This document shows positions 1 through 64,000 of a stretch of 64,000 bases of DNA, one piece after another. The DNA lies in contig JAYRXE010000033.1 in the NCBI GenBank assembly GCA_041917695.1, positions 38,490-102,489 on the forward strand, in the 5' to 3' direction. How positions within the stretch are numbered: position 1 is the stretch's first letter; each line of letters opens with the position of its first letter. The position numbers and the translations under genes were made by a program. The notes under the pieces are model-generated. The model was not told the DNA's origin, searched no databases, and saw only the letters and a program-made list of their open reading frames with translations. This DNA comes from Minisyncoccota bacterium (GTDB lineage: Bacteria > Patescibacteriota > Minisyncoccia > UBA6257 > GWB1-50-10).

Positions 1-470
1 GCGCCACAGGACAGGAGATTCTGGATCCGGTATCAACCGCTCAAGACCAACCAAGTCGGGACGTACGATTTCGTCGGCAGGTGGTTGAAGATTCTGACTG
101 TGGTTGACGAGTATACCCGTGAATGTCTGGCCATTGAAGTTGGCCGCAGCTTCACGGCTCGGGATGTGATCGAGGTCCTGCGACCGGATGGCCCAATGCA
201 GGATTCAGGACTTCATCCGTTCGGACAACGGACCGCAGTTCATTGCCAACGCCCTTCGGGACTGGTTGACCAAAATCGGCACTCAAACGATGTTCACCCG
301 CTACACCGGACGGTCAAGGGGCACGGCCCGCCTCCGGCGATGATGGCGGTCTCCCTTGACACCGGCGGCGCTCTGGCAAGGACAGCGAATTTCGAACTCA
401 ATGGCGTTCAGTGGATTGATCGTTCAATCCGGACTTTTAACCCTCAACAACGTCCAGACTAACATTGAAT
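1..470 (+). pseudogene. Remnant of an rve (DDE integrase-core) IS transposase, IS3/IS481-like. It is frameshifted and truncated at the window start.
   Basis: ORF 85-462 gives TVVDEYTRECLAIEVGRSFTARDVIEVL. Another frame at ~225-300 reads IRSDNGPQFIANALRDWLTKIGTQTMFT, the classic SDNGxEF DDE motif. Frame breaks lie between the pieces. Confidence 0.6.
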
Positions 471-557
471 CTAATACAAGTTTCGGGTTGAGTTCACGAA
501 ACGCAGGTACTCATTTTTGAAAAGTTTAACAAGGATTTTCTGACAAGGAAGTACTTT

Positions 558-1541
558 ATGAATATTTATAGTAAAATGATTGTTACATTATTTATTCAAA
601 TTTTATTTATTTCCTTGGGCTTAAATTTAACTCCAAAAGTTACTGGCACTCAACTTTCTAAATCGAAAATATATAAAATTGAAGGCCTTTACAATAATAT
701 TGGAGAAATCGGTTTAGAAGACGAAGATTTACTGAAAGAATCAGGCAACTCTAAAATTGATTCTATTGTACAAAAAGTGGTTTCAGATTTTTGCAAAACA
801 GAGCCTCTAACAATAAATTATTTTTTCTTTCAGGATAGTAACAAAATGGGAGCTTATGCTGTTTCTGGATGCGATCCCGACCATGCACCGGACGGCTCAA
901 TTTTAATTGGAAAAACTTTTGCAGAAAGTATTTTTGGAAAGAATTCTACTGGTCTTTATATTTTGATTTTGCATGAGATTGGCCATTTATATCAGAAAAA
1001 ATTATCTTCAAGTTTAGTAGGGAAGGCCAAAGAATTAGATGCTGATCGATTTGCTGGAAATCGGATTCGACAATTTCTGCCTTCAAATATTCTTTCTAGT
1101 GAAGACTCAATTCAACTTGCTGCAAGTCAAGGTATCCAAGAACTTCTTCAGCGGGGTGATAAAGTATATAAGGAAGAAAGTCACGGAAGTTCCCCTGAAA
1201 GAGTCGGTTCCTTTTTAGATGGTTTCCGAGAATCGAAACTACCAGAAATTCCTTGCGGATGTTCTAATAAAGAAATCAATGAGTATCTCGAATATGACAC
1301 AAATTTGTGTAAGACAATAATGGTCTTTTCACCTCAAGGACGACAAGATTGTTTTGATCAGGTTACCTGTAAGGCTGATAAAATTATGGCTCGTTGTCAA
1401 TTGGCTGAACTTCAAAAAAATTGTAGATTACAACTTAATAATTCTCGTGAGCAATTAGCTGAATTTCTGAATTCCCCTCGTGGTCGACTTTCACGAGTGC
1501 CATTGGAAGAGCATTGTGATTTTAATAAAATTTTTAAGTGA
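558..1541 (+). CDS. Secreted or membrane-anchored HExxH zinc metallopeptidase-like protein, AT-rich foreign gene
   Basis: N-terminal hydrophobic segment MIVTLFIQILFISLGLNL. Zincin motif ILILHEIGHLY (HExxH). Coding GC ~30% against ~60% flanks. Confidence 0.5.
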   Translation: MNIYSKMIVTLFIQILFISLGLNLTPKVTGTQLSKSKIYKIEGLYNNIGEIGLEDEDLLKESGNSKIDSIVQKVVSDFCKTEPLTINYFFFQDSNKMGAYAVSGCDPDHAPDGSILIGKTFAESIFGKNSTGLYILILHEIGHLYQKKLSSSLVGKAKELDADRFAGNRIRQFLPSNILSSEDSIQLAASQGIQELLQRGDKVYKEESHGSSPERVGSFLDGFRESKLPEIPCGCSNKEINEYLEYDTNLCKTIMVFSPQGRQDCFDQVTCKADKIMARCQLAELQKNCRLQLNNSREQLAEFLNSPRGRLSRVPLEEHCDFNKIFK

Positions 1542-1798
1542 GCAACTGCTTCTAGTGGGCCATAAGTGTATTAACTTCCTTAAAGGGGCGATCGGCATTA
1601 AAAGTGTAACTTTTCACGATAAATGTCGCGAATTTTCTGCGATATTTGTCGATCATTGGCCCACAATTTTCCGAAGTCGGGGTTACCCCAGTAGTGGTGT
1701 AAAAACAAACCATTAAGCCGATTTTCGTCCAGACCCCGTGAAAAAACACACCATAAGGGCATTTTGAGGTGTTCGAGACCTACTCCGAAGTCAGTTTA

Positions 1799-1836
1799 GG
1801 GGTTCTCTTAGCAATGGAACAATTTTCGCTGTTAAG
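1799..1836. repeat. Tn3-family 38-bp terminal inverted repeat, tnpA-proximal end
   Basis: GGGGTTCTCTTAGCAATGGAACAATTTTCGCTGTTAAG. Outer GGGG, internal TGGAAC and inner CGTTAAG containing the tnpA TAA stop match the Tn3 IR GGGGTCTGACGCTCAGTGGAACGAAAACTCACGTTAAG. Confidence 0.7.
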
Positions 1837-4079
1837 GATTTTCACGCCTCTTTGGCGGGACTCTGAAAGGCAGTAACCCCTTTCGCTCCAATGTTTCCGC
1901 CACCGGAAAGGTGATGGTTCCGTAGGGATTGACGTGTCCGAATCGGCTCGGCCAGATGTATTTGAGGTCATCCTGGTTGAAATGTCGCCCGTCCGCCCGT
2001 TGTTGCTTGAGTAGTTCCTCAAAGTACGTCGTGTTCCAAAGAAGGACGGCGTTGGTCAGAATGGTCAGGCAGGACATCTGGTCGTTCTGATCCTCCGGCA
2101 TCGGAAAAGGCGGCCTTGATTGTTTCCAGTCGCAGGTGCGCGTCGGCGAAGGTTCGGATGGACTGTTCCGGAAGTTTCGTCATGTGGGCGATTCCCGCGA
2201 TGCCGAAATTGCCGCCGTGCGCCATCAGGGCGGCGAACAGGAGCGGGAGGTCTTCGCGCGAGGGGCGATGGTAATTCGCGATGTGGGTGAAGCAGGCAGA
2301 GAAGTTAGTCCATCCTTCAACCTCGATGAGGACTTCGGAAAGATCGACCAGCGGGAGGCGGTCGTCGATGAACGTTCGGAGCGACTCGACCGAGCCAGGC
2401 TCTTCATCGGCGTCGAGTCGGGCGAGCGACAAAACGCCGTCTTCGTCGAGCGAGACTTCCTTCCCGAGTTTGAGCGCGGCGTCCATCTCGATGACGACGG
2501 CGGCGAGTTCGCGGCCAAGCGACGCGAGGTGCGCGTCAGCCGATTGGGTAAGGTTCAGTTGCTTTCGGATTTCACCTCGCGTCTTCAGCCACCGGTCGGG
2601 CGGGATGAGGAAGGACGCCGGGTCCCGATACCGCCGCGCTCCTTCAACCCAGATGTTTCCGGACCGCAGGGCCAACCGCAATTCCCACAGAACGCACAGT
2701 TCATAGTATTTCTGGCTCGCGGCCTTGCCTTCCGGGAAAACCCACCGAATCCATTTTTCCGGAATGAATTCACGGGGCGGATTTTCAGGCATCCGTTCCT
2801 TTCCGTTTCCCCATGTCTTGACGACCACCTTGATGGCGCGAAGAAGCGGGGCGTAATCTGGGGAACACCGCCAGGTGAAGGACGCAAGAAACCGGCGGCT
2901 GAACTGGCGCAGGACACCGAATTTTCCGGCAATCAGATCCGCCGGCCATTCGTTGCGGGGGCGCTGTTCGGCGTCGCATTGGGCGACCGCCCGCATCAGA
3001 AGTTCGCGGGGAACGACGCCGAAAACCGACTGCCTGACTTCGGGATCCGGAATTTCCCCGTTGAGCAGGACGCGCGCGACCTGGCCGAGCAGCCGGTTGC
3101 GTTCGTGACCGCTCCGGGCCGCGGATTGACGCAGGTCCTCGAAATCCCGTTCCGCATTGTTTTGAACGTCGGCCAGACAGCGGTCGAACTGATCCATCAC
3201 GGTGTCGAGCATTTCAGCCAGCGTCTCGACCAGAAAAGCGATGAGCGTCGGGAATCGGGTTTCATCCGGCATGCGCTCGAGACGTTGGTTGGAGGCGTAG
3301 TTGGCAAACCGGGCAAGGAGCTTGATCCGGTTCGGGTGGAAGGCGTTCAAATCCCAGCTTTCGACGCCAATTTCGCGGACCTGGTCGATCTTGTCCAGGG
3401 TCTCGTTGATGGTTTTAGACTTGGACGCCACCGCCCCGGCGCCGATCCAGGCCAGCGGGGAACGACCGTGCGGGGTTGGTGTTTTCACCAGACGGTTGAG
3501 CGTGTCCCGTAAATCCGGCGTCAACCAGGGCTCGACGGCTCGCCAGGTTCTGGCCTCGGCTTCCATGCGCGCCGCCGAAACATCTCGTTCAAGCAGACTG
3601 ATACCCGGACGGAGCAGTTTCAGGTGACGAAGCCGCTCGATCAGGGCATTGAGCAACAAAATGGGCCGGTCATGTTCCATCGCCCGGTCGGTCAGCCAGA
3701 CGAACAGGTTGTATCGATCCTCGGGCGTCGTGCGACGGAATCCGAGGGCCAGGACAGCCTGTTGTTCGTGATCGCTGCGTGTCCGGGCGTTGCGTCCATA
3801 GTCCCCGAGAGCCTCCGGATCAATTGCGAGCTGGTGGGCCAAAAACCGGAGGGCCGTCCCTGGAATCCCCCGGGGAGATTCGGGGAAAAACCCAAGGAAT
3901 CGCAGGCCGCACAATGAGACGGCGAAACCAAGGCGGTTGTCGTCGCCACGCCGCTCGGCCACGAGTTCGCGATCCGTTTCGGAAAGCGTGAAATGTTCGG
4001 CGAGATCCGAATCGGTCACCGTTTCGGGCCATTGACCAAGCAGGTCACGTTCGATTTCGGTGAGCCATTGAACGGGCAT
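1832..4079 (-). pseudogene. tnpA: Tn3-family transposase TnpA lacking most of the DDE core through a ~300-aa internal deletion/frameshift
   Basis: The 686-aa ORF starts MPVQWLTEIERDLLGQW...RRGDDNRLGFAVSLCGLRFLG (Tn3 TnpA N-terminus) and runs through ...GIAGIAHMTKLPEQSIRTFADAHL. The frame then breaks near 2020-2100. A separate 89-aa ORF carries the C-terminal ...LTILTNAVLLWNTTYFEELL...GHVNPYGTITF. The total of ~750 aa is below the ~990 aa of intact TnpA. Confidence 0.8.
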
Positions 4080-4254
4080 TCGGTTTCCTGTCCTTGAACG
4101 GTGTGTGTTTCACTGAGTTTGTCGCGGTTGTCTTTCAATTTTCCGACCCAATGGCGGTAAAAAAATAGCGTCCTCGGGTGGTTCGGACGAAAGGCCGACA
4201 GGATACTGATGCGGGGCCGAACCTCGAAACCGGTGGGCGGCGTGATTTCGGTTT

Positions 4255-4650
4255 TCAGACGATCAACCTGCTTTTTCGGCTTGGGGGAATGCGATTGATG
4301 ACGCCAATCAACCGGTCGGGGTGGGTGAGGATGTCGTTGAGCGTCTCGTCGTCGAGTTCCTCCGGACACCCGGTTTTCAGCGCCAGGTGAATCTGTTTCA
4401 ACTCCTCGTAAAACAGGTGTCGGCCATCTCCAGCCTCAATCATCTCGTCTGCCGCGGCATCCGCGAATTCAAGGTCGTCATTGAAAGGCTTGATAAGGGC
4501 GGTCACCCGGCGGCGAAGGTCAGCTTGAGACGCGGCCAGGCGAGTGTGGAGAAGAAGCGTTTCCTGTCGGACGCGACGGGCTTCACTGGCATCGACGCCA
4601 AGCCTTTCCTGTGTCAGCCGGGCAAGCTGCGCGGCTCCGAGGAGATTGAT
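4255..4650 (-). CDS. Hypothetical protein, a passenger inside the Tn3-like remnant
   Basis: Open frame ...LARLTQERLGVDASEARRVRQE...VTALIKPFNDDLEFADAAADEMIEAGDGRHLFYEELKQIHLALK...; GTG/ATT starts. No recognisable motif. Confidence 0.3.
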   Translation of the reverse strand: MNLLGAAQLARLTQERLGVDASEARRVRQETLLLHTRLAASQADLRRRVTALIKPFNDDLEFADAAADEMIEAGDGRHLFYEELKQIHLALKTGCPEELDDETLNDILTHPDRLIGVINRIPPSRKSRLIV

Positions 4651-4703
4651 TTTCCCTACGGCAGGGCTTCACCAACATCAGCCTGGTAACGCAGAATCGG
4701 CAA

Positions 4704-4994
4704 TTAGAACCCCACGAATGACGCGACCGACAGTTTCGGACGTCCGTGTTTTTCGAGGGCGGTCCGGAGCGCACGGTCTACCGCCAAGAGGTCCTCGCGG
4801 TCGAATTTCGCTGGCCGGCCGCCGGGTTTGTCGGTCGCCTTGTAACTGCCGACATGCCGGACGGCGTTGAGCAGGGTGAAGACCTTGCGGTCGGTTGCTG
4901 GGGTCGGGAAGGGGCTGATTTCGCGAAGGGTGTCGAGAACCCGGCGGACTCCGGCGGACCTCGGCGTAAGCCATTGAATTTGAATCATTTCCAA
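4704..4994 (-). pseudogene. C-terminal HTH fragment of a serine recombinase (resolvase/invertase); the catalytic domain is absent
   Basis: KPGGRPAKFDREDLLAVDRAL resembles the GRxxK-DRDAVL hinge/HTH of gamma-delta, Hin and Tn3 resolvases. No upstream catalytic S-domain; an AT-rich gene follows. Confidence 0.35.
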
Positions 4995-5072
4995 AAAGTC
5001 AAGATTTTACCTTTGCGAAGTTGTTATTGAGTCAAAAATAAATTTTCAATTTTCCAATAAAAGAATTAAAAA

Positions 5073-5795
5073 TTATTCTTCTTTAGGAAGATGTAAAAAT
5101 TGCCAATAAAAGCGTTTAGTTTGGACCGGTGCTGTGCTTTGGATAGTTGTTTGGGCAAAGAATTTTTTTAAAGTGGTCATCTTAACTTTTCTAGTTAAAC
5201 AAGTCACCCATAAAGCATTTCCTTGGCTAATAGCAAATTTGTTCAGAATTTCACGAACAGTAATATTTTCTTCTTGTATGAAAATTTTCTTTTCTGAGAA
5301 AAAATCGTCATCAGGATTGCCATACCCACAGCTACCTACCCTAACTCCTTCAATAAAGTCACGAAGACCACAGCTAGCAAAGATTAGATTTTCTGGATGA
5401 AACATCTGATATTTATCGATTGTAATATTTAAAAAATTTTCATCGCTGTTAACAATTTCATACGAAAAAATATTAACAATTTTATCTTGAACAGAAATTC
5501 CAAGCTTTTCCCCATGACTTATTATTTCGTTAAGAATAAATTCTACTGACTGATTTTCAAAACTAATCGGAGAAACTTTTTTTTGATCATCCGATAGCCA
5601 TTCAATTCCAACAGGTAATTTCGAAGCCTGACAAAGCTCAATAATTTGCTCTAGTGAAGAATCGGAAGCCGAAGAAAACTTTGCCAACTTTCTTTTAAGA
5701 ATAGTTTTACAAGAATTTTCTTGCCCCGTAGCCCCATTGCTAAAAAAAATATTAATTAGCACCATCAAAGTCATTCCAAAAATAAGCTTTTTCAT
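5073..5795 (-). CDS. Secreted hypothetical protein, AT-rich foreign gene
   Basis: Signal peptide MKKLIFGMTLMVLINIFFSNGATG. GC ~30%. No known motif. Confidence 0.5.
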   Translation of the reverse strand: MKKLIFGMTLMVLINIFFSNGATGQENSCKTILKRKLAKFSSASDSSLEQIIELCQASKLPVGIEWLSDDQKKVSPISFENQSVEFILNEIISHGEKLGISVQDKIVNIFSYEIVNSDENFLNITIDKYQMFHPENLIFASCGLRDFIEGVRVGSCGYGNPDDDFFSEKKIFIQEENITVREILNKFAISQGNALWVTCLTRKVKMTTLKKFFAQTTIQSTAPVQTKRFYWQFLHLPKEE

Positions 5796-6247
5796 AACTT
5801 CTCCTAGTTTAAGAAGGGGGTCGTGTTAAAAAAAAACCGATAAATATCTCGACTTTTGTGATTTTGGGTTAGTTGGATGAAGGTCAGGTCGATCCCACCT
5901 CAGTTGGGGTTTGTCGAAGTGAATGGACAGACGTTGGTAATGCCATAGCTAGTCCTTAAAAAACCGTTTGCATTGATGAGGAGTATCCGATGTGCACGCG
6001 GCCGAAGCAGTGGGGGCGGCGACTCTTAGGCGTCGTTTCATGCCGCGCCCACTTTTATGTCATTTTTCTCCGCTGGAACAGTTTTTATTTAACGAACCAC
6101 AGTTCGGCCTCCAAAAAATACATCGGATAGGTAAATCCCTGCCATTTTTCATCTGAGCCTGCGCAAACTACACATTTATGCAGGCTTGACGGAAAACGTA
6201 AATCCTCTGATATTCACCCCCGACCGGGGCGGCGGCGGGGCCGAAAC

Positions 6248-6670
6248 TCAGACCTGGGACCAGTCGAGCGGGATGAATTCGGAGATTTTGGCGAAATCCT
6301 TGGCGTTGACCGTCAGGAGCTTCAGTCCGCGTCGGGCGATGCTCGCCGCAAGCAAAGTATCGTTGGTCAGCCGGGCACGACCAATGAGTTCGTAGCCGTA
6401 CTTCTCGCCGATCTTGCCGAGGACGTTTCCAGCAAGCGTCCAGTCGGAAAGGATGGGAACGAGCAGGCGGCCGATCTTGTCGAAATCATGCTCGAACTTC
6501 TCAAGCTTTTTGCGAAGGGCAGGGTCGGCCCCGGTGTAAAGTTCTTCCAGCACAACCGCGCTCAACCAGAGCGGCGACTGGACCGAGAAACGTCGCTGAC
6601 CGAGCAGGGCGAGGTTCCCGCCACGCAAAGCGGTGATGTAAACCGATGTATCGAGGACGGTTCCGGCCAC
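6248..6670 (-). CDS. vapC: PIN-domain toxin VapC
   Basis: LDTSVYI near the N-terminus and a conserved DTLLAASIA acidic motif. 140 aa. Lies directly downstream of a small antitoxin ORF. Confidence 0.8.
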   Translation of the reverse strand: MAGTVLDTSVYITALRGGNLALLGQRRFSVQSPLWLSAVVLEELYTGADPALRKKLEKFEHDFDKIGRLLVPILSDWTLAGNVLGKIGEKYGYELIGRARLTNDTLLAASIARRGLKLLTVNAKDFAKISEFIPLDWSQV

Positions 6671-6907
6671 CTACGCCTCCAGATTCCCGAAGACGTCGCG
6701 GATCGCCCCATCACCTTTCATGAGACGTTCGTGTGCCTTCAATGCCGCCGCCGCGCGTTCGTGTTCGCCGATGAGGGCATCCAGCGCGCGCTCGATGGTC
6801 TCGGTTTCAGTGGGGGCACCGAGAAGTTTCTGGGCGCGGTGAATTTTGGTCTCGTCCAGCACGAAGTGTTTGTTGCGCTTGACGGTTTTCTTGATCGGGG
6901 TCGGCAT
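6671..6907 (-). CDS. vapB: VapB-type antitoxin
   Basis: 78 aa MPTPIKKTVKRNKHFVLDETKIHRAQKLLG.... GGAGGA Shine-Dalgarno lies 6 nt upstream of the ATG at 6905-6907. Stop abuts the vapC start. Confidence 0.6.
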   Translation of the reverse strand: MPTPIKKTVKRNKHFVLDETKIHRAQKLLGAPTETETIERALDALIGEHERAAAALKAHERLMKGDGAIRDVFGNLEA

Positions 6908-6931
6908 CCGGTGATCCTCCGTTCTCCTGAA

Positions 6932-6958
6932 TGTACAAAGAGTATCAGACTTTGTACA
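6932..6958. promoter_or_regulatory. Palindromic operator upstream of vapBC, probably the antitoxin autoregulation site
   Basis: TGTACAAAG-AGTATCAGA-CTTTGTACA is a 9-bp perfect inverted repeat. It lies 25 bp upstream of the vapB start, between vapB and the integrase gene. Confidence 0.5.
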
Positions 6959-6989
6959 TTTCGAAAACCCTCGGAAAGGAATCAATTCA

Positions 6990-7973
6990 ATGACGGGACT
7001 GGCGAAAATCGACCCGGCTGATGCCGTCGTGAAGGCGGCGGTCGCGGTCTGGGCGGAGGCGACCACTTCCACCGGCCTCGCCCGGCAGGCCGACATCCGG
7101 CGCGAAAAGCAGCGCTCCGTCGAAGCATTTTTCAATCTCGTCAAGGTTGGTCCGGGCGAGGTGACGCCGCAGGACGTTCAGACCTGGCTTCGCGAGATGG
7201 CGAAACGGGGACTCAAACCGACGACCGTTTACGCCCGGGCCTGCCATCTGTCGTCCTTCTTTCAGTGGGCGATGCGCGAAACCGCCCTCGGACAGACGCT
7301 TCGGGGCAACCCCGTCCGGTATGCCATGCCAAAAGCGCCAAAGCCGTACCAGAGCCGAAGCACGAAATCCCTGACCGACGAGCAGGTCGTCAAACTTTTG
7401 AAGGTTGTCCGCGGCCGCGCGGCGGAAGCCGATCCAGTCGGGAAACGCGATTACGCGCTCCTGCTGATGTTCTTCGCGACCGGCTTGCGGCGGCAGGAAG
7501 TACTGTCGCTCAGGGGAAAGGACATCGAGATGGAGGACGAGACGATGTACGTCCGGACGAAAGTGAAAGGCGGCGACTACCAGCGTCGGGAGGTTGCCGA
7601 TCCGGCGGTTCGCGACGCTTTACTGGAATACCTGCGGACGGCACGGCGATTGACGGTATTGAAAAAGGACGGCCCACTCTGGACACGCCATGATCGGGCC
7701 GGCAAGCCGGGACTTCCACTCGTCGCCTGGTCGTTCGTCGAGAACCTCAAGAAATACGCCGTCGAAGCCGGCATCGGTGACATTCACCTGCACCAAACCC
7801 GGCATACCTTCGCCCGAATGGTGTCCGAGATGAGTGGCAGCCTGAGCGAAACCCAAGACGCGCTCGGCCACCGCAACCAGACCACGACCCGCGTCTACGT
7901 CCAGCGCATCGCCATCAAACGCGACCGCCACAGCCGCCGGATTCTCGAACGCTTGAGTCCTGACGAAAAGTAG
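6990..7973 (+). CDS. int: Tyrosine site-specific recombinase / integrase
   Basis: C-terminal catalytic motifs HQTRHTFARM and LGHRNQTTTRVY (R..H..R..Y). SAM-like N-terminal domain. Confidence 0.85.
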   Translation: MTGLAKIDPADAVVKAAVAVWAEATTSTGLARQADIRREKQRSVEAFFNLVKVGPGEVTPQDVQTWLREMAKRGLKPTTVYARACHLSSFFQWAMRETALGQTLRGNPVRYAMPKAPKPYQSRSTKSLTDEQVVKLLKVVRGRAAEADPVGKRDYALLLMFFATGLRRQEVLSLRGKDIEMEDETMYVRTKVKGGDYQRREVADPAVRDALLEYLRTARRLTVLKKDGPLWTRHDRAGKPGLPLVAWSFVENLKKYAVEAGIGDIHLHQTRHTFARMVSEMSGSLSETQDALGHRNQTTTRVYVQRIAIKRDRHSRRILERLSPDEK

Positions 7974-8028
7974 ACGATGAATACGATTACGCCCGGTTGA
8001 ATCCTGGGCAAGAAAGAATGCCAACCCT

Positions 8029-8844
8029 TTGAAAACAAAGCTCGTCAAAGTCACCCCCAAACTCGCCGCCCAATGGCTCGCAACCAATCATTCCAATCGC
8101 CCGATAAGCCGCGCTTTCGTCGAGGAACTGTCGCGATCTCTGATTGCCGGCACTTTTCAAACAACGCACCAGGGAATCGCCTTCGACGAACAGGGCCGAC
8201 TCCGGGATGGACAGCACCGCCTGACCGCCATCCTCGAAACCAGCATTTCCATTGAACTCCTCGTCACCACCGGGTTGACCGAGCAGGAGTTGCTGGCCAT
8301 CGACGACGGACGCCGACGCACGATTCATCAGGTTTTGACGATGGTCGACGCCGGCGCTTCCTTCTTTTCCTCTGCCATCGCCAAGGAAATGTTGATCGGG
8401 GGCCATCACCTGGCCACTCGCTCCAAACCGGTCAAACCGGGGCGGCAGGAACTCATCGAATTCTTCAACGCTCATGTCCAGGCCATCGGGTTCGCTGTAA
8501 AACGCTTCGGGAAACCGTCTTCCGGATTTCAAATCGGATATATCGGGGCGGTGATCGCCCGTGCCTGGTACTCGGCCGACCGCGAGCGGCTCGAACATTT
8601 CGCAACCGTACTGGTCACTGGCTTTCCGAAACCAGGAGACGAATCCATCATCCGGTTGCGGAATCACGTATTGACGGCGCGAAGGGAGAAGATTCGAAAT
8701 CGGGGTTTTCGGGACGAAATTTACGCCAAAACCCAGCGAACACTGGCCGACTGGCTCGCGGGTGTCGAATCTCACAAGCTGGAATCCACACGCGAAGAAT
8801 TGTTCTCAATTCCGCCCCTGAGTCGTGAATTGACTTCGGAGTAG
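8029..8844 (+). CDS. ParB/Srx-fold nuclease-like protein with a DGQHR motif
   Basis: Contains RDGQHRLTAILE (ParB/DndB-like DGQHR box). Integrase-adjacent. Confidence 0.45.
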   Translation: MKTKLVKVTPKLAAQWLATNHSNRPISRAFVEELSRSLIAGTFQTTHQGIAFDEQGRLRDGQHRLTAILETSISIELLVTTGLTEQELLAIDDGRRRTIHQVLTMVDAGASFFSSAIAKEMLIGGHHLATRSKPVKPGRQELIEFFNAHVQAIGFAVKRFGKPSSGFQIGYIGAVIARAWYSADRERLEHFATVLVTGFPKPGDESIIRLRNHVLTARREKIRNRGFRDEIYAKTQRTLADWLAGVESHKLESTREELFSIPPLSRELTSE

Positions 8845-9337
8845 GGATTGAGGATACCTCAAAATGACCGAATGGTGTGTTTTGTCGCGATTACTGGGGA
8901 ACACCAAGAACTCTCCCCGCTGCCGGGAGAAGAAAGTCCGATCAGCCCCAAAGCAACAAAAAGGACAAGAAGACGCCCGAAAAACAAGCCTAATAGCTAG
9001 AGAAATGTCCTTAGCGTCATGAATTGAATGAGGAAAATGGAAATTTGATCCTTAGCGTCTAAAAATGCGCGAATTCTTTCCCTACCCCGACACAAAAACC
9101 ACTTCCCAACTCTTTGGTGTTGCAAGAACCTGACTTTGGAGTCTATTTTCCGCATAAAGCGGAATCAAAGCTGCCCTATGTTAATTGCCGATGAGAACTA
9201 TTGAAGGTGCAACCACTAAAGACTTCCCTTCGGTAACCGTCTCGAAAGGGCAAGTAACCGGTTTGATTAGTAATAAAAATTAGGACAATCCTGAAAAACC
9301 CGACAAACTAAGAATTTTTAAATCAAGTAGGAGATTC

Positions 9338-12300
9338 ATGAAACTTTCAATTCTACATTTAAGTGACATTCACTTTAAAAATAACGGAATAAATTTTGTA
9401 AGTGAGAAAATCGAACAAATTGCAAGTGCAGTAGACGCAAATCTATTTCTTCAAAGCAGTGAGGTTTTGCTCATTGTTGTTACTGGTGATATAGCATTTT
9501 CAGGTAAAGTAGAAGAATATAACTTGGCAAAATCATTTTTTAATCGTCTTGAGAATTTACTGATTGAAAAATGCAAATTTGAGAAAATAGTAAAAGTAAC
9601 AGTTCCAGGCAACCATGATTGCGATTTTTCAAATAAAGAAACAACTTTAAGAGAAATGGTTTTATCAGATTTCCAAAAAAATTTGAAAGACCAGAAGAAA
9701 GTCGCTGAAGCAGTTAATTTCAGCACGAAAATTCAAGAAAACTACTTTGCATTTGAAGGAGAAATTGAAGGCACAGAGAATGAATTCCATTACTTGGCAA
9801 AATCAAGAAAAGTAAGTCACGGAAATTTTAATATTGAAATTAGAAAGTTCAACACTGCTTGGTGCTCAATGAGAAATGAGAATCAAGGCGGTCTCATATT
9901 TCCAGTTGGTTCACTTAATGAAATAAATTTTTCAGAAAATGCTGATCTGGTTATTTCACTTTTTCATCATCCCTATAATTGGCTTGAATCAAATAATTCA
10001 CGAGATTTCAAAAAATATATCGAGAAAAATTCCGACATAGTTTTAACCGGGCATGAACATATCGCTGACAATTATCAAAAACGCGGATATAAGGGCGAGG
10101 AACTCACATATATTGAAGGAGGTGTTTTACAAGATGGGAGCAAAAACAACAGTGCCTTTAACTTCATAAATATTGACCTCATGGAGAAAGCATTTTCTTT
10201 TAAACAAATGCTTTTTGTAGACGAGAGTTACCAAGAAGAAGATGTAAATGAAAAATGGATTGAATTTAAAAGAAACCCTCACCGATCAACCAACAATTTT
10301 ATTTTTACTCAAGAATTCGAAGCATTTCTCAAAGAACTAGGCATTGGTTTAACGCATAAAAAGAGAGAAGAAATATTTCTTGATGATTTATTTATCTTTC
10401 CAAACTTTGAAAAAAGAAAAATTAGTAAGAAGAATTTTAGCTTTAACAATGTAGAAATTGAGGGGAAAAAAATATTTGACGAGATAATTGAGGAAAAAAC
10501 ACTAATAATAAATGGAGAAGATAGCTCAGGAAAAACAACATTGGCAAAAAAGCTGATATTGGGATTAAATAAAGAGTTTGGATTTGTATCGGTGATGATC
10601 TCCGCTAAAATTATTTTTCAACTTAAAAATAATCAAATTAAAGAGAATATAGTCAGAGAGCTTGTCGAAAAACAATTCAAAAAACAATACAACAGGGATC
10701 AATTTGAAAAGTTTAAAAATCTTTCTTCGGACAAGAAAGTGATTATTATTGATGACCTTGATTTTGGACTTGGGAATTTAGAGAGGTTTTATCAGATTAT
10801 TCCCTTCTTGAAAAAGTCATTTGAAACAATATTAATTTTCTCAACAAAATATTTTGAATTAGGTGACTTGGTAATACACGCGCCCGAAAAGAACCCATTT
10901 TTCGGATTCACTCCTTTAGAAATTAAACCATTTGGACACTTATTGAGATCTAAATTGATCTCAAAATGGATTGATCTAGATTCTGATGAAATTTCTAGTA
11001 CTGACCGAGTTTACAAACAAAATAACCTTGAAAACACAATTACTGCCTTAATCAAGGAAGACATTTTACCATCTTACCCATTTGTTATTCTAACTCTACT
11101 CCAAAACTCCGAATTATCTAATAACCAGATAAACTCTTCTGGAACATATGCACATCTGTATACAGCATTAATTAATGCCTCACTTTTTCGTGAAAATTCC
11201 GATCCGGCACAAATAAGCATTAAGCTATCATTTCTCAGTTTTCTAGCATTTAGAATGTTTACTTATAAAACAGATTTTCTTTCTGAAGACCAAGTAACCA
11301 TTGTGATAGATGAGTTTAAAAATCGCTTTCATGTTACCTTCACCGAAGAGATGCTTAGAACACTGGAAAAATCAAAAATCCTGGAGAAGAGAAGTGAAGG
11401 TTTCAAGTTTGTGTATAGATACTGCTACTACTATTTCGTTGCCCAATACTTCCATGCAAATATTAGAAACAACGTAAATTCTGAACTGAAAAACATCCTT
11501 TTCAAAATGGTTAGCAAGACTTACTTTGATGACTATTTTCAAATTATATTGTTCTACATTTATCTTTCAACTGATCTTGAAGTGATTGATCGACTTATTC
11601 AAGAATCTGATACTTTTTTCACATCGTATAGTCAGTTTGACTTCAAAAACGACTTTTCTTTTATCAACGGAATCCTAAATAAACAGTTAGAAAAAGAGAC
11701 GCCAGTCCTTAATACAAATAATTCGATTAGCGATAACAGGGATAATCATCACAAGGAGCTAGATAAGCAAAAGAAAGAAGAGGATTCATCTTTAATAAAG
11801 CTAAGATCTGTTGACACCAATGAGCAGGAGTTTGAAATAAATGAACTATTAAAGGTTAATCTTTCACTTAGAAAGATTGACCTCCTGGGTCAAATTTTGA
11901 AAAATTTCCAAGGTTCAATTGAAGGTGACCTAAAAATTAAGATAACGACCTCGGCTTACTCCCTCGGACTTCGACTCTTAAAATATATCTTCACTTCATT
12001 TGAACAAAACTTCGATATCTATAAGGAATTTGTATCTTCCTTTGTAAACATGATTCTTCCGGATGAGAGTGAAACTAGAAGGAACGAACTGATTAACAAA
12101 TATATTATTTACTTTATGTCTCGCTGGTCTCATGGGATTGTGAAACGGTTATCTACTTCTTGTGGACATGAACAATTAAAAATGACCTATGAGGAGATTC
12201 AAAAACTCAGCAATAAGTCTAAAAATGAAATTCCCATAGCAGTTTCACTAATTCAACTTTCAATAAAATTAGATCATTTTAAGGGTACTCCGTTAGATGA

Positions 12301-12508
12301 AATGAAAAGGTTAAAAAATGATCTGAAGAATAATCCCTTTGCTAATCAAATATTACGTCAGCTTGTATATGACTATCTGTACTTATTCCCCTGTGAGGGT
12401 AGATTAGTACAACAAATTTCTGCTCACTTTGATATTAGACTTAATACTCATAAAGGGCTTCCGGATGGCCTTGTAAAGGAACAAAAATCCCAAAAAAAGC
12501 TTAGTTGA
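9338..12508 (+). CDS. Calcineurin-like metallophosphoesterase fused to a P-loop NTPase (STAND/AAA-like) with a ~500-aa helical C-terminus. Candidate single-gene defence/conflict protein; AT-rich.
   Basis: Phosphoesterase motifs LHLSDIHF, VTGDIAFSG, PGNHD, LFHHPYNW and TGHEH. Walker A INGEDSSGKTTLAKK. Walker B KVIIIDDLD followed by ILIFSTK. GC ~30%. AGGAG RBS. Confidence 0.65.
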   Translation: MKLSILHLSDIHFKNNGINFVSEKIEQIASAVDANLFLQSSEVLLIVVTGDIAFSGKVEEYNLAKSFFNRLENLLIEKCKFEKIVKVTVPGNHDCDFSNKETTLREMVLSDFQKNLKDQKKVAEAVNFSTKIQENYFAFEGEIEGTENEFHYLAKSRKVSHGNFNIEIRKFNTAWCSMRNENQGGLIFPVGSLNEINFSENADLVISLFHHPYNWLESNNSRDFKKYIEKNSDIVLTGHEHIADNYQKRGYKGEELTYIEGGVLQDGSKNNSAFNFINIDLMEKAFSFKQMLFVDESYQEEDVNEKWIEFKRNPHRSTNNFIFTQEFEAFLKELGIGLTHKKREEIFLDDLFIFPNFEKRKISKKNFSFNNVEIEGKKIFDEIIEEKTLIINGEDSSGKTTLAKKLILGLNKEFGFVSVMISAKIIFQLKNNQIKENIVRELVEKQFKKQYNRDQFEKFKNLSSDKKVIIIDDLDFGLGNLERFYQIIPFLKKSFETILIFSTKYFELGDLVIHAPEKNPFFGFTPLEIKPFGHLLRSKLISKWIDLDSDEISSTDRVYKQNNLENTITALIKEDILPSYPFVILTLLQNSELSNNQINSSGTYAHLYTALINASLFRENSDPAQISIKLSFLSFLAFRMFTYKTDFLSEDQVTIVIDEFKNRFHVTFTEEMLRTLEKSKILEKRSEGFKFVYRYCYYYFVAQYFHANIRNNVNSELKNILFKMVSKTYFDDYFQIILFYIYLSTDLEVIDRLIQESDTFFTSYSQFDFKNDFSFINGILNKQLEKETPVLNTNNSISDNRDNHHKELDKQKKEEDSSLIKLRSVDTNEQEFEINELLKVNLSLRKIDLLGQILKNFQGSIEGDLKIKITTSAYSLGLRLLKYIFTSFEQNFDIYKEFVSSFVNMILPDESETRRNELINKYIIYFMSRWSHGIVKRLSTSCGHEQLKMTYEEIQKLSNKSKNEIPIAVSLIQLSIKLDHFKGTPLDEMKRLKNDLKNNPFANQILRQLVYDYLYLFPCEGRLVQQISAHFDIRLNTHKGLPDGLVKEQKSQKKLS

Positions 12509-12736
12509 ACAGCTTTTAACCCTTTTGTTCTGAATAAGTTTGCTCGATTTCGATATTCATCTTTCAACAGAAGAATATATCTTTTAAAACGCCCTGATCG
12601 AAGCCCCCGCCTTCTCAGAGTCCGGCGCTTTGGAACGTGCCTCCGCCGCGCACTTCCCGTCGGTCTCCTCTTTTTCAGGAAAGTTCCCTCGATTCAGGAT
12701 TTTTGTTCGCACCCTGTCGATTCCCGTAGCTCATTC

Positions 12737-13157
12737 ATGGCCAGAACCAAGTCAGTTAAAGACACCACCGCTAACCTCGGCTTCGAAGCGAAACTGTGGC
12801 TCGCCGCCGACAAGCTCCGCAACAACATGGACGCGGCGGAGTACAAGCACGTCGTCCTCGGTCTCATCTTCCTGAAGTACATTTCGGATTCCTTCGCGGA
12901 GAACGTCTTCTGGGTCCTAAAAGAAGCCCGGTGGTCTGAGCTTCGGGCGAACGCCAAGCGGCCGACCATCGGGAAAATCGTGGATGTGGATGACGCGATG
13001 GTCTCCCTTGAGCGGGACAATATCAGGCTCAAGGGAGTACTTCCGAAGGATTACGCCCGGCCCGCGCACGACAAGCACCGGCTCGGCGAACTGATCGACC
13101 TGATTGGGACCATCGGCCTCGGCGACGCTGCCAACCGCGCCCAGGACATCCTCGGTC
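12737..13157 (+). pseudogene. hsdM: Type I restriction-modification methyltransferase HsdM, N-terminal ~140 aa only
   Basis: [25 protein letters not shown]...[28 protein letters not shown]...[12 protein letters not shown]...[15 protein letters not shown]...DILGR is the canonical HsdM N-terminus. The frame diverges after DILGR. Confidence 0.8.
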
Positions 13158-13337
13158 GCACAGGTTCGCAAGAGCGTCACCATCGACTGGACACTTCGGG
13201 AAAGCACCCGCGCCCAGATCAAGGTACGGGTGAAGCGGATCCTCAACAAGTACGGGTATCCGCCCGACTTGCAGGCCAAAGCCACGCAAACCGTCCTGAA
13301 ACAGGCGGAATTGCTCTCGGCAATGTGGTCAATTTGA
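13158..13337 (+). pseudogene. hsdR: Type I restriction enzyme HsdR, extreme C-terminal fragment fused to the hsdM fragment (deletion scar)
   Basis: [52 protein letters not shown] is the conserved HsdR C-terminal tail. It starts at the point where the HsdM frame breaks. Confidence 0.7.
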
Positions 13338-13366
13338 ACTGCGTCAAGACAAAGAGATGCTTTAAA

Positions 13367-13900
13367 ATGAAAACCAAATCTTATTTCTCCGTTGCATTCC
13401 TCATTCTGCCTTTTTTAACCATACCCGTTTTGAATATTTCACTTTCCGCGGCTAAGGCCCCTGCTGTCGCAGCGAACAGGACCGATACCGGACAAAAAGA
13501 GGAAGAAGACAAACTGTTTCCATATCCCATTCCTTTGGATCTTCCCATCCCGAAAAATTCCGAACGCCTTGGTCGTTCTTTTCAGTTTCAAACCCTCAGC
13601 TACACATTTGGATGTACTCAAAGCAGTTCCGATGTCATTACTTTCTATCGAGACCAACTACCGAAACTCGGATGGAAAACGACCGTGACTTCAGCAAGCG
13701 AAAATAAATTCGGTCCAATCCAAGTTCTTTCCGGCAAAAAAGAGGAGGAAGGTCTAAGAAAATCCTGTGAACTTACAATTGGACCAGTCACCCCCGGAAC
13801 TACCAAGGGTGGGGAATCCAGGGTCTCCAATCCCCCGTTTCAAAGCTATGTGAACATCAGGTACTCAGACCCTGCTCTTGTAGCTAAACCTGTAAACTGA
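13367..13900 (+). CDS. Secreted hypothetical protein
   Basis: ATG at 13367, [31 protein letters not shown] signal peptide. Lower GC than the flanks. Confidence 0.45.
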
Positions 13901-14079
13901 GATTGATCTTCGACAACTCGCCAGACGGCTGAAAGCGCCGGGCCGTTGGCGAAAAGCCAGGTTGGACCAGCAATCTGAACGAATGTTCCCACCGGAGACG
14001 GACAGACCGAGCGGGAACTCAATCCATCCACCATAAACTGTAAGTCATTAAATCAATTAGAAGACCTGAGAATCCATAC

Positions 14080-14859
14080 ATGGCTATGCTGAATAATCCA
14101 GACATCAATAGTCATTCACTACCTTGGGTGGATTATGATCAGGCCAACAAAATTATGGGCACGCTCTCCGATCTATTGACTTACCCCAAACAACGGAGAA
14201 TGCCATGCCTTTTCATCTCTGGGCCTGAAAGCAATGGTAAATCCGCCCTCATTTCACGTTTTTCCGAAGTCTACCCACCCCGAGCAGGTCGAAATCAGCC
14301 GCCGCTCCTTTGCTGTGAACTCCCGGAGAGACCCACCGAATCGAAGTTTTACGATTGCGTGTTGAGCGCGATGTGTCCCTCGATGAAGCTGCCCAGATCG
14401 GCTTCTGAAAAAGAGTACATGGTCCGCTCGATGCTTGATTCCACGGGCGTTGAAATGTTGTTCATTGATGCCTTTGAACGAATTCTCACTGCTCGCCCCC
14501 TGGATCGACGGGTACTTCTCAACGTCCTCAAGGTGGTAATCAACTTGACTGAGGTGATTGTTGTCGCCGTCGGAAGGCCGGATTCCGCCGACTTCCTTTT
14601 TGAAAATGACGAGATGTGTTCAAGGTTTCACCCGGTCGAGCTGCCGCTGTGGGAGGAAGGCGACGCCTATGTTCGGCTGTTTGCCGATCTTGAACGGGCC
14701 TCTGCGGCTCAATCAGGAAAGCAGCCATTTACGAATGATCCATTGGTTGCCGCTTCCTTGAGGTCTCGGGTACTTCAGATTACTGGTGGGCGGATTGGAG
14801 AGATCTCCAGGCTTGTATCTCTGGGCGGAGACCTGCTCGATTTTTTGGAAGGAAACTGA
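14080..14859 (+). CDS. tniB: TniB-type AAA+ transposition ATPase (Tn5053/Tn402-family); orphan with no adjacent tniA
   Basis: YPKQRRMPCLFISGPESNGKS aligns with TniB HPRIHRMPNLLIVGETNNGKT. MLFIDAFERIL...LLNVLKVV...VVAVG aligns with MLIIDEIHHIL...FLNVLKYL...IVGVG. CSRFHPVELPLW aligns with ANRFEPAVLPKW. GRIGEISRLV aligns with GTIGEMAKLL. Confidence 0.75.
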   Translation: MAMLNNPDINSHSLPWVDYDQANKIMGTLSDLLTYPKQRRMPCLFISGPESNGKSALISRFSEVYPPRAGRNQPPLLCCELPERPTESKFYDCVLSAMCPSMKLPRSASEKEYMVRSMLDSTGVEMLFIDAFERILTARPLDRRVLLNVLKVVINLTEVIVVAVGRPDSADFLFENDEMCSRFHPVELPLWEEGDAYVRLFADLERASAAQSGKQPFTNDPLVAASLRSRVLQITGGRIGEISRLVSLGGDLLDFLEGN

Positions 14860-14941
14860 ATTCAATTGCTATACTCTTTGCTGAAATTGAATGACCTTCT
14901 AAGGCAAAAATCTCCAGCTATTGACTTCGAAGTGACTGAAC

Positions 14942-15271
14942 ATGACCTATGCTGAATTTCATCGTCGATTTGAACAAGGTCTTTTGACGAATGACCGGAG
15001 TTCCTTGGTTAAACTTCTAGTCGAAACTAACGAGGTCCTTGTATCGCACCACTTACCCGATTTCGTCCATGATACTTGGGTCGATCAAGTCTGGAAGTTT
15101 TGCGATGACGTTCTGGACCACGGCCAGGCGGGCGAGGTCTTCTACCTCCATTGCGGAATTTCTCGAATCAGCGTTGGGTGGTTTCAGGGGAGACTCACCG
15201 TCGAACTGACCGAGAATTCTTCGGACAAAGCGAAGCGGGTGTGGAACGCGGAAACCGCGGCCACACCCTAA
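14942..15271 (+). CDS. Hypothetical protein, possibly a degraded tniQ-like remnant
   Basis: 109-aa ORF immediately downstream of tniB. No motif recognised. Confidence 0.25.
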   Translation: MTYAEFHRRFEQGLLTNDRSSLVKLLVETNEVLVSHHLPDFVHDTWVDQVWKFCDDVLDHGQAGEVFYLHCGISRISVGWFQGRLTVELTENSSDKAKRVWNAETAATP

Positions 15272-15363
15272 AAATTCCGGCCTGATTTTACATAAAAAGA
15301 ATTATCGGACAACGATCCATTCTCGCCCTAATTCTTTTTGAGTTTCCTATTTCTTAAAAAAAA

Positions 15364-15813
15364 TTAGTAAATTATCCCGTCTAATCTATACTGTTCAATT
15401 TTGACTTTAATTTTTTTAAACTCGTCGAATAAATAAGCTTCGAAAATAGAACTGTCCGTTCTTTTATTTTTGTAAAATTGTCTCAGATCGTGTACCGCAT
15501 AACACCAAAGGATTGCAACAACAACACAACCAAAAACCAAGAGAGAGAGGGCAAGGCACATGAGTGGGAGCATCAGTTCATTTCTCAGCCTATAACTTTC
15601 CAAAATAAAAAGAAAAATTGAAAGACTTAATAGTGTTGAAGCATTATAAAAGAATACCTTTTTATACTTCAAGCAATGGAAAATTTTTCTTTTCTCAAGA
15701 AAATTAACAAAGGTTTGAATTTCATTGATATCAAAATCAACAAAATTCTTGTGGAAGAATCCTCTCTTTAAAACACCTTGTTCGAAAATTTCATATTCAA
15801 ACATCTTAATCAC
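15364..15813 (-). CDS. Small membrane protein, AT-rich foreign gene
   Basis: Two hydrophobic helices (LLSLSIFLFILESY, LMCLALSLLVFGCVVVAILWCY). GC ~30%. Confidence 0.4.
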   Translation of the reverse strand: MIKMFEYEIFEQGVLKRGFFHKNFVDFDINEIQTFVNFLEKRKIFHCLKYKKVFFYNASTLLSLSIFLFILESYRLRNELMLPLMCLALSLLVFGCVVVAILWCYAVHDLRQFYKNKRTDSSIFEAYLFDEFKKIKVKIEQYRLDGIIY

Positions 15814-16017
15814 AACCCCACAAAGGAATTAAGTGAAATCCTCTTTCTCTAAGGATTTTCTCAAACCCTCAGAATGCTTCCTAAGACAACCAAGATCGAA
15901 TTCAGATTCTCTCCACGCAGGTAGCCGACGAGCATTTCGAGCAGGTCGAATGCAACACCAAAATGAAACCCTCGACCAAAGGCAGGCCGCATCCCCTCTT
16001 CTCGAAGGGCATTTCGT

Positions 16018-17931
16018 TCATTCACGGTCCACAAGAAAATTTCTTTCTAGCATGAAGCGATACATCTCTTCGGCATCGGCAAATTCGCACCAAACCGGTT
16101 TCCCGACGAATTCGATGGCGCAAAAAAGGCCAGTCTTCAGATTCAGCACGAACAGTTCCTCTCCATTCTGACCAAAGTAAATAAAGTCCCGTGAAAAATA
16201 CTCATTCAAATTTTGGTTCGCCTGTTGGATGGTTTCCTCAAAATCCGGTTCGGGTTTAATTGGCCAGATGGTCATCCCATCGAAATAAAAACCGTTCGTC
16301 TTCCTCAGAATTCGTTTGTAGGCATCCGGGAAGGGCTGGCCGAAGGCTTTGCTGAACCTGGTCTCAGCCAAAAGGATCTCTTCCTCGGTGCAGGGGCTGG
16401 GCTGGGCTTTCTCCCCCCATTCCGCCAGTTTCAGTTTCATAGCTTCAATTAACTCTTCAATCGACATAGCATCCGGAACACCCTCATCTGAAATGGGTTC
16501 AGCGGGATTCGCTACTACCTCGATGTTCAGGTGATACGCCTCGGCCACCGACTCAAGCAGCGCCCTTTCCTGTTCACTCACGCCCTTCTTGAACTCGGCC
16601 ATGATTTCCTCCTTGAGGGTTTCGAGGCTGCCGCGCTCGCGGCCCCGGAAATCGACCGTAACCGGCTTTCCTTCAAGGCGTGCGCGGACAAAGTCCTCGC
16701 CGGCACGCTTCGCCTGGGGACAATCGAAGCCGTTCCGGTAAATAACCCGCAATGCCAATTCCCTGAAGCGTTCGTTCGGCATGCGTTGGGCAATTGACCA
16801 CCGGATTTCGCCGGCAAGCGCATTATGAAAACTCCTGACGTCGTCCTGAGCGGCGTTCAGGTCGGAGAAGAAATCGCCTGAGTTATCGCCCGAGTACAGG
16901 CTCGAATCAAGATCGAGGTGATCGAGGGCTGGAAACTCACCGTTCAATCCTTCCATGAATAGCTTGATCCCCTTCTCGGCAATCAACTTGAGGTTCTGGC
17001 GAACGATACCTTTCCTCTCTTCAGGGAATTGGGCTTTCTCGGCTTTCAGGACGAACGGTGGTTCTCCTGGCCGCCGACTGACGAAAATGGGCCGATTCAG
17101 ATTCTCTCCACGCAGGTAGCCAGTCAGGTCCCGCTCAAGGAGTAACCACAACTGCCTTCCGGTCGATTCCGTTCGCGCGAGGACCGCCGGCTGCTGGTAC
17201 TTGTCGTCGTGCGCTCGATGCGAAATCAGGACGGCGAATTTCACTTCCGACGAGCCGGCTCGAACCGGCGTCAGTTCGTCGAGGGCGCCGACATCTTCCC
17301 TTTTTACGAACCGCTTCAGCGCGGCCTCAATCAATTTCGGGCTCGCGTCCCGCATTCGTTTGAAGAGTTCGATTGTCATTCGGACGTCGGCGCCGGCATC
17401 GTGTGCCTGCGAATCGTCGATCCCGTTCTCGACCGCCATCGCCCCCAACTTGAAGGTGGGCGTCCCGTCTTCCCGTGTCGGAAACTTCAGGGCCTTTGGC
17501 GCGAAGATTTTGAAAAGGGGGAGCATCGGAAGCACGTCCGCTCGACCGCACCCGTTGGCCCACTGGTGGGAGTACGGGTCGAGCAGGTTACGGTAAAACA
17601 GAAACCGCGACACCTGGTCATCGAATTGAAAAGAGTTGTAGCCAATGCTGATCGTATACGGTCGGTTGAATTCCTGGTGGATGCGGCAGGCAGCTTCGTA
17701 CTCGGTGATGCCGGTTCCAAGAACCTCTGGCGTCAGCCCCGTGACCTTCAGCGAAACGAGCGACGGAACGACATCGGGGCGTAACCTGATTCGAAACGAA
17801 TCCGCTCCGGTTTCCTCACCCGCCGCGCCAAGACGCACGGAAGCGAACTGGACCGGTTGATCGAAGACAACGTTCAGTCCGGTTGTTTCGTAGTCGTAGA
17901 AAAGGAACTGCTTCGAGGCTTGCGTCATCAT
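16018..17931 (-). CDS. sbcB: Exonuclease I (SbcB-like DEDDh 3'-5' ssDNA exonuclease) with a C-terminal SUKH/SMI1-KNR4-like domain
   Basis: FLFYDYETTGLNVVFDQPVQFASVR matches ExoI FLFHDYETFG..LDRPAQFAAIR. GYNSFQFDDQVSRFLFYRNLLDPY and SQAHDAGADV match the Exo II and III motifs. The ~150-aa tail FPDAYKRILRKTNGFYF...IYFGQNGEELFVL fits the SUKH pattern. Confidence 0.8.
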   Translation of the reverse strand: MMTQASKQFLFYDYETTGLNVVFDQPVQFASVRLGAAGEETGADSFRIRLRPDVVPSLVSLKVTGLTPEVLGTGITEYEAACRIHQEFNRPYTISIGYNSFQFDDQVSRFLFYRNLLDPYSHQWANGCGRADVLPMLPLFKIFAPKALKFPTREDGTPTFKLGAMAVENGIDDSQAHDAGADVRMTIELFKRMRDASPKLIEAALKRFVKREDVGALDELTPVRAGSSEVKFAVLISHRAHDDKYQQPAVLARTESTGRQLWLLLERDLTGYLRGENLNRPIFVSRRPGEPPFVLKAEKAQFPEERKGIVRQNLKLIAEKGIKLFMEGLNGEFPALDHLDLDSSLYSGDNSGDFFSDLNAAQDDVRSFHNALAGEIRWSIAQRMPNERFRELALRVIYRNGFDCPQAKRAGEDFVRARLEGKPVTVDFRGRERGSLETLKEEIMAEFKKGVSEQERALLESVAEAYHLNIEVVANPAEPISDEGVPDAMSIEELIEAMKLKLAEWGEKAQPSPCTEEEILLAETRFSKAFGQPFPDAYKRILRKTNGFYFDGMTIWPIKPEPDFEETIQQANQNLNEYFSRDFIYFGQNGEELFVLNLKTGLFCAIEFVGKPVWCEFADAEEMYRFMLERNFLVDRE

Positions 17932-18392
17932 TCGCTCCTTGATTGTTCAAACCAAACAGTCAGGCGGCGGCGGCCCTTCGGTTGCCGGGTCGTGTCTACA
18001 GGGTCTCGTCCAGTTCTCGCCCCGGCTGTCCCGGTAACTGATGACACCTGTGCCCATGCAAAACGGGCACTTCTCCGGCGAGTAGATTTGGGGCTGGACG
18101 ACCTCGAAAGCCCCGTCCTGGTCGCCTTCCGCGAGATCGTCCTGTTCAAAGAATGCCGTCTGCGTGTCGAGACGAAGCCGAGTTGTGATGTCGTCTCGAA
18201 CTTAGTGTCGCACTGTTCCATTGCTAAGAGGACGCCAAGTTGGGCTAAATCCGCGCCAGTTGTAGCGAGTCCCGTTTATTTTGAGAAATGACAAGCTTGG
18301 CCGGGCGGCGACTCGGTCGGGCGCGAAGGCAGGGAAGCAACGTGAAACAGGGGGGAGCGAAGGCCCCCTCCCCTTGGGTCGTCGGGATCAGA

Positions 18393-18980
18393 TCAGTTCA
18401 CCGCGAGAACCGGGACCTGGAACACATGCGAAGCGGCTTTCGCCATTGCGCTCGTCGAATACGCACCGTATGCCCGGTCGATGCTCTGGTTGTACTGGTG
18501 TGCAACCGTGTGCTGGTCCGCGCCGCTCGATCCCGCGAGCTGCGCGTCGATCACACGGCGGAATTCCGCGTTGGCCTTTTCCGGCAACGGCGTCACCCGG
18601 CGGGCGAGAATCGTCCCCGATGGAGACGCGACCAGGAACACATTCAGGATTTCGCGCTCCCCCGCCTTTCCCCGGTGGTCATATCTTTCTCGGAATTTCT
18701 CGTGATCGGGTCGAAACCGTTCAAGCGCCATCGAGAACGGTGCGTCCAGCCACGGCTGGTTTCCTGCCTTGAAGAGAAAAAACAAAACGCCGGAATACGA
18801 AAACAGGGCGACTTTGAACGATCCAAACTGGTACGCGACAAGTTCTTCGCGAGTTGGTTCCTTCAGAGCGACCAGGAGCCTCGGGCCGGGCAGGTCGAGA
18901 CTCGCGCGGACTTGCTCGCCGACAATCGAGCCCTCCGGAATGAGTTTGTCACCAATTTTGAAAATTTTTTCTTCACCCAT
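18393..18980 (-). CDS. Hypothetical protein
   Basis: 195-aa ORF with coherent GC and codon use. No motif. Confidence 0.35.
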   Translation of the reverse strand: MGEEKIFKIGDKLIPEGSIVGEQVRASLDLPGPRLLVALKEPTREELVAYQFGSFKVALFSYSGVLFFLFKAGNQPWLDAPFSMALERFRPDHEKFRERYDHRGKAGEREILNVFLVASPSGTILARRVTPLPEKANAEFRRVIDAQLAGSSGADQHTVAHQYNQSIDRAYGAYSTSAMAKAASHVFQVPVLAVN

Positions 18981-19167
18981 CGTCGGTGCTTTCTGTCATT
19001 ACAACCATAAAGTGGCAGTAAGTTTTCTACCAATTCAGCAAATGGCTGTAAAATTTTCTCATTTGTGCCAGTTTATGCCTGTTTTTTCTGCCATTTTATG
19101 GTGGTAATGACACTTTCTCATTTGAAGTATCCCGGCGGGACCATGATCCCGCCGGGCCGAACAGTGA

Positions 19168-19407
19168 TCAGACACGCCAGTGTTTTGAATTCTGGTTGTG
19201 GAATTTGTAGTCCACCACCTGATTCGCGAGTCCCTTGTCTCGCGTCACGTCCAGGTAGCGGTAAGTCTTTCCTTCGAGCGTCGAGGGCGTGCCGAGTTGG
19301 TAGCGGACTCGGTAATAGACCTCCGTCTGGCTGATTCGTCCATTTTCGGAGGCAATCTCGACGGTTGAATCCAATTCGATTTCAGGCAGTTGATACATGT
19401 TAGCCAA
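19168..19407 (-). CDS. Small hypothetical protein
   Basis: 79-aa ORF. Followed by the GC-rich hairpin CCCGGCGGGA-ccatga-TCCCGCCGGG at 19128-19153, a possible terminator. Confidence 0.3.
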   Translation of the reverse strand: MANMYQLPEIELDSTVEIASENGRISQTEVYYRVRYQLGTPSTLEGKTYRYLDVTRDKGLANQVVDYKFHNQNSKHWRV

Positions 19408-19623
19408 TCCTTTCCTTTAGTGAAAAGCACGTTTCTTTTTTGCCGAACGAGGTCAGGAATTGCACCGGACGCAGCCCATCGCCCCCGGCTCGACCAATCC
19501 GGGCCGATCAAACACGTCGCCACATTCGAGGCACTCCCAACTGTGACCAGTCGCCTCATCCGTCGATTTCGGGTCCTCGGGAAAGGCAGCCTCAATTTTC
19601 AGTGAATCAGCCGCTTCCTATTC

Positions 19624-22600
19624 CTACTGTCCATCCCAGTCGCCTGTCACGGGAGTATCCGTGTCTACCCCGTAGAAAAATTGGATGTCGGCGAAGCCGC
19701 TCGTGTTTGAGTTTCGCAGAAACCACTGGTTTCCGCGCACGATTCCGATAGTGTCGATGCCGTCGGCATTCCAGTCACCGACAACCGGGCGGTCGCCGGC
19801 CTGCCCGTAGAAGAACTCGAAATCGGCAATCCCGGTTGTGTTGCTGTTGCGGATATAGACGAATCCGTTCGTCGGACGATAGGCACCAATGGTGTCAATT
19901 CCATCTCCGTTCCAGTCACCCACGATGAAAATGTCACTTGCCAATCCATAATTGAACTGGATGTCCGCATTGCCTGCGGTGTTCGTGTTACGAAGAAACA
20001 CACCGTTGCCCCGGACAATCCCGATGGTGTCAATCCCGTCACCGTCCCAGTCTCCCGCAATCGGAATATCTCCTGGAATACCGAAAGGGAATTGGATATC
20101 GGCAAATCCGGACGAGTTGGAGTTTCGAAGGAAGAACGTGCCGTTCCGGTAAATGCCAATGGTGTCGATCCCGTCACCATCCCAGTCACCAGCTATCGGA
20201 ATATCACTGGCTTGACCATAGAAAAACTGGTTGTTGGCAAATCCGGTGTCGTTGGAGTTGCGAAGGTATACAAAGCCATTTGATGGTCGAAACTGCCCCG
20301 GCGTTGAAGCAGATCGAGCCGTTTGATTGAAGGTTATCGTCTGACCGGCAACCGTGATTGTTCCCGTTCTGGCCGCGCCGGTGTTTCTTGCCAACTGAAC
20401 ATTCACATCCAAGGTCGGTCCACCCGGTAAGATGGTAATCCAGGAAGGACCACCCGAAACCAATACAGGGCAACCGCTGGTTGTCGTGACATTGATCTTT
20501 CGCTTTCCACCCTTCCAAGTCACCTGAAAACTCGTCGGCGCAACGACGAATTGGCATCCGGGCTGGGTAACGGTAAAGGTTTGACCAGCGATGGTCAGTG
20601 TACCCGTCCGATCCGGACCGAGGTTTGATGCCACAAGGTAACCGACTGTTCCATTGCCGGTTCCGGTTGCGCCTGACGTAATCGTAATGAATGAGTCATT
20701 ACTTACCGCCGTCCACGGGCACGCCGAGTCCGATGCCGTCACCGCCACGGTTCCCGTTCCGCCCGCCGCCGCGATGGTCGTGCTGGTCGGGTTGATTGAG
20801 TAGGTACACCCATTCGACTGCGTCACCGTGAAGGTCTGACCGGCGATGGTTACTGTTCCGACCCGCTGGATACCAGTGTTTGCCGCAACCGTGTACCCGA
20901 CCGACCCGTTACCGGTCCCGGTTGCGCCCGAGGTGATGGTAATGAAGCTGTTGTTGCTCACCGCCGTCCACGGACACGCCGTATCAGACGCCGTCACCGC
21001 CACGGTTCCCGTTCCGCCCGCTGCCGCGATGGTCGTGCTGGTCGGATTGATCGAGTAGGTACACCCGTTTGACTGGGTCACCGTGAACGTCTGACCGGCG
21101 ATGGTTACTGTTCCCGTCCGCTGGATGCCAGTGTTGGCCGCAACCGTGTACCCGACCGACCCGTTGCCGGTCCCGGTCGCGCCGGAAGTGATGGTAATGA
21201 AGGAGTTGTTGCTCACCGCCGTCCACGGACAGGCCGTGTCAGAAGCTGTCACCGCAACCGTTCCTGTTCCACCCGCCGCCGCGATGGTCGTGCTCGTTGG
21301 ATTGATCGAGTAGGTACAGCCGTTTGCTTGAGTAACCGTGAAGGTCTGACCAGCGATGGTTACTGTTCCCGTCCGCTCGATGCTGGTATTAGCGGACACC
21401 GAATAGCCGACCGTGCCATTGCCGGTTCCGGTTGCTCCGGATGTAATCGTAATCCAGGAAGTATTGCTCGTCGCCGTCCATGCACAACCGGCATTGGACG
21501 CCATGACGGTAACGGTCCCGCTCGCTCCGGACGAACCGACTGTCGAACTGGTGGGATTGATTGAGAACGAGCAGTTATCCAGGTTAAGGCCAAGGCTGTA
21601 ACTGTTTCGAGTGTCATTGAAGAGCAGCACCCGAAGGTAAAATGTGTTGGTCCCGGATGTATTCAGGAAGCTGATGTTTTCGGTGTTGGACGTGCCGTTG
21701 GATACCGCCACGGGTGTGGATTCACCATTTCGGTACAGTTCCAGGTCGATATCGCCCCAAACATGAGTGAAATTCGCGGTAGCGTTGACCGTCTGGCCCG
21801 GACCGGCGCTGATCGAATACCAATCTTCGTTATTCTCCTTCACGATCAGATTCGACGCCGTCACGCTGACGACGGGAGAAGCGGTTGCGCGCGTGTCGTT
21901 CGGCTCGAAGCCATCATCCGACCCGCCCGCGAGATTGGCGGTAATCAGCGGGGCGAAATCGGAAAAACGACCGAAATTGTCGGTTTGCAGGTTGGCCGGC
22001 TGACCGCAGGCGGAACTTCCACACCCGGTCAGCACACCCGTCAGGAAATTTGTACCGTTCACGGTGATGAACAATCCGGCTCCGTCCGAACCGGGTTCGG
22101 CTACACCTTCCGTCCATGTCACCTGATAGGCGTTGCTTACCCCGGTCGCCGGACAGGACTGATTTTGCGCCGTAATGCTGCCGGTCGACCGCCGGAGATA
22201 GGATTCGATTTGATTTCCGGCGGCAGGGAAGCCCGTACCCGGATGGTGGAGACTGAAAACTGCCCCCCCGGTCGATTGGGCATTGGTATTCCATCCCGAG
22301 TAAAACAAATTGCGCGGAATGACGCCGAGAATTTCGAGGAGCGTTTGATCCGATCCCGCGCTCGTTTGAAGAATTGACGCACCTGTTGGCGAGACAAATA
22401 TCCCGCTTTGGAGTGTATTCGAGTTGCAGGCAATCGACTGGTAAAACCAGAAAGCCTGAACCGTCTGGGCCTCGGCGGCAGTGCCGACACAATGATTCGC
22501 GGTCAGAACATAGGGTGATTTGTCTGTGTTCGTCGTTGCCAACACTGTCCCGCTACATGCAAACGTTTGTCCGCCACTCGTGAAAATAATCCGGGCCACG

Positions 22601-23333
22601 GAATTTTTCTCGGGCTGCTGGGTTCCGCATCGTGCGTCCACTTCGCATGCGCCGACGGTATTCAGACCGGACAATGGGTTCTCAATCAAGTGAGAAACTT
22701 CCGATACCGTGAAGTCCGATCCCTTCATATCTCTCCAATCGGAATCATCCCAGACTCTTTCAATCACGACCGTGTCACCAAGGGTTACATCGGACCAGAA
22801 TTCGCCATTTCCGAAAGGTCCGCTGCCGGTAATCTCTGTCTTTGAATCCGCTATTGACCCATCCAGCCCATAAATGAAAAGTGACTCTCCATCAGCCAGG
22901 TGCATCCCTTCGATGTGGATTCTAAGTCCCACGGCCTTGGGGGAACGCAGTACCAGTGCATCAATTTGCCGGCTCCCTTTAAGTACCGTTCTGAAAGAAC
23001 CATTGGTCTGGAGACCAATCTTTCGTCCAATTCCGATCTGGTTCGGCCTGATTGATTCAGAAACGGAAAGATCGCCGAGGTCTTGTGCCAGACTTCTCAA
23101 AAAACTGTCTGAGAACAACAACCTGAGACTCGGTTCAACAATCGGGCGCTTGGTTTGTTCCCCGGATTCCCCGGTCTTTTCGAACCCCTTTTGTTGCCCC
23201 GGATCATTTTGTCCCTTTGGCGTCGTTCCGGCTGCCCGAACTGATTGAGGGCTGGCCCCAAAATAGCTTCCGCATGTCAAAATCGAACAGAACATTAAAA
23301 AAGCCCAAAAACCTCGGGTCTTGATTTTTATCA
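19624..23333 (-). CDS. Large secreted trypsin-like (S1) serine peptidase with pre-peptidase C-terminal (PPC) domain, four BACON/Ig-like repeats and six FG-GAP repeats
   Basis: Signal peptide [22 protein letters not shown]1 His motif [12 protein letters not shown] domain [16 protein letters not shown]...NNEDWYSI. Four ~85-aa repeats [28 protein letters not shown]...[16 protein letters not shown]. Six [19 protein letters not shown] repeats. Confidence 0.65.
20590..21610. repeat. Four tandem ~255-bp near-identical coding repeats inside the protease gene
   Basis: Antisense ORFs 20846-21058 and 21101-21313 are almost identical at exactly 255-bp offset. The protein shows four 85-aa repeats. Confidence 0.8.
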
Positions 23334-23505
23334 TGAGATTCCAGCTAAAAGCCCTGAAGGCTTCCCCTTCCTGATATTTGGAACAAACACCTGATTGCGA
23401 GTCGGATGAATCACTGAGCTTAACCCAACAGCTTTCCAAGGGCATTGCATAATTGCAAAACGCCGCTTCAAAAGGCAAAAAAGGGTACAACCGAAAATTT
23501 TCTTT

Positions 23506-24399
23506 TTAGTCGGATACCTTCTTCCGCCGAATCCGTTTCCGGGTCGAGCTGCTTTCGCGAGGCTCGATCCCGAAATTCGGGTTATCCCGATATCCGTCGG
23601 TCATGGATTGAAACCAACCGAGAAAATCGTCGAAATCCTCCCCGTCCGTAACGTCCAGAGGCATCACCTGAAGGTGACCGTGCCGCGCGAAATAAATGCC
23701 TGCATGGGTGATTTGCGGCTTGTCCATTTGAATGGAGCGGAGCAATGAGTAGCCTACGAGTTGTATCCAGTAATCGGTTTTGAATTGGAACTCCTTGGTG
23801 GTTTTGAAGTCCACCAGGAGATTTTTGTTGTTGGCAAAGCCGACGATGAGATCGGCATCTGCCCCTTTGACGAGTCTCGAAGCCTTTCCGAATTGAGGGT
23901 TCAGTTCAAGTCTCACGGCGCCTCTGAACATTCTCGGGTCGAAAACTCTCCCAATGGCCGACACGTCCTCAATCACCTTCTCTGAAACGTAGGGGACGCC
24001 TCCCAGTCCCTCTCCGACCCGATAAATCGGGTCAATTCGGGCCAGGTGACACATCGACTTGACGAATTCAGGCGACAGGCGTCCATCCAGAAGAAACTGG
24101 CGGTGTGCGTTTCGTCCCCGGTCGAGATACCCAAGCAGCATGTTTTGAAAGAGGGGCGGGGCTTTGGCGATGGCCAATTCCGCAATCCAGGTGTTGCGAT
24201 GAATTTCACAGATATTCGAGTACACCCGTTCGAGGATCGCCCGGAGAACGTAATCCGCTGCCGTTCCCGTCAATCCGTACTCGGTTGTAAGACTCGGTGC
24301 CGCCAACTGTTTCTCCTCCATCGTGGTGGAGGGAAGGGGATACCGCTCGATGAGAGATTTGGCGATGGCCGGGATTTTCAGGAAGAGAGTGAGTGACAT
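23506..24399 (-). CDS. Hypothetical protein with a PD-(D/E)xK nuclease-like motif
   Basis: GADADLIVGFANNKNLLVDFKTTK fits D-x(n)-(D/E)xK. Confidence 0.3.
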   Translation of the reverse strand: MSLTLFLKIPAIAKSLIERYPLPSTTMEEKQLAAPSLTTEYGLTGTAADYVLRAILERVYSNICEIHRNTWIAELAIAKAPPLFQNMLLGYLDRGRNAHRQFLLDGRLSPEFVKSMCHLARIDPIYRVGEGLGGVPYVSEKVIEDVSAIGRVFDPRMFRGAVRLELNPQFGKASRLVKGADADLIVGFANNKNLLVDFKTTKEFQFKTDYWIQLVGYSLLRSIQMDKPQITHAGIYFARHGHLQVMPLDVTDGEDFDDFLGWFQSMTDGYRDNPNFGIEPRESSSTRKRIRRKKVSD

Positions 24400-24934
24400 C
24401 GGAGTGCCTGGAAAGACTGCAAAACTTCAGAACCCTTTAATTGGGGTTTTAACCGTCTTTAACCCCTGAAATCGTCCCGATGACCGGATTCTTTGAAAAC
24501 TTCGCCCCAAAACCATTTCAACTGGGTCCCCGCTACCTTTAGGTGACGGTTCATGGTCTGAAAAAAAAGCCGGCCACCCACTCCGTTGGCTGTTTTTCAA
24601 TTTGAAGAATCAGATTCAACGTTCTACGGGGTATTTGATTTTCGCGGATGGTTGCTTTCGACCGAGGTGGGTGATCGTGACTTTGCCAGAATATTGAATC
24701 CGTCCTTCGATAAAATTTCCGGCGTCAATTTTCAGTGGACGTTCAGCTTGGAAAATTTCAATCGCCCTAAAAATTAGAGAAAAATTTCACCCGGTTCCGA
24801 CCGAGTTTTCCACAGACCGGTATAACAAAACTTTCCCCTATACAGTTCATGTAACCATGAGTAGTAAATAGGTTAAGAGGATAGGGGACTGGATTTTTAC
24901 CTTAAAAGGTTTTTTGTCAGTAGTTTACAGGTGC

Positions 24935-25415
24935 GGGTCCGTAACCGTGCGCCCTAGTCGGGTCGTTTTTCGACGGGTCCGTAACCGTGCGCCCTAGTGT
25001 TTTTCCACAGTTTTTTTGGGTCCGTAACCGTGCGCCCCGTAGTCCGTAACCGTGCGCCCCGTAGTCCGTAACCGTGCGCCCTATAGTGTAAATATTTTTC
25101 GAGTCCGATATTTTGAAAAAACCTGTGGATCCTTGCCGGATTTCTCCAGCCTGATCCGGGTCCGTAACCGTGCGCCCTAGTATTTTGGCTGGGTCCGTAA
25201 CCGTGCGCCCCAGTATTTTTCCACAGGTAGAGTGGGTCCGTAACCGTGCGCCCCAGTATTTTTCCACAGCCATTTCGGCCCTTTTCAAGGGAGTTTCAGG
25301 TTTAAGGTGTGATAGGTCCGTAACCGTGCGCCCTAGTTCTTTGAGGTGGTTTTCACGGGGTCATTTTCTGACGCTTGTGTTTATTTACGGTTAGGTCCGT
25401 AACCGTGCGCCCTAG
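24935..25415. repeat. Iteron array: ten direct copies of a 22-23-bp repeat with an internal AT-rich unwinding stretch (candidate oriV)
   Basis: (G/A)GGTCCGTAACCGTGCGCCC(T/C)(A)G repeated 10 times with spacers of 2-90 bp. AT-rich block GTGTAAATATTTTTCGAGTCCGATATTTTGAAAAAA at ~25085-25125. The last copy overlaps the stop of the Rep-like gene. Confidence 0.8.
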
Positions 25416-26506
25416 TCCTTAGCTTCACTAACTTCCGGTACTTTCGTTTGCTTGGCATGACTCTGCACGGCGTCGCGAACCAAGGTCATTGAGGGATGAA
25501 GCTCAAAAATCACGTTTTCCAGTTTTTGAGCCGTTCCTTTTTTCTTCTCCCATTTTCGCAACGTTTTGAAAGAGAGGAGGATTCTGGCATCAACCAACTC
25601 TTGGAGGCTTTTCTCGACTTTGGGTATATATGTCCGGAACGGACTGTTTGTGTCGAGGCCGAAATCCTCGATGATACGCAGGATCGAGATCCTGTAAGGT
25701 TCTTTTAAATTTGCTTGTAAGTACATATGAGCCAGTCGTTTATACATCGCTCGCGCAATTGCCGTTTTGAGATTTAAGGTTTTTTCGTAGTCGAGAAGTC
25801 GTAGGGAACCAAGTTGAATTGCTTTGGTGATCAGGTCGTTGAAACGCACCAGGACTGCGGTCGAATTTTCGTCAGTCTCGTTCTCATGGATTTCAATACG
25901 CTCGATATATCCCTGTTCCACGATTTGTTTTGAATCGAGGGTCTCGATGTGAAGTTTTGACCTGCTCAGAATGAAAAGCGCTTCCCGGATCTGGCTGTAT
26001 TTGTATGTGTGTCCTTGATTTGCGAGGACTTGCTGTAGTTGATACAGGTTGAAAATAACCCCGGACTGGTCCGGCAACAGGATGCCTTTCCCCTCCGTTG
26101 CCAACTTTCTCAAGCCAAGTTCGACGAATTCTTCGCGCTCACTCGGGTAGTAATGTCGAAACTTTCCGCCGCCCTCTACGACATAAGCCGGGTGTATCTG
26201 AAGCACCAATTCTTGATCTCGAAACCGAAATCGCCTTTCCAGTGGAAGCAGATAGGTATCGAGTTGTCGCTTAACGTTTCCGAAGACCCATCGGGGGGAT
26301 TGATCAAGCATTTCAATCGAGGCGGTATACCGATGACGGTCACGCTCACCGGCCATTTCTGTCAGCAGGGGATCGAAAAGGCGCAGTTGTCCTTTTTCGG
26401 CGGCTTCTTTCAGTTCTTTATCGCGTTTTGACATGGAGGTCCCGTCCGTCTCTTCCGCACTGCGAAGAACTTGGAGTTTGGGATTCAGCAGGGGTTTCGT
26501 TTTCAT
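25412..26506 (-). CDS. repA: Plasmid-type replication initiator (RepA-like) candidate
   Basis: 364-aa basic protein immediately adjacent to the iteron array. No enzymatic motif. Assignment is mainly by context. Confidence 0.5.
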   Translation of the reverse strand: MKTKPLLNPKLQVLRSAEETDGTSMSKRDKELKEAAEKGQLRLFDPLLTEMAGERDRHRYTASIEMLDQSPRWVFGNVKRQLDTYLLPLERRFRFRDQELVLQIHPAYVVEGGGKFRHYYPSEREEFVELGLRKLATEGKGILLPDQSGVIFNLYQLQQVLANQGHTYKYSQIREALFILSRSKLHIETLDSKQIVEQGYIERIEIHENETDENSTAVLVRFNDLITKAIQLGSLRLLDYEKTLNLKTAIARAMYKRLAHMYLQANLKEPYRISILRIIEDFGLDTNSPFRTYIPKVEKSLQELVDARILLSFKTLRKWEKKKGTAQKLENVIFELHPSMTLVRDAVQSHAKQTKVPEVSEAKD

Positions 26507-26628
26507 GGTGACGGCTTCTCGGCTTTATAACGCAGGACTTGATTTATCCGGCTGTTTTTTTCTTAAACTCAATGCACAAAATAATGTGCAGTCGGCTCTA
26601 TTCGCAAAACCGATTTCCTACAATCGGG

Positions 26629-26891
26629 ACATGCGAAACAAGACACTCGCAAGAACGCTCGGTCGCCTGATTCGAGAGCTTCGGACGGATGCCGGCTACT
26701 CAAGCCAGGAGTCCTTTGCCATCGAGATCGGCATTCATCGCAACGAAGTCAGTCTCATCGAACGTGGCCAAACCGCTGTTTCATTCGAGATACTCGTGAA
26801 AATTTGCGAGATCGCCCACGTCTCGATTTCCGATTTCTGCCGGAAACTCGAAGATAACTTGCCACCCTCTCGGCGGCTTCGACTTCGGTAG
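26629..26891 (+). CDS. XRE/Cro-type helix-turn-helix transcriptional regulator
   Basis: LIRELRTDAGYSSQESFAIEIGIHRNEVSLIERGQTAVSFEILVKICE is a typical HTH_3. Confidence 0.7.
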
Positions 26892-26937
26892 TTCGGCAAA
26901 GTTCAGGGTCACGGTCATTGCCGAATGCTTCTGGGCC

Positions 26938-27120
26938 TCACCGATGAAGCGTCAATTTTCCGATAATCGCGCGGGACAGTTTGTCGTCGATGTAGCCGGA
27001 AAGGGAGTCGAAGGTTTGTTGCCCGATGGGGATCTCCGAGTAGTAAAACAAGGCCATCACGGGAACGAAGTAAATGACGAACAGAAGAAACAGGGTCAGG
27101 ACGATACGTGAACGTTGCAT
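26938..27120 (-). CDS. Small membrane protein expressed from a consensus sigma-54 promoter
   Basis: 60 aa with one TM helix VLTLFLLFVIYFVPVMALFYY. GAGGAG RBS. A perfect -24/-12 element lies 35 bp upstream. Confidence 0.35.
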   Translation of the reverse strand: MQRSRIVLTLFLLFVIYFVPVMALFYYSEIPIGQQTFDSLSGYIDDKLSRAIIGKLTLHR

Positions 27121-27157
27121 TTGGCGTGCTCCTCAAAAAAAGGTATGCACTCCTTAT

Positions 27158-27173
27158 TGCAACCCTCGTGCCA
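27158..27173 (-). promoter_or_regulatory. Sigma-54 (-24/-12) promoter, perfect consensus
   Basis: Minus strand TGGCACGAGGGTTGCA equals TGGCACG-N4-TTGCA. Two repeat-family sites lie 50-110 bp upstream. Confidence 0.6.
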
Positions 27174-27224
27174 TAATCCGCTAAAAATCAAACTGTTGAA
27201 AATAAATGGTTTATTCGTTTTCTA

Positions 27225-27272
27225 TTACTGTCAAAAAGGACAGTAATTCAATAACTGACAAAAAGGTCACTT
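27225..27272. promoter_or_regulatory. Two copies of the AACTGNC-N6-GNCA(C/G) repeat family, a candidate enhancer site for the sigma-54 activator and/or terminator hairpins
   Basis: ACTGTCaaaaagGACAGT (6-bp stem) and AACTGACaaaaagGTCAC. The second overlaps the TGA stop of the 27267 gene. Confidence 0.5.
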
Positions 27273-28478
27273 ATTCTTCAGAACGATTTCTATGAAATCT
27301 TCAAGCGGCTCGCCACTGAAAGCCTCCCATACAAGTACCCGCCGATTGGAATAGACCTGACGTAACCGTCGAATCACGTTTTGCTTTACTTCCCGAATCT
27401 CCGGCTCCGGGGACGAGTCGACACCAATCAGGGTGTTCATGGAAGGGATTGCAAAATCTGGCCGAAGGCCCCACCGGTCATCAAAGAGGCATTTTACGAA
27501 GCCGATGCCTGTTTCGCGAAGTTTCAGGGCCAGAGATCGTTCCCCGGTATTTTCTATCGGCATTGGCCAATCGTTTGCGACGATCATCTGAAGAGCGCAT
27601 TTCTTCCAGATTGGCAGTGCGAATTGCTGGTCGTCGAAATCGTTGCGCGCGCCAACGCCGAACAAGAGCCAGGGGCCCACGGTTCCGATGCGTCCGATGC
27701 TGGTCGGCTCAAATGTCGCGCGGTAGGGTTTGTACCTGGGGTTTAGTTCCACAGTCGGGGAAGGGAAGAAGTACGCTGTTCCTTCCGCGGGGCTGTTCAT
27801 CATCTCGGCAAACAACCAGCATTCCGGGGGTAAGTCGATTCTGGTCCACGTCTTCAACCGGTCGTTCAATCCTCGCATTCCGCCCGAGTACAGCTTGAGC
27901 GGAACCCATGAAAAATCGGCCATCGACTGAGATGTTCTGGGGATCCGAATTTTTCTGAGAATTTCCTGAAAGGGATTCCAGAATTCCGAATGGGCCTGCT
28001 TTCCGGTCGGGGTGATCGTTGGTTCAAACGTTCCCCACCCTGCTTCAACGGCCATTCGGTGAAGGGTCGAGAACATCAATTTATTCTTGATGGAATCAAC
28101 CGCGGTCCGTCCTTCGCCGTCACCATCTCCGGTTGCCTCCGGTTTCACCCGGAGAAGGAGTCCGTAGGGGGCTGGCTGGTATGGGTTTTTCCCTCCGCGA
28201 TATTTCCCCGGCTGAATTTCAAAGGTGCAGATCTCGCATTGAATTTCGTCGTCGAAGTCCTGTTTCGGATTTCGCCTCAAAAAGTGAAGATTCTTGCGTT
28301 CGACGACATGAAGGATGCGTCCGCATCGGCAAGAAATCAGTTGTCCGGCCAAGCGGATCTCACCCATCCACTCCTGGGAAATAGGCCAATCCGGATGTTT
28401 CTCGACGAACGCTATTTCTTCCTCGGAGAGAGGACGAATCGCGGCGCTATCCTCGGAACGAAGGAAAGGATCGGGCAT
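27267..28478 (-). CDS. Hypothetical protein with a Cys cluster; last gene of the transfer cluster
   Basis: 403 aa. CRCGRILHV...CEICTF suggests a zinc ribbon. No other motif. Confidence 0.4.
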   Translation of the reverse strand: MPDPFLRSEDSAAIRPLSEEEIAFVEKHPDWPISQEWMGEIRLAGQLISCRCGRILHVVERKNLHFLRRNPKQDFDDEIQCEICTFEIQPGKYRGGKNPYQPAPYGLLLRVKPEATGDGDGEGRTAVDSIKNKLMFSTLHRMAVEAGWGTFEPTITPTGKQAHSEFWNPFQEILRKIRIPRTSQSMADFSWVPLKLYSGGMRGLNDRLKTWTRIDLPPECWLFAEMMNSPAEGTAYFFPSPTVELNPRYKPYRATFEPTSIGRIGTVGPWLLFGVGARNDFDDQQFALPIWKKCALQMIVANDWPMPIENTGERSLALKLRETGIGFVKCLFDDRWGLRPDFAIPSMNTLIGVDSSPEPEIREVKQNVIRRLRQVYSNRRVLVWEAFSGEPLEDFIEIVLKNK

Positions 28479-28481
28479 GGC

Positions 28482-30254
28482 TTATTCGGGAGTTCGACCG
28501 AGTTTTTCTTCGATCTTTCCCCGTTCTTCGGTCGATGACCGGAAATTGCTGACCAGATCACCAAACGAAGAAATCACCGCCTGATGGTATTCCAATTCAT
28601 CAGTTCCCAGTCGGGTCCCGTCTGAAAGGGTTGCCTTGGCGATACGGTGCATCTTTACGACCATCGCCATAAAAGCTGTTTTGTGTTCAGCGAATTCAAT
28701 TGCGTCCTCAGCCGTGATCTCTTCGTCGAGAACCAGCGCGACCAGACTGTCTTCCAGAGTAGTGCAGAATTTTTGAGAATTTGTGTAGCCAATCGTGTCG
28801 TAAAACCTATCCTTATCGAAAGGCTGTTCAGAACTTCCGATAATCGCGGCTCTAAGTTGGTTTCGGTTGGAGATACGGCAAACTTCCATGACCAGTTTCC
28901 GCCCGCCCCCCTTGCCGTTGTTTTTTGAAAAATCGCTGGAGAGGGCCGCTTTCGGCATTCTTCGAGGAGAGATCAGTCGCTGTGCGACAATTGCCTGAAG
29001 GGCCTGGGCGACCTTTGCTCTATTTCCCACCATCTCGATCAGTTTCTGAATGGCGTCGTATGCGGTTGTCGCCGCGTGCATCGTTCCAAGCACAAGATGC
29101 CCGGTCAATGCCAGGTGGACGGCAACCTCGGCGGTGCTCACATCCCTGATCTCGCCAATTGCAACCACATCCGGATCCTGTCGAAGGGCGTTTCTTCCCG
29201 CTTCCGCATAGCTGCGCGCGCACGTACCAATTTCTATTTGCTGAATGGTGGCTTTCTTATGGGAATAAATGATCTCGACGGGGTCTTCAATCGTGACAAT
29301 GTTGACCGGACGCCGTTCGTTCAATTGTTCAATGGTCGCGGCCATTGAGTTTGTCTTCCCGCTCCCGGTTGGCCCGACATACAATACAAGGCCCTGATGG
29401 ATCGCCTGCTGGCAGATGTCTTCCACCAGGCGTTCCCCGACATCGTTGAATCCCAGGCTCCGGACCGACGGTGGCGCCGCCGGAATCTTTCGAATACTTG
29501 CTGCCAGCCCGCGTGCGTTGGGTTCATCCGTAACCACTAAATGGACATTGATTCTTAAACGAGCAAGGAGTTCATTCGACTCTTTTGAGTACACCGAATA
29601 AACGGGATTTACCCCGTCTTCGGGTAAGTGTTTTTCAAAGTTGGGAATTCTGAGACCCTCTTTTTCAAGGTATAAATTTTCAAGATGCTTGAAATAGGTC
29701 GTATTCCTTGTGACTTCACGCAGGAATTCAAGGATTTCCGCTTCGGGCATGACACTGCCTTCTTGAACGGACTCCATTTGTCCTTTCTCGTTGCGGATTT
29801 TGACCTGCCGGTTTGGGAGAATCTGGATGTCGGAGGCTCCGTTATAAACCATCAATTCGATTGTCTCGAACAATCTCCCCGCGGTGAATACATTCGATCT
29901 CTTCGCCGGGGTCCATTCCGAAATCCCTTTTTGGACAAGGCTGATTTCACGTTTGAGCGTCTCAAGAAATGCTTCGTAGGAGTCTCGGGAGTAGCGTGAA
30001 TGAACCGATTCGGGTGGTATGTAGGGCATTTCGAGTAACGCCGTGCTGCCTCGTCCTGCTCGTTTCAATACCTGGTCCAATGGTTCCTTGCTTTTTTCGG
30101 TGTAGGGCGCGACAAAGATATTGACTGATCCTTCACTTCGAATCAGGTGGCCCCCGAGTTCGACCAGGAAGCCGTCAAGATTTTCAGTCTTTGATGCCAA
30201 GATGACGACCTGTGAAGGGCGAAGAAATTGGTTAATTTCCATTTCAATCCTCAT
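28482..30254 (-). CDS. PilT/PilU-like GspE-family secretion ATPase with a ~250-aa N-terminal extension
   Basis: Walker A VGPTGSGKTN. Asp box VTIEDPVEI. Walker B VAIGEIRD. His box TGHLVLGTMHA. No C-terminal tetra-Cys. Confidence 0.8.
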   Translation of the reverse strand: MRIEMEINQFLRPSQVVILASKTENLDGFLVELGGHLIRSEGSVNIFVAPYTEKSKEPLDQVLKRAGRGSTALLEMPYIPPESVHSRYSRDSYEAFLETLKREISLVQKGISEWTPAKRSNVFTAGRLFETIELMVYNGASDIQILPNRQVKIRNEKGQMESVQEGSVMPEAEILEFLREVTRNTTYFKHLENLYLEKEGLRIPNFEKHLPEDGVNPVYSVYSKESNELLARLRINVHLVVTDEPNARGLAASIRKIPAAPPSVRSLGFNDVGERLVEDICQQAIHQGLVLYVGPTGSGKTNSMAATIEQLNERRPVNIVTIEDPVEIIYSHKKATIQQIEIGTCARSYAEAGRNALRQDPDVVAIGEIRDVSTAEVAVHLALTGHLVLGTMHAATTAYDAIQKLIEMVGNRAKVAQALQAIVAQRLISPRRMPKAALSSDFSKNNGKGGGRKLVMEVCRISNRNQLRAAIIGSSEQPFDKDRFYDTIGYTNSQKFCTTLEDSLVALVLDEEITAEDAIEFAEHKTAFMAMVVKMHRIAKATLSDGTRLGTDELEYHQAVISSFGDLVSNFRSSTEERGKIEEKLGRTPE

Positions 30255-30271
30255 TTTTAGGGGGGTGCTAA

Positions 30272-31666
30272 CTACCTGATTTGGTCGTATTCAAGACACA
30301 ATTCGGTGAAAACCGCGTCTCCACTATTAAAATCCAAATCCTTGATTTCTGATTCGAGGAGATGTTGCACGTCCTCGACCGAGACGTTTCCAGCCGCCTC
30401 ACTGTCTGAAAAGAATACACTCCAGAAGATGACGCCGTTTTCGAAGGCAATGCTGCTGTCTGCAATCATGAGCCTCTTGCCGAGCGCTTCGAAAATCCGG
30501 TTGTAACCCTTCTGCAACCGGTCGGCACCGTAAATTCGGATAATCCGTTCCGCGTCATTGGGGTTTGGGCTAATTCTTACAATCATCCCCTTTGCAAAAG
30601 TCTTCAGTTCCTCAAGCGTCGAAAACTCTGGTTTGCCCTTGATTTCATTCATGGATGATCGGCGGTTACGAAAAGCCCCGAAATGTGCTTCGTGGGGCAC
30701 GTTTTCCGGTATTTCCTGAATGCTTTCGTTTTCGGAAAACATTGTATTCACCCTTTCCTGGTGGACTGGCCGAAGGTCCACGTCAGGTTCAACGTTCGGA
30801 ACGATTTCTTCAAAAGAAGCGATTTCAGGTGTTGTCTGGGCAAAGTCCAAGCCTCCGTTGAAGGCAACTCCCACGGGTACTTGTGGCTCCAGTGGATCTC
30901 CGAGGTTTGGGTCAACGGCAAATATCGGTTCTACCTGAAAACGTTCTTGATCGGGTTTTTCGGAAAATTCCATTGGAACAACGAGGTCCGATTGGGCTGG
31001 TTCAAATCCGGGGGCTTGAAATTCACTGGTGCGCCGTTGGGATCTCCGTTCGGCATCCATTCTTAGCCGATTATATTTGAACACCAATGCAAGTGATTTG
31101 TCCTGAAGGGTCTGAATTTCCGATTCTCGGCCCAGGTAGAGCCTAACCACCGATTGCAACGAATCGGCAAGGCTGTTTCTACTGACAGTTGCGGGAAGCC
31201 CCTTCACGACCCCAAGCGCGAGTTTGTCTTTTCGTTCCGCCCGCAAAAGCAGGAGGGCAGTCGTACCGGTGCAGGCTAAAAAAAATAACCCAAGCCAAAA
31301 AAATCTCGATTTTTCTCTGGCTCTTTCATCCGTTCGCCAAATCAGGCCAAGGGTTCCAAGGAATTTTCTTTGGGCAGTGGCAGGTAAGTTTACAGTTGCG
31401 GATCCTTTTTCCAGGTTTGAGTCGATGATCTTTATGAATTCCCCGTCAGCGTCGATCACCTGAAGGTATGCCGAATCGGAAAGTGCGTCTTTTGCTGAGT
31501 TTTCGAACATTTTCCGGTTCGTCTGAAAGTCTTTGATGGTCGATGAAGCCAGCATTGCCTCGGCATCCGAGAAAAGGTTTCTGCCCGTATCGGATTCCCC
31601 GGCAAGAAGGCTCCACCCAATCACGGCCATCATGAGAACAAGAATCGCCAATCCAGTAACTCTCAT
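30272..31666 (-). CDS. Membrane protein with two TM segments; hypothetical
   Basis: TM helices LAILVLMMAVIGWSLL and FFWLGLFFLACTGTTALLLL. Unknown C-terminal domain. Confidence 0.35.
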   Translation of the reverse strand: MRVTGLAILVLMMAVIGWSLLAGESDTGRNLFSDAEAMLASSTIKDFQTNRKMFENSAKDALSDSAYLQVIDADGEFIKIIDSNLEKGSATVNLPATAQRKFLGTLGLIWRTDERAREKSRFFWLGLFFLACTGTTALLLLRAERKDKLALGVVKGLPATVSRNSLADSLQSVVRLYLGRESEIQTLQDKSLALVFKYNRLRMDAERRSQRRTSEFQAPGFEPAQSDLVVPMEFSEKPDQERFQVEPIFAVDPNLGDPLEPQVPVGVAFNGGLDFAQTTPEIASFEEIVPNVEPDVDLRPVHQERVNTMFSENESIQEIPENVPHEAHFGAFRNRRSSMNEIKGKPEFSTLEELKTFAKGMIVRISPNPNDAERIIRIYGADRLQKGYNRIFEALGKRLMIADSSIAFENGVIFWSVFFSDSEAAGNVSVEDVQHLLESEIKDLDFNSGDAVFTELCLEYDQIR

Positions 31667-32937
31667 TTTGTTCCTCCCGCAAGCGTTCCCACGAGTTGGA
31701 GCAGCGGCATGTACATCCCGATCACGATGTAGCCAACAATGATGCCCAGGACAATTTTCATAACGGGTTCGATGAGCTTGACCAGACGTTCCAGGGACTC
31801 GTCGACCAAGCCTTCGAGTTCGCGTTGAAGGTTATCGAGGTCGCCGGTGGAGCCGGTTGATTCGTATTGCTTCAATGAAGCGTAGAGCGGGGTCGTCCTT
31901 CCAAAAGCAGGGTGGTAATCTGCGAGCTTATCAGCAAGGTTTTTCCCATCAATGATGAAGTCGTCCGCTGCCTTCAATGCGGCTGATCGCAGTTCGAGAT
32001 TTCCGATTGAAGCGGCCGCATAGGTGACCGCTTCTTTGATTTCTCCGGTCGCTGAGACCAGTCCACTCAAAACGCCAACGTATTGAAAACCCGCAATGCG
32101 AACGACGATCCGATTGATGACCGGGATTCGAAGCGACCAATAACTTTCCCACTGCTTCACCCTGAAATCCTTTCGTTTCCAATAGGAATAGCCATAGGGG
32201 ATGGCAACACTGAGAATTATCAAAAGCCACCAGTAAGCATCTATAAATTCTCCTAACCATATCAGGGAAGTTGTCACCGGGTTAATTTTGTCGCCCAGTT
32301 GCGCAAACATGTTCTTGAGTACCGGGATAACGAATTTCAACATGATCCCCAAGACAACTCCGGCAACGACGAGAGTCAGAACGGGCAAGATCAATTCGCT
32401 CTTGATGGTCGCCCAGACCTTCGACATTTTCTCAAGAAACCTTACATGCCGTTCAAGCAAACCGGGAACGTACATCCCGTCAACTGCTTGCCCGGAGTAG
32501 TTCCCGGTTTTTTCCGCGGCGGCTATCATCATGAGGGTCGATCCGTCAAAGACGCCCGGAAACTCATAACAGGCTTCGGCGAAGGTAATTCCTTGCTCCG
32601 ACAAATTGTAAAGTTCGGCAAAGAGCAATCCCGCTTTCGGCGGATTGTCCATTAAATAGGCCATTAAATGATTTTTTCCTTCATTGTAGGTCGCACTCAG
32701 GCGATACCGGCGTGACAGGTAATTTTGGACTGTGATTCCGGCTTTCGTCGAATTGACCAGTTCATTCAGAAAACGAATCCGTTCCCGTTCAGACATTCTG
32801 AAATTTTTACGATCATCTTGTCGTTCGGGATCGTCGTGTCGAAGGCGCTCGACTTTGGCGTAATCGACTCTTTTCTGCTTTTCAAACATTATTTTTATCC
32901 TTCCCTCGGAACGTCGATGATTGGCCCGTTTTCCCAT
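31663..32937 (-). CDS. GspF/PilC-type inner-membrane platform protein
   Basis: Two T2SS-F repeats and TM helices LILPVLTLVVAGVVLGIMLKF, WWLLIILSVAIPY and IVLGIIVGYIVIGMYMPLL. The true start is probably MFEKQK at ~32889. Confidence 0.75.
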   Translation of the reverse strand: MGKRANHRRSEGRIKIMFEKQKRVDYAKVERLRHDDPERQDDRKNFRMSERERIRFLNELVNSTKAGITVQNYLSRRYRLSATYNEGKNHLMAYLMDNPPKAGLLFAELYNLSEQGITFAEACYEFPGVFDGSTLMMIAAAEKTGNYSGQAVDGMYVPGLLERHVRFLEKMSKVWATIKSELILPVLTLVVAGVVLGIMLKFVIPVLKNMFAQLGDKINPVTTSLIWLGEFIDAYWWLLIILSVAIPYGYSYWKRKDFRVKQWESYWSLRIPVINRIVVRIAGFQYVGVLSGLVSATGEIKEAVTYAAASIGNLELRSAALKAADDFIIDGKNLADKLADYHPAFGRTTPLYASLKQYESTGSTGDLDNLQRELEGLVDESLERLVKLIEPVMKIVLGIIVGYIVIGMYMPLLQLVGTLAGGTK

Positions 32938-35348
32938 TCCGAGCGCCCGGATGTACGTCTACCTGACGCTCCGTATTCGCCCCTTCGCGGTGTTCTCAGG
33001 GGGCCGGTTTCATCCGTATTGGTTTCGGTCTGGTGAAATTTTTCATCCAGGTCCGGAGATGCTTCTTCGTCAGGGAACTGGTCCTCCAGAACCAACGCCC
33101 CCAAAGCATCGAAATACTCCTCGATGCCGATGACCCCGCGAATCAGCCGATCAATGCCGGCCCGGTGTAGGGTGCAGTGACCGTTTTTCAGGGCCGCTTC
33201 CCGTAAAACAACCGCTGAAGCATGGTTGTCGATCAGTCGCTTTTCGGATTTTGTCGGCTTCCAGATTTCCGGAATGGCGGTTCTTCCGCCGATACCAGGC
33301 TCTTTTCCTTTCCCGACGCAATCGGGACAATTTTCTCCCGACTCTGTTTTTCCTTTGGCCATCAAAGGCACGAAAAAAGGCAGAACCTGTTTCTCAAGAC
33401 ACTCTTCCCGCCATCTTTCAAGGTCGAGCGTTTCTTTACCGAGCTGCACTTTGCTCAAATGAATGGCGAGGGCGATATTTCCATCGGCCTCTTTGTCCCA
33501 ACCTTGACGGTGACTATCTTTTTGCTTATCCGAAAGCTTTTCCCACCTGTCCTCTCCGATCTTCAGACAGGCAATCTCAAATGCCTCTTCCCAAGTTGTG
33601 GGAATCTTCAATTTCTTCAGCATCTCCAGCAAATGCTGCATGTTGACGGTATATTTCGCATTTGCACCAAGGCGATCTTTCCAGTCAAAGTCGTGTGTAC
33701 TGCACGTCGGGCAAAGTTTGTTCGCGAGGGATTGATAGATGATTGCGAGGATGCATGAAGAAAGAGCCGAGGGAACAATCTCGTAGGGCTCTTCGGTGAT
33801 TCGTTGGACGGCGGTAAATGGGTCCGTCGAATGGAATGTCGTCACCACGAAGACCCCACCCATTCCGCTTGTAATGGCCATTTCTCCCATTTCTTTCGTA
33901 TTAATTTCTCCCATAAACAATCCATTGATCCCTTGACGGACAACGGTTTTCAACTTGCTCATGGGGTTTTCTTGTTCGGCCAACTCGCACTGCGAAATAT
34001 AGGGATTGTGATACTCGACGGGTTGCTCAATGGAGATAATGTCCTTGCCCGGATTCAGGATTGACTGTTCAGTGAGGAGGGCGCTTGCCGTGCCCGATTT
34101 ACCGGACCCCATTTCGCCAACCAATATGACCACGCCATGCCGGTGATTGTTTACCTCCAGCATCACCGCATACTCCCGGTCGTTATAGCCGAGTTCGTTC
34201 AATCGAAGCAGATTGCTGGCCCCGGACAAAATTCGGAACGACACCCGTCCGTTGCATTCGGCATTCCGGTGCAACGTATTCGTGAGCGGGATGTACGACA
34301 CGCGAGTCGCGAGTTCCACGGTCCTTCTCGATTTCGGGAGAACCACCTTCTTGAACGTCAAAGGGCCATTGTGCTCTTTATGGATCAATGGCTCACCGCT
34401 GGTCGTGGTGACAATCCAGACCATGATCCGTTTGTACGCTTCATTGAGCATCCTCAAGCGCTGAACGTCTCGATATTCCCCGTTGACCCGTGCCCGGACC
34501 AACATTTCCCCGGTATCGAAATCGTATCTTATGAGCACATCCGAGAATTTTTCCTCGGCAAGTTTCCCGATGATTTCGGAAAGCAGTTGCTCTGGTTCGC
34601 CGATGGTCCTTTGTATGACGCCTTCTTTAACGGCCGTACCCGCGTTTATCCTCTCGGCAATATCGTCGATTTTCTTTTGACTCGCTTTTTGGTCGACCTC
34701 ATAGATCTCGCCGATGTACTTGTGAACCGTACCTGGGTCAACAAACTTAATGCTTGGCGAAAGTTGGTTCCACAGCCGGGATTCTCCGAAAGCTGACTCG
34801 GAAATTCTTTCCCGGAAGCTCTGCGAATCGAACATTCTCGTAAGGGTTTCGCGGCCAGGCCCGTCTTCGGCAATGCAACTGACTTCGGTGCCCCGAATGG
34901 ACGTCACCAACACCCGGAACTGGGTTGCCACTTCAATATCCACGCAGCGGGCAATTTTCACGGTGATCGGAATCCGTTCGACGTTTTGTTTGCTTTGGTA
35001 GAGACGAATCAGGGCTGCTTGGACCTGTTCGGGGTTGAACACCTCGACTACCACCGAGATCTGTTCTGGCCGGGGATTCCCAAGTTTGTCCCGGAAAGCG
35101 GAGTCCTCCGCATACTCGCGAATTCGGGTTTCGACCGCCGTTCGATAGCGTTCGTCGGTCGCAACCGTCAACCGGCGCAGTCGAGCATCATACGAAATCA
35201 CTACAATGGAGAACTCCTTGGCCACCGTTTCCGGAATGATCGACTGGAGATTTGGATTTGGATGGAGGGGGCGAATGTTCAAATTGATGTTGCCGGGCTT
35301 CATCAATCCCTTCGCCGCGGTAAATCCCCGAGATAAAAATGACGACAT
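32895..35348 (-). CDS. GspE/PilB-type secretion/extension ATPase with N-terminal GspE_N domains and a C-terminal tetra-Cys zinc site
   Basis: Walker A LVGEMGSGKSGT. GspE_N-like IPETVAKEFSIVVISYDARLRRLTVATDE. CPTCS...CPDC tetra-Cys. 817 aa. Confidence 0.8.
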   Translation of the reverse strand: MSSFLSRGFTAAKGLMKPGNINLNIRPLHPNPNLQSIIPETVAKEFSIVVISYDARLRRLTVATDERYRTAVETRIREYAEDSAFRDKLGNPRPEQISVVVEVFNPEQVQAALIRLYQSKQNVERIPITVKIARCVDIEVATQFRVLVTSIRGTEVSCIAEDGPGRETLTRMFDSQSFRERISESAFGESRLWNQLSPSIKFVDPGTVHKYIGEIYEVDQKASQKKIDDIAERINAGTAVKEGVIQRTIGEPEQLLSEIIGKLAEEKFSDVLIRYDFDTGEMLVRARVNGEYRDVQRLRMLNEAYKRIMVWIVTTTSGEPLIHKEHNGPLTFKKVVLPKSRRTVELATRVSYIPLTNTLHRNAECNGRVSFRILSGASNLLRLNELGYNDREYAVMLEVNNHRHGVVILVGEMGSGKSGTASALLTEQSILNPGKDIISIEQPVEYHNPYISQCELAEQENPMSKLKTVVRQGINGLFMGEINTKEMGEMAITSGMGGVFVVTTFHSTDPFTAVQRITEEPYEIVPSALSSCILAIIYQSLANKLCPTCSTHDFDWKDRLGANAKYTVNMQHLLEMLKKLKIPTTWEEAFEIACLKIGEDRWEKLSDKQKDSHRQGWDKEADGNIALAIHLSKVQLGKETLDLERWREECLEKQVLPFFVPLMAKGKTESGENCPDCVGKGKEPGIGGRTAIPEIWKPTKSEKRLIDNHASAVVLREAALKNGHCTLHRAGIDRLIRGVIGIEEYFDALGALVLEDQFPDEEASPDLDEKFHQTETNTDETGPLRTPRRGEYGASGRRTSGRSEWENGPIIDVPREG

Positions 35349-35400
35349 ACTGACTTCCGTTCCCCTTTGAAAGTTACGTTCTGAAAATTTGACCCTGGTT

Positions 35401-35979
35401 TCAATCCAGGCTCGTGCCCGGCTCGGGGATGTCCACCGGCATGGAAGCCCGCACCGACATCTTCAACGGACCGAACCCATCGCCTTTGACGCTGAATGCC
35501 TGCACGGTCACCAGTTGCGGAAAATCTGCAAGCCAGTCCCCGAAACTTTTCAGGAGGCTGTATTTCCCCGTGAAATCCTGCTTTTCGGGGGTCAGCAGGG
35601 AAATGACCAGGGGAGAAGCGTTAATTCCCGGCCGATAGGGGGGATGTTGCCCATTGAAATCGAGCTTCAGTTTTCTTGTTTTTGCCGCGGCGTTCATTTC
35701 CAGAACAAATTGACCGAAGTTTTCTTCGGAAGGCAGCCGTTTGCGAAGTTCAACGAACTGGTCACGGATGTCGGCACGCTCTTTTTGCAGCTCTTTGAAC
35801 TTGGTCCGCAGGTTGTTATTACGCTCATTGATCAGTTGTTTTTGACTAACTTTCAATGCCAGGGCATCGTTTTTCGCTCGTTGGTCAGCGATATAGTTGG
35901 TATCGCCCACGTACCAAATCGTAAATCCGATGACTGAGGCCAACGCCGTGGCAAAAATCAATTTTGTCGAAAACTTCAT
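35401..35979 (-). CDS. GspM/PilO-like bitopic assembly protein
   Basis: N-terminal TM LIFATALASVIGFTIWYV, then a coiled-coil and a periplasmic domain. 192 aa. Confidence 0.45.
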   Translation of the reverse strand: MKFSTKLIFATALASVIGFTIWYVGDTNYIADQRAKNDALALKVSQKQLINERNNNLRTKFKELQKERADIRDQFVELRKRLPSEENFGQFVLEMNAAAKTRKLKLDFNGQHPPYRPGINASPLVISLLTPEKQDFTGKYSLLKSFGDWLADFPQLVTVQAFSVKGDGFGPLKMSVRASMPVDIPEPGTSLD

Positions 35980-36647
35980 GCCTGTGCTCCTTCTTGCGTT
36001 TTTACGATTTCAAGCGAAAGGCGAAACTGTTCCCCGTTTTCGGTTCTGCCTTTCAAGCTCACAAAAGCCGAGTGATTGTCGTCAAATGTGATCAGCAGCC
36101 GACCCTCTTCAAGGTAGTTCCGATCAAGGGACCGCCACCCATGCATGGTGATTTTTGCCTTCTCGTGGCCGACCGACTCAGCATAGATTTCGTGACAGTC
36201 GTTCTCGTCCACGAAACCGAGGAATGCGGCCCGATCAGCGTCGTAGGTGATCTCACCAGTCATTTTGCCCTCGGCGAGAAATTTACGCGCGAACCCTTTC
36301 AAGCCATCTCGGGCATCCCTCTTTTGCTTGCCCCAGGTCGGGTCCAAACCATAGGCAAGAGGGAACAGACGCCAGACCTCCCCCGGTTCGAGCTTGATTG
36401 GGGACCATCTGATTTCCGAGGAAATTACCCCTGACGTCCATTTCGACAGCTTTACGAGAAATTCTCTGTCCGAGAACAGTTCGGTCAGTTTTCTCAGTCC
36501 TGCCTCATCCTCGTGGTAACAGGTAATTTGATCTCCAAACTGACGGGATACCAAAATCGAGAACCGAAGTGCGGTCTCATAGTCCAGTGTTTCGGCGAGG
36601 TCGCGGTTTGGAGCAAAGTGCTCTCGAAGAACTTTTAGGTCCGTCAT
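35976..36647 (-). CDS. Hypothetical cytoplasmic protein
   Basis: 223 aa, no TM segment, no motif. Confidence 0.35.
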   Translation of the reverse strand: MTDLKVLREHFAPNRDLAETLDYETALRFSILVSRQFGDQITCYHEDEAGLRKLTELFSDREFLVKLSKWTSGVISSEIRWSPIKLEPGEVWRLFPLAYGLDPTWGKQKRDARDGLKGFARKFLAEGKMTGEITYDADRAAFLGFVDENDCHEIYAESVGHEKAKITMHGWRSLDRNYLEEGRLLITFDDNHSAFVSLKGRTENGEQFRLSLEIVKTQEGAQA

Positions 36648-38155
36648 TATTTTCGCTCCTTCGCTTCCGCCGTCAGTTGCTGTTGCCGGGCGATGGCCGC
36701 CGCCTTTGCCTCTTCAAGCAGCTTTGAAGTCGCAGGGAGTTCCAGCGGTTCTTTCCCGGTGACACCCTTAAAAGTACACGTCACGCGGAACGTCGCCATT
36801 TTCTCGGACTCATTTTTGATCTCCGGCACAATGTTGTTGACCTCGCCAGACTGCTCAAGGCTCCGGATGAACTGTCCGAGGAGATTCCCGGCGTCGATTG
36901 GTCCCCCACCCTCGCGACCATAGACGCTGGTGTCGGCAATGTAGCCACTGAAGGTAAGCTGTGAACCTTCCCCCGAAAATTCGGTCAGTACCAATCCGGG
37001 TACGTACCGGGTTTGCAGCAATTGAAGTAGGTTCGAAAGGCTTTTTTGTTTCGGGGTTTCAGTTTCAATCGCCTTCTTGATTTTTTTGATGACCTGAAGG
37101 CGAGCGTCGATATCCGTGATTTCCGTTTGGATCTTTTCGTTCTCTTTTTCGATTTTCTCTTCTTCCCGCATTTTTTGGGCAAGGCTTTCGCCGCGTTGGG
37201 ATTCCAGTGAGTTTGCGCGGAGAAATACACCGCCCCCAACGAGAATTCCCAGGATCAGACCCGCCGCGACGGGTTGAAGGCTGGCTTTGGCCCAGGTGGC
37301 ATACCGCTTCAACGCGGTCACGGACAGGCCGGTCTCGGGTATTTCCGGGACCGGGAGAAGCCGATTATAAAAGTCCGGGCCGATCCCCGTGTTTGCCGCC
37401 CAAGCCGCCGAATAAATCGAAATTGAAACATCATCCCGGCCGACACTCTGTTCGTCGATGATATTTGTCCCGAATGGGACATACTCGGCATCCAGCGATA
37501 CTCCGGTCATCCGTTTGAAAGGTTCCAGAAGCCAGGTTTCGTAACTGTTGGTAAGGTAATTGGCCCCGGTCAGGTACATCGCCTGAGTTGCCTTGCCGTT
37601 GATTCGAGTCCGCTCGATCAGACCCGCTACCGCTTCAGTTTTACCGGCCTCGTTGACGAAGTATTCGGTGTCGTATTTCACCAGATTGCCGTACTGATAA
37701 ACAAAAACCTGAATCCGGCTTTCCGAAATGTTCCACTGGATTGATGAGTCCAGTTTTTGGAGTTCGGCTTTGCGCACCATGTGGAAAGCCATCGCGGTAT
37801 AGAGGTCATCCGGCATCCGGTTTTGACTTTCGGCTTCCTCGAATGCCTGCTCGGTGGCAAAGACAAGATTCTTCCCAATTCGCGTCCAAGCGTAATGCCA
37901 GCCCTTCGGCACCTGTTTCGGTGTTCGTCCGGCTTTGGCTTCCAACTCAAAGTCCGCCGCATCTCCGCCCGTCAAAATTTGAATCGGCGCGTCAACCAGT
38001 ACCGTTCGGGGAACATCTCTCAGTTCGCTTGCGACCTGACTCTGTTCGTTAATCCCAAGCCGTTGTAATTGGGAAATCCGGACCCGGTTCCCTTGCCGGT
38101 AGGCCTGGGCAATTTCAACCGCTTCCCCCCTGACTTTTCGTTCGATGATAATCAT
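36647..38155 (-). CDS. GspL-like (PilM-PilN fusion-like) assembly protein
   Basis: ~290-aa cytoplasmic actin-like region, a single TM LQPVAAGLILGILVGGGVFL, then a periplasmic coiled-coil plus domain. Confidence 0.5.
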   Translation of the reverse strand: MIIIERKVRGEAVEIAQAYRQGNRVRISQLQRLGINEQSQVASELRDVPRTVLVDAPIQILTGGDAADFELEAKAGRTPKQVPKGWHYAWTRIGKNLVFATEQAFEEAESQNRMPDDLYTAMAFHMVRKAELQKLDSSIQWNISESRIQVFVYQYGNLVKYDTEYFVNEAGKTEAVAGLIERTRINGKATQAMYLTGANYLTNSYETWLLEPFKRMTGVSLDAEYVPFGTNIIDEQSVGRDDVSISIYSAAWAANTGIGPDFYNRLLPVPEIPETGLSVTALKRYATWAKASLQPVAAGLILGILVGGGVFLRANSLESQRGESLAQKMREEEKIEKENEKIQTEITDIDARLQVIKKIKKAIETETPKQKSLSNLLQLLQTRYVPGLVLTEFSGEGSQLTFSGYIADTSVYGREGGGPIDAGNLLGQFIRSLEQSGEVNNIVPEIKNESEKMATFRVTCTFKGVTGKEPLELPATSKLLEEAKAAAIARQQQLTAEAKERK

Positions 38156-38706
38156 CGTGTTCCATCCTTCCTGAGCGGAATCTCGATTTTTTCCAATTTC
38201 CCGTTCGGTTGCTGTCGTCCTTCGACGATGACTTTCCGCTCACTTGGCTGTCCGTCAGTGACGATCTTGATGATCCGACCGTTGAAGAAGCGACTTCCGG
38301 TGGTGCCGAAAGTCAAAGCGGAACTATTCGGGGTGCGAAAAGCCACCTGGATACGGTTGTCGCGTTCGAAGATGCCGACCAGCGTGACTTCACTGGTCAA
38401 ATATGCACCGAGACTTCCAAATCCCTGTTTCTTGGCGTATTCAGCCCGCGCCGCTGAGGACTCCCACGGAACGAGCAAGGCACGTTTGCGCACCGCCCCC
38501 GGATCGAAAAACGGATCCGCGTTCGCCGGTCGGGCCGGTTGCCCGAAGCCGGGGTTGCCCGGCGGCGTCGGCGAGGGTTGTCCCGCAACCGGTTGCGCTT
38601 GACCAGTTGGCGTTCCGGCTTGTGCCGGCGCGGTTGCCGGCGGGGGCGGCGGTGCTGGTTGCTGGGCGGCCCCCTGGATCAGGAGAAAAAGGAGAAACGC
38701 TTTCAT
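38152..38706 (-). CDS. PilP-like periplasmic (lipo)protein, a putative secretin partner
   Basis: Signal peptide MKAFLLFLLIQGAA, Pro-rich linker PAPPPPPATAPAQAG, C-terminal beta domain. Overlaps the secretin stop. Confidence 0.4.
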   Translation of the reverse strand: MKAFLLFLLIQGAAQQPAPPPPPATAPAQAGTPTGQAQPVAGQPSPTPPGNPGFGQPARPANADPFFDPGAVRKRALLVPWESSAARAEYAKKQGFGSLGAYLTSEVTLVGIFERDNRIQVAFRTPNSSALTFGTTGSRFFNGRIIKIVTDGQPSERKVIVEGRQQPNGKLEKIEIPLRKDGTR

Positions 38707-40520
38707 TCCTGGTCTCCCTTCTTCTTTTCAGTTTCAGTGGATTCGACCGGTTTGCCGGTGTTTTTGGCGTTCGGGTTGGGAACAGTTGGCGGTGGGGTTT
38801 TTACTTTTTCGGCCTTCTGGCGCGGTGCGGTGGCTTTCGGGGCGTCGATTGGCGGGAGCGGGCGCGACTGCTGCTCGGGACTATTCGGTACGTCAATGCC
38901 TTGGGGGCGCTCGACGATGGTTTCGACTTCCCCTTCCGTAACGACTCGTGCCGTAACAAAAAAGAGCAGCTCCACCTCGGAGACGAGGCGGTCTTTGCGC
39001 TCGAAGAGTTTGCCGAGTCCAGGGATATTGGCGAGACCGGGAACCCTGTTCAAATTCAGCGACTCTTGGTTCGAGAGTAATCCGGAAATGAGGATCGTTC
39101 CGCCATTCGGGCAAGGCACAGTTGTCGAGGCCGTTTGCCGCGTGATGAGCGGTAAACCATTTACTGTACTTCCATTGGGTGAATCATTCTTGATGTCGAT
39201 TTTCAGTATGATTTGGTCACCGGCGACTTGGGGTGTGACGGTAAAGCCAAGCGAGGCATTTGCGAACTGGGTGGTTTGGGCCACTCCGACGCCGCCGGCC
39301 CCGCCCGCCACTGGGGAAGCCTGTACATAGGGGATGTCCACCCCGTTCCCCAACTGTGCTTGCATGTTATTAAACACCTTGGTACGTGGGGCGAGGATGG
39401 TTCTGCCGATTCCCTTCGTCTCTAGCGCGTTGATTGCTGCCGACAGGGAATAGGTCCCACGGCTCAAAACGAAACCGAAAGCACTGTTGGCAGCCGAACC
39501 AAGACCCAAAGTCCCATTCGGCTGCCCCCCCGGAATTTGTGGCGCGCCAACCGGTCGAACTCCGGCAATCGGATTCGGAGTGGTACCGCCCTGAACTCCG
39601 AGTCCAGTGGAATTTGCACCGGCATTGATGATCACACCAAGGTTGCGGGTAAAGTCGCGGCGCGCGACGACGACGCGGGCCTCAATCTCGATCACCGGTT
39701 CCGGTTTATCCAATTGGTCGAGTATGTTCTGGACACGATCCTGGGCTACAGGCGTGTCATTGACGATCAACGAATTGCTCTCCGGATCTTCCTGGACCGT
39801 TCCGATTTGAGTCAACAAGCTCGTGATGATGGCCTTGAGTCCGCTCCCCTGGAGGGCTCCCGCGTTTGGCCCGCCCGTGCTTCCTCCCCCGGCACCTCCC
39901 GCGCTGGTAACACTCGTGTCGGCCCCGCTTTGGCCGGCGCGAAGAAATGCTCCCGTCCGCACATTACGGTTCTTGAGTTTGTAGATTTTTTGGATTCTTG
40001 TTCCGTTCAGTTCGGTCGTTTCGCGTTCCTTTCGAATCTGCTCCTCTTCATCGGAAGAAGCTTTAATCGTCATGACCCGGAAAATTTCGGTTTCTGTGTC
40101 GTCCCGCCGGATCGTCAGGCGCTTTGCCCGCAGCACCGACCGAACGACAACGTTCCAGGGCTGCTTGCTGACGCGGACCGAAATCGAGGTTTTCGGGACT
40201 GACTCGTCAATCACGTAATTCAGCCCGAAATTATTGTTGAAGAACTCTAGAAATTCGTAGAGATCGGTCCCGTTGAGTTCCAGCGAAATTTCTTCGCCTC
40301 GAAAATCGGGTTCAAGAAACCTACTCCCTTCCGATTTGTCTTTTTTTGATCCTGCCGGGGCCGCGGGGGGAACTGGATTGGTCCCTTCGGTTGCCGGTTG
40401 GACGGCCGGAGCTTCGGTTTTTTTGTTCGCTGTCTTTCGGCGCCCGGAAGGAATACTCGCGAATGTCGGGGTCGAGGCCAGAAGTATGAGGGCCAGTGCC
40501 AGGATTGCTTTCGGTTTCAT
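38703..40520 (-). CDS. Secretin (GspD/PilQ family outer-membrane channel)
   Basis: Signal peptide MKPKAILALALILLASTPTFA. Secretin C-domain signature VPGLANIPGLGKLF...LLFFVTARVV. N-domain LIVNDTP. Confidence 0.85.
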   Translation of the reverse strand: MKPKAILALALILLASTPTFASIPSGRRKTANKKTEAPAVQPATEGTNPVPPAAPAGSKKDKSEGSRFLEPDFRGEEISLELNGTDLYEFLEFFNNNFGLNYVIDESVPKTSISVRVSKQPWNVVVRSVLRAKRLTIRRDDTETEIFRVMTIKASSDEEEQIRKERETTELNGTRIQKIYKLKNRNVRTGAFLRAGQSGADTSVTSAGGAGGGSTGGPNAGALQGSGLKAIITSLLTQIGTVQEDPESNSLIVNDTPVAQDRVQNILDQLDKPEPVIEIEARVVVARRDFTRNLGVIINAGANSTGLGVQGGTTPNPIAGVRPVGAPQIPGGQPNGTLGLGSAANSAFGFVLSRGTYSLSAAINALETKGIGRTILAPRTKVFNNMQAQLGNGVDIPYVQASPVAGGAGGVGVAQTTQFANASLGFTVTPQVAGDQIILKIDIKNDSPNGSTVNGLPLITRQTASTTVPCPNGGTILISGLLSNQESLNLNRVPGLANIPGLGKLFERKDRLVSEVELLFFVTARVVTEGEVETIVERPQGIDVPNSPEQQSRPLPPIDAPKATAPRQKAEKVKTPPPTVPNPNAKNTGKPVESTETEKKKGDQE

Positions 40521-40707
40521 TTCTCTTTTCCCTTTTCTTTGGTTTGAGCGTTGTTTCGGTCAATTCTTTTCGAGAGACCGAGTAAGAGTCGAATCAGGAC
40601 ACTTCGGTCCAGGTTCTCGCCGCCGGGGACTTTTAGTTGCAGCTCTACCAGCTCATCCCGGCTCAGTTTGACCTCGGTTTTCACGATTTCAGTTTGGGGT
40701 TGATCCA
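40517..40707 (-). CDS. Small hypothetical protein, first gene of the secretin operon
   Basis: 63 aa MDQPQTEIVKTEVKLSRDELVELQLKV.... The stop overlaps the secretin start. Confidence 0.3.
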
Positions 40708-41323
40708 TGTGGATGTTCTCGGGCTTGATTTTGGTGACAAACCGGATCGGTCTGTCGTAACAAGGTAAAGTTGAAGAAGTGCGATTGGGGGGGGCAGGAA
40801 AGTACGTTCTGCTGGGTAAGCATCCACCCTGCATTCAGTGACAATATGTAAGGTCAGGGTGAATATCCTTGTTTGGCCCAGAAAAAGTCAATATATAGCC
40901 TGAAAAAAGTTATCTTTTGCCGAAGGAGAACCAAATACTCGAACTCCAATCAAGAAAACTCGGGTGTGATTTTCCGTAACTTGCTCCATTTCAAAATCTT
41001 CCGCCTCATTCTGTGCTTCAGTACCGATCAGGATTTTGCCTTGGACTTGATTCCTTCTGGCTTCACCTTTTAATCCTGATGGAAGGCGGCTTCGATCCAC
41101 TTTCTGGCCGAACCTGTCGCCGCGCTTTCAATGAATTTGCGGTTCCGCGTTTTAAGTTCCACAGGGGCGGGCCCCGTCTGGGCAGTCGTCGAAGCCAGTC
41201 CATTCGTGCTCTCTGCGCGCGCCGGAAAGCTTGATGAACAGAAAATGAGTCGGCTCATGACGAGAGAGGCCTTTCGGTGCGGTCGAGATAATTCTTTCAG
41301 CGTGTTGTTGCACCCATCAAATA

Positions 41324-41339
41324 GACAAACCGCGTGCCA
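41324..41339 (-). promoter_or_regulatory. Sigma-54-like -24/-12 promoter candidate for the secretin operon
   Basis: Minus strand TGGCACGCGGTTTGTC has TGGCACG with -12 TTGT instead of TTGC. It lies 52 bp downstream of the 22-bp palindrome. Confidence 0.4.
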
Positions 41340-41390
41340 GAACTTACCTTTTTCTAAGTTATTGATTTCATTGGATTTTCTTGTAATCGT

Positions 41391-41442
41391 AAAACTGTCC
41401 TTTCTGTCAGTTTTTCAATAACTGACAGAAAGGACAGTTTTA
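41391..41442. promoter_or_regulatory. Perfect 22-bp inverted repeat with an 8-nt spacer. It is built from two repeat-family sites and may be an enhancer, a bidirectional terminator or an oriT.
   Basis: AAAACTGTCCTTTCTGTCAGTT-tttcaata-AACTGACAGAAAGGACAGTTTT. It sits between the 3' end of the giant gene and the secretin operon promoter. Confidence 0.8.
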
Positions 41443-41664
41443 CAGGGGCTAGATTCTTCACTTGAGACTCAAAAAAAGGGGTATCTAGGCTTTTTTTTCG
41501 GCCACCGGGTCAGGATGGAATTTGCCTTGTCGCCAGCTTATTTGGGTTCGTTCCTCGACGGTCTGAACGACATAAAGGACACCTGTTACCGCTGCTCGAC
41601 CTTGGTGAGAGCCATGACAACCGAGTCGTGTTCGGACTTTTTTCGCCCACCCCGCGCGCTTGAA

Positions 41665-44600
41665 CTACATACCCCAACCCAAATCATGAAAACTCGGTTT
41701 AGGTTTTTCTGTCTTTTTCTCCCGTTCAAACCGTGCCGGATAGTCTTGTGTTTCCACGCCGACGAGGGCCCCTGAAGTGGGTTTGAATTCTCCGTGACTC
41801 ACGCTCTCGCCCCGATAGATTGCGGCCTCGATCCGCTTCCTTCCGAAACCGGTATCGGCGAGAACTCCGGCAAGAGCTTCCGGACGAAGATGGTTCGATA
41901 CTTGCAAACCTGCCTGGCCGTTCAAGGTTTCGATCACCCGAATTTGTCCCGCCATCTTTTCCAGCATCGACGTTGCCTGGTTTCTCAGCTTGGTGAATTC
42001 CCCATAGGTCAGCTTTCCTTTCTGAGCGCTCTCGACGAAGTTTCGAGTCAGGTTTTTCACTTCCACCGGGGCTGGTTCCGCTTGAGTCTGGGGCGAAGCC
42101 AGTTCATCCAAAATCTCCTTGGTGACCACAAAGAGTTCCGCCGGCTTGATTGCCGCCAGCTTCTCCAGCACCCTGGCATGGACGGGAGCTTCCTCCATGA
42201 GGCTGATCTCCGACCGGCTCATACATGCCCGCGCGACCTTCTCGGTTCCCATCAAGGTTCGCGCGGTGGCTTGAATCCCGCTCGCAGGATCGCCGTTGTT
42301 GGCCCACTTCTTGAGCGCGGCGAGCGGGTCGCTTCCTTGTCGGGACAGGAGAATCCTTCCCTCGGCTTCCGATTTCGGAAGGGAGGTCACCCCTTGTTTA
42401 CAAAGAATATCGGCTGAACTTCGGGTGAGGGGAAGGTCGGCTACATCCGCCAATTTCCGGATCACCTGGCTGTTTTCACTGACCGGCGCTTTCGGGAACG
42501 CCTGCTGGAACTTGATGGCAGCCTTTTCTATCCGGTGGTTGATCTCATTGGCGACTTGTACCGCCACGGCCTTCCAGGTCTCGGTCGCTTCCGGCGAAAA
42601 TTCCCCCTCCGCCAGAACCCAACCCATTTCCTTGAGTGTTTTCGCGCAATGTTTCGGTGCGGTCGGGGCCACTCCGATCGCGTTCTCTATAGCGGTCGCC
42701 ATCCGGGATGCCATTGTCCGCCGTTCGTCCAGTTCCTTGGACATTTCTTGAAACGACTGGTGCCATTCCGATTCGAGGTTCTGGGCGGCTTCAATCTGGG
42801 CAGGCGTTTTTGCCGATTTCAAAAATGCTTCAATGTCTTTGCTTGACCACGGTCGTTGAGGACTGGTCAGAAGACCAAAAGCACCCTCAAGGTTACTCTG
42901 TACTTCTGGTTTGACCTGAATCAGGACCTCCGATTCGTTCAACTGGGAAACCAGGTAATCCCCGGTGAATCGGTTCGTTTCGCGCAGTGCTTCAAGCCGC
43001 CCGATAACCTCTTCAGGCATTTCCTGCTTGATGTCGATTTTCTGCGCCAACTTGTCAAACGCTTCGGAATCCTGTTTTTCAGCGGCATCCAAAAGCGTTC
43101 TGGCATACCGGCGGTTGAGTGGGTCGGCGCAGGATTCCAAAGCCGGATGGTAGGCCGGAGAATTCCAGCGAGTCGCAGTTTCCGCGGCTTTCAGCAACAT
43201 CTGGATTTCCGGCTCGGCTTCCTCTAGCTCTCTGGCGATCAGGACGTGACGGGCCAGCGCTTTCTCAATATCCAAACCTTGGGGCAAATCCCGCTCGACC
43301 GAAGCATCCGCGAAAGTGAAGACCTGCTCCCTGATTTCCTTTGGGGAAATAAAGTCGTTTCGGGTACGCATCCGGAATGATTGCCTGTCGATAATGTCGC
43401 TGCTCCGGGTTAAACGATTTTCCAGATCCCGCAAAACCGAAAAGGCCGGGTCACTCACCTTGAGGTTTGCAAGGTCGTTCCCAAATGCCTTGATATCCGA
43501 GTCTTCGGCCTCAACGTCTGTTTTGGTGAAAGTTTCTTCGCCTTCATAAACGATTGATTCTCTCTCCACGGTGATAATTACGCCGTCGCGCAGCACGTCG
43601 TAACCGGATTCCCGTAAAAATCCGCTCACGGCTTTGCCCATGCCGGTTCCGCTTGCCTGGTAGTACGTGGAAATTTCTGAAGCCGATGGGTTGGTTTTCG
43701 GATCGAAAACCCTTCTTGGCGAGAGAGCGACGAGACGGTAATCCTCTCCGTCAATCATATCCGAGGCATCCGTTATGACCCGGTATCCGAGCGGCCGATT
43801 GGGTCCAACATCGGCCTTGGGAACGATGACTCTTTCCACCGGGATTTGGAACGTCTCGGCTTTTTTCAATGCTCCAGCGTAGACGCTTTCAGGTTTCGCC
43901 CCGAGTTCAACCATCTGGCGTCGTAAGTCCAGAAGTGTTGCATGGGGATTGATGGAACTATTCCGACGCTCGAAATAGGCATCCATCTGTTCGAACGTCG
44001 CTGGCGCCTGTTCACGGCGGGTTCTGGACTCGTCGGCCAAAACAAACGGAAGTCGCTCTTTTTGAACCTCTGAAACTTGCGCGCCGGCTTTACTGAAGAA
44101 CGCAGTCAATTTTTCAGCGAGCCCCTCGAATTGAACTTCCCGAACCCGGTTCTCGATGACCGTCACCGGCATAAAGCCAACGATCAGTCCCTCATTTTCA
44201 GGGACCGCCGGTTCAACCGGGATCGGGGTGGTCTCCGCCGAAGTGCTGAAACTCCCATTGATCTCGCCTTCCGTGAATTGAACTGGTTGTTCAACGTCAC
44301 TTCTGGTTCGTTCCCCTTCCGTTTGGTTGGGAACAACCTCCAGGACTTTGGCGGTTTCGATGATTGATTGGGCCGAGACCGGAAGGACCTCTTTTCCAAG
44401 TTCCAGGGCGACCTCCGCCCCGAACACGAAGTTCTGCATCTCCGTCGCCTGACCATAGTTCTCATCCGCGAATCTGCATTCCCAGTTTCCGTTCAACCCT
44501 TCCAGTTGAACCGTCTCACCAACCTTGTTCGAATCCCGAACCTTTCCTCCGAGCAAGGTTTCAATTTCGTCAAAGGATTCCATCAAGGCCTCGTCGAGTC

Positions 44601-47600
44601 CTTCCCGTATCCGGAGTGCCTGAAGGGCAACCTGTTTGCCGGCGAGGGCGGTTTCCATGATTTGGCCTTCAAGTGGGCGGATGGTGACAAGTGCGTACCC
44701 CATCAGTGATTCATAAGGGTCGGCAAAATATTCTGTGACCGCCCCAAAAGTTGTGCCACGTTCGGTCCCGTAACCGGATTGACTGATGGCCCGGCCGGTT
44801 TCGTTCGCCTGCGCCCCGTCCAGCCCGATCTTGACGACATTTGCCACGAAGGTTTTTCCCGTCGGTGCGGGAGACAACTTCAACTGATCCTCCAGCCCTT
44901 GAATGGAATCCGGGTGGGAAAAATCACCGACCCCGATCAAAGCGCTATGCGTTTGGGGTGTCAGGAATTTGGCTATCCTTGCGGCGGTGCGCGAGTTCTC
45001 CAGGCTGTCATCAGAAATCATTTGAACCAGGATGATTTTTGAAACTCGAAATTCCTCGCTCTGACCTTCCGCGTGGATGAAATGGGCCGGCAGACCGGGT
45101 TCGACTTTTTCGACTTCTGGAGTTGCTGACTTGATTTCGGTTTCAACCCGAACTTCTCGCGCATTCACTTCCGACACATCGAGCCTGTTTGCGGGGGCTG
45201 CGCTCGTTTCTCCGACTGGTGGCACCAAGCCGTTCTTGAATGCCTCGATGGTGACGAACGATTCCCCCTCGAACATCCACCTGGCCGACCATCCGGATTT
45301 GTAATCCACGGCGGTCCGGGTCTGATTCACACGACCGAATTTTTCCCGAGTCGTGTCGGTGATGAAATCATAGACGCTCTTGTGAACCACGTAGCGCTGG
45401 AGACCTGAATAAGCCGAATCTCGGCTCTCTCCAAGCAAAATTCGGAGATTTTTATCAGGGCTTTCAAGCACGACCAGGTTGGTTCGTTGCTGCGAAGGCG
45501 TTTGACTGCTGATCTCCGGTTCGGGTTCAATTCCCGAATTCGGCGACCTGCTTTCAAGCAATGTGGTCAGTGGAGCTTCGACTCCTTGAGGCCCAGGCGT
45601 TTCTTTTACCCGAGTCACGTTTTCACTTACTGGGGCGACAGGTTCTGCGGGGGTGGTCTGAACCGGTTCCAAATCGTCTGAAACATCCGACGCCTGTCCG
45701 GCCTTCTCACGCCTGACCTTTTCCACGAAATTCCGATAAAGGCTCGTCGTCAACCCCGTTCGATATACATTCTCCACATAGTCTCTCCCGTTGTACCGGG
45801 CAATTTTTGCTTGACCATCCAGTTCCGGGCGTTTGTCACCCCGTTTATTGATTTGGATTTTCAGCTCGCTCAATTCGTTTCGAGCATCTTCAAGCTCTTG
45901 GGACTGGGGAAACTCTTTCAAACGGGTAATCGTTTCGTCGCCATTCTGGATTTCCTCGTAGATGGCAGATCGAAGCGTATCCCGCCGCCGTTCAAATACG
46001 TCTTTCATTGAGGCATTTTTTTCGAGTTCACGCTTGATGGCCGTCAGTTCGAGGTTGGCAATCCTGAACAGTTCTTCCGGTTGTTCCTGGTTAAAGATGA
46101 GATGCCGTTGCCGGCCCTCAAAGTCGATGACGAGGATTCTTTGGGGGAGTTCAAGTGCGTACTCCTCGATACTGGCAATTCGTCCTCCCCGATACTTCCC
46201 GATCAAGACGAACCCCGACTCATTGCGTAAAACGGCCTGGCTTTGACGTTCGACGATGTAGGCCCCGGCTTCTTTCTTGTTTGACATGACTTCCCCATCG
46301 GGAAGTGAGAACTCGAATTCCTTGGTTTCCGATTCGTCGATCAATCTGGTCAATTCATTGAGCCGCGTGCCCTTTTCTCCCAGATCACGTAGCTCACGTT
46401 CCGCACTGGCAATCTCCCATTGGGTTGTGGATCGCCATCGGTTAAACGCTTTGGCCTTTCTTTCCAGTGCCTCGACCTCGACCTGCTTCTCGTGGGCTTG
46501 GAGAGCGAGGGTATCCCGGCTGGCGATAGCCGCAATTTGCTCGGCGGTCAGGTCATCTTCAGAAACGTCAAACGTCATTGGCGCGTTTTCGACATCCGAC
46601 CTGACCCATCCCATGAACTCACTGATGATTTCCGACTTGTTGCCAAGGTATTTTGCAAAGAAGTCGTCAACCCCTTCCTTGACGACGCGAACTACCTGTA
46701 CCGCTTCGTTCTCATTCCCCGGACGTACTCCCCGACCGACGCATTGAATTTCGTTTCGGGGCGTATATCCGTTGTGAAGGAGATACTGGGCAATGACCTT
46801 CTTTTGAACGTTTGTTCCGGTTCCCAATCTTGCGGTTGATCCTATGGCAACAATGGCGTCACCATCATTCAGGCGCTGTTGCGCGCGGATCCGCTCTTCG
46901 TCGCCCGTAATGTTTGAAAAATTGAGGACCTTGTTTTTCGGGATGCCTTTCTGCTCCAGGAGGCGGATCAGATCCTCGACCGCGCTGATGCCTTTCTGAT
47001 TGGGATGGACTCCGAAATCGGTGAAAACCAGTTGGACCTTGTTCGGGTATTCCGACGCCATCGAGACAATCATGTCGGCGGTCATTTCAATTTTCCCATT
47101 CGGGTTGGGAATGATGTCGTCCCGATACAGCAGGTTCGTATGCACCGAAATCTGCTTTAACTCATTCACCAGCCGCATGCGCTCACCGGTTGTATCCCTG
47201 CCCAAATTTCTTGCCTTTTGAGCAATTTCATTCAAGAGGAATTCCTCGTACTCGGTAATGGGGGATACCGCAACGATGGTTTGAGCCTTGGGTGGGTTCA
47301 GGTCGGCAGCCGTGCCGGGGCCGAAAGTGACAAACGATTTTGCCCAACGAACGAGGTCCGGAATCGAGTCATACCCACGAACCCTGGTCTGGACCTTCAT
47401 CCCGTCCATCGTTCGTTCGAGCCGCCCTGAAACCCGAAGGAAGTTATTGACGAAGCCCTGAAGGTTGTCGGCCCCAGGGGGCATCATGTCGAGCATTTTC
47501 CCCCAATTGAAAATTTCTACCGCGGTATTCACGATGGGGGTCGCGGTCATCAGGACGGTTCTGTGATTTGCCCCTCCTTCAACACATTGGCGGTACAGGA

Positions 47601-50600
47601 TCGACATTTTCATCCTGAAATCGACGGCCATATCCGAGCCGGTTCCATCGGGAACACCCTTGATACTCCGGACGGCCGAAGAGGCATCTGGATGAGCCAT
47701 CCCCCGTACTTTGTCGTCCACTTCGTCGGCAATAAACGCGATGTTTTCCCGTCCGATCAGACGTTCCCACGTCAACATCTTTGATCCGATCCGGCTGTCT
47801 TTGACGATGCCCTCAAGGTATTGGGTCCTTTCAAGAGCAATGTATTTGACGGCCGAAACGATTTGTTCTTCAGCTTGACTGGAAACCTGTTTGGCATTGA
47901 GCCTTGCATCCTCCCTGGGAGCGCCCGACCATTTGATTTCCGGGCAGGCAAGTTTCATCTCCGAAACTTTGGAATAAGCGATCTTACCGATTTCCCCATT
48001 CCTGTTTTCCGACGACAGGATTTCTTTCAATTCGTGTTCGGCGGCCGAAACAATCTCGTTGGCCACGGCTTTCGCCCGGTTCTCATACGACTCCAGAGCA
48101 ACTTTGATGATGGATTGCTGTTCCGGTTCGAACTGGTACAGGTTGTCCTTGACGGCATCGAAGTATCTTTGGGAGATCCTGGCCTCAATCTCCGCCATTT
48201 TTCGTTCCAACTGTTTGGTCCTGAACTTTGAACCGGTTTCCAGTTCTTCATGGTAGGCCTGTCGCACCCGCTCGATTTCGTCCTGGACGATGCGGGTGAA
48301 ATTTTCCGGGTGAATCGGAATCCGTGAAAAGTCCTCATACGTCATTACGACAAAGTCGAAATCATTCGTCAGTCCCCGCATCAAGGTCGCATGTTTTGCC
48401 GTCCAATCCGTCAAACCGGAGGTGGTCAGGATGCGTTTACCGGGGAAAAACCGCTGAATTTCGCCAACGAACTGGGCAAGGTTGGTCTTTTTGCAGACGA
48501 TGATCCCTTTCTCCACGGCTCCGATTTCTTGCAGTTTCGAAACCGTCAACGCCGCCAATCCGGTTTTCCCGCCACCGACATCCCGGGTGACGAGGGAAGC
48601 CCGGCGATGGAGGATTTCCTGCACGACCGGGAGTGTCCAGGCCCGCGGGTCGATATCAGTTGCCAGCCCCGCGAAGGTCATCCCTTCACCGGTGAATTTT
48701 GGTTGTACAATGCTGTTCATCGTCGAGTTGTAGATCTGCTCGATGACGGTTCGCCGGTTGACGATTTCCTCATTCGTCCCCATGACTTCTCGGGTCTCAC
48801 CGGATTCGCCCGTCCAGATCCAGCGGGCGAACCACTCGTTGGCTTTCTCGATTTTGACCTCGATATCAGCCATTGCGGCTTCGTTGATTTCCCCGTCTTC
48901 GTTTTTGATGACAATCTGTTTGGCATTGAAAGCGGCTTCGAGAACCGCGTCCCAACCGGCTTCATCTGTTCCAAAAGCTAACTTCAGGTCCGAATGAGAA
49001 CTAAAACCAAGCAACCGGCTATCGACGGACCATTCACCGCTATGCGGGTTTCGACTGATTTCAATCGTTTCCCGATCTACCTTTCCGGTTATGGAATTGT
49101 ATTTCTTGTGGATCGCCTCGAAGATAAACCGTTCAAAGTACTCGGTCGGAATAAACGGTTTGCCCAACCTGACAGGAATCTCGTCGTAGTGGCGCCAAGG
49201 GGGAAGCACTCCCTTCAATGCTTCAACGTTCGCCTCGAATTCGGGCATGGTTCTGGCTGAGAATTCCGCCTGCTTGAGTTTCTCCCGGACATTTCCCGAC
49301 AGATATTCGACGGAGGTCACCAAACTCCGATTCAATGGGTCACGGAAGGCAAGTTTTCGGTCCAGGAGTTCCGCCAGAACCTCACCTTCGGACAATCCGA
49401 GTTGCTTTCCGATGGTTGCCGGGTCGAGTTTTTGCCGGGTATTGATGGCTTCGAGCACGGCGTTTTCGACGTTGGCGATTTTGCCTTTTTCGAACCTCCT
49501 CGAAACTGGTCCTTTGAGTATCCCGGCTTCCTTACCCTCCGATTCGAGGCTCATCAGGAGAGAACGATCCGGATGCCAACTCATCAGCAACAGGTTCTGC
49601 TTTGTGTTCAGGCGACCCCGCGCGGATACGAAATTCCGATACTCGTTCTGAAGTTTTTGTCGTTCGGACTCGGCTTCCGGTAAACCAAGTTCGTCCAGTT
49701 GGTAGACTTGCCGCAACGTATTGGCAAGCTCGCTCAATTTTCCAATCCGAACCACCTCTTCTCGGGTAACCGTTTTCTTTTCGAGTCCGTTCTTTCCAAT
49801 GACCAGGAGATGATCGGTCGCAATTTTGCCCTGGACTCCGAATTCATTTGTAACCCGGTACAAGGTCCCCCCTTCAACCAGATAGGGAAGGGACGGTTCT
49901 TCGAGAATCACTGGCGGTCGTTTGGGAATCGACGAGTCGCTCACCGAGTTTTGCAGCGCCGGGACCTTCTCAACCGCCTTCTTCAGCGCGTCGCGTAATT
50001 CGCCTTGACCTTCCACGATCAGATCATATCCGTGCATTCCGTGGCCAAGTCTTTTGTCTCCCAGAATCTGATCCGGGTTATCCAGGAAATACTGGTTGAT
50101 GTAGCGGTCGGCAAGTTCTTCGCCGTTTACCTCAAGGCGTTGGGTTGTCAACCAGGATGACTCGATCTTCTCGATGCCTGGGCCACGTTTTTGGAAAATC
50201 AGAATGTCCGTGATGACCTGCGTCCCTGCATTTTTCTGAAATGCCCCCGATGGCAGGCGGAATGCCTTCACGAGATTAGCCCGGTCCTCCACCCACTGCC
50301 GGAATTTCTGATCGACCTTGTCCATGAAATACCGGGAATTAACCAGGATCATCACGCCTCCCGGCCGCATTTCATTGATCGCTTTTGCCATGAACACTTC
50401 ATGGTTCGGGCATTTGGAAACGACTGGGTCACTGGCAAACATCGGCGCAAAAAGCCGACCAGTTCCAAAAGGAGGGTTCCCTATCACGATGTCATAATAA
50501 TCCGTCGGCAGATTTGCCGTCCCGTAATTCCCCTTGTGGATGATGTCTTTAGGGAACAGGTAACTGGCAATTTCCTGGCTCAGGCTGTCGAGTTCGACCC

Positions 50601-53600
50601 CTTCCCGAATGCTTTTTTCTTGAATCGCCTCGGGGGCGGTCGCAAACAGCACCCCGTTTGCGCCGATTGAAGGCTCAAGGATCCGGGGGGTATCGACCGA
50701 TGTGATGCCTGTCTTCTCAAGCATGGCCCACATCGCCCGAGCCACCTCCGGATGGGTGTACATCGCATTCACATGAGAGCTTCTGGCCGATGCGAATTCT
50801 TCCGGAGTCAGGTAGTTCTGAAGCTCACGGCTCTCTTTTTTCCATTCACCGCGACCGGTGAACAATTCGCTCGGAAAGGCCCCGAAGCCCGGAAACAAGG
50901 AAAGGACCCGCTGCTGATCCGCCGTTGCCTCAACTCGACCATCGGCTTCAAGACTCAATGCGCGAAGCTCATTCAGAACCTTCAGCGATTCAATCAGGTT
51001 TCGAAACCGAACCTTTGGGGTGTACTCGAAATCTTCACTCTCAGGCAGCCGGTAATTCGTGTTCCCGCTGCCAAGGAAACGAACTTCAGTCGCTTGAATG
51101 TCGATCACCGGGGGGCCTTCGACCGCCGGGATGACATCAGCCAATGACGGTTTTTCCACCTCCCCCCGTCGGTAATTTCCCGTGATCGACGTGTCTTGTG
51201 AGCCGGTGAATTGAGCGATGGCATTTTCAACAACGCCTTCTTGGGAACTTTCTTGGTTTCGATTCATTGCTGGTTTCTCCGTCTTCAGGTCGGGATTATT
51301 TTGTTGCGGGTCGTCGGGTGACAATCTGATTGTCTGAAATGGCTCGTAAAGGATTCCGATTTTGGCGGTATTGGGTGTCTTAACCCCAGTCTTTCCCATC
51401 AGATAGACGTGCCAGTCGATCATTCTGTGGGGGCGATTCAAGGTTTTTCGAACCAGTTTCCAAAGTGGGAGTTGACCGTGTTCCTCTTTCAATTCATCCC
51501 GCATTCGTTTGGATTGGGTAAACAGGCGGTACAGTCCTTCTGGGCTGTTGACGAATCTTGTCAGCTTTCTGAGATACGCCCGGTCATCGCGATACAACTC
51601 CTCGGGCGGAACCGATTTCCCCTTGAGCGATTGTGACTTGGCCCATTCGTCAGCTTTCTTGTCGGTCCACACTTCACGGAAGTCTTTTCGAAGTTCTTCC
51701 TGCTGCGATCTGATTCGGCGCAGCTTCTCGGCTTCTTCGGGGTTTTCGGGTTCGTTCCCGCCATCCTTTCCCGAAAATGCTGGGGTTGTTTTGTCCCCGT
51801 GGACCCGGTAATCGTCATCCTTGAAATAGTCGAGTTCGAGGTATTCGATACCTTTCCGCATGATCCTGTCGGTCAGTTCCCAGGAACCGACCTCGGAGAT
51901 TGTCTGCCGAATCACTTCTTCGATGGCACCCCAATTGAAACGCTCTTTCCCTCTGGCCATTGTCAAGGCTTTGTCGATGGTGAACTTGAGCCAATCATTT
52001 TGATCCCACTCGGGACGAACCCTTTTCGATTGCCGCATCAGTCGTTCGATTTGCACGGCATCATCGGAGTAGAAGGCGAGCTTCCTCGCCAACAAGTAGT
52101 CCCCGTACCCAGGTGGCGCCGGCTGGCTTGGTTCAGTGGAGGGTTTCCCCTCCTTCGTTTTTACCCGTTTGACCCCGGCCTCGCCATTCCACAGTCTGAC
52201 GACGTGGTTCGGGTCAGCCTCGATTTCTTCCGGTTCTGCGTAGCCCGCAAGCTTGTTGAGGATGCGTCGGTCGGTAATGTCGAAGAGGCTTGATTCAAGA
52301 TTGGATTTCCCGCTCGAACCCTCGAATTCATCCTCCAACTCAAGAAAGTCATTGGGGTCCGTGAGGTCGAAAGGCGCTTCGTCGTGCCACGCCGGTGGGG
52401 ACGCTGCGCCATCGTCAACCGGCTCTTGAAAAAAAGGGTTCTGATCCGCTTCCTCACGGGCATTCGAGGGAGACACACCTTGCGACGCATCGGCCTTGAA
52501 ATTCCGGTTCGAACCAACGGTTGCGGGGGGTGCTCCGGATAGCGCCGATTCCGGCTTTTCAGCCTTTGGGTGACCAACCTCGGTTTTCGGTTTGAGAACC
52601 TTCGACCAGTCGAAAAAGACATTCTTTGTTCTCAAGACATAGCTGATGGTGTACTCGCCAAACGATTGGCCCGCACCACTGCCAACCGAGCGATCCCATT
52701 TGGGACGCATTCTTCCCGAATTTCGGAAAATACGATCAATCTGGGTGCGATCCTGAGTGTAGAACGCCAACATGCCGACAAAACGAACATCGTTCGTGCT
52801 GACATCCTCCGCCCCACTCGAATCCCGATATGGGTTACCGCCCCCATATAAATCGAGGAATTTCCCTCCGTCCCTGGTTTTCAGGAGTCGGTCAATAACC
52901 ATCTCGTCCGTGATGGTATCCCCGATGACCGAACCACTCTTTCTCTCGGGTAATGCGACGGATGGGCGATTTTGGGTTTCGGCCTGGATCTCCGGCCTTT
53001 TCAGATATGTCTCGTAAAGCCAGTGCAGGCCCGCCACACTTTCAGTCGGCTCCAATTCGGTACCAGGTAACCGGTTTCCAGTCACGGTCAAGTACCTTGG
53101 GCTTCGCCAGTCGTACACCTCAATCCAGGAAAATTCATCTTTTCCTTTTCCGCGATGGATGGCTTCTCCAATAACAAATCCCCGGAGACCTTTCCCTGAA
53201 GGTGAAATTTCCCAGTACCCGCCAAGTCGAGTGACGATATCCTTTGCAACTTGATTGATCTCGCCGGTGTCGGGATTCAGACACTTGTCTAGGTCGATAC
53301 CGACGAGGTTGTCGCCCTGACGAAGTTGAAAGCTCAGGCCACCTATTTTTTCGAGAATCTGGTTTTTCAGCGCATGGTAGTAAGTTGGGTTCTTTTCGCG
53401 TCCTTCAACAAACTGGACAGCCTTTTCAAAGCTGTTCCAGTCACCTGGCTGATTTGACCTCGCCTTCATCCAGTTTTTAGCGACATTGAAGGCAATTTTG
53501 GTCGGTTTGGGGATCTTGCTGTCGTAACTCATGCCGCGAACCCAGCCGTTCCACTGGGTCAGCAACTTCAATGTTTCAGGAATGTATTGAGGAAAATGCG

Positions 53601-54396
53601 GTCGTCCCTGAGCTTCGAGCCGGAGATGTGTATCCAGCCGGTCGGGGTTTTCGATTCCGAACCAATTGCTTCGTTCGTCGCGTGTTGCATCCCGGAGATC
53701 CTTATTCGAACTGATGAGGATGACTTGGCTGGCCCCGCCTTCATCGTCCGTATACTTGGTCACCCGGTTGAGGATTTGCTCCAAGGGATTTTGAGCGGCG
53801 TCACTGGCGACAACGAAGTTTGGTAACTCCTCGATGTTTCGAATGATCCAGCCCAGTTGTTCCAGCTTTTCCCTACGAACCTTTTGCAGGTCGATGTCCT
53901 GATCCAGGAAGATGAACTTTTTCGAATTTCCTGGGGTGTTTCTGGCTGGCGATTCTTGCCCGAATCCATCCAAAAACAGTTCAGCAATCTCTGAAGGCCG
54001 GTCTCCCTGATTGTGAAAGCTTTGTCTTGAGAGCCCGCGAGAACCCCCATCTTTCATGCGGTAGGTGATATGGATATGAGGGTTGTCCGTATCCCGGTGG
54101 ATACTGGCGTGCCATTCAAGTTCAACTCCGAAGTAATTTTCGACCAAGGGCATGCTGCCCCGGATTCCGAATCTCAGAGACTCGTCCTGTTCAACGTCAT
54201 TCTTTCCAAGTTCTTTGAGGTCGGCGTGAGACTTGAAGGACAAGACCATTTCAAAAGCGTTTGTCCAGGTTTCATCAATGTCGAGGGGAAGTACGGATGC
54301 TGTTTCATTGAAGGGAGAACTTCGAGTGCTCCCTCCGCTACCGACATACTTGCCTCTCCCAGTCACCGGTCCAGTGCTGACAACAACGAATTCCAT
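41665..54396 (-). CDS. Giant 4243-aa multidomain protein with MobA/MobL-like relaxase, PrimPol, three PriCT-like motifs, N6-adenine DNA methyltransferase, SNF2-like helicase and a ~1600-aa unknown C-terminus (DarB-like architecture)
   Basis: Relaxase motif III WHASIHRDTDNPHIHI at ~54070-54120. PrimPol NLVGIDLDKC...EISPSGKGLRGF at ~53280. Methyltransferase motif I ILEPSIGANGVLF and motif IV IVIGNPPFG at ~50470. Helicase Walker A DVGGGKTG at ~48570, DEVDD, motif VI QCVGRGVRPG at ~46740. RBS AGGGTG, start 12 nt after the VirB6-like stop. Confidence 0.85.
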   Translation of the reverse strand: MEFVVVSTGPVTGRGKYVGSGGSTRSSPFNETASVLPLDIDETWTNAFEMVLSFKSHADLKELGKNDVEQDESLRFGIRGSMPLVENYFGVELEWHASIHRDTDNPHIHITYRMKDGGSRGLSRQSFHNQGDRPSEIAELFLDGFGQESPARNTPGNSKKFIFLDQDIDLQKVRREKLEQLGWIIRNIEELPNFVVASDAAQNPLEQILNRVTKYTDDEGGASQVILISSNKDLRDATRDERSNWFGIENPDRLDTHLRLEAQGRPHFPQYIPETLKLLTQWNGWVRGMSYDSKIPKPTKIAFNVAKNWMKARSNQPGDWNSFEKAVQFVEGREKNPTYYHALKNQILEKIGGLSFQLRQGDNLVGIDLDKCLNPDTGEINQVAKDIVTRLGGYWEISPSGKGLRGFVIGEAIHRGKGKDEFSWIEVYDWRSPRYLTVTGNRLPGTELEPTESVAGLHWLYETYLKRPEIQAETQNRPSVALPERKSGSVIGDTITDEMVIDRLLKTRDGGKFLDLYGGGNPYRDSSGAEDVSTNDVRFVGMLAFYTQDRTQIDRIFRNSGRMRPKWDRSVGSGAGQSFGEYTISYVLRTKNVFFDWSKVLKPKTEVGHPKAEKPESALSGAPPATVGSNRNFKADASQGVSPSNAREEADQNPFFQEPVDDGAASPPAWHDEAPFDLTDPNDFLELEDEFEGSSGKSNLESSLFDITDRRILNKLAGYAEPEEIEADPNHVVRLWNGEAGVKRVKTKEGKPSTEPSQPAPPGYGDYLLARKLAFYSDDAVQIERLMRQSKRVRPEWDQNDWLKFTIDKALTMARGKERFNWGAIEEVIRQTISEVGSWELTDRIMRKGIEYLELDYFKDDDYRVHGDKTTPAFSGKDGGNEPENPEEAEKLRRIRSQQEELRKDFREVWTDKKADEWAKSQSLKGKSVPPEELYRDDRAYLRKLTRFVNSPEGLYRLFTQSKRMRDELKEEHGQLPLWKLVRKTLNRPHRMIDWHVYLMGKTGVKTPNTAKIGILYEPFQTIRLSPDDPQQNNPDLKTEKPAMNRNQESSQEGVVENAIAQFTGSQDTSITGNYRRGEVEKPSLADVIPAVEGPPVIDIQATEVRFLGSGNTNYRLPESEDFEYTPKVRFRNLIESLKVLNELRALSLEADGRVEATADQQRVLSLFPGFGAFPSELFTGRGEWKKESRELQNYLTPEEFASARSSHVNAMYTHPEVARAMWAMLEKTGITSVDTPRILEPSIGANGVLFATAPEAIQEKSIREGVELDSLSQEIASYLFPKDIIHKGNYGTANLPTDYYDIVIGNPPFGTGRLFAPMFASDPVVSKCPNHEVFMAKAINEMRPGGVMILVNSRYFMDKVDQKFRQWVEDRANLVKAFRLPSGAFQKNAGTQVITDILIFQKRGPGIEKIESSWLTTQRLEVNGEELADRYINQYFLDNPDQILGDKRLGHGMHGYDLIVEGQGELRDALKKAVEKVPALQNSVSDSSIPKRPPVILEEPSLPYLVEGGTLYRVTNEFGVQGKIATDHLLVIGKNGLEKKTVTREEVVRIGKLSELANTLRQVYQLDELGLPEAESERQKLQNEYRNFVSARGRLNTKQNLLLMSWHPDRSLLMSLESEGKEAGILKGPVSRRFEKGKIANVENAVLEAINTRQKLDPATIGKQLGLSEGEVLAELLDRKLAFRDPLNRSLVTSVEYLSGNVREKLKQAEFSARTMPEFEANVEALKGVLPPWRHYDEIPVRLGKPFIPTEYFERFIFEAIHKKYNSITGKVDRETIEISRNPHSGEWSVDSRLLGFSSHSDLKLAFGTDEAGWDAVLEAAFNAKQIVIKNEDGEINEAAMADIEVKIEKANEWFARWIWTGESGETREVMGTNEEIVNRRTVIEQIYNSTMNSIVQPKFTGEGMTFAGLATDIDPRAWTLPVVQEILHRRASLVTRDVGGGKTGLAALTVSKLQEIGAVEKGIIVCKKTNLAQFVGEIQRFFPGKRILTTSGLTDWTAKHATLMRGLTNDFDFVVMTYEDFSRIPIHPENFTRIVQDEIERVRQAYHEELETGSKFRTKQLERKMAEIEARISQRYFDAVKDNLYQFEPEQQSIIKVALESYENRAKAVANEIVSAAEHELKEILSSENRNGEIGKIAYSKVSEMKLACPEIKWSGAPREDARLNAKQVSSQAEEQIVSAVKYIALERTQYLEGIVKDSRIGSKMLTWERLIGRENIAFIADEVDDKVRGMAHPDASSAVRSIKGVPDGTGSDMAVDFRMKMSILYRQCVEGGANHRTVLMTATPIVNTAVEIFNWGKMLDMMPPGADNLQGFVNNFLRVSGRLERTMDGMKVQTRVRGYDSIPDLVRWAKSFVTFGPGTAADLNPPKAQTIVAVSPITEYEEFLLNEIAQKARNLGRDTTGERMRLVNELKQISVHTNLLYRDDIIPNPNGKIEMTADMIVSMASEYPNKVQLVFTDFGVHPNQKGISAVEDLIRLLEQKGIPKNKVLNFSNITGDEERIRAQQRLNDGDAIVAIGSTARLGTGTNVQKKVIAQYLLHNGYTPRNEIQCVGRGVRPGNENEAVQVVRVVKEGVDDFFAKYLGNKSEIISEFMGWVRSDVENAPMTFDVSEDDLTAEQIAAIASRDTLALQAHEKQVEVEALERKAKAFNRWRSTTQWEIASAERELRDLGEKGTRLNELTRLIDESETKEFEFSLPDGEVMSNKKEAGAYIVERQSQAVLRNESGFVLIGKYRGGRIASIEEYALELPQRILVIDFEGRQRHLIFNQEQPEELFRIANLELTAIKRELEKNASMKDVFERRRDTLRSAIYEEIQNGDETITRLKEFPQSQELEDARNELSELKIQINKRGDKRPELDGQAKIARYNGRDYVENVYRTGLTTSLYRNFVEKVRREKAGQASDVSDDLEPVQTTPAEPVAPVSENVTRVKETPGPQGVEAPLTTLLESRSPNSGIEPEPEISSQTPSQQRTNLVVLESPDKNLRILLGESRDSAYSGLQRYVVHKSVYDFITDTTREKFGRVNQTRTAVDYKSGWSARWMFEGESFVTIEAFKNGLVPPVGETSAAPANRLDVSEVNAREVRVETEIKSATPEVEKVEPGLPAHFIHAEGQSEEFRVSKIILVQMISDDSLENSRTAARIAKFLTPQTHSALIGVGDFSHPDSIQGLEDQLKLSPAPTGKTFVANVVKIGLDGAQANETGRAISQSGYGTERGTTFGAVTEYFADPYESLMGYALVTIRPLEGQIMETALAGKQVALQALRIREGLDEALMESFDEIETLLGGKVRDSNKVGETVQLEGLNGNWECRFADENYGQATEMQNFVFGAEVALELGKEVLPVSAQSIIETAKVLEVVPNQTEGERTRSDVEQPVQFTEGEINGSFSTSAETTPIPVEPAVPENEGLIVGFMPVTVIENRVREVQFEGLAEKLTAFFSKAGAQVSEVQKERLPFVLADESRTRREQAPATFEQMDAYFERRNSSINPHATLLDLRRQMVELGAKPESVYAGALKKAETFQIPVERVIVPKADVGPNRPLGYRVITDASDMIDGEDYRLVALSPRRVFDPKTNPSASEISTYYQASGTGMGKAVSGFLRESGYDVLRDGVIITVERESIVYEGEETFTKTDVEAEDSDIKAFGNDLANLKVSDPAFSVLRDLENRLTRSSDIIDRQSFRMRTRNDFISPKEIREQVFTFADASVERDLPQGLDIEKALARHVLIARELEEAEPEIQMLLKAAETATRWNSPAYHPALESCADPLNRRYARTLLDAAEKQDSEAFDKLAQKIDIKQEMPEEVIGRLEALRETNRFTGDYLVSQLNESEVLIQVKPEVQSNLEGAFGLLTSPQRPWSSKDIEAFLKSAKTPAQIEAAQNLESEWHQSFQEMSKELDERRTMASRMATAIENAIGVAPTAPKHCAKTLKEMGWVLAEGEFSPEATETWKAVAVQVANEINHRIEKAAIKFQQAFPKAPVSENSQVIRKLADVADLPLTRSSADILCKQGVTSLPKSEAEGRILLSRQGSDPLAALKKWANNGDPASGIQATARTLMGTEKVARACMSRSEISLMEEAPVHARVLEKLAAIKPAELFVVTKEILDELASPQTQAEPAPVEVKNLTRNFVESAQKGKLTYGEFTKLRNQATSMLEKMAGQIRVIETLNGQAGLQVSNHLRPEALAGVLADTGFGRKRIEAAIYRGESVSHGEFKPTSGALVGVETQDYPARFEREKKTEKPKPSFHDLGWGM

Positions 54397-54408
54397 AGTT
54401 TGTTCACC

Positions 54409-56385
54409 CTAGAATCGGTTCACGCTCGTCATTTGATCGCCGACGGCTCTGCCGGCCGCTGCACCGGCCTCTTCGACAACCCTGCCGATTTCTCTCAACT
54501 GTGAGGCTGTTTCGTTAGCCCTGAGTGTGATGGCATTTGAGGTCAGCGCACCCTGGTATCCAATCTCAGCGCCCGCGAATGCTCCGGCTGCCGTCTGCTC
54601 GGCATTCCGGAGTCTGCCGTCGGCATTCGTCACTTTTTCGCTTCGATCCGCGTCGGTTTTCAGGTTTGCCTGATTTTGAGTGTGATTGATTTGCTGGACC
54701 GATTGAGTCATTGCTCCCCCGGCAGTGGGGGCTAATGGGCGCTCGCCACGACCGATGTCACGATCTCCTTGGCGCACACGCTCCGCGGCATTGGGGACTC
54801 CAACGAACCTTCCACCAAAATCGATAAGCGAATCGAGGGTCGAGGGGATAAAGGAACGGGTCGAGTCGAAGCGACCATAATCAGCTTCACCCTGATTGTA
54901 TTTTTTCTCCGCGTTCGCGTGAGTATTTGCCGCGTTTATGTTGTAGGTATGCTCGGCTTTTGCCCCGCTGAGTTGCCCCGCCGCGCGGGCATTTTCGGCG
55001 TTCCGTTGCGCGAGGGCCGAAACGTTGGCGGCCTTGAATTGACCAACGTTCTGCGCCGAATCCGCCTGTCTTCCAAAGGCGGCACCGGCAGCGGCGGAAA
55101 CTGTCTGGACGCCGGCGCTAATCATTGATCCGGTCCATCCCGCAACGGCGCTTGTGACGGCCGCGAATGCGTCGCCGGTGGTCAAGCGGTACGCAATAAA
55201 AGGCGAGATGACAATGCAGAGGCCCGATATCGCCATCAGAACCGATCCCATCAACGCGACATAGGTTGGGTTCCCCTGGGTGATGACCTGCATCTGTTCC
55301 GGATTCCAGGTATGAACGAGCCGGGTGTCCGCCCAATTTCCCACAAATGCCCCAAATGCCATGTTCCCAATCATGTAGGCCGCTATTTCCAATACCGTGA
55401 TGACGATTGGGAAGATCAGGGTCGCGACGATCACGCCTTTGACGTAATTCATGGCGATGCTGGCCGAGAGGGATTTATTGACCGCCAGGCATGCAAAAAT
55501 TGGGGCCAGAATGCGGAGCGCGGGAATCAGGAAGAGCAAGAGAATCTTGGTTGAGAGCAACCCTACTTCCATAACCCCGCGGCTCAGGGTCAGCATGTTG
55601 AATAGTTCGGTCGGGGTCCAGGTCGATGGATCGAGCCGTGAAAAAAACTGACGCACGAAATTTCCGTCTTTTGGGTCTTCCATAAACGGAATGACTTCTT
55701 CAATCCGGGTTTCTCCCGGCGCGGGTTCGAACTGAATGTCGTTCCCAACCTTCATGAACAGGCCAAGCTCCTGAAATTTCTGATAGTTGTTGTTGAAATC
55801 GTTGCGCCATCTGGCCCGCATTTGCCCAAGGTATCCGCCCCTCAAGTTATCCCCAACCTGTCCGGGGACCACCTGTCCATCAAAGGTAGAGGTAATCTCC
55901 TCTCCAGTACCGTTGGTCAGCCAATATCCGAGGTCGAAAAGGTTGGTGACCAATCCAGGACCCCAGATAATCAGGATGTAGCACGCCACAAATCGAACAC
56001 CCTGATAGGCAATATCGACCGCCTGCCCCTGTGACTCGCGTCCCAGTTGCACCAAAGTGAAGAGCGTCAGGACGCAAATGAAAACACCCGCGATCACCTT
56101 GACGTAGGGGATCAAGGGTCGTTCGAGTTCATTGACGAACAGTGGCAGGTAATACTCGGAGACAGATTTGGACATCTCCGAAAGCGTTCGGGGCAGATTG
56201 ATTTGCGGCAAATCCTTTACCGGTGTGTCTTTCCCGGTTGGGGCTTGGGTTGGGCCGTTGATCTTCCCGCTGTCAACCGATGCCGCTTCCGGATTCCCCT
56301 CGGTGGCCAATGCCGAAACCAGGGGGAACAGCAGACAGGAGACGACGAAAATGAGTGACAAAACCGATTTTAACCATCTGGTCAT
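54409..56385 (-). CDS. VirB6/TrbL-like polytopic inner-membrane protein
   Basis: Six or seven TM helices, then a ~200-aa Gly/Ala/Asn-rich hydrophilic tail. Positioned after the TrbJ-like gene as in trb operons. Confidence 0.5.
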   Translation of the reverse strand: MTRWLKSVLSLIFVVSCLLFPLVSALATEGNPEAASVDSGKINGPTQAPTGKDTPVKDLPQINLPRTLSEMSKSVSEYYLPLFVNELERPLIPYVKVIAGVFICVLTLFTLVQLGRESQGQAVDIAYQGVRFVACYILIIWGPGLVTNLFDLGYWLTNGTGEEITSTFDGQVVPGQVGDNLRGGYLGQMRARWRNDFNNNYQKFQELGLFMKVGNDIQFEPAPGETRIEEVIPFMEDPKDGNFVRQFFSRLDPSTWTPTELFNMLTLSRGVMEVGLLSTKILLLFLIPALRILAPIFACLAVNKSLSASIAMNYVKGVIVATLIFPIVITVLEIAAYMIGNMAFGAFVGNWADTRLVHTWNPEQMQVITQGNPTYVALMGSVLMAISGLCIVISPFIAYRLTTGDAFAAVTSAVAGWTGSMISAGVQTVSAAAGAAFGRQADSAQNVGQFKAANVSALAQRNAENARAAGQLSGAKAEHTYNINAANTHANAEKKYNQGEADYGRFDSTRSFIPSTLDSLIDFGGRFVGVPNAAERVRQGDRDIGRGERPLAPTAGGAMTQSVQQINHTQNQANLKTDADRSEKVTNADGRLRNAEQTAAGAFAGAEIGYQGALTSNAITLRANETASQLREIGRVVEEAGAAAGRAVGDQMTSVNRF

Positions 56386-56411
56386 AATATCTCCGTTCTT
56401 TTCAGGTCGTC

Positions 56412-57551
56412 CTAGCGAGGACCAAGTGCGGGCGCGCTCGGTGCGTCGGGAAGCTCGCTCGGGCCTTCCATGACTGCTCGAAACGCTTTGTCGGCGTCCG
56501 CGTCGAGTTGGCCCATCAACTGTCCCCAGGCTTTCTGGTTCTCGTCGATCTCTTTGCCGGTCTGCATCATGTATTCAAACTTGACCCGGTTTGCGGCGTA
56601 CAATTCGGCTATTTCCTTGAGTTTGTCAGCGATGTCCGCTTTCAGGCCGACTTCCTGGGCCTCAAGCACATCCAGCCGCTTTTGCAGTTCACGCATTCCT
56701 TCCTGGTCTTGTGTCTGAGCGGTCACCGGTGGCGTGTCAGTTGGGGTACTTCCATCTGGAGCAGGTGTACCCACGCCGACCGAATCACCACTCATCCGGG
56801 TCATTTCTTCTTTGCACCGTTTGATCTTCTCCCGGACGTACGCGATTTGCGCGTTCAGGTCTCCATACCTTTCCCAAAGGAGTGCCATTTTCGGGTCTCT
56901 TTCGAGCATGACCCGGCGTTTCTGCTCGGCGGCATATTCTTGGCGGTAAACCCGGTCCATAAAATCGGTCAGGATTGACCATGCTTCACGAGGATTGAAA
57001 GAACTCCCCATGTTGCGTATCCGATTCAAAGTGTCGATGACCGCCCAACGGGTGTTCCACAGTTGCACTCCGGAGGTGTAGAGCTGGCGAGCGGCCTCGA
57101 TGTGGCGAAACCATTTCAGCAAATTTGCTCGGGTTTTTTCATCCAGTCCGAACCGTGCCGCCGTATATTGGTAAATCCCTCGCAGCGTGGTCAGTTGTTG
57201 CACCAACTTTGTGTATTGGGTGATGTGGGCGGTCCAGCTTTGGATTCTGAAAGCCCATTGTTCAGCCAGTTGTTTGTTCCCAATAGCGTTTGCTTCCTTG
57301 GTCGCTTCTTTTATTTTTTCGAGTTTTTCGTTCGTGCTGTCGGCTTTGTCGTTTGCTTTGGCAAGCTTGTCATTTGCCTTGTCGAGCGCCCCGCCCATGT
57401 TTTTGTCAAATGCTTTGACGGCCGTCAGCAATGCCACTCCATCAAAAATGGCTGGTACTTTTTCGGTAAACAACGCTCCCGAGGGGAGGGGCCCGGCGAC
57501 CCAAAACGCACAAAAGGCTGCCATTACGATTGTCTGTACCATTTTTTTCAT
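56412..57551 (-). CDS. TrbJ/VirB5-like secreted coiled-coil protein
   Basis: Signal peptide MKKMVQTIVMAAFCAFWVAG, extended coiled-coil. Position between the VirB4 and VirB6 homologues. Confidence 0.4.
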   Translation of the reverse strand: MKKMVQTIVMAAFCAFWVAGPLPSGALFTEKVPAIFDGVALLTAVKAFDKNMGGALDKANDKLAKANDKADSTNEKLEKIKEATKEANAIGNKQLAEQWAFRIQSWTAHITQYTKLVQQLTTLRGIYQYTAARFGLDEKTRANLLKWFRHIEAARQLYTSGVQLWNTRWAVIDTLNRIRNMGSSFNPREAWSILTDFMDRVYRQEYAAEQKRRVMLERDPKMALLWERYGDLNAQIAYVREKIKRCKEEMTRMSGDSVGVGTPAPDGSTPTDTPPVTAQTQDQEGMRELQKRLDVLEAQEVGLKADIADKLKEIAELYAANRVKFEYMMQTGKEIDENQKAWGQLMGQLDADADKAFRAVMEGPSELPDAPSAPALGPR

Positions 57552-60420
57552 CGTTGTTTCTCCATTTGATCCGCGTAGATGTTCAGGGCCGCAAGGTCCT
57601 CGTCCGTCAGGCGGGTTTTGCGTTCAAAGGCCAAGCCACGCGGGTAACGGTTGGCAAGGAAGGTGATTGCCAGAACCGAGTTCCCCAATTTTTCCCGAAC
57701 CGCCCGCAAGACAGTGACTTCGTTCGGCTCGCTCGTGAACGTCCAGAGGTAGTAATCGGACAGTTCGAGCTGGAAGAGGTCGGACCTTTGGGAAACTCCC
57801 TCCCCGGTCACCATCACGAACTGGGCATGACTGCCGGGGAGGTTCGAAATGTTTTCAATCCCGGCCGCCGCATCCTTTGAGATGGAAAAGTCTGAAATCA
57901 TCTTTGAATAGTCCCCATTCTGGCGACCGATGATTTTCAGACCGACGTGTTCCACGATGTTTTTCAGGCCGTCGACCTGTTTTGCGTTTTGAGCGATGAA
58001 AAGGGTTCGTACGTTTTCTTTTCGGCCCTGAAACGCCCCCTTCGAGATGGCGTAAAGAATCTCGGGGTAATCGCTGGCGATCCGGCCCATCTCGTCAAAG
58101 ATGTTCAGACGGGGAAGGCGTTCACCACCTTTGGACGGACCGATTGCTCGGGTGGTCCGGACGGCAACGCGGTACGCCAGCGACCGCCGAACATCTTCGG
58201 GGAACAGGGCCAAAGACTCCATGTCGTAAACGATCAGCGATGAGTCGGTGAGGTAGGACGGATCCATTCGGTTATCCAGCCAAGGGTTCCCCCTGTAACG
58301 TCGAAGCCGAAGCAGAATATCCTGGGCTTTACCCTTGATCGTTTCGCTGTCGAATGCGCCGCCGCCGCACCATTGTTCAAGGGCTTCGATGAAGTCACTC
58401 AGGATGGGTTCTTTTTTCGATTCCGTTTGAAATGCCCGGTTGTGAGCGCAGGCCCCGGTGTAGACCTCGCGGACCACCGGTTCCAGAATGCCGTCGGCGA
58501 GGCTGTCGTGAATGTCGATGCCGGCAAGGGCTTTCAGGTCACCAAGAACGAGTGTGACCTGTTCTTCCTCGACCGGGAGTCCCTCTCGAAGGCCATCGTA
58601 GTATCCGATGTTGAACCCCTTTTTGATTTTGGGATCGAATTGAAAAAGAAGTCCCCCGGTAACCTCAGCCATTGTTTTGAAACTGTTGAAATCGACGATT
58701 TGAACTTTGGCGGTCGGATGGGTCGCCAAGGTATCGAGGCCCAGGACTCCGGCGAGGACTGATTTCCCCGATCCCGTTTCCCCGAACAGCGCTGTCCCCG
58801 GCGCTCTGGTCGTACCCGCTTCAAAAAGGTCGATCCCCGTCAGTTCTCCGGTCTGAGCGCGAAAAAACGTATGCGGGACGGCGGAGGGCGACCACGCTTT
58901 CTCGACATTGATGAACGTGGCGACCGACTGGGCAATTTCCTCGATTTCACGCCCACTTTTCGATCCCGAGATTTCACCAACGAGCAAGCCGGGATAGAGA
59001 CAGAGCGCAGCCGAACGGTTTTCCCGTATCGCGTTGACGCCGGGAATATCCCGACATGAATTAAGGACGGCCTTGGCTCGGCGATCCAGGGCGTCGCTCA
59101 AGTCTTCGGGCAGTTCTTTTTGTTTGCTGAAGTCCGCGGCTTGCTTCGGAGAGAGAGGTTCGCCGTAAACCAGGATGATTTTTTTGCAGGACATGATCTG
59201 GGTTTGGCCGGTGGCCATGTCTCCGCGAAGCGCGTCCAATTCGGCGATCTGTTGTCCGGCTTCCTTGGTCGCGCCGCCGCCGAAAAGATTTCCGCCGGCG
59301 CGGGTCGTCCATTCAATTTTCCGGTCATACAGTTTACGGCGCTGCATCTGGTCGACGACTTCGAGTTCGGTGACGAACGTATGCCGGAACAGGAGTCGTG
59401 GGTTCATTGAGAGCGGGCGCATCACCGTGGGGAATGTACCCGAACGCTTTCCGTCACCCGAGGATTGGGGCGGCGTTGTCATCGAGACGATGGCGACTGG
59501 AGTCCGGCCATGAACGATGGCATCGTCGCCGAACACAATTCTTTCGTCGGAAAGGTAGCGACCGATGTCGTCGGTGATACTCGGTGTTCGTGGAGATGAG
59601 ACTGCCAATTCGTTATGGCTGAAAAAAATCGCGTCCCACAATTCCGAGGATGTGAATCGGCGAATTTCAAAGGGGCAGTTTCGGAGGACCTGTTGAAAAA
59701 TATCTTCGGCTTTTTTTCGTGCGGCATTTTCTTCGGCGATCATTCTCCGGACGAGTTCATTTTCCTGGAGGCAGTCCAGGATAGCTTTCACATCAAACCT
59801 GCCCCGAGTTTTCAGGACAGTTTTCACTTGGAGCATCATCTCGTGGAATGCCAGTTTTATCCCCGGACTGAGCGTCCCCGTTGGAACCCGTACCCACAGG
59901 GTATGCCTCGAACTTTTGAATTCACCGGATTCGATTTTTGCGTTCAAATATTTCAGGTTGCGGGCATGAAGTTCTTGGCAGGCCCCAACCTTTTTTGAGG
60001 GGGATAAACGAGAAAGGTGGTTTCTTAAATTTGTTCCCTCGTCGATATTTACGGACTGTCTGAATTGATAAATCGTCCCGACGGGAGCCTCATTGGTGAG
60101 CCACGTCACCGTGCGCCGGTGATCTTCAGCGATGGTGTCATCGTGGGCAAAAAGGCTCTCCATCGGGGTTAATTCAAAACCGGCGACAAATGCTCCATCC
60201 GTTTGGCGAATGGCGTTTCTGTCGACGGAAAGGCAACGACTTTCCAGGCGGTGTCCATTCGGCGCCTTTCCGGGAACCAAGGGGAGGTCGCCGGCGCCAG
60301 GCGCGAAGAGATCGCGTAAGGCGGGAATTGCGGCGCGTGATGCTTTCATCGAGAAGTAGGTGCTGAAAGCAGCGACCCCCGTGTAGCTTAGTCCCATCAG
60401 AATTTCGTCAATGCCGTTCA
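57548..60420 (-). CDS. VirB4/TrbE conjugative T4SS ATPase
   Basis: Walker A GETGSGKSVLAG. Walker B LNIFDEMGRI. ~950 aa. ATGA overlap with the virB3 stop. ATG at 60418-60420 (MNGIDEILMGLSYTG...). Confidence 0.85.
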
Positions 60421-60744
60421 TTGTTCTTGTATCCAGTTTCTTGGCTTGATTTGGTTTGGTCGGTCGAATTGCTTCGGCGAAACCAGGTAACGGAAGAAAT
60501 GGTGAGCAAACCGTCTGGGTTTCCCAATCCTTGCCCATGCAAAAAATCCGGAAACCCCGCAGAAACTCCCGATGGCAACCAGATACCAGGCCGGAAATCC
60601 TGCCACCATCGTTCGAGCAAACCAGAAGGGAAGCGTGACCAGAAAGGTCAGGATCAGGACGATTGGCCAATCCTCAATGGCTACGCCAAAACGAATCACC
60701 GGTTGGAAGATCATCGGTCGAACAGGGTACGTTGGTTTTGACAT
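60418..60744 (-). CDS. VirB3/TrbD-like small membrane protein
   Basis: 108 aa with two TM helices (WPIVLILTFLVTLPFWF, LVAIGSFCGVSGFFAW). Sits between the pilin and VirB4. Confidence 0.6.
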   Translation of the reverse strand: MSKPTYPVRPMIFQPVIRFGVAIEDWPIVLILTFLVTLPFWFARTMVAGFPAWYLVAIGSFCGVSGFFAWARIGKPRRFAHHFFRYLVSPKQFDRPNQIKPRNWIQEQ

Positions 60745-60761
60745 AGCCCGGTCTCCAGACC

Positions 60762-61136
60762 TTAGAAATTCAAACCAGGGATCGGGGCGGATTCGCCTCG
60801 ACCGATGAGAGTACCCAGCGCCTGCCAGCCCTCATACGTGAGCAAGCAGACTCCGATGGCCATTGTCTTCCAACCACCTGAATTGAAGGTCATGAGTCCA
60901 TACAGGAAAAAACAGACCCCGGCGATGGCCGCCACGTAACGGGCGATGATCAACAGGGTTCTGCCAGAGTTGAGGGGGGCTGCCGGGTTGCCGGTGAAAA
61001 CCGACCCTTGCGCGAAGACGTGATTGAGTGACCCGAGTGCGACGACGAGTGCGACGACGACACAGGTGCGAAGTACGGCTTTGTGGAGATCAGGCGAGGC
61101 AAGGTAACCCGCCAACCTTTTGAGCTTGAACTTCAT
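60762..61136 (-). CDS. VirB2/TrbC-type conjugative pilin
   Basis: Long leader ending VFAQG. Mature part has two hydrophobic helices LLIIARYVAAIAGVCFFLYGLM and TMAIGVCLLTYEGWQALGTLIG separated by TFNSGGWK. AAGGAG RBS 7 nt upstream of ATG 61134-61136. Confidence 0.7.
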   Translation of the reverse strand: MKFKLKRLAGYLASPDLHKAVLRTCVVVALVVALGSLNHVFAQGSVFTGNPAAPLNSGRTLLIIARYVAAIAGVCFFLYGLMTFNSGGWKTMAIGVCLLTYEGWQALGTLIGRGESAPIPGLNF

Positions 61137-61156
61137 AGCGACGCTCCTTGAAAAAA

Positions 61157-61186
61157 GTATGGGCGGTGCTCCCGCGCCGCCCATAC
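61157..61186. promoter_or_regulatory. GC-rich inverted repeat between the sigma-54 promoter and the pilin start
   Basis: GTATGGGCGG-tgctcccgcg-CCGCCCATAC (10-bp stem). It overlaps the expected transcription start. Confidence 0.45.
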
Positions 61187-61189
61187 CTA

Positions 61190-61206
61190 ATCAAGTTGTG
61201 TGCCAG
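61190..61206 (-). promoter_or_regulatory. Sigma-54-like -24/-12 promoter candidate for the pilin/VirB/giant-gene operon
   Basis: Minus strand CTGGCACACAACTTGAT has TGGCAC-N5-TTGA, with -12 GA instead of GC. Upstream of it lie the tandem 29-bp repeats and a gene encoding a GAFTGA activator. Confidence 0.45.
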
Positions 61207-61251
61207 AGTTTTCTCTCGCCCTAAACTATTGAAAAATAAGGAATCTTGATT

Positions 61252-61309
61252 CTTCTAAAACTGTCGAAAGTGTCACTTATTTCTAAAACTGTCGAAAGTG
61301 TCACTTATT
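61252..61309. promoter_or_regulatory. Two perfect tandem 29-bp direct repeats, a candidate enhancer for the adjacent sigma-54 activator
   Basis: TTCTAAAACTGTCGAAAGTGTCACTTATT appears twice. It is 45-115 bp upstream of the -24 element, and the second copy overlaps the TAA stop of the activator gene. Confidence 0.7.
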
Positions 61310-64000
61310 TGGCGGATGGTTTCTTCCCTCTTTTCGATCTGATCCGGTCTGGGACTTTGCCGAGCTTTCGGAACATGGATCGTTCGATAAGGCCGGGATG
61401 AAGTTGGATTACATCCTTCCAGCTTCCACAAATTTCAAATTCGTAAGTGAGAAGGCGGAGTATGAAAAGGCGCTCTGCTTCTCTGAGAGAGACTCCCTCA
61501 AATTCTCGAAGGTCAAGGAAATGATTCTGCTCCGGGGTTTCCTGGGTCGCCCGGCTTGGTGAGGAGGCGGCGGATATCTTTCCCTGAAAATGGTACGGTT
61601 GAATTACCTTCTCTTCGGTACCCAAAAGTGCGGTAACACTTCCAATCTGGTTTTCCAGTTCCCGAATATTCCCCTTCCATTGTTGGTTTGAAAGGTATTC
61701 CAAGGCCGCCTGGCTGATTTGCAACTCACTATTCTCCTTGGCGAGAAAATGGTTTACGAGAAGGGGAATATCCTCGCGGCGTTCTCGCAGAGGGGGAATC
61801 TCGATGGTGACAACCTTCAGTCGCTGGTAGAGGTCGGAACGAAATGAACCTCTTGAAATTTCCTCTTCCAGGTTTCGGTTGGTGGCTGCGATGACACGGA
61901 CATCGACCTTGTCCTCCGTTTCTCCGCCAACGGCTTTAACCACGCCTTCTTGCAGGAAGCGCAAAAGATTGGCTTGAAGGTCGATTGGCAATTCACCGAT
62001 TTCGTCAAGAAAGAGAGTTCCCCCGTCACTGGCTCGAATCGCGCCAAGACGGTTTTCGTTTGCCCCTGTGAAAGCTCCTTTTCGGTGTCCGAATAACTCC
62101 GACTGGATCAGCTCCCTGGAAATTGCGCCACAATTCAGTGCTGTGAAGACCCGGTCACTCCGTGGGCTGACCTGGTGAACTGCCCGCGCCATGACCTCCT
62201 TGCCGGTCCCGGTTTCCCCGGTGATCAAGACTGGCTTCTCACTCCCGTTTTCTTTGAGTCGCGCAACGATTTCCAGAATCGGTTGAAGGCCTCTTGAATT
62301 CCCGACGATCCCGTTTTCAAATCCGATTTTTTGATCAAAATAAAATTCACTGGTTTTGCTAAAGGGTTCAAGTTGCTTCACGCGGGCTGAAAAGGCTCGG
62401 CGTTCACGCTCGATTTCGACTGTTTTCAGGGCCAGCGCACTCCCTCCCGTACCCAGGAAAACCCATCCTTCGGACTGCGCCTCAATCTCGAACTGGAAAA
62501 ATCCGAATGGTATTTTCCCTTCAAGGGCTTCCTCGATGAACCGGTTAAAAATCGTTTCATCCCCGGCTGAACCAAAAACGTCCCGTCCGTTTACTTTATT
62601 TCGGTAGACCAAGCCAAACCAGTTCTGGGAACGGCACAGGAAGAGAAATTCCTTGGCGAATTTTTCCGGGTCTTCGTATTCGGCGAAGAGCGAGGTCAAA
62701 TCCGGAATGGAAAAGACGATATCTGTTGAAGTTGCAGTTTCCTCTTCAGTCCATTCAAGTCCGATCCGTTTTTCAATTCGGCCAATTCGTTCCAGCGTTT
62801 CGGTAACCCCTTCCTCGTTCCCCTGGCGGCGGCAAAGTTCAAGAAAGCGGACGTTGCCGAGCCAGGTGAACAGGGGCTGATCTTCTGAGTCCTTGATGAC
62901 TTTCTTGTAATTGAGAACCGCGCCCATGAACGCCCCTGGCCCTTTTTTTTCCTGGTCGTACCCGGCCCATAATCTATTGGCAAGTTCTCCAAGGTGGTTG
63001 GTTGGTCCATCAATATTCAGCAGTCCTCGGGTGTGTGGAGGTATCGTTCCGGGACCGGCTGATGATTGGTTGTAGAACTCCCGAAATCTTTCCATCTCGG
63101 GTTTGTCCTTTCCGGAAAGCACGCGGACAAATTTTCCGCCCGCCAGAATCGAGAACGCGAAACCGCGTTTCCAACTCAGTCGGGTATCGACCAAAAGGTC
63201 GTTGATATCCCTCACTTTGCGAAAGGGAACGCGGATGAAGCCCCGAGACGCTTCCTGGATGGCCCACAGAATCCATTCGTCATCCGGTCCGATTGATCCC
63301 GCGTTTCCCGACACAACCTGTTCGGCTTTCGAAACCGCTTCGCGCCAACGGAGAAAAATACCGTTGACACAGGCTGACAGGATTAAGGCATCAGCCAAAA
63401 GATCCGGCCGGTGAGTGATTCCTTCGATTTCCAATTCGGAACATCGGCGTAGACTTTCCGGCTGGTTCCCGGATGCGACCGCCGCTCGAACCCCAACTTC
63501 CAGTAATTGATAGATCCATATCTGATCGTTTTCTGCCTTTGCGATAGCGCTTCCCGCGTCAATCGTTCTGAAGGCAAGGTCATAATTTCCGCTTTCAAGG
63601 GCGGCGACCGCCCGCCAGAATGCACCTTCTACTCTGCGACTAAAACCCAGTCTGAAGAAGTCTTCGTCGATAAATCCAAGTGCTCGATCCCACTGGCGAC
63701 CAGCCACGGCGCAGCGTCCCAGGATAAGTTTGCCGGATCGGTCGTCGATTCCCGCCAGCTTGGCGGTTTCCAGGTATTCGGAAGCGAACCTACTTGCGTA
63801 CAGGCTATTCCCAGCCAGTTCGTACAATCTTGCAAGAATGATCATTCGGTGGGCAATTTCCTGAGTTTCGACCGGTTGAAGCCCGCGTTCGATGATTGAA
63901 AGGGCATCATTGACGGCGATTTCCGCTGGCGAGAGTTCCAGGGTTCGATCCCAATAGCCCCAGGCATCCCGGAATCTTCCACCTTCCAGTGATTGGAGGA
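61305..64000 (-). CDS. Sigma-54-dependent transcriptional activator (bacterial enhancer-binding protein) with a long TPR-like N-terminal region; the 5' end lies beyond the window
   Basis: AAA+ sigma-54 interaction domain VLITGETGTGKEVMARAVH, GAFTGA, TLFLDEIGELPIDLQANLLRFLQEG, VRVIAATNRNLEE. The frame stays open to position 64000. Confidence 0.85.
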   Translation of the reverse strand, partial: LQSLEGGRFRDAWGYWDRTLELSPAEIAVNDALSIIERGLQPVETQEIAHRMIILARLYELAGNSLYASRFASEYLETAKLAGIDDRSGKLILGRCAVAGRQWDRALGFIDEDFFRLGFSRRVEGAFWRAVAALESGNYDLAFRTIDAGSAIAKAENDQIWIYQLLEVGVRAAVASGNQPESLRRCSELEIEGITHRPDLLADALILSACVNGIFLRWREAVSKAEQVVSGNAGSIGPDDEWILWAIQEASRGFIRVPFRKVRDINDLLVDTRLSWKRGFAFSILAGGKFVRVLSGKDKPEMERFREFYNQSSAGPGTIPPHTRGLLNIDGPTNHLGELANRLWAGYDQEKKGPGAFMGAVLNYKKVIKDSEDQPLFTWLGNVRFLELCRRQGNEEGVTETLERIGRIEKRIGLEWTEEETATSTDIVFSIPDLTSLFAEYEDPEKFAKEFLFLCRSQNWFGLVYRNKVNGRDVFGSAGDETIFNRFIEEALEGKIPFGFFQFEIEAQSEGWVFLGTGGSALALKTVEIERERRAFSARVKQLEPFSKTSEFYFDQKIGFENGIVGNSRGLQPILEIVARLKENGSEKPVLITGETGTGKEVMARAVHQVSPRSDRVFTALNCGAISRELIQSELFGHRKGAFTGANENRLGAIRASDGGTLFLDEIGELPIDLQANLLRFLQEGVVKAVGGETEDKVDVRVIAATNRNLEEEISRGSFRSDLYQRLKVVTIEIPPLRERREDIPLLVNHFLAKENSELQISQAALEYLSNQQWKGNIRELENQIGSVTALLGTEEKVIQPYHFQGKISAASSPSRATQETPEQNHFLDLREFEGVSLREAERLFILRLLTYEFEICGSWKDVIQLHPGLIERSMFRKLGKVPDRIRSKRGKKPSAK

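Follow-up and report, generated by a model that had tools for sequence, protein, structure and literature searches.

An AT-rich, foreign gene in a Minisyncoccota bacterium encodes a probable divergent ortholog of the single-protein anti-phage system DS-8

A gene of 1056 codons in the genome of a Minisyncoccota bacterium is real and intact, is maintained by selection and belongs to the DS-8 family. Sequence comparison indicates that it is probably a divergent DS-8 ortholog (~30% identity), that is, a stand-alone NLR-like/STAND anti-phage protein with an N-terminal metallophosphatase effector. It is a new divergent member of a system already described and not a new system. The gene lies in the window, by which we mean the whole stretch of 64,000 nucleotides that was analysed. 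The following features were assigned, with the evidence for each given in parentheses.

9093..9254, + strand: remnant of the 3' end of an upstream gene, degenerate here and intact in L002, a related contig from another sample (tblastn)
9329..9333, + strand: Shine-Dalgarno sequence AGGAG, 4 nt before the ATG (read from the sequence)
9338..12508, + strand: DS-8 family gene, intact, 1056 aa plus stop (ORF, NF053861, PDC-S60, dN/dS)
9338..10240, + strand: metallophosphoesterase effector domain, residues 1-301 (Pfam, invariant motifs, alignment, fold)
10241..10492, + strand: linker between effector and NTPase, residues 302-385 (BLASTP start, AF2 secondary structure)
10493..10927, + strand: P-loop NTPase core, residues 386-530 (Pfam AAA_22, conservation, alignment, fold)
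10928..11467, + strand: helical and winged-helix part of the STAND module, residues 531-710 (AF2 model, conserved peptide)
11468..12505, + strand: all-helical C-terminal domain, residues 711-1056, with a presumed role in sensing or assembly (AF2 model)
12509..12595, + strand: 3' untranslated tail, AT-rich (sequence, 50-nt GC profile)
12737..13337, + strand: type I restriction-modification deletion scar, given as context outside the DS-8 gene (Pfam HsdM_N, three-frame translation)

The open reading frame on the forward strand (9338..12508) begins with ATG and runs for 1056 codons. The original prediction had named a codon-usage artefact as one way in which it could be wrong. Given the base composition of the stretch, the probability of 1056 stop-free codons arising by chance is ~10^-38.6, and each of the remaining five frames of this interval holds 50-138 stops. 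The frame is not such an artefact, because the stop-free run lies far beyond chance. The GC content of the gene is 31.8% (0.30-0.34 in 500-nt steps across it), in line with the predicted ~30%, compared to 52.6% in the rest of the window, a drop of ~21 points. The host background of ~60% GC that had been assumed did not hold up; values of 0.55-0.64 are found only in the adjacent mobile-element remnants, the chromosomal part lies at 50-56%, and the drop is thus not one of 30 points. On the 3' side of the gene, GC jumps to ~70% at ~12596-12600. Rfam gave no structured RNA match in the window.

Family membership was established with two sets of profiles. The NCBIfam equivalog NF053861 ('DS8_antiphage') scored 836.3 bits (cutoff 790), with a match that spans residues 7-1033 and the entire profile (1-994/994). 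The PADLOC check that had been proposed gave matches, as family HMMs only, to PDC-S60: PDLC05050 over residues 298-1036 (E 1.3e-69) and PDLC05051 over residues 4-869 (E 4e-25). DS-8 is a single-protein anti-phage system that has been validated in E. coli (DefensePredictor, Science 2026, PMC13092281). There it needs both the metallophosphatase and the NTPase, and the substitutions D52A, N84A and K375A each abolish defence (PMC13092281). Our direct comparison with the E. coli protein, WP_032203427.1 (Table S8, PMC13092281), covers its first 399 residues, which align with an E value of 2e-42 and place D52, N84 and K375 on D51, N92 and K399 of the protein studied here. Identity is 29-34% with this part of E. 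coli DS-8 and with the nearest full-length relatives. The predicted single-gene anti-phage system is upheld by the passed NF053861 cutoff, the PDC-S60 matches and the validation of the family as a single protein (PMC13092281), and the family also has the effector-NTPase-sensor layout that had been described. The novelty implied by calling it a candidate was not sustained, as the system is already named and has both an HMM and experimental validation. Literature searches on PDC-S60, nSTAND4 and metallophosphoesterase with STAND returned nothing beyond the DefensePredictor paper, and a YydB/YydD lead yielded nothing usable in the literature.

Both motifs of the predicted central P-loop NTPase are present, Walker A (GEDSSGKTT) at residues 393-401 (10514-10540) and Walker B (IIIDDLD) at residues 469-475 (10742-10762). 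An alignment of 36 family members shows no variation at G398, D472 and R537, and conservation at K399 is 90% or more. R537 falls within residues 531-710, which also carry the motif FKFVYRYCYYYFVAQY; the pattern [YH]xY[YCF][YF]F[VA]A[RK][YH] ranks among the family's two most conserved peptides. This region is composed of helices with a beta-hairpin at 682-691 in the AF2 model, for which the mean pLDDT over the whole protein is 82.9. The Pfam model AAA_22 passes narrowly (27.7 bits, cutoff 27), and NACHT (16.9, cutoff 26.7), nSTAND3 (17.8, cutoff 27.2) and NB-ARC (15.6, cutoff 23.5) stay below threshold. PF24406 (nSTAND_NTPase4) is present in most homologs and was not reported in the ORF itself; in a TIR-fused relative it maps to the region of residues 531-710. 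Foldseek searches of the PDB matched the NTPase to NLRP3, NLRP9, NOD2, NAIP5, Avs4 (8dgf) and EfAvs5 (9jap), with E values from 7e-7 to 5e-4. Since Pfam NACHT is sub-threshold and nSTAND_NTPase4 was not reported, the STAND assignment rests on homologs and fold. As modelled, the NTPase is NACHT/STAND-like and, as in NLRs, its Walker motifs precede a predicted module of helices and a winged helix.

The N-terminus of the protein is an effector slot, because in relatives on Vibrio, Lactococcus and Streptococcus plasmids a TIR domain stands in for the metallophosphatase on the same chassis. The TIR-nSTAND4 protein WP_159404407.1, from V. parahaemolyticus plasmids, matches residues 311-1035 (26% identity, E 1e-44, BLASTP), and homology to the TIR-fused relatives begins in the linker, at about residue 311. 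This protein matches the same PADLOC family at 9e-97, and PDLC05050 is common to both.

In the protein studied here the slot holds the calcineurin-like phosphoesterase that had been predicted, with all five metal-binding motifs: D10-x-H12 (LSDIH at residue 8), G50-D51 (TGDIA at 49), G91-N92-H93-D94 (GNHD at 91), H210-H211 (FHHP at 209) and G238-H239-x-H241 (GHEH at 238). The metal-ligand residues of these motifs are all invariant across the 36-member alignment, and Pfam Metallophos covers residues 4-242 (E 2.8e-12). The DS-8 authors list the metallophosphatase among the domains not earlier validated in defence (PMC13092281).

The evidence on the substrate of this domain is equivocal. GpdQ came first in the PDB sequence profile search (1.4e-5), with SbcD/Mre11, including T. 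maritima SbcD, close behind at ~1e-3, and the viral fold matches of the protein in BFVD include SbcD/Mre11-like exonucleases. We consider a nucleotide-type small molecule, at roughly even chances, somewhat likelier than a nucleic acid, which might be the substrate but probably is not. Candidates among small molecules include dinucleotides such as NAD, cyclic nucleotides and essential nucleotides. The main alternative, which would leave the gene in the same family, replaces the small-molecule phosphodiesterase by a nuclease of the Mre11/SbcD kind; on activation, the effector would then degrade phage DNA, host DNA or both. Nucleases are the commonest effectors of STAND defence proteins, and Avs proteins carry nuclease effectors. 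Besides the profile and viral fold matches, the NCBIfam sbcD model matches the ORF at residues 4-95 (E 4.5e-5). The SbcD sequence matches are however limited to the first ~90 residues, which hold the generic motifs I-III of metallophosphoesterases, and Mre11/SbcD is absent from the top 50 Foldseek matches in the PDB, among which are Rv0805, Lmo2642, SMPDL3B, UshA and Vps29. Furthermore, SMPDL3B (5KAR) was the best HHpred match and SMPDL3A the structural match of the DS-8 authors (PMC13092281), and the domain swapped in as counterpart, TIR, is a nucleotide-processing enzyme. On balance we judge a nuclease effector possible and the less probable reading.

The ~500-aa helical C-terminal region of the original prediction agrees with the AF2 model, in which helices predominate from about residue 534 onwards. 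Pfam detected no repeat family in the C-terminal domain. Conservation in the family peaks at residues 836-1035, and the per-domain pairwise identity is 0.386 for the C-terminal domain versus 0.312 for the NTPase. Conservation of this strength would fit poorly with a rapidly evolving sensor of phage proteins, and its extent across many phyla would suit a conserved cue. The DS-8 chassis may accordingly work in guard fashion, sensing not a variable phage protein but a conserved cue (a host factor, for instance, or a general disturbance in the cell), with the metallophosphatase hydrolysing an essential or signalling nucleotide to bring about death or arrest. We put this forward as a conjecture that is rather unlikely to be right in full. 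If it were, hydrolysis of an essential or signalling nucleotide would be an effector chemistry undescribed for NLR-like immunity, and the exchange of metallophosphatase and TIR on one chassis would be a natural experiment for trigger and substrate, to which the AT-rich ortholog adds one more comparison point.

The family was found in at least 372 species-level genomes, distributed patchily over many phyla. A comparison of 74 homologous loci showed the gene to be more AT-rich than its flanks in 73 of them (median -9 GC points). No neighbouring gene family was common to more than 8 of these loci. A hidden partner gene was considered and rejected; the upstream ORF of L002, the gene upstream of the Vibrio TIR protein and the neighbour ORFs of the 74 loci are mutually unrelated. 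The single-gene character is seen in this absence of a shared neighbour among the 74 loci and in the upstream gene at our ORF, which is only a remnant. An apparent two-gene variant, the 94%-identical relative annotated as 382 + 637 aa, proved to be a single gene that has lost 1 nt in a poly-A run.

The only close relative of the gene is the copy on L002, a Logan contig from another sample with 89.5% DNA identity from 9093 to 12622. Comparison with this copy gave a dN/dS of 0.067 at a dS of 0.445, uniformly low in all three parts of the protein. The gene is maintained by selection, because dN/dS is this low with an 89.5%-identical copy, and it has been retained in the lineage long enough for a dS of ~0.45. 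It might nevertheless be a silent or decaying passenger among defence and mobile-element remnants and not a working defence gene in its host. Its neighbours include a truncated Tn3 transposase, the hsdM/hsdR scar and the truncated remnant of the upstream gene, and a search of the 494 nt before the gene found no sigma-70-like consensus promoter. Foreign DNA that is rich in AT is commonly silenced. The L002 copy carries a frameshift in a poly-A run, so that copies in the lineage may decay; the run is a homopolymer in a short Logan contig and the frameshift may be an assembly error. Against decay, the 1056-codon frame is intact behind a good Shine-Dalgarno sequence, all family-invariant residues are kept, and the dN/dS found across all domains requires long-term purifying selection. 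We therefore regard a mere passenger as improbable and a maintained DS-8 gene as the better reading.

The defence and mobile-element setting that had been described was recovered in the sequence. The neighbours are a truncated Tn3 transposase, a PIN toxin, a tyrosine recombinase and TniB. The predicted hsdM/hsdR deletion scar lies beside the gene: residues 17-123 of an ORF starting at 12737 match HsdM_N (Pfam, E 2e-17), the HsdM reading breaks off after '...DILGR' at ~13159, and a shifted frame at ~13155-13337 reads a typical HsdR C-terminal tail, fused out of frame. On the other side of the gene, residues 36-89 of the upstream ORF of L002 match 9093-9254 (52% identity, E 1.5e-10, tblastn). 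DNA homology between L002 and the window begins at 9093 and runs to 12622, across the GC junction. The gene had been called inserted, which the sequence bears out only in part. Its composition is that of foreign DNA. Around it there is neither a tRNA gene nor a target-site duplication to mark an insertion, and no direct or inverted repeats above low-complexity chance matches were found. An IS-type insertion was set aside on the lack of significant flanking repeats and of a tRNA gene, and an integron cassette on the nearby tyrosine recombinase, which scores far below the integron-integrase cutoffs. A phage-borne origin was likewise discarded, as tblastn found no match among 50,697 phage records. 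The gene was probably acquired horizontally, and the place it entered is a mosaic made up of remnants of mobile elements and defence genes.

The sharp change of composition at both ends of the gene, together with a Logan contig (L001) that begins at 9059, near the left junction, could also be produced by a metagenome assembly chimera that joined an AT-rich gene to GC-rich flanks. L001 however matches with 100% identity for 11.7 kb, a stretch that takes in the right junction and the downstream genes. L002 (89.5%, 9093-12622), from a different sample, crosses the right AT/GC junction and includes the upstream remnant of intermediate GC, and the NCBI contig of 120,489 bp carries both the DS-8 protein and a host T2SS ATPase. 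A chimera is thus very improbable.

Least probable of all, to the point of being negligible, is a housekeeping enzyme of DNA repair or nucleotide metabolism (SbcCD-type or CpdA-type) that only resembles a conflict protein: it has in its favour a weak sbcD match and fold matches to cyclic-nucleotide phosphodiesterases, and against it the best SbcD score (TIGR00619, 23.4 bits, cutoff 77.65, residues 4-95 only), an SbcC partner that is absent, the lack of any conserved neighbour in 74 loci, a patchy phyletic distribution, foreign composition in 73/74 loci, the missing Mre11/SbcD among the top 50 PDB folds and an equivalog match, over the full length, to a family with validated anti-phage function. 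Full-length homology to a housekeeping family, which the original prediction had named as evidence against itself, was thus not found.

The Avs and bNACHT proteins, taken as analogues, and the exchange of metallophosphatase and TIR suggest that the DS-8 protein would rest in an autoinhibited, nucleotide-bound state. An infection cue would be sensed through the helical C-terminal part, and the NTPase would then drive a conformational switch or oligomerisation that activates clustered metallophosphatase domains. Hydrolysis of a phosphoester substrate by these domains would stop phage replication, probably at the expense of the cell. The annotation is settled as a DS-8 family anti-phage gene, neither a repair enzyme nor an artefact, and a reader using the sequence alone had reached the right functional class. 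For biology, what the gene contributes to knowledge of the family is modest, namely wide spread, foreign composition, no partner, a chassis shared with TIR and a conserved C-terminus. These features help to frame the questions of the DS-8 trigger and the metallophosphatase target.

Among known proteins, Rv0805, Lmo2642, GpdQ and SMPDL3A/B are the best solved-structure matches for the N-terminal domain and share the calcineurin-like fold with all metal-binding motifs, but they stand alone, have no NTPase switch and at 14-16% identity allow no substrate to be inferred. DS-9A has a homologous metallophosphatase (NCBIfam DS9_1_antiphage, E 5.8e-17, residues 4-173), whose catalytic residues are needed for defence (PMC13092281). 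DS-9 differs in having no NTPase and a HAD phosphatase partner, and the ORF scores 61.7 bits against a cutoff of 420. The bNACHT proteins and Avs1-5 are likewise single proteins in which a STAND NTPase lies between an N-terminal effector and a helical C-terminal region, and bNACHT01 is the nearest known defence homolog of DS-8 by HHblits (PMC13092281). In contrast to these, the effector of the ORF is a metallophosphatase and its C-terminal domain is the best conserved and not the most variable; no Avs/NLR model was among the PADLOC matches, Pfam found no TPR or other repeat family in the ORF, and the likeness to Avs4 is only one of distant fold. The TIR members of PDC-S60 share the NTPase and C-terminal chassis and carry an N-terminal TIR where the ORF has the metallophosphatase, and the V. 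parahaemolyticus TIR protein has an overlapping upstream gene of 196 aa with no counterpart at the ORF. Closest is DS-8 of E. coli. The ORF differs from it in sequence (~29% identity over the first 399 residues) and in its host, a poorly sampled bacterium of ~52% GC, and shares with it the N-terminal metallophosphatase, the NACHT-like P-loop NTPase, the helical C-terminus and the organisation as a single gene of ~1014-1056 aa.

The open reading frame lies at 9338-12508 (+), exactly where the original prediction had placed it, and comprises 1056 codons from an ATG that has a Shine-Dalgarno sequence (AGGAG) 4 nt to its 5' side. Its GC content is 31.8%. The probability of 1056 codons without a stop at this composition is about 10^-38.6, and each of the remaining five frames carries 50-138 stops over the same stretch; the ORF is therefore no artefact, a concern that had accompanied the prediction. 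The drop in GC is likewise real, although the host background had been set slightly too high at ~60%: the window outside the gene averages 52.6% and its chromosomal part 50-56%, while the immediate flanks, at 55-64%, are mobile-element remnants. A simple scan of the + strand upstream of the gene found no sigma-70-like promoter.

The protein scored 836.3 bits against the NCBIfam equivalog NF053861 ('DS8_antiphage'; curated cutoff 790 bits), with residues 7-1033 spanning the entire profile (1-994 of 994). At the sequence level this match was decisive in assigning the protein to DS-8. PDC-S60, a candidate single-gene system in PADLOC, was also matched by both of its models (E 1.3e-69 and 4e-25). 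In Pfam, Metallophos covered residues 4-242 (E 2.8e-12) and AAA_22 residues 387-500, barely over threshold; nSTAND3, NACHT and NB-ARC remained below threshold. DS-8 is among the systems validated by the DefensePredictor study (PMC13092281, Science 2026). In E. coli the system consists of one protein (WP_032203427.1, 1014 aa) that combines a metallophosphatase with a NACHT domain; phage plating is reduced in its presence, and the D52A, N84A and K375A mutants lose defence (PMC13092281). Over the first 399 residues of WP_032203427.1 (supplement, PMC13092281), to which direct comparison extends, the window protein is 29% identical (E 2e-42), and D52, N84 and K375 align with its D51, N92 and K399. 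Membership of the DS-8/PDC-S60 family thus supports the reading of this single gene as an anti-phage system. All of the predicted motifs were recovered in their expected domains, and a confident AF2 model derived from an alignment of the family (mean pLDDT 82.9, pTM 0.68) divided the protein as follows.

Motifs and AF2 modules of the window protein
Residues 1 to ~301: metallophosphatase, alpha/beta with a beta-rich extension (AF2)
Residues 8-12, 49-51, 91-94, 209-211 and 238-241: metallophosphoesterase motifs
Between metallophosphatase and NTPase: linker (AF2)
Residues ~386-530: P-loop NTPase (AF2)
Residues 393-401: Walker A
Residues 469-475: Walker B
Residues ~531-710: helical and winged-helix module (AF2)
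C-terminal, after ~710: all-helical domain (AF2)

Foldseek comparison of the NTPase module with the PDB returned NLRP3, NLRP9, NOD2, NAIP5, NLRP14, Avs4, EfAvs5 and ORC/Cdc6. Because of the matches to NLRs and to Avs4 and EfAvs5, the modelled NTPase is NLR/STAND-like by fold. The top match overall was B. subtilis YydB with YydD (9a6c_B, an integrative model; E 1.6e-13, 575 aligned columns). YydB in the YydD-YydB complex may be a split relative of DS-8, a metallophosphatase plus a partner.

The DS-8 authors proposed a cyclic nucleotide as substrate, by analogy with SMPDL3A (PMC13092281). Fold matches of the N-terminal domain in the PDB were Rv0805, Lmo2642, SMPDL3B, UshA and Vps29, and no Mre11 or SbcD fold appeared among the top 50 Foldseek matches. 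A PDB sequence-profile search, weaker and less discriminating than the Foldseek comparison, gave GpdQ (1.4e-5) ahead of SbcD, Mre11 and Lmo2642 (~1e-3), all within the first ~90 residues, and a library of viral structures matched generic metallophosphoesterase folds, SbcD-like nucleases among them. The modelled metallophosphatase thus appears nearer to small-molecule phosphodiesterases than to Mre11, although not decisively. A nucleotide-type small molecule is the most likely class of substrate, at about an even chance; nucleic acid, the main rival, to which the SbcD and Mre11 matches would point, is rather unlikely.

A homology search with the window protein gave 1120 significant clusters, nearly all of 1017-1065 aa, 28-34% identical and carrying PF00149 and PF24406 (nSTAND_NTPase4). 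Relatives are encoded in at least 372 species-representative genomes, among them members of Acidobacteriota, Verrucomicrobiota, Bacillota, Bacteroidota, Pseudomonadota, Myxococcota, Chloroflexota and CPR lineages. Near-full-length copies (at least 80% of the query) occur on five plasmid records (Paenisporosarcina, three of C. botulinum, Jeotgalibaca), whereas a search of 50,697 phage records gave no relative at all. In a 36-member alignment the metallophosphoesterase residues D10, H12, G50, D51, G91-N92-H93-D94, H210, H211, G238, H239 and H241 are invariant, as are G398, D472 and R537; K399 is kept in at least 90%. The catalytic and nucleotide-binding residues are therefore intact in the window copy. 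Relatives are AT-richer than their surroundings in 73 of the 74 loci with enough flank (median -9 GC points), so AT-richness characterises the family, as would be expected of a gene that is often transferred; at -21 points the window copy lies close to the extreme. No neighbour gene is conserved (the best-shared occurs in at most 8 of 74 loci), and type I R-M genes and integrases recur beside a few.

Residues 836-1035 (nt ~11843-12442) are the most conserved part of DS-8, with a motif near LLGQxLRNFxGSxxGDxK (848-866); D809, G851, K866, R879 and G943 are invariant in the C-terminal part. Mean pairwise identity is 38.6% in this domain versus 31.2% in the NTPase, which suggests a conserved trigger or assembly role and not an arms-race sensor. 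A best-conserved C-terminus is unusual for a presumed STAND sensor and departs from the standard picture.

The only close relative (94% amino acid identity) is a sister copy on a Logan contig from another sample (ERR11260138), whose DNA is 89.5% identical over 9093-12622. Between the two copies dS is 0.445, dN 0.030 and dN/dS 0.067, uniformly low in the metallophosphoesterase, NTPase and C-terminal parts; strong purifying selection has therefore acted on the whole protein in this lineage. The sister copy is annotated as two genes because one nucleotide is missing from a poly-A run. This loss (1440-1660 of its contig, window ~10440-10480) follows '...IEGKK' and leaves ORFs of 382 and 637 aa; it could reflect either genuine inactivation or an assembly error in the homopolymer.

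The first ~18 kb of the window are a mosaic of mobile-element, defence and other genes, among them DS-8, an R-M scar, a tyrosine recombinase and scattered AT-rich single-ORF patches; the remainder is chromosomal, with a sigma-54 activator. Strikingly, blocks of ~30% and ~60% GC alternate within a chromosome of ~52% GC.

Features around the DS-8 gene
558-1541 (+): AT-rich single-ORF patch (30-37% GC), 327 aa, signal peptide, HEIGH zincin motif
2019-4079 (-): truncated Tn3-family transposase, cut after 78 of 389 DDE-domain positions, in debris with the PIN toxin and TniB
5073-5795 (-): AT-rich single-ORF patch (30-37% GC), 240 aa, secreted-looking
6248-6670 (-): PIN (VapC-like) toxin, likely upstream antitoxin
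8029-8844 (+): 271-aa ORF, 'RDGQHRL' motif reminiscent of DGQHR/ParB-like domains
14080-14859 (+): TniB ATPase, no obvious TniA
15364-15813 (-): AT-rich single-ORF patch (30-37% GC), 149 aa, membrane protein
16018-17931 (-): 637-aa fusion of an exonuclease I-like DEDDh domain and a C-terminal SUKH/SMI1-KNR4 immunity-type domain
28-40 kb: T2SS/T4P-like cluster (two T2SSE ATPases, T2SSF, secretin)
41665-54396 (-): 4243-aa ORF adjoining this cluster

The three patch ORFs and the 271-aa ORF had no match in Pfam, NCBIfam or PADLOC; the latter, immediately 5' of the DS-8 region, is of uncertain reality because a 262-aa opposite-strand ORF overlaps it. The 637-aa fusion matched NCBIfam PRK11779 (E 1.6e-59, below cutoff) and PADLOC 'RTasSbcB' (E 3.2e-44) and may be another conflict-related gene. 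The predicted hsdM/hsdR deletion scar was borne out: the HsdM_N reading (E 2e-17) stops at ~13159, following 'DILGR', and beyond it a shifted frame gives the C-terminal tail of HsdR. A small gene of its own (13367-13900, +) is probably concealed within the 387-aa 'HsdM' ORF; its putative start Met at 13367 opens a signal-peptide-like stretch, and it shares the reading frame of the HsdM remnant, 3' of the scar.

The left junction is breakpoint-like, because the sister copy and the window part upstream of 9093 and a Logan contig identical to the window starts at 9059. Positions 9093-9254 retain, in degenerate form, the 3' end of an upstream gene whose reading frame is open in the sister contig. 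At the right, the AT to GC jump (~12596) is present in the sister contig too. Both this shared junction and a 120 kb NCBI contig that holds the protein together with the host T2SS ATPase argue against an assembly chimera; the relatives of that ATPase other than itself are at most 55% identical. Neither repeats nor a tRNA gene nor an Rfam element pointed to a mechanism of insertion for the DS-8 gene.

An infection cue would be perceived by way of the C-terminal helical part, the NTPase would drive a switch or oligomerisation, and the activated metallophosphatase would cleave a phosphoester substrate, aborting infection. Trigger and substrate are family-wide questions, which this copy alone does not make easier.

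Three V. parahaemolyticus plasmids encode a TIR-domain protein that matches residues 311-1035 (26% identity, E 1e-44); matches to plasmid-borne TIR proteins of Lactococcus and Streptococcus are weaker. In the Vibrio protein TIR_2 occupies residues 7-108 and nSTAND_NTPase4 is also present; the protein shares PADLOC model PDLC05050 with the window protein (9e-97 for Vibrio). On plasmid pVPHB2014-1 its gene (3947-7160) adjoins a recombinase, close to an anti-restriction gene, and follows, after a gap of 1 nt, a hypothetical gene of 196 aa without a Pfam match, which may be a partner confined to the TIR variant. An exchanged N-terminal domain is the usual mark of a swappable effector in STAND defence proteins. 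The NTPase and C-terminal chassis are alike in the two proteins, whereas the N-terminus is TIR in Vibrio and a metallophosphatase in the window; the N-terminal domain is therefore exchangeable, which supports the metallophosphatase as the probable output of the system. The system itself is already known as DS-8/PDC-S60, and the window copy is a new, divergent member.

What the first reader, a model, noticed from the sequence alone, without database searches (positions are those of the whole stretch)
24935..26891. Plasmid-type replicon module: ten iterons, an AT-rich unwinding block, a Rep-like initiator and an XRE regulator
Ten direct copies of GGTCCGTAACCGTGCGCCCTAG with irregular spacing include a ~45-bp AT-rich stretch. 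They directly abut a 364-aa basic protein gene, and the last iteron overlaps its stop codon. A divergent XRE-family regulator follows. This is the architecture of an iteron-controlled oriV. Together with the transfer cluster and the integrase, it suggests the window is from a plasmid or an integrated plasmid/ICE hybrid.
Basis: partly seen in the sequence, partly recalled or inferred. Interest (0 to 1): 0.6.

Follow-up and report, generated by a model that had tools for sequence, protein, structure and literature searches.

The report
Iteron plasmid replication origin, RepA-type
This stretch is an ordinary iteron-controlled plasmid replication module: an initiator protein distantly related to RepA of IncA/C plasmids, ten binding repeats, host DnaA boxes and AT-rich unwinding DNA, sitting on an otherwise uncharacterised mobile element from an uncultured bacterium.

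Summary
Ten copies of an exact 18-bp core (GTCCGTAACCGTGCGCCC) lie at 24937-25412, with none expected by chance. The last copy overlaps the stop codon of a 364-aa basic protein gene (25412-26506, minus strand). A divergent XRE-type HTH gene follows (26631-26891).

The protein matches no Pfam or NCBIfam model. It is nevertheless a clear distant homologue (26-31% identity over about 90% of its length, E down to 1e-35) of annotated plasmid replication proteins. These include RepA of IncC plasmids and the Rep proteins of pQBR103 and Acidithiobacillus plasmids. Its AlphaFold model (pLDDT 86) significantly matches only the R6K Pi-iteron complex and RctB domains 2-3.

All 14 relatives whose downstream DNA was scanned carry direct-repeat arrays just 3' of rep. 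Twelve have 7-13 copies with spacings that recur near 22, 32 and 43 bp. Four DnaA-box consensus sites (TTTTCCACA) sit in or beside the array, three of them fused to an iteron. The 56%-identical sister element keeps the same layout.

The "transfer cluster" is really a type IV pilus/T2SS-like set plus weak VirB4- and relaxase-like proteins. The "integrase" is Xer-like. Whether the element is free or integrated is unresolved.

Verdict: a new member of a known kind, of modest interest.

The parts
24806..24814 (+). DnaA box TTTTCCACA at the distal end of the origin
   Evidence: Exact match to TTWTNCACA. Four of the five matches in the 64 kb fall within 24806-25268.
24816..24932 (.). Long AT-rich block (64% A+T), candidate DNA unwinding element at the rep-distal edge of the iteron array
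   Evidence: Composition. The DUE assignment is an inference.
24936..25084 (+). Iterons 1-5 (24936-24957, 24976-24997, 25019-25040, 25041-25062, 25063-25084). Copies 3-5 are head-to-tail at 22 bp.
   Evidence: Exact 18-bp cores; repeat family D1.
25001..25009 (+). DnaA box TTTTCCACA, 3 bp after iteron 2 (composite iteron + DnaA-box unit)
   Evidence: families D2 and D3.
25085..25121 (.). Short AT-rich stretch (76% A+T) between the two iteron clusters, second candidate unwinding site
25124..25132 (-). Inverted, weaker DnaA-box-like site (GGATCCACA, 7 of 9 positions) bordering the AT-rich stretch
   Evidence: Inverted repeat I3 with the box at 25001-25017; sequence read. It does not meet the TTWTNCACA consensus.
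25159..25256 (+). Iterons 6-8 (25159-25180, 25192-25213, 25235-25256). Iterons 7 and 8 are each followed by AGTATTTTTCCACAG.
   Evidence: D2.
25217..25225 (+). DnaA box TTTTCCACA fused to iteron 7
25260..25268 (+). DnaA box TTTTCCACA fused to iteron 8
25315..25336 (+). Iteron 9
25394..25415 (+). Iteron 10, overlapping the rep stop codon (25412-25414)
25412..26506 (-). rep: 364-aa initiator (pI 9.2), a distant member of the IncA/C RepA family with a double winged-helix fold
   Evidence: tblastn against plasmids. BLASTP against IncC RepA, E 5e-38. HMMER finds 1043 relatives. AF2 model pLDDT 86. Foldseek matches Pi and RctB.
26573..26590 (.). Perfect palindrome TGCACAaaataaTGTGCA in the rep-XRE intergenic spacer, candidate operator
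   Evidence: Sequence read; flagged as a stem. The operator role is an inference.
26631..26891 (+). XRE/Cro-C1-type HTH gene (86 aa), divergent from rep. It is absent from the sister element.
   Evidence: HTH_3 E 3e-9, HTH_31 E 1e-8. Gene calls in L004 versus L001.

Best explanation
This is a theta-type, iteron-controlled replication module (oriV plus rep) of the IncA/C RepA kind.

Proposed mechanism:
1. The 364-aa protein is a double winged-helix initiator. Its monomers bind the ten 22-bp iterons lying immediately 3' of its own gene.
2. Host DnaA binds the four TTTTCCACA boxes. Three of these are fused to an iteron, so Rep and DnaA would sit side by side.
3. Together they open one of the two AT-rich blocks (25085-25121, or 24816-24932) and load the host helicase.
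4. The large number of iterons, split into two clusters plus two outliers reaching into the rep stop codon, would also set copy number and incompatibility by titration and handcuffing.
5. The divergent XRE repressor probably controls the rep/xre promoters through the palindrome at 26573-26590.

What is shown: the repeats, the DnaA boxes, homology to plasmid Reps, the fold, and conservation of the architecture.
What is inferred: binding, the site of melting, handcuffing, and the XRE role.
For: Repeats:
- Ten exact 18-bp cores against 0.04 expected.

Homology of the protein:
- It hits 1302 plasmid records by tblastn. The best are 26-31% identical over 84-97% of the query, E 1e-21 to 4e-35. They are annotated 'replication protein' or 'RepB family plasmid replication initiator protein'.
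- The hits include IncC plasmids (replicon typed IncC; BLASTP E 5e-38), pQBR103, Acidithiobacillus pACF1 next to parA, and Microbulbifer pTHAF38_a next to parAB.
- An exhaustive HMMER search finds 1043 cluster representatives, 197 of them at E<=1e-30.

Fold:
- The AF2 model from 43 sequences has pLDDT 86 and pTM 0.85.
- The only significant PDB matches are RctB domains 2-3 (E 5e-8) and the R6K Pi-iteron complex 2nra (E 2.5e-6).

Conserved architecture:
- All 14 relatives whose downstream DNA was scanned have direct-repeat arrays directly 3' of rep, often overlapping its stop. Twelve have 7-13 copies with spacings recurring at 22-23, 31-33 and 42-43 bp. The Microbulbifer array is shorter and looser (3-5 copies). 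The IncP-2-type L009 shows only a loose 3-copy family.
- TTTTCCACA or TTATCCACA appears inside the repeat output of several of these relatives (L017, L019, L023).

Sister element (56% identical Rep):
- It has the same order of parts: two plain iterons, then DnaA-box+iteron units 43 bp apart.
- Its iterons share the half GTTACGGACC with ours and differ in the other half. It has no XRE gene.

DnaA boxes:
- Four of the five TTWTNCACA matches in the 64 kb lie within 460 bp of the array.

Assembly behaviour:
- All five short-read contigs carrying either Rep end 14-211 bp past the gene. Where enough tail sequence remains (L001, L002, L004), the break lies inside the iteron array, as expected for a repeat array.

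Literature:
- IncA and IncC replicons have repA, one DnaA box and 11-14 19-bp iterons (PMC7433901, citing Llanes 1996 and Harmer & Hall 2015).
Against: - The protein itself matches no curated Pfam, NCBIfam or PHROG replication model.
- There is no sequence-level PDB match.
- No partition genes (ParA/ParB) were found among the window ORFs of 150 aa or more that were scanned, although relatives have them next to rep.
- No iteron-like inverted repeat lies in the rep promoter region, so the classical Rep autorepression operator is not evident.
- Helical phasing of the ten copies is only suggestive: coherence 0.69 at 10.7 bp, and 7% of random sets do as well.
- Circularity and autonomous replication are untested.
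Confidence: 0.9

Rival explanations
1. The replicon belongs to an integrated mobile element (ICE or IME). It fires only after excision, as the SGI1 rep/oriV does, rather than maintaining a free plasmid.
For: - A tyrosine recombinase lies in the window (6990-7973).
- No par genes were seen.
- SGI1 shows that iteron replicons do occur on integrated islands (PMC7433901).
- The NCBI contig is 120 kb and its topology is unknown.
Against: - The recombinase is Xer-like. It lies in a GC-deviant patch with a truncated Tn3 transposase and TniB, 17 kb from rep, so it looks like transposon or resolution cargo.
- The window has no tRNA gene.
- No housekeeping gene was seen among the ORFs scanned.
- The annotated relatives that were opened sit on circular plasmid records.
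Confidence: 0.25
2. The repeats are operator sites of a transcription factor (the XRE protein, or the 364-aa protein acting as a regulator of the adjacent pilus cluster) and have no origin function.
For: - rep lies at the 3' end of a long same-strand pilus-like gene cluster in both elements.
- The protein has no curated family assignment.
Against: - The sister element has the iterons but no XRE gene.
- The repeats lie 3' of rep, not at a promoter.
- DnaA boxes and AT-rich blocks are interleaved with them.
- The protein is homologous to the replication proteins of IncC and other plasmids and has the Pi/RctB fold.
Confidence: 0.03
3. It is the origin of a secondary chromosome or chromid, RctB-like, rather than of a plasmid.
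For: The best structural match is RctB domains 2-3. Some relatives sit on replicons of 0.4-0.8 Mb.
Against: - The protein is 364 aa and lacks the extra RctB domains.
- All sequence-level relatives are plasmid Reps.
- The surrounding genes are mobile-element cargo.
Confidence: 0.05

Closest known systems
IncA/C (IncC) plasmid replicon: RepA plus 11-14 19-bp iterons and a DnaA box downstream of repA
   Same: - The initiator is homologous (28% identity, E 5e-38).
- The iteron array lies 3' of rep, with irregular spacing that includes 22-23-bp tandem pairs.
- The origin is associated with DnaA boxes (PMC7433901).
- The iterons begin in a similar way (yaTRTGGG... against CTAGGG...).
   Different: - Identity is only 28%.
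- The iteron here is 22 bp with a different sequence.
- There are four DnaA boxes, three fused to iterons, instead of one.
- A divergent XRE gene lies upstream of rep.
- No parAB, MOBH or MPF_F backbone is present.
- The host is an uncultured lineage. The nearest GTDB relatives (32-39% identity) are mostly Acidobacteriota MAGs.
Rep/oriV of pQBR103, IncP-2-type Pseudomonas megaplasmids and Acidithiobacillus ferrooxidans plasmids (pACF1, pTF5 type)
   Same: - Same Rep family (26-30% identity over 88-97% of the query).
- Nine or ten iterons start at the rep stop codon.
- pQBR103 iterons share TAGGGCGCA with the ones here.
   Different: The iteron sequences and the backbones differ.
R6K Pi, F RepE and pPS10 RepA (Rep_3, WH1-WH2 iteron initiators) and Vibrio cholerae RctB domains 2-3
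   Same: - Same double winged-helix fold by Foldseek (E 2.5e-6 to 5e-8).
- Same logic of iterons plus DnaA boxes plus an AT-rich DUE.
   Different: - No significant sequence similarity. Rep3_N is not matched by this protein, and only 3 of 43 relatives match it, below threshold.
- In Rep_3 plasmids the iterons usually lie upstream of rep, with an inverted-repeat operator for autorepression. Here they lie downstream, and no such operator is seen.
SGI1 rep/oriV (RepA_C family)
   Same: Iterons, a DnaA box and AT-rich DNA lie immediately downstream of rep on a mobile element (PMC7433901).
   Different: It belongs to an unrelated Rep family (RepA_C PF04796, not matched) and has only four iterons.

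Membership tests
IncA/C RepA-like plasmid initiator family (no Pfam model; PGAP names IncC RepA 'RepB family plasmid replication initiator protein') | Full-length sequence homology to IncC RepA and its plasmid relatives | tested here: met
   BLASTP against IncC RepA: 28% identity over residues 18-304, E 5e-38. tblastn hits 1302 plasmid records. HMMER finds 1043 relatives.
IncA/C RepA-like plasmid initiator family (no Pfam model; PGAP names IncC RepA 'RepB family plasmid replication initiator protein') | Array of direct repeats (iterons) immediately downstream of rep | tested here: met
   Ten iterons at 24936-25415. Repeat arrays were found downstream of rep in all 14 relatives scanned, with 7-13 copies in 12 of them.
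IncA/C RepA-like plasmid initiator family (no Pfam model; PGAP names IncC RepA 'RepB family plasmid replication initiator protein') | DnaA box(es) in the origin | tested here: met
   Four TTTTCCACA sites within 24806-25268, with only one other consensus match in the 64 kb.
IncA/C RepA-like plasmid initiator family (no Pfam model; PGAP names IncC RepA 'RepB family plasmid replication initiator protein') | Rep-dependent autonomous replication of the rep-oriV fragment | not testable with these tools
   Needs a mini-replicon assay.
Rep_3 (PF01051 Rep3_N / RepE-Pi family) | HMM match above the Pfam gathering score | tested here: not met
   No hit at E<=1 for this protein. Three of 43 relatives hit at best E 7.7e-4, below the cut-off.
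Rep_3 (PF01051 Rep3_N / RepE-Pi family) | Tandem winged-helix (WH1-WH2) fold | tested here: met
   Foldseek against 2nra_C (Pi-iteron complex), E 2.5e-6, and against RctB domains 2-3, E 5e-8. These are the only significant PDB matches. The model has pLDDT 86.
   The Pfam-A scan at E<=1 gives no family for this protein. RPA is weakly hit by 5 of 43 relatives (best E 1.3e-4). TrfA does not appear among the 25 families listed (a 26th was not shown).
XRE/Cro-C1 HTH regulators | HTH_3-type domain above the gathering score | tested here: met
   HTH_3 scores 37.1 bits against a cut-off of 23; HTH_31 scores 35.3 against 27.
   Only weak signals were found, all far below the curated cut-offs:
- MobL/MobP3-like stretch at the N-terminus of the 4243-aa ORF (E 4e-4 and 9e-5).
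- TraC/VirB4-like ATPase in the 1040-aa ORF (E 4e-9).
The adjacent cluster is T4P/T2SS-like.

The most novel reading that the evidence does not exclude
The replicon could be the maintenance module of a so-far undescribed class of large mobile plasmid in uncultured soil or sediment bacteria, possibly Acidobacteriota.

On this reading the conserved backbone has three parts:
- a type IV pilus/T2SS-like apparatus;
- a VirB4-like ATPase;
- a 4243-aa protein combining relaxase-like, primase-polymerase-associated, methylase and SNF2 helicase domains.

The initiator gene would be embedded as the last gene of that cluster, so replication and pilus/transfer expression would be transcriptionally coupled. 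The two sister replicons found in the same metagenome would have escaped mutual incompatibility by changing one half of the iteron.
Probability: 0.2. Interest if true: 0.55.

Novelty: new member of a known kind. Interest (0 to 1): 0.3.

Why it matters
The finding gives a well-defined oriV/rep pair for an uncultured lineage. Only two close sequences exist among 5.8 billion proteins.

It also exposes a gap in the databases. The whole IncA/C RepA-like family has about a thousand 50%-identity clusters and includes clinically important IncC and Pseudomonas megaplasmid replicons, yet no Pfam model covers it. HMM-based plasmid detection will therefore miss such replicons.

Two practical points follow:
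- The module could seed a shuttle vector for its host group.
- The sister replicon offers a natural example of Rep and iteron specificity diverging together.

None of this changes the current understanding of iteron replication.

Tried and rejected
Searches that gave nothing for the Rep protein itself:
- Pfam, NCBIfam and PHROGs scans.
- PDB sequence searches with a 2-sequence and a 43-sequence profile.

Structure:
- The first AF2 run, with only 2 sequences, was unusable (pLDDT 42). It was replaced by the 43-sequence run.

Collection scans:
- A word-indexed protein search with the 43-sequence profile returned only 3 proteins.
- Genome and metagenome scans with the 2-sequence alignment found no relatives.
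- The 43-sequence alignment was too diverse to seed a scan. A 6-sequence alignment worked.
- An exact 18-mer iteron scan of JGI metagenomes gave 10 single hits, consistent with chance. None carried a second copy.

Local features:
- Rfam found no RNA (for example a copy-control antisense RNA) in 24000-27500.
- No iteron half-site lies in the rep promoter region.
- The sigma-70 promoter scan gave nothing above the shuffle expectation.
- Two ORFs lie inside the repeat array (24917-25288 minus strand, 25170-25394 plus strand). I rejected them as artefacts of translating the iterons.

Backbone:
- tblastn of the neighbouring 403-aa protein against plasmids gave no match.
- The VirB4-like ORF gave only 5 weak matches.
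- The backbone is therefore not that of any plasmid in PLSDB.
Full report
**1. Observation**

The repeats are real. The 18-bp core GTCCGTAACCGTGCGCCC occurs ten times, always exact and always on the + strand. The starts are 24937, 24977, 25020, 25042, 25064, 25160, 25193, 25236, 25316 and 25395, and the core occurs nowhere else in the 64 kb (0.04 expected). It has 1-3 end mismatches in four more, and the tenth copy (25041-25062) differs at four end positions.

Read in the orientation of the adjacent gene, the unit is CTAGGGCGCACGGTTACGGACC. Spacings are 40, 43, 22, 22, 96, 33, 43, 80 and 79 bp. Phase coherence peaks at a period of 10.7 bp (0.69 for all ten copies, 0.86 for the first eight). 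About 7% of random position sets do as well, so phasing is suggestive only.

The 96-bp gap holds a 37-bp stretch of 76% A+T (25085-25121), against 48.5% A+T for the window. A longer block of 64% A+T lies just outside the array at 24816-24932.

Iteron 10 (25394-25415) covers the TAG stop (25412-25414) of a 364-aa ORF on the minus strand (25412-26506, pI 9.2). An 86-aa XRE-type HTH gene (26631-26891, +) is divergent from it (HTH_3 E 3e-9).

**2.

The DnaA-box consensus TTWTNCACA occurs five times in the 64 kb. Four of these are TTTTCCACA, at 24806, 25001, 25217 and 25260, all within 460 bp and on one strand. Three sit 3 bp after an iteron, forming a repeated composite unit: iteron + AGTRTTTTTCCACAG (families D2 and D3). 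A weaker inverted site (GGATCCACA on the minus strand, 25124-25132) borders the short AT-rich stretch (I3). Iterons interleaved with DnaA boxes and AT-rich DNA are the signature of DnaA-dependent iteron origins (established knowledge; reviewed in PMC4980987).

**3. The protein**

No Pfam, NCBIfam or PHROG model matches it, even at E<=1. In the 90%-clustered collection of 5.8 billion proteins it has one close relative, P0002, at 56% identity.

More sensitive searches place it clearly:
- tblastn against 72,556 plasmids hits 1302 records. The best hits are 26-31% identical over 84-97% of the query, at E 1e-21 to 4e-35. They are annotated 'replication protein' or 'RepB family plasmid replication initiator protein'.
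- About a thousand of the records are enterobacterial conjugative plasmids. The one I opened is typed IncC, and the hit is its RepA, placed at position 1 of the record. Pairwise BLASTP gives 28% identity and E 5e-38.
- Other relatives are the Rep proteins of pQBR103, a P. aeruginosa megaplasmid of about 400 kb, Acidithiobacillus ferrooxidans pACF1 (next to parA) and Microbulbifer pTHAF38_a (next to parAB and mobH).
- Exhaustive HMMER against 1.84 billion cluster representatives gives 1043 relatives at E<=1e-3 and 197 at E<=1e-30.
- When 43 members are scanned one by one against Pfam, the commonest weak matches are RPA (5 members), Rep3_N (3) and RepC (2). All are replication initiators and all fall below threshold.

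The family is therefore a branch of the winged-helix initiators that Pfam does not cover.

**4. Fold**

With 43 sequences AlphaFold2 gives pLDDT 86 and pTM 0.85. The run with 2 sequences was useless. Foldseek against the PDB yields four significant matches from three entries:
- RctB domains 2-3, the plasmid-initiator-like core of the Vibrio chromosome 2 initiator (5tbf and 5ubf, E about 5e-8).
- The R6K Pi protein bound to iteron DNA (2nra_C, E 2.5e-6).

The next match has E 0.015.

**5. The architecture is conserved in the family**

I scanned the DNA 3' of rep in 14 relatives:
- Four plasmids: pACF1, pTHAF38_a, pQBR103 and IncC.
- The IncP-2-type locus L009.
- Nine of the ten GTDB loci, from Acidobacteriota, deltaproteobacterial/Syntrophobacteraceae and Micavibrio MAGs. 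These loci hit the query at 32-38% identity in the best segment.

All 14 have direct-repeat arrays beginning at or within a few hundred bp of the stop codon. Twelve have 7-13 copies of about 19-24 bp, with spacings recurring at 22-23, 31-33 and 42-43 bp. The pTHAF38_a array is shorter and looser (3-5 copies). L009 shows only a loose 3-copy family. TTTTCCACAGG or TTATCCACA turns up inside the repeat output of several (L017, L019, L023). The published description of IncA and IncC replicons is repA, one DnaA box and 11-14 19-bp iterons (PMC7433901, citing Llanes et al. 1996 and Harmer & Hall 2015).

**6. The sister element**

The gene for P0002 (56% identical) sits in the same gene order: a pilus-like cluster, a 402-aa protein, a small membrane protein, then rep.

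Reading away from the stop codon, the downstream DNA has two plain repeats and then two DnaA-box+repeat units 43 bp apart. That is exactly the order in the window. Its repeat is CTATGGAGTTCTGAGTTACGGACC. This shares the GTTACGGACC half with ours and differs in the other half, as expected if protein and site changed specificity together. It has no XRE gene, so the repeats travel with rep and not with the XRE regulator.

All five short-read contigs carrying either Rep (L001-L004, L028) end 14-211 bp past the gene. Where enough tail remains (L001, L002, L004), the break falls inside the array, which is the behaviour expected of a repeat array. Both replicon types occur in sample SRR26835159.

**7. 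Mechanism (inferred from the families named)**

- Rep monomers bind the iterons and DnaA binds the adjacent boxes.
- Together they melt an AT-rich block and load the host helicase.
- Surplus iterons titrate Rep and pair origins (handcuffing) to limit copy number.
- I found no iteron-like inverted repeat in the 124-bp rep-xre spacer.
- The spacer does hold a perfect palindrome, TGCACAaaataaTGTGCA (26573-26590). It is the likeliest operator for the XRE protein. If so, rep transcription here is set by XRE rather than by Rep autorepression. This step is speculative.
- Rfam finds no regulatory RNA in 24000-27500.

**8. Context**

The genes next to rep on the minus strand are a type IV pilus/T2SS-like set: two T2SSE ATPases, T2SSF, PilO and a secretin. 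It is not a classical conjugative transfer cluster.

Further along lie two larger ORFs:
- A 4243-aa ORF with a weak relaxase-like N-terminus, NrS-1 polymerase HBD domains, an Eco57I-type methylase and an SNF2 domain.
- A 1040-aa ORF with weak TraC/VirB4 similarity.

The left third of the window is patchy in GC (0.32-0.61). It carries a truncated Tn3 transposase, a Xer-like recombinase, TniB and an HsdM fragment. No tRNA gene and no par genes were found, and none of the ORFs scanned looked like a housekeeping gene. Neither the 403-aa neighbour nor the backbone resembles any PLSDB plasmid.

The window therefore looks like a mobile element with a plasmid-type replicon. Whether it is free or integrated cannot be settled here.

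**9. Verdict**

This is a new, divergent member of a known kind of system, the IncA/C RepA-type iteron replicon. It is of modest interest, chiefly as a marker of an uncharacterised plasmid lineage and of a gap in HMM libraries.

Noticed in passing
window 41665-54396 (-): A single 4243-aa ORF. It combines a weak MobL/MobP3 relaxase-like N-terminus (aa 45-112), two NrS-1 polymerase HBD domains, an Eco57I-type methylase stretch and an SNF2 helicase domain. This is an unusually large multi-domain DNA-processing protein for a mobile element.
   Followed up: partly
window 28482-40520 (-): A type IV pilus/T2SS-like cluster (two T2SSE ATPases, T2SSF, PilO, secretin). It is syntenic with rep in both the window and the 56%-identical sister element. 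In the sister element rep follows the cluster on the same strand after a 19-bp gap, which suggests co-transcription.
   Followed up: partly
window 57548-60670 (-): A 1040-aa ORF with weak TraC/VirB4-type ATPase similarity (E 4e-9, far below the cut-off). Its best plasmid match is a Myxococcus 'TraC family protein' at 25% identity.
   Followed up: partly
L002 and L004 (sample SRR26835159): The two sister replicons occur in the same metagenome sample. Their iterons share one half (GTTACGGACC) and differ in the other. This could be a natural case of escape from incompatibility.
   Followed up: no
window 27220-27273: A tandem 27-bp repeat (78% identical copies). Each copy holds a palindrome of the type ACTGTCaaaaagGACAGT. 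It lies just upstream of the conserved 403-aa gene and may be an operator (family D4).
   Followed up: no
window 1-19000: A GC-patchy accessory region (0.32-0.61). It carries a truncated Tn3-family transposase (2019-4079, with DUF4158 and only the first 78 positions of the DDE domain), a Xer-like recombinase (6990-7973), TniB (14080-14859), an HsdM N-terminal fragment (12737-13900), a Metallophos-AAA protein of 1056 aa and an RNase T-SUKH fusion.
   Followed up: partly
window 23506-24399 (-): A 297-aa ORF next to the origin with no Pfam hit. It matches phrog_34041 (E 3e-12) and gives weak Cas4/exonuclease-like PHROG matches, so it may be a PD-(D/E)XK nuclease.
   Followed up: no
L007 3681-4346 (pQBR103) compared with window 24936-25415: The iterons of pQBR103 (ATAGGGCGCAnCAAACCTACAAC) share the motif TAGGGCGCA with the iterons of the window, although the Rep proteins are only about 26% identical. 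Many family iterons begin with TA(T/G)GG.
   Followed up: no

What the first reader, a model, noticed from the sequence alone, without database searches (positions are those of the whole stretch)
27158..61309. Three sigma-54 promoters, each preceded by members of one 22-bp repeat family: a self-contained RpoN regulon on a mobile element
Three -24/-12 elements lie on the minus strand. They are at 27158-27173 (perfect TGGCACG-N4-TTGCA), 41324-41339 (TGGCACG-N4-TTGT) and 61190-61206 (TGGCAC-N5-TTGA). Each sits 45-110 bp downstream of copies of a related motif AACTG(T/A)C-[AG]AAA(A)G-G(A/T)CA(C/G). These occur as two tandem 29-bp repeats at 61252-61309, a perfect 22-bp palindrome pair at 41391-41442, and two copies at 27225-27272. 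The cluster begins with a GAFTGA enhancer-binding protein. This implies the element carries its own activator and enhancer system driving the pilin-to-giant-gene operon, the secretin-to-PilT operon and a 60-aa membrane protein gene. Sigma-54 control of a conjugation-like system is unusual.
Basis: seen in the sequence. Interest (0 to 1): 0.7.

Follow-up and report, generated by a model that had tools for sequence, protein, structure and literature searches.

The report
Sigma-54 regulon controlling plasmid transfer genes
A probable conjugative plasmid from an uncultured bacterium carries its own sigma-54 activator protein and textbook activator-site / bend-site / promoter modules in front of its DNA-transfer operons, so one switch that depends on the host's sigma-54 probably turns on the whole transfer machinery; the mechanism is ordinary, its use for conjugation has not been described as far as I could find.

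Summary
Three minus-strand -24/-12 elements (27173-27159, 41339-41325, 61205-61191) each lie behind two copies of an 18-bp dyad, A(C/G)TG(A/T)C-N6-G(A/T)CAGT. The dyad centres sit 76.5-77.5 and 103.5-105.5 bp upstream of the -12 position. An IHF-like WWTCAANNNNTTR site sits 36-37 bp upstream. The six dyads are the only perfect copies in 64 kb (about 0.02 matches expected), and no composite site arose in 1000 simulated windows.

The only related element found has an activator 47% identical to this one. It has four sigma-54 promoters with the same geometry at orthologous positions. Its dyad is different (ATTCCK-N6-MGGAAW), and the C-terminal helix-turn-helix-like segment of its activator has diverged. 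That covariation argues that the GAFTGA activator encoded at 61305-64000 binds these sites.

The targets are a VirB2/B3/B4-like operon ending in a 4243-aa relaxase-primase-methylase-helicase gene, a secretin/PilB/PilC/PilO-type operon, and a small membrane protein gene. In the relative there is also a lytic-transglycosylase-to-VirD4 operon.

This is a canonical enhancer-binding-protein regulon in an unreported setting. Sigma-54 itself is not on the element. P2 and P3 have non-consensus -12 elements, and nothing has been tested experimentally.

The parts
61305..64000 (-). Enhancer-binding protein (activator) gene. 846 codons are visible; the full protein P0001 is 910 aa and its start lies about 37 nt beyond the window end. 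It has an N-terminal domain of about 570 aa of unknown type, an AAA+ sigma-54 interaction domain with GAFTGA, and a C-terminal helix-turn-helix-like segment.
   Evidence: Pfam PF00158 at E=2.5e-64. The GAFTGA, Walker A (GETGTGKE) and Walker B (LFLDEIGE) motifs are read directly. PDB relatives NifA, ZraR and NtrC1 score about E=1e-64. AF2 models three C-terminal helices.
61288..61305 (-). P3 distal activator site (dyad AGTGACACTTTCGACAGT); it abuts the activator gene's stop codon.
61260..61277 (-). P3 proximal activator site (identical dyad, 28 bp from the distal one).
61222..61234 (-). IHF-like bend site TTTCAATAGTTTA; the identical 13-mer occurs in the orthologous promoter of the relative.
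61191..61205 (-). Sigma-54 promoter P3, TGGCACACAACTTGA. The -12 element is TTGA, and the ortholog also has TTGA.
41665..61136 (-). P3 operon. It comprises a VirB2/TrbC-like two-TM protein (60762-61136), a VirB3-like 108-aa protein (60418-60744), a VirB4-like ATPase (57548-60421), a 379-aa protein (56412-57551), a 658-aa protein (54409-56385), and a 4243-aa protein (41665-54396) with relaxase-like, NrS-1-type primase-polymerase, Eco57I-type methylase and SNF2-type helicase parts.
   Evidence: The relative has the same gene order.
41421..41438 (-). P2 distal activator site ACTGTCCTTTCTGTCAGT.
41394..41411 (-). P2 proximal activator site, an inverted copy. The pair forms a 25-bp perfect hairpin just downstream of the giant gene.
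41355..41367 (-). IHF-like site AATCAATAACTTA.
41325..41339 (-). Sigma-54 promoter P2, TGGCACGCGGTTTGT. The -12 element is TTGT; the ortholog has TTGC.
27267..40708 (-). Secretin/T2SS-type operon downstream of P2. It comprises a 63-aa conserved protein (40517-40708), a secretin (38703-40520), 184-, 502- and 223-aa proteins, a PilO-like protein (35401-35979), a T2SSE ATPase (32895-35348), a T2SSF platform protein (31663-32937), a 464-aa protein, a second T2SSE ATPase (28482-30254) and a 403-aa protein (27267-28478).
27254..27271 (-). P1 distal activator site AGTGACCTTTTTGTCAGT; it overlaps the stop codon of the 403-aa gene.
27227..27244 (-). P1 proximal activator site ACTGTCCTTTTTGACAGT.
27189..27201 (-). 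IHF-like site TTTCAACAGTTTG.
27159..27173 (-). Sigma-54 promoter P1, TGGCACGAGGGTTGC(A), a perfect consensus.
26938..27120 (-). 60-aa membrane protein gene driven by P1, with a GAGGAG ribosome-binding site 8 nt upstream. A roughly 61-aa counterpart with a similar hydrophobic N-terminus follows the orthologous promoter in the relative.

Best explanation
These are three genuine sigma-54 (RpoN)-dependent promoters forming the transfer regulon of a probable conjugative plasmid, switched on by the enhancer-binding protein encoded at 61305-64000.

Inferred mechanism, following established bEBP biology:
1. Dimers of the activator bind, through a C-terminal helix-turn-helix, to two 18-bp dyads centred about 77 and about 104 bp upstream of the -12 position (roughly -89 and -116 from the start site).
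2. The bound dimers assemble into an AAA+ ring.
3. An IHF-type protein bends the A/T-rich site at about -48.
4. The GAFTGA loop contacts host sigma-54 holoenzyme held in a closed complex at TGGCAC-N5-TTG(C/T/A).
5. ATP hydrolysis opens the promoter.

The outputs are a VirB2/B3/B4-like operon ending in a giant relaxase-primase-methylase-helicase gene (P3), a secretin/PilB/PilC/PilO-type operon (P2) and a small membrane protein gene (P1). By analogy with the relative, there is also a divergent transglycosylase-to-VirD4 operon just outside the window.

The signal is unknown. It is presumably read by the activator's unique N-terminal domain of about 570 aa.

Shown here: the sequence elements, their fixed geometry, their conservation, the covariation of the dyad with the activator, and the identity of the AAA+/GAFTGA domain. 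Inferred: binding, the IHF role, transcription starts and sigma-54 dependence.
For: 1. Cores and dyads are at the stated coordinates. Perfect dyads occur only at the three promoters, against 0.02 matches expected. There are 3 composite sites against 0 in 1000 simulations.
2. Geometry is identical at all three promoters: dyads at 76.5-77.5 and 103.5-105.5 bp and an IHF-like site at 36-37 bp from the -12 position. All point at downstream genes on the same strand, and the dyads begin at or inside the stop codon of the preceding gene.
3. The related element L001/L004 (activator 47% identical, same gene order) has TGGCAC-N5-TTG(C/A) at the three orthologous intergenic positions plus a fourth one. 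Its dyads lie at 76.5-78.5 and 104.5-105.5 bp, and an IHF-like match lies at 36-37 bp at two of these three promoters. The dyad is a different sequence, TTCC-N8-GGAA.
4. Neither dyad type occurs at the other element's promoters. The putative recognition helix differs (IERSMFRKL versus GKTPAYDRL).
5. Across the six aligned promoters, only TGGCAC, TTG and the IHF-like core are invariant. The non-consensus TTGA at P3 is shared by its ortholog.
6. The activator has a full sigma-54 interaction domain with GAFTGA.
7. No better-than-chance sigma-70-type promoter lies in the three intergenic regions.
Against: There is no experimental evidence. P2 (TTGT) and P3 (TTGA) lack the conserved C at -12. P2 is followed by a leader of about 600 nt that contains a conserved 17-nt block and a sigma-70-like promoter closer to the secretin operon, so P2 may not be the main promoter of that operon. 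The activator's C-terminal DNA-binding domain is not recognised by Pfam or by Foldseek. No rpoN is visible and the host is unknown. Only two lineages exist for comparison, and their close variants are 99.3-99.5% identical and uninformative. Other conserved small DNA-binding candidates, such as the 63-aa protein, could in principle bind the dyads.
Confidence: 0.8

Rival explanations
1. The -24/-12 elements are real, but the dyads are operators for a different element-encoded DNA-binding protein. Candidates are the conserved 63-aa first product of the secretin operon, possibly ribbon-helix-helix, or the XRE-type protein at about 26634-26891. That protein would act as repressor or co-regulator, and the activator would act from solution or from other sites.
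For: The activator's C-terminal HTH is not confirmed. The 63-aa protein is conserved in both elements, and its N-terminal segment is also diverged. An XRE HTH gene sits next to P1.
Against: The sites are centred at about -89 and -116 with a bend site between them and the promoter. That is the classical activator geometry, whereas repressors normally overlap the promoter. There are two dimer-sized 18-bp dyads with an A/T-rich centre, as for Fis-type HTH domains of bEBPs (my knowledge). The XRE gene is absent from the corresponding place in the relative, which keeps the architecture. The activator is the one DNA-binding candidate that is adjacent to a site pair and conserved in both elements.
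Confidence: 0.1
2. Only P1 is a working sigma-54 promoter. P2 and P3 are decayed or very weak because of their non-consensus -12 elements, and the T4SS and secretin operons are mainly transcribed from sigma-70-type promoters.
For: P2 has TTGT and P3 has TTGA at -12. A conserved sigma-70-like TTGACT-18-GATATT, preceded by a 17-nt block identical in both elements, lies between P2 and the secretin operon.
Against: Both promoters keep a perfect TGGCAC, exact spacing, two perfect dyads and the IHF-like site at the same distances as P1. The orthologous P3 in the relative keeps TTGA, and the orthologous P2 is a perfect TTGC. This indicates selection, not decay. No sigma-70-like site better than chance lies in front of the P3 operon.
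Confidence: 0.08
3. The repeats are a genome-wide REP-type, iteron, parS or terminator element, and the -24/-12 matches are chance.
For: The P2 pair folds into a -39 kcal/mol hairpin just after the giant gene, and so does its ortholog at -30 kcal/mol. It could therefore also act as a terminator or 3' stabiliser. Cores with at most one mismatch are not enriched on their own.
Against: All six copies sit at fixed distances from the three cores and nowhere else in 64 kb. The P1 and P3 pairs are direct repeats and form no such hairpin. The plasmid's iterons are a different sequence at 24934-25421. The architecture recurs with a different dyad in the relative.
Confidence: 0.02

Closest known systems
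XylR/Pu and DmpR/Po on catabolic plasmids (TOL pWW0, pVI150); from my knowledge of the literature
   Same: A plasmid-encoded bEBP without a receiver domain. Two upstream dyad sites lie about 27-30 bp apart, with an IHF site between them and a -24/-12 promoter. Host sigma-54 is required.
   Different: Those systems control cargo (aromatic catabolism), not the transfer apparatus. Their N-terminal sensor is a known ligand-binding domain, whereas here the N-terminal domain of about 570 aa has no relatives. Their sites lie further upstream.
Secretion or pilus clusters with an in-cluster sigma-54 activator: VasH (type VI), HrpR/HrpS (type III), PilR-pilA (type IV pili), FleQ/FlrA (flagella); from my knowledge, and one search lists reviews
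   Same: A bEBP is encoded with, and switches on, the genes of an envelope-spanning machine. This includes secretin- and PilB-type systems.
   Different: They are chromosomal and are not conjugative DNA-transfer systems. PilR and FlrC are two-component response regulators, and this activator has no receiver domain.
Master activators of conjugative elements: AcaCD (IncA/C), SetCD (SXT/R391), BisDC (ICEclc), TraJ (F), FseA (ICEMlSym); from my knowledge, and the review PMC5812530
   Same: The logic is the same. One element-encoded activator has binding sites in front of several transfer operons, so the whole apparatus is off until one switch flips.
   Different: Those activators work with sigma-70 (or RpoS) holoenzyme. 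The ICE review searched mentions no sigma-54 control of transfer.
Conjugative elements that carry a type IVb 'thin pilus' module with a secretin (IncI1 R64 pil, PAPI-1 pil2); from my knowledge
   Same: A T4SS-based conjugative element also carries secretin, PilB-like ATPase and PilC-like platform genes.
   Different: No prepilin-type pilin or prepilin peptidase was recognised here. There are two ATPases. Regulation by sigma-54 is not known for those systems.

Membership tests
Sigma-54 (RpoN)-dependent promoter | -24 element TGGCAC (GG doublet) with exact spacing to the -12 element (TGGCAC-N5-TTGC). | tested here: met
   All three promoters here, and all four in the relative, have a perfect TGGCAC, exactly N5, then TTG.
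Sigma-54 (RpoN)-dependent promoter | GC doublet at -12. | tested here: inconclusive
   P1 has GC. P2 has GT and P3 has GA. The GA is conserved in the orthologous promoter of the relative, and the other three promoters of the relative have GC.
Sigma-54 (RpoN)-dependent promoter | Upstream activator sites about 70-150 bp away, often with an IHF site in between. | tested here: met
   Dyads lie at 76.5-77.5 and 103.5-105.5 bp, and WWTCAANNNNTTR at 36-37 bp, from the -12 position.
Sigma-54 (RpoN)-dependent promoter | Transcription depends on RpoN and on ATP hydrolysis by an activator, with a start site about 12 nt after the -12 element. | not testable with these tools
   This needs 5'-RACE or reporters in rpoN+ and rpoN- backgrounds. 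No rpoN gene is among the ORFs of the window.
Bacterial enhancer-binding protein (NtrC/NifA-type AAA+ activator) | Sigma-54 interaction AAA+ domain with Walker A/B and the GAFTGA loop. | tested here: met
   PF00158 at E=2.5e-64 and AAA_lid_14. GETGTGKE, GAFTGA and LFLDEIGE are read. NifA, ZraR and NtrC1 score about E=1e-64.
Bacterial enhancer-binding protein (NtrC/NifA-type AAA+ activator) | C-terminal Fis-type helix-turn-helix DNA-binding domain. | tested here: inconclusive
   There is no Pfam HTH_8 hit even at E<=10. AF2 gives three helices with block-mean pLDDT of 78-84 in the core (61 over the last, short helix) in the expected order. Foldseek against the PDB found nothing. The sequence pattern EAERLFILRLL...SWKDVIQLHPGLIERSMFRKLGK resembles the motif (my reading).
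Bacterial enhancer-binding protein (NtrC/NifA-type AAA+ activator) | N-terminal regulatory domain of a described class (receiver, GAF, PAS, V4R and so on). | tested here: not met
   Only a TPR_16 hint at E=0.33. No relatives of the N-terminal 570 aa exist among 1.84 billion cluster representatives other than the one sister lineage. This is not required for membership, since bEBPs are modular.
Conjugative type IV secretion system with relaxosome | VirB4-family ATPase. | tested here: inconclusive
   The 957-aa protein hits TraC-F-type (E=2.7e-9) and VirB4_CagE (E=1.8e-8) over the ATPase region, far below the curated cut-offs. Walker A GQTGSGKS and IFDEM are conserved. There is no Pfam hit.
Conjugative type IV secretion system with relaxosome | VirD4-type coupling protein. 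| tested here: inconclusive
   It is present in the relative: TrwB_AAD_bind, T4SS-DNA_transf and TraG-D_C, and NCBIfam VirD4-like at E=9e-42. The corresponding region of this element lies beyond the window end.
Conjugative type IV secretion system with relaxosome | Relaxase. | tested here: inconclusive
   The N-terminus of the 4243-aa protein gives MobL at E=3.9e-4, below the cut-off. It contains HRDTDNPHIHITY, which resembles the relaxase histidine-triad motif (my reading).
Type IV pilus / type II secretion-type machine | Secretin, PilB/GspE-type ATPase, PilC/GspF platform and PilO. | tested here: met
   Secretin plus Secretin_N, T2SSE twice, T2SSF and PilO.
Type IV pilus / type II secretion-type machine | Prepilin-type (class III signal peptide) pilin and prepilin peptidase. 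| tested here: not met
   No Pfam or NCBIfam hit, and no G/FTLIE-type N-terminus among the operon's products. This was a visual and HMM check only.
   There are six perfect copies, all at the three promoters, and none in 42.5 kb of the relative. Matches in metagenomes to the degenerate pair pattern are 9-bp tandem repeats and unrelated palindromes without sigma-54 cores. The full host genome could not be examined.

The most novel reading that the evidence does not exclude
The first conjugation system whose whole transfer regulon is sigma-54-dependent. It would sit on a previously undescribed plasmid type in which a very divergent VirB4/VirD4 T4SS is co-regulated with a pilin-less secretin/PilB/PilC module, possibly its outer-membrane conduit or a mating-pair device. 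Both would be switched by a bEBP with a unique 570-aa sensor domain. The activator's DNA specificity has been re-wired in step with all of its enhancers between two sister plasmids, which would insulate co-resident relatives from cross-activation.
Probability: 0.4. Interest if true: 0.65.

Novelty: new member of a known kind. Interest (0 to 1): 0.5.

Why it matters
Conjugation is usually governed by sigma-70-type activators and repressors. A transfer regulon that hangs entirely on host sigma-54 plus one plasmid-encoded AAA+ activator would give a very tight off-state and an all-or-none switch. It would also tie host range to the presence of RpoN. The two sister elements are a natural specificity-swap experiment: same architecture, different dyad, different recognition helix. 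That makes them useful for studying how bEBP DNA recognition evolves and for building orthogonal sigma-54 switches. The co-regulated T4SS and secretin modules hint at an uncharacterised transfer apparatus in uncultured bacteria. The regulatory mechanism itself is textbook.

Tried and rejected
1. Megablast of 26.9-41.5 kb against PLSDB plasmids found no match.
2. Exact-protein look-ups of the window's activator and ATPase in the assemblies index found nothing on record. One Logan contig (L002) is the same element and starts inside the activator gene, so the region upstream of the activator could not be recovered.
3. A VirB4-like alignment against GTDB genomes retrieved only a 2.4-kb fragment of the same element in a MAG. 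The MAG is labelled Actinomycetota and the scaffold is named 'Acidobacteria', so the host remains unresolved. The same alignment against JGI metagenomes found nothing.
4. A DNA pattern for the dyad pair against metagenomes and viral contigs gave 120+ hits. They are (ACTGTCACT)n-type 9-bp tandem repeats or unrelated palindromes. Only two were followed by a loose, TGGCAT-type core-like match (TGGCATTAGATTTGG) and none by a convincing sigma-54 core.
5. The activator profile against 1.84 billion representatives gave only the two known lineages. The next hits score high only because they have two or three AAA+ domains.
6. Close variants of the relative (L126/L127) are 99.3-99.5% identical with no substitutions in the promoter regions of L126 that were checked, so they are uninformative.
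7. Rfam on the whole window found nothing.
8. Foldseek of the C-terminal model found nothing.
9. PHROGs and NCBIfam on the unannotated operon proteins found essentially nothing.
10. Rejected ideas: REP element, iteron or parS (the real iterons are a different sequence), and terminator-only.

Full report
OBSERVATION

- 27173-27159: TGGCACGAGGGTTGC(A)
- 41339-41325: TGGCACGCGGTTTGT
- 61205-61191: TGGCACACAACTTGA

A scan for TGGCAC-N5-TTGC with at most one mismatch finds six sites in the window against 3.55 expected. The cores alone are therefore not significant. The three other sites (644, 44744, 51924) lie inside genes and have nothing upstream.

The repeats are best described as an 18-bp dyad, A(C/G)TG(A/T)C-N6-G(A/T)CAGT, with a T-rich centre (CTTTTT, CTTTCT, ACTTTC). 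It is present twice per promoter:
- P1: 27254-27271 and 27227-27244
- P2: 41421-41438 and 41394-41411
- P3: 61288-61305 and 61260-61277

These six sites are the only perfect matches in 64 kb, where shuffles give 0.02 matches. The 41-kb pair is a perfect palindrome with a 25-bp stem.

ARCHITECTURE

Measured from the -12 position, the proximal dyad centre lies at 76.5, 77.5 and 77.5 bp. The distal one lies at 103.5, 104.5 and 105.5 bp. A match to the IHF consensus WWTCAANNNNTTR lies at 36, 36 and 37 bp.

All elements are on the coding strand of the downstream genes. The distal dyads start at or inside the stop codon of the preceding gene.

A composite site, meaning a core with at most one mismatch plus a perfect dyad 40-130 bp upstream on the same strand, occurs three times in the window. 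It occurred zero times in 1000 first-order Markov simulations.

No sigma-70-type promoter better than chance is found in the three intergenic regions.

GENES

The activator gene:
- The gene at 61305-64000 runs off the window. The full protein, P0001, has 910 aa.
- It has a sigma-54 interaction AAA+ domain (PF00158, E=2.5e-64) with Walker A, GAFTGA and Walker B. NifA, ZraR and NtrC1 are its best solved relatives.
- Its N-terminal 570 aa match nothing: a TPR hint at E=0.33, and no relatives among 1.84 billion representatives apart from one sister lineage.
- Its last roughly 60 aa look like a Fis-type helix-turn-helix by eye. AF2 models them as three helices, with block-mean pLDDT of 78-84 over the first two and 61 over the short third.
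- Neither Pfam nor Foldseek confirms the helix-turn-helix.

Downstream of P3:
- a 124-aa protein with a signal peptide and two hydrophobic segments (VirB2/TrbC-like by topology only);
- a 108-aa two-TM protein;
- a 957-aa ATPase with weak TraC/VirB4 matches (E about 1e-8 to 1e-9);
- 379- and 658-aa proteins;
- a 4243-aa protein with a weak MobL relaxase match, NrS-1-type primase-polymerase domains, an Eco57I-type methylase and an SNF2-type helicase.

Downstream of P2:
- a leader of about 600 nt, then a conserved 63-aa protein;
- a secretin, a PilO-like protein, two T2SSE ATPases and a T2SSF platform protein;
- several unknown proteins;
- no recognisable prepilin or prepilin peptidase.

P1 is followed 39 nt later by a 60-aa membrane protein gene.

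COMPARATIVE TEST

Homologues are extremely rare. The activator, the VirB4-like protein and the 817-aa ATPase each retrieve only one other lineage. That lineage was recovered as a 62.9-kb Logan contig (L001 and L004). Its activator is 47% identical and its gene order is the same.

It also shows what lies upstream of the activator. This is a divergent operon running from a lytic transglycosylase to a VirD4-type coupling protein (Pfam TrwB_AAD_bind, T4SS-DNA_transf and TraG-D_C; NCBIfam E=9e-42), followed by ParB.

The relative has sigma-54 cores at the three orthologous intergenic positions and at the divergent one:
- L004 18216-18230: TGGCACGGAGGTTGC
- L004 4332-4346: TGGCACGCTGGTTGC
- L001 12894-12908: TGGCACGCGGCTTGA
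- L001 9856-9842: TGGCACGGTCTTTGC

At the three orthologous promoters, dyads lie at 76.5-78.5 and 104.5-105.5 bp. IHF-like matches lie at 36-37 bp at two of them.

The dyad is a different sequence, (A/T)TTCC-N8-GGAA(A/T), or ATTCCK-N6-MGGAAW in the same 6-N6-6 format. In that element it is again confined essentially to the promoters.

Neither dyad type occurs at the other element's promoters. The activators differ sharply in the putative recognition helix: IERSMFRKL versus GKTPAYDRL.

In an alignment of the six orthologous promoter regions, only TGGCAC, TTG and the IHF-like core are invariant. The unusual TTGA at P3 is shared by its ortholog, and the IHF-like 13-mer TTTCAATAGTTTA is identical there.

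This combination of conserved geometry and lineage-specific site sequence is what is expected if the element's own activator binds the dyads. It is hard to reconcile with chance, a REP element or iterons.

MECHANISM

The steps follow established bEBP biology and are inferred, not shown:
1. Activator dimers bind the two dyads at about -89 and -116.
2. The bound dimers assemble into an AAA+ ring.
3. An IHF-type protein bends the DNA at about -48.
4. The GAFTGA loops engage host sigma-54 holoenzyme in a closed complex at -24/-12.
5. ATP hydrolysis opens the promoter.

The result is co-ordinate, tightly off-by-default expression of the T4SS-like operon, the secretin/T2SS-type operon, the small membrane protein gene and, by analogy with the relative, the transglycosylase-VirD4 operon. 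The input signal is unknown and is presumably read by the novel N-terminal domain.

Sigma-54 itself is not encoded in the window. 'Self-contained' therefore applies only to the activator and the cis elements.

CAVEATS AND RIVALS

- P2 and P3 lack the consensus C at -12.
- P2 is separated from the first conserved gene by about 600 nt (about 350 nt in the relative). The only conserved stretch there is a 17-nt block, CAAAAGATAACTTTTTT, followed by a sigma-70-like TTGACT-18-GATATT. The secretin operon may therefore have a second promoter.
- The dyads could be bound by another conserved small protein, the 63-aa product. Their position and bend-site context argue for an activator.
- The P2 dyad pair is inverted in both elements and would fold as a strong RNA hairpin immediately after the giant gene (-39 and -30 kcal/mol). 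It may therefore double as a terminator or 3' stabiliser of the P3 transcript.

COMPARISON WITH WHAT IS KNOWN

Comparisons in this section are from my own knowledge unless a call is cited.
- The module matches XylR/Pu or DmpR/Po on catabolic plasmids: a plasmid-borne bEBP, two dyads about 27-30 bp apart, IHF and a -24/-12 promoter.
- In-cluster sigma-54 activators are well known for type VI (VasH), type III (HrpRS), type IV pili (PilR) and flagella.
- Master activators of conjugative elements (AcaCD, SetCD, BisDC, TraJ) follow the same 'one activator, many transfer operons' logic but use sigma-70.
- Four full-text searches and a check of a comprehensive ICE review found no report of sigma-54 or bEBP control of a conjugative transfer apparatus. 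This is absence of evidence in an open-access library, not proof.

VERDICT

Mechanistically this is a new member of a very well-known kind of regulatory system. What is new is the target (a conjugation-like apparatus on a probable iteron plasmid), the orphan sensor domain, and the natural specificity swap between two sister elements. Interest is moderate, at 0.5.

Noticed in passing
window 24934-25421 and 25412-26506: Ten iteron-like direct repeats (core GTCCGTAACCGTGCGCCC) lie immediately 3' of a 364-aa gene with no family match. This looks like an iteron-type Rep/oriV, so the element is probably a plasmid. In the relative, the orthologous 355-aa gene directly follows the P1-driven small gene. 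The sigma-54 promoter may therefore read into rep there.
   Followed up: partly
window 61186-61150 (minus strand): A GC-rich hairpin (ATGGGCGG...CCGCCCAT, -26 kcal/mol, z = -5) followed by a run of T sits right at the predicted start of the P3 transcript, before the ribosome-binding site. It could be an attenuator/terminator or a 5' stabilising stem. It is not conserved in the relative's leader.
   Followed up: partly
window ~40919-40862 (minus strand); L004 ~4518-4570: Inside the otherwise unconserved P2 leader, a 17-nt block (CAAAAGATAACTTTTTT) is identical in both elements. It is followed by a sigma-70-like TTGACT-18-GATATT. This may be a second promoter or operator for the secretin operon.
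   Followed up: partly
window 41385-41450; L004 4225-4290: Only at P2 are the activator sites arranged as inverted copies. They give a 25-bp perfect hairpin just after the 4243-aa gene, and the arrangement is conserved in the relative. The enhancer may double as a terminator or 3' stabiliser.
   Followed up: partly
window 41665-54396: A single 4243-aa ORF fuses a relaxase-like N-terminus (HRDTDNPHIHITY, weak MobL) with NrS-1-type primase-polymerase domains, an Eco57I-type N6 methylase (NPPFG) and an SNF2-type helicase. A 4237-aa ortholog exists in the relative.
   Followed up: partly
window 27267-40708 with 54409-61136; L001 735-9807: A very divergent VirB2/B3/B4 plus VirD4 set is co-regulated with a secretin/PilO/PilC/two-ATPase module that has no recognisable prepilin or prepilin peptidase. 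No VirB9/VirB10-type proteins were recognised. This may be an undescribed transfer-apparatus type.
   Followed up: partly
window 1-19000: The left part is a mosaic of mobile-element debris and defence-type genes with strongly varying G+C (0.32-0.61). It includes a truncated Tn3-family transposase, VapBC, a tyrosine recombinase, TniB, an HsdM N-terminal fragment, a metallophosphatase-AAA protein and an exonuclease-SUKH protein.
   Followed up: no
L031 1-170 (1-kb metagenome contig Ga0172375_10328252): At least five tandem 27-bp repeats, AGTGTCAATTTTGACAGTTTTCTCGAA, closely resemble the window's P3 enhancer unit AGTGACACTTTCGACAGTTTTAGAA. No sigma-54 core lies nearby, and they may be iterons of an unrelated replicon.
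   Followed up: no
L003 (JAAFHI010000936.1): A 2.4-kb fragment 99% identical to the VirB4-like gene sits in a MAG labelled Actinomycetota, while the scaffold is named 'WN_Acidobacteria'. The host assignment of the element is therefore unreliable.
   Followed up: no
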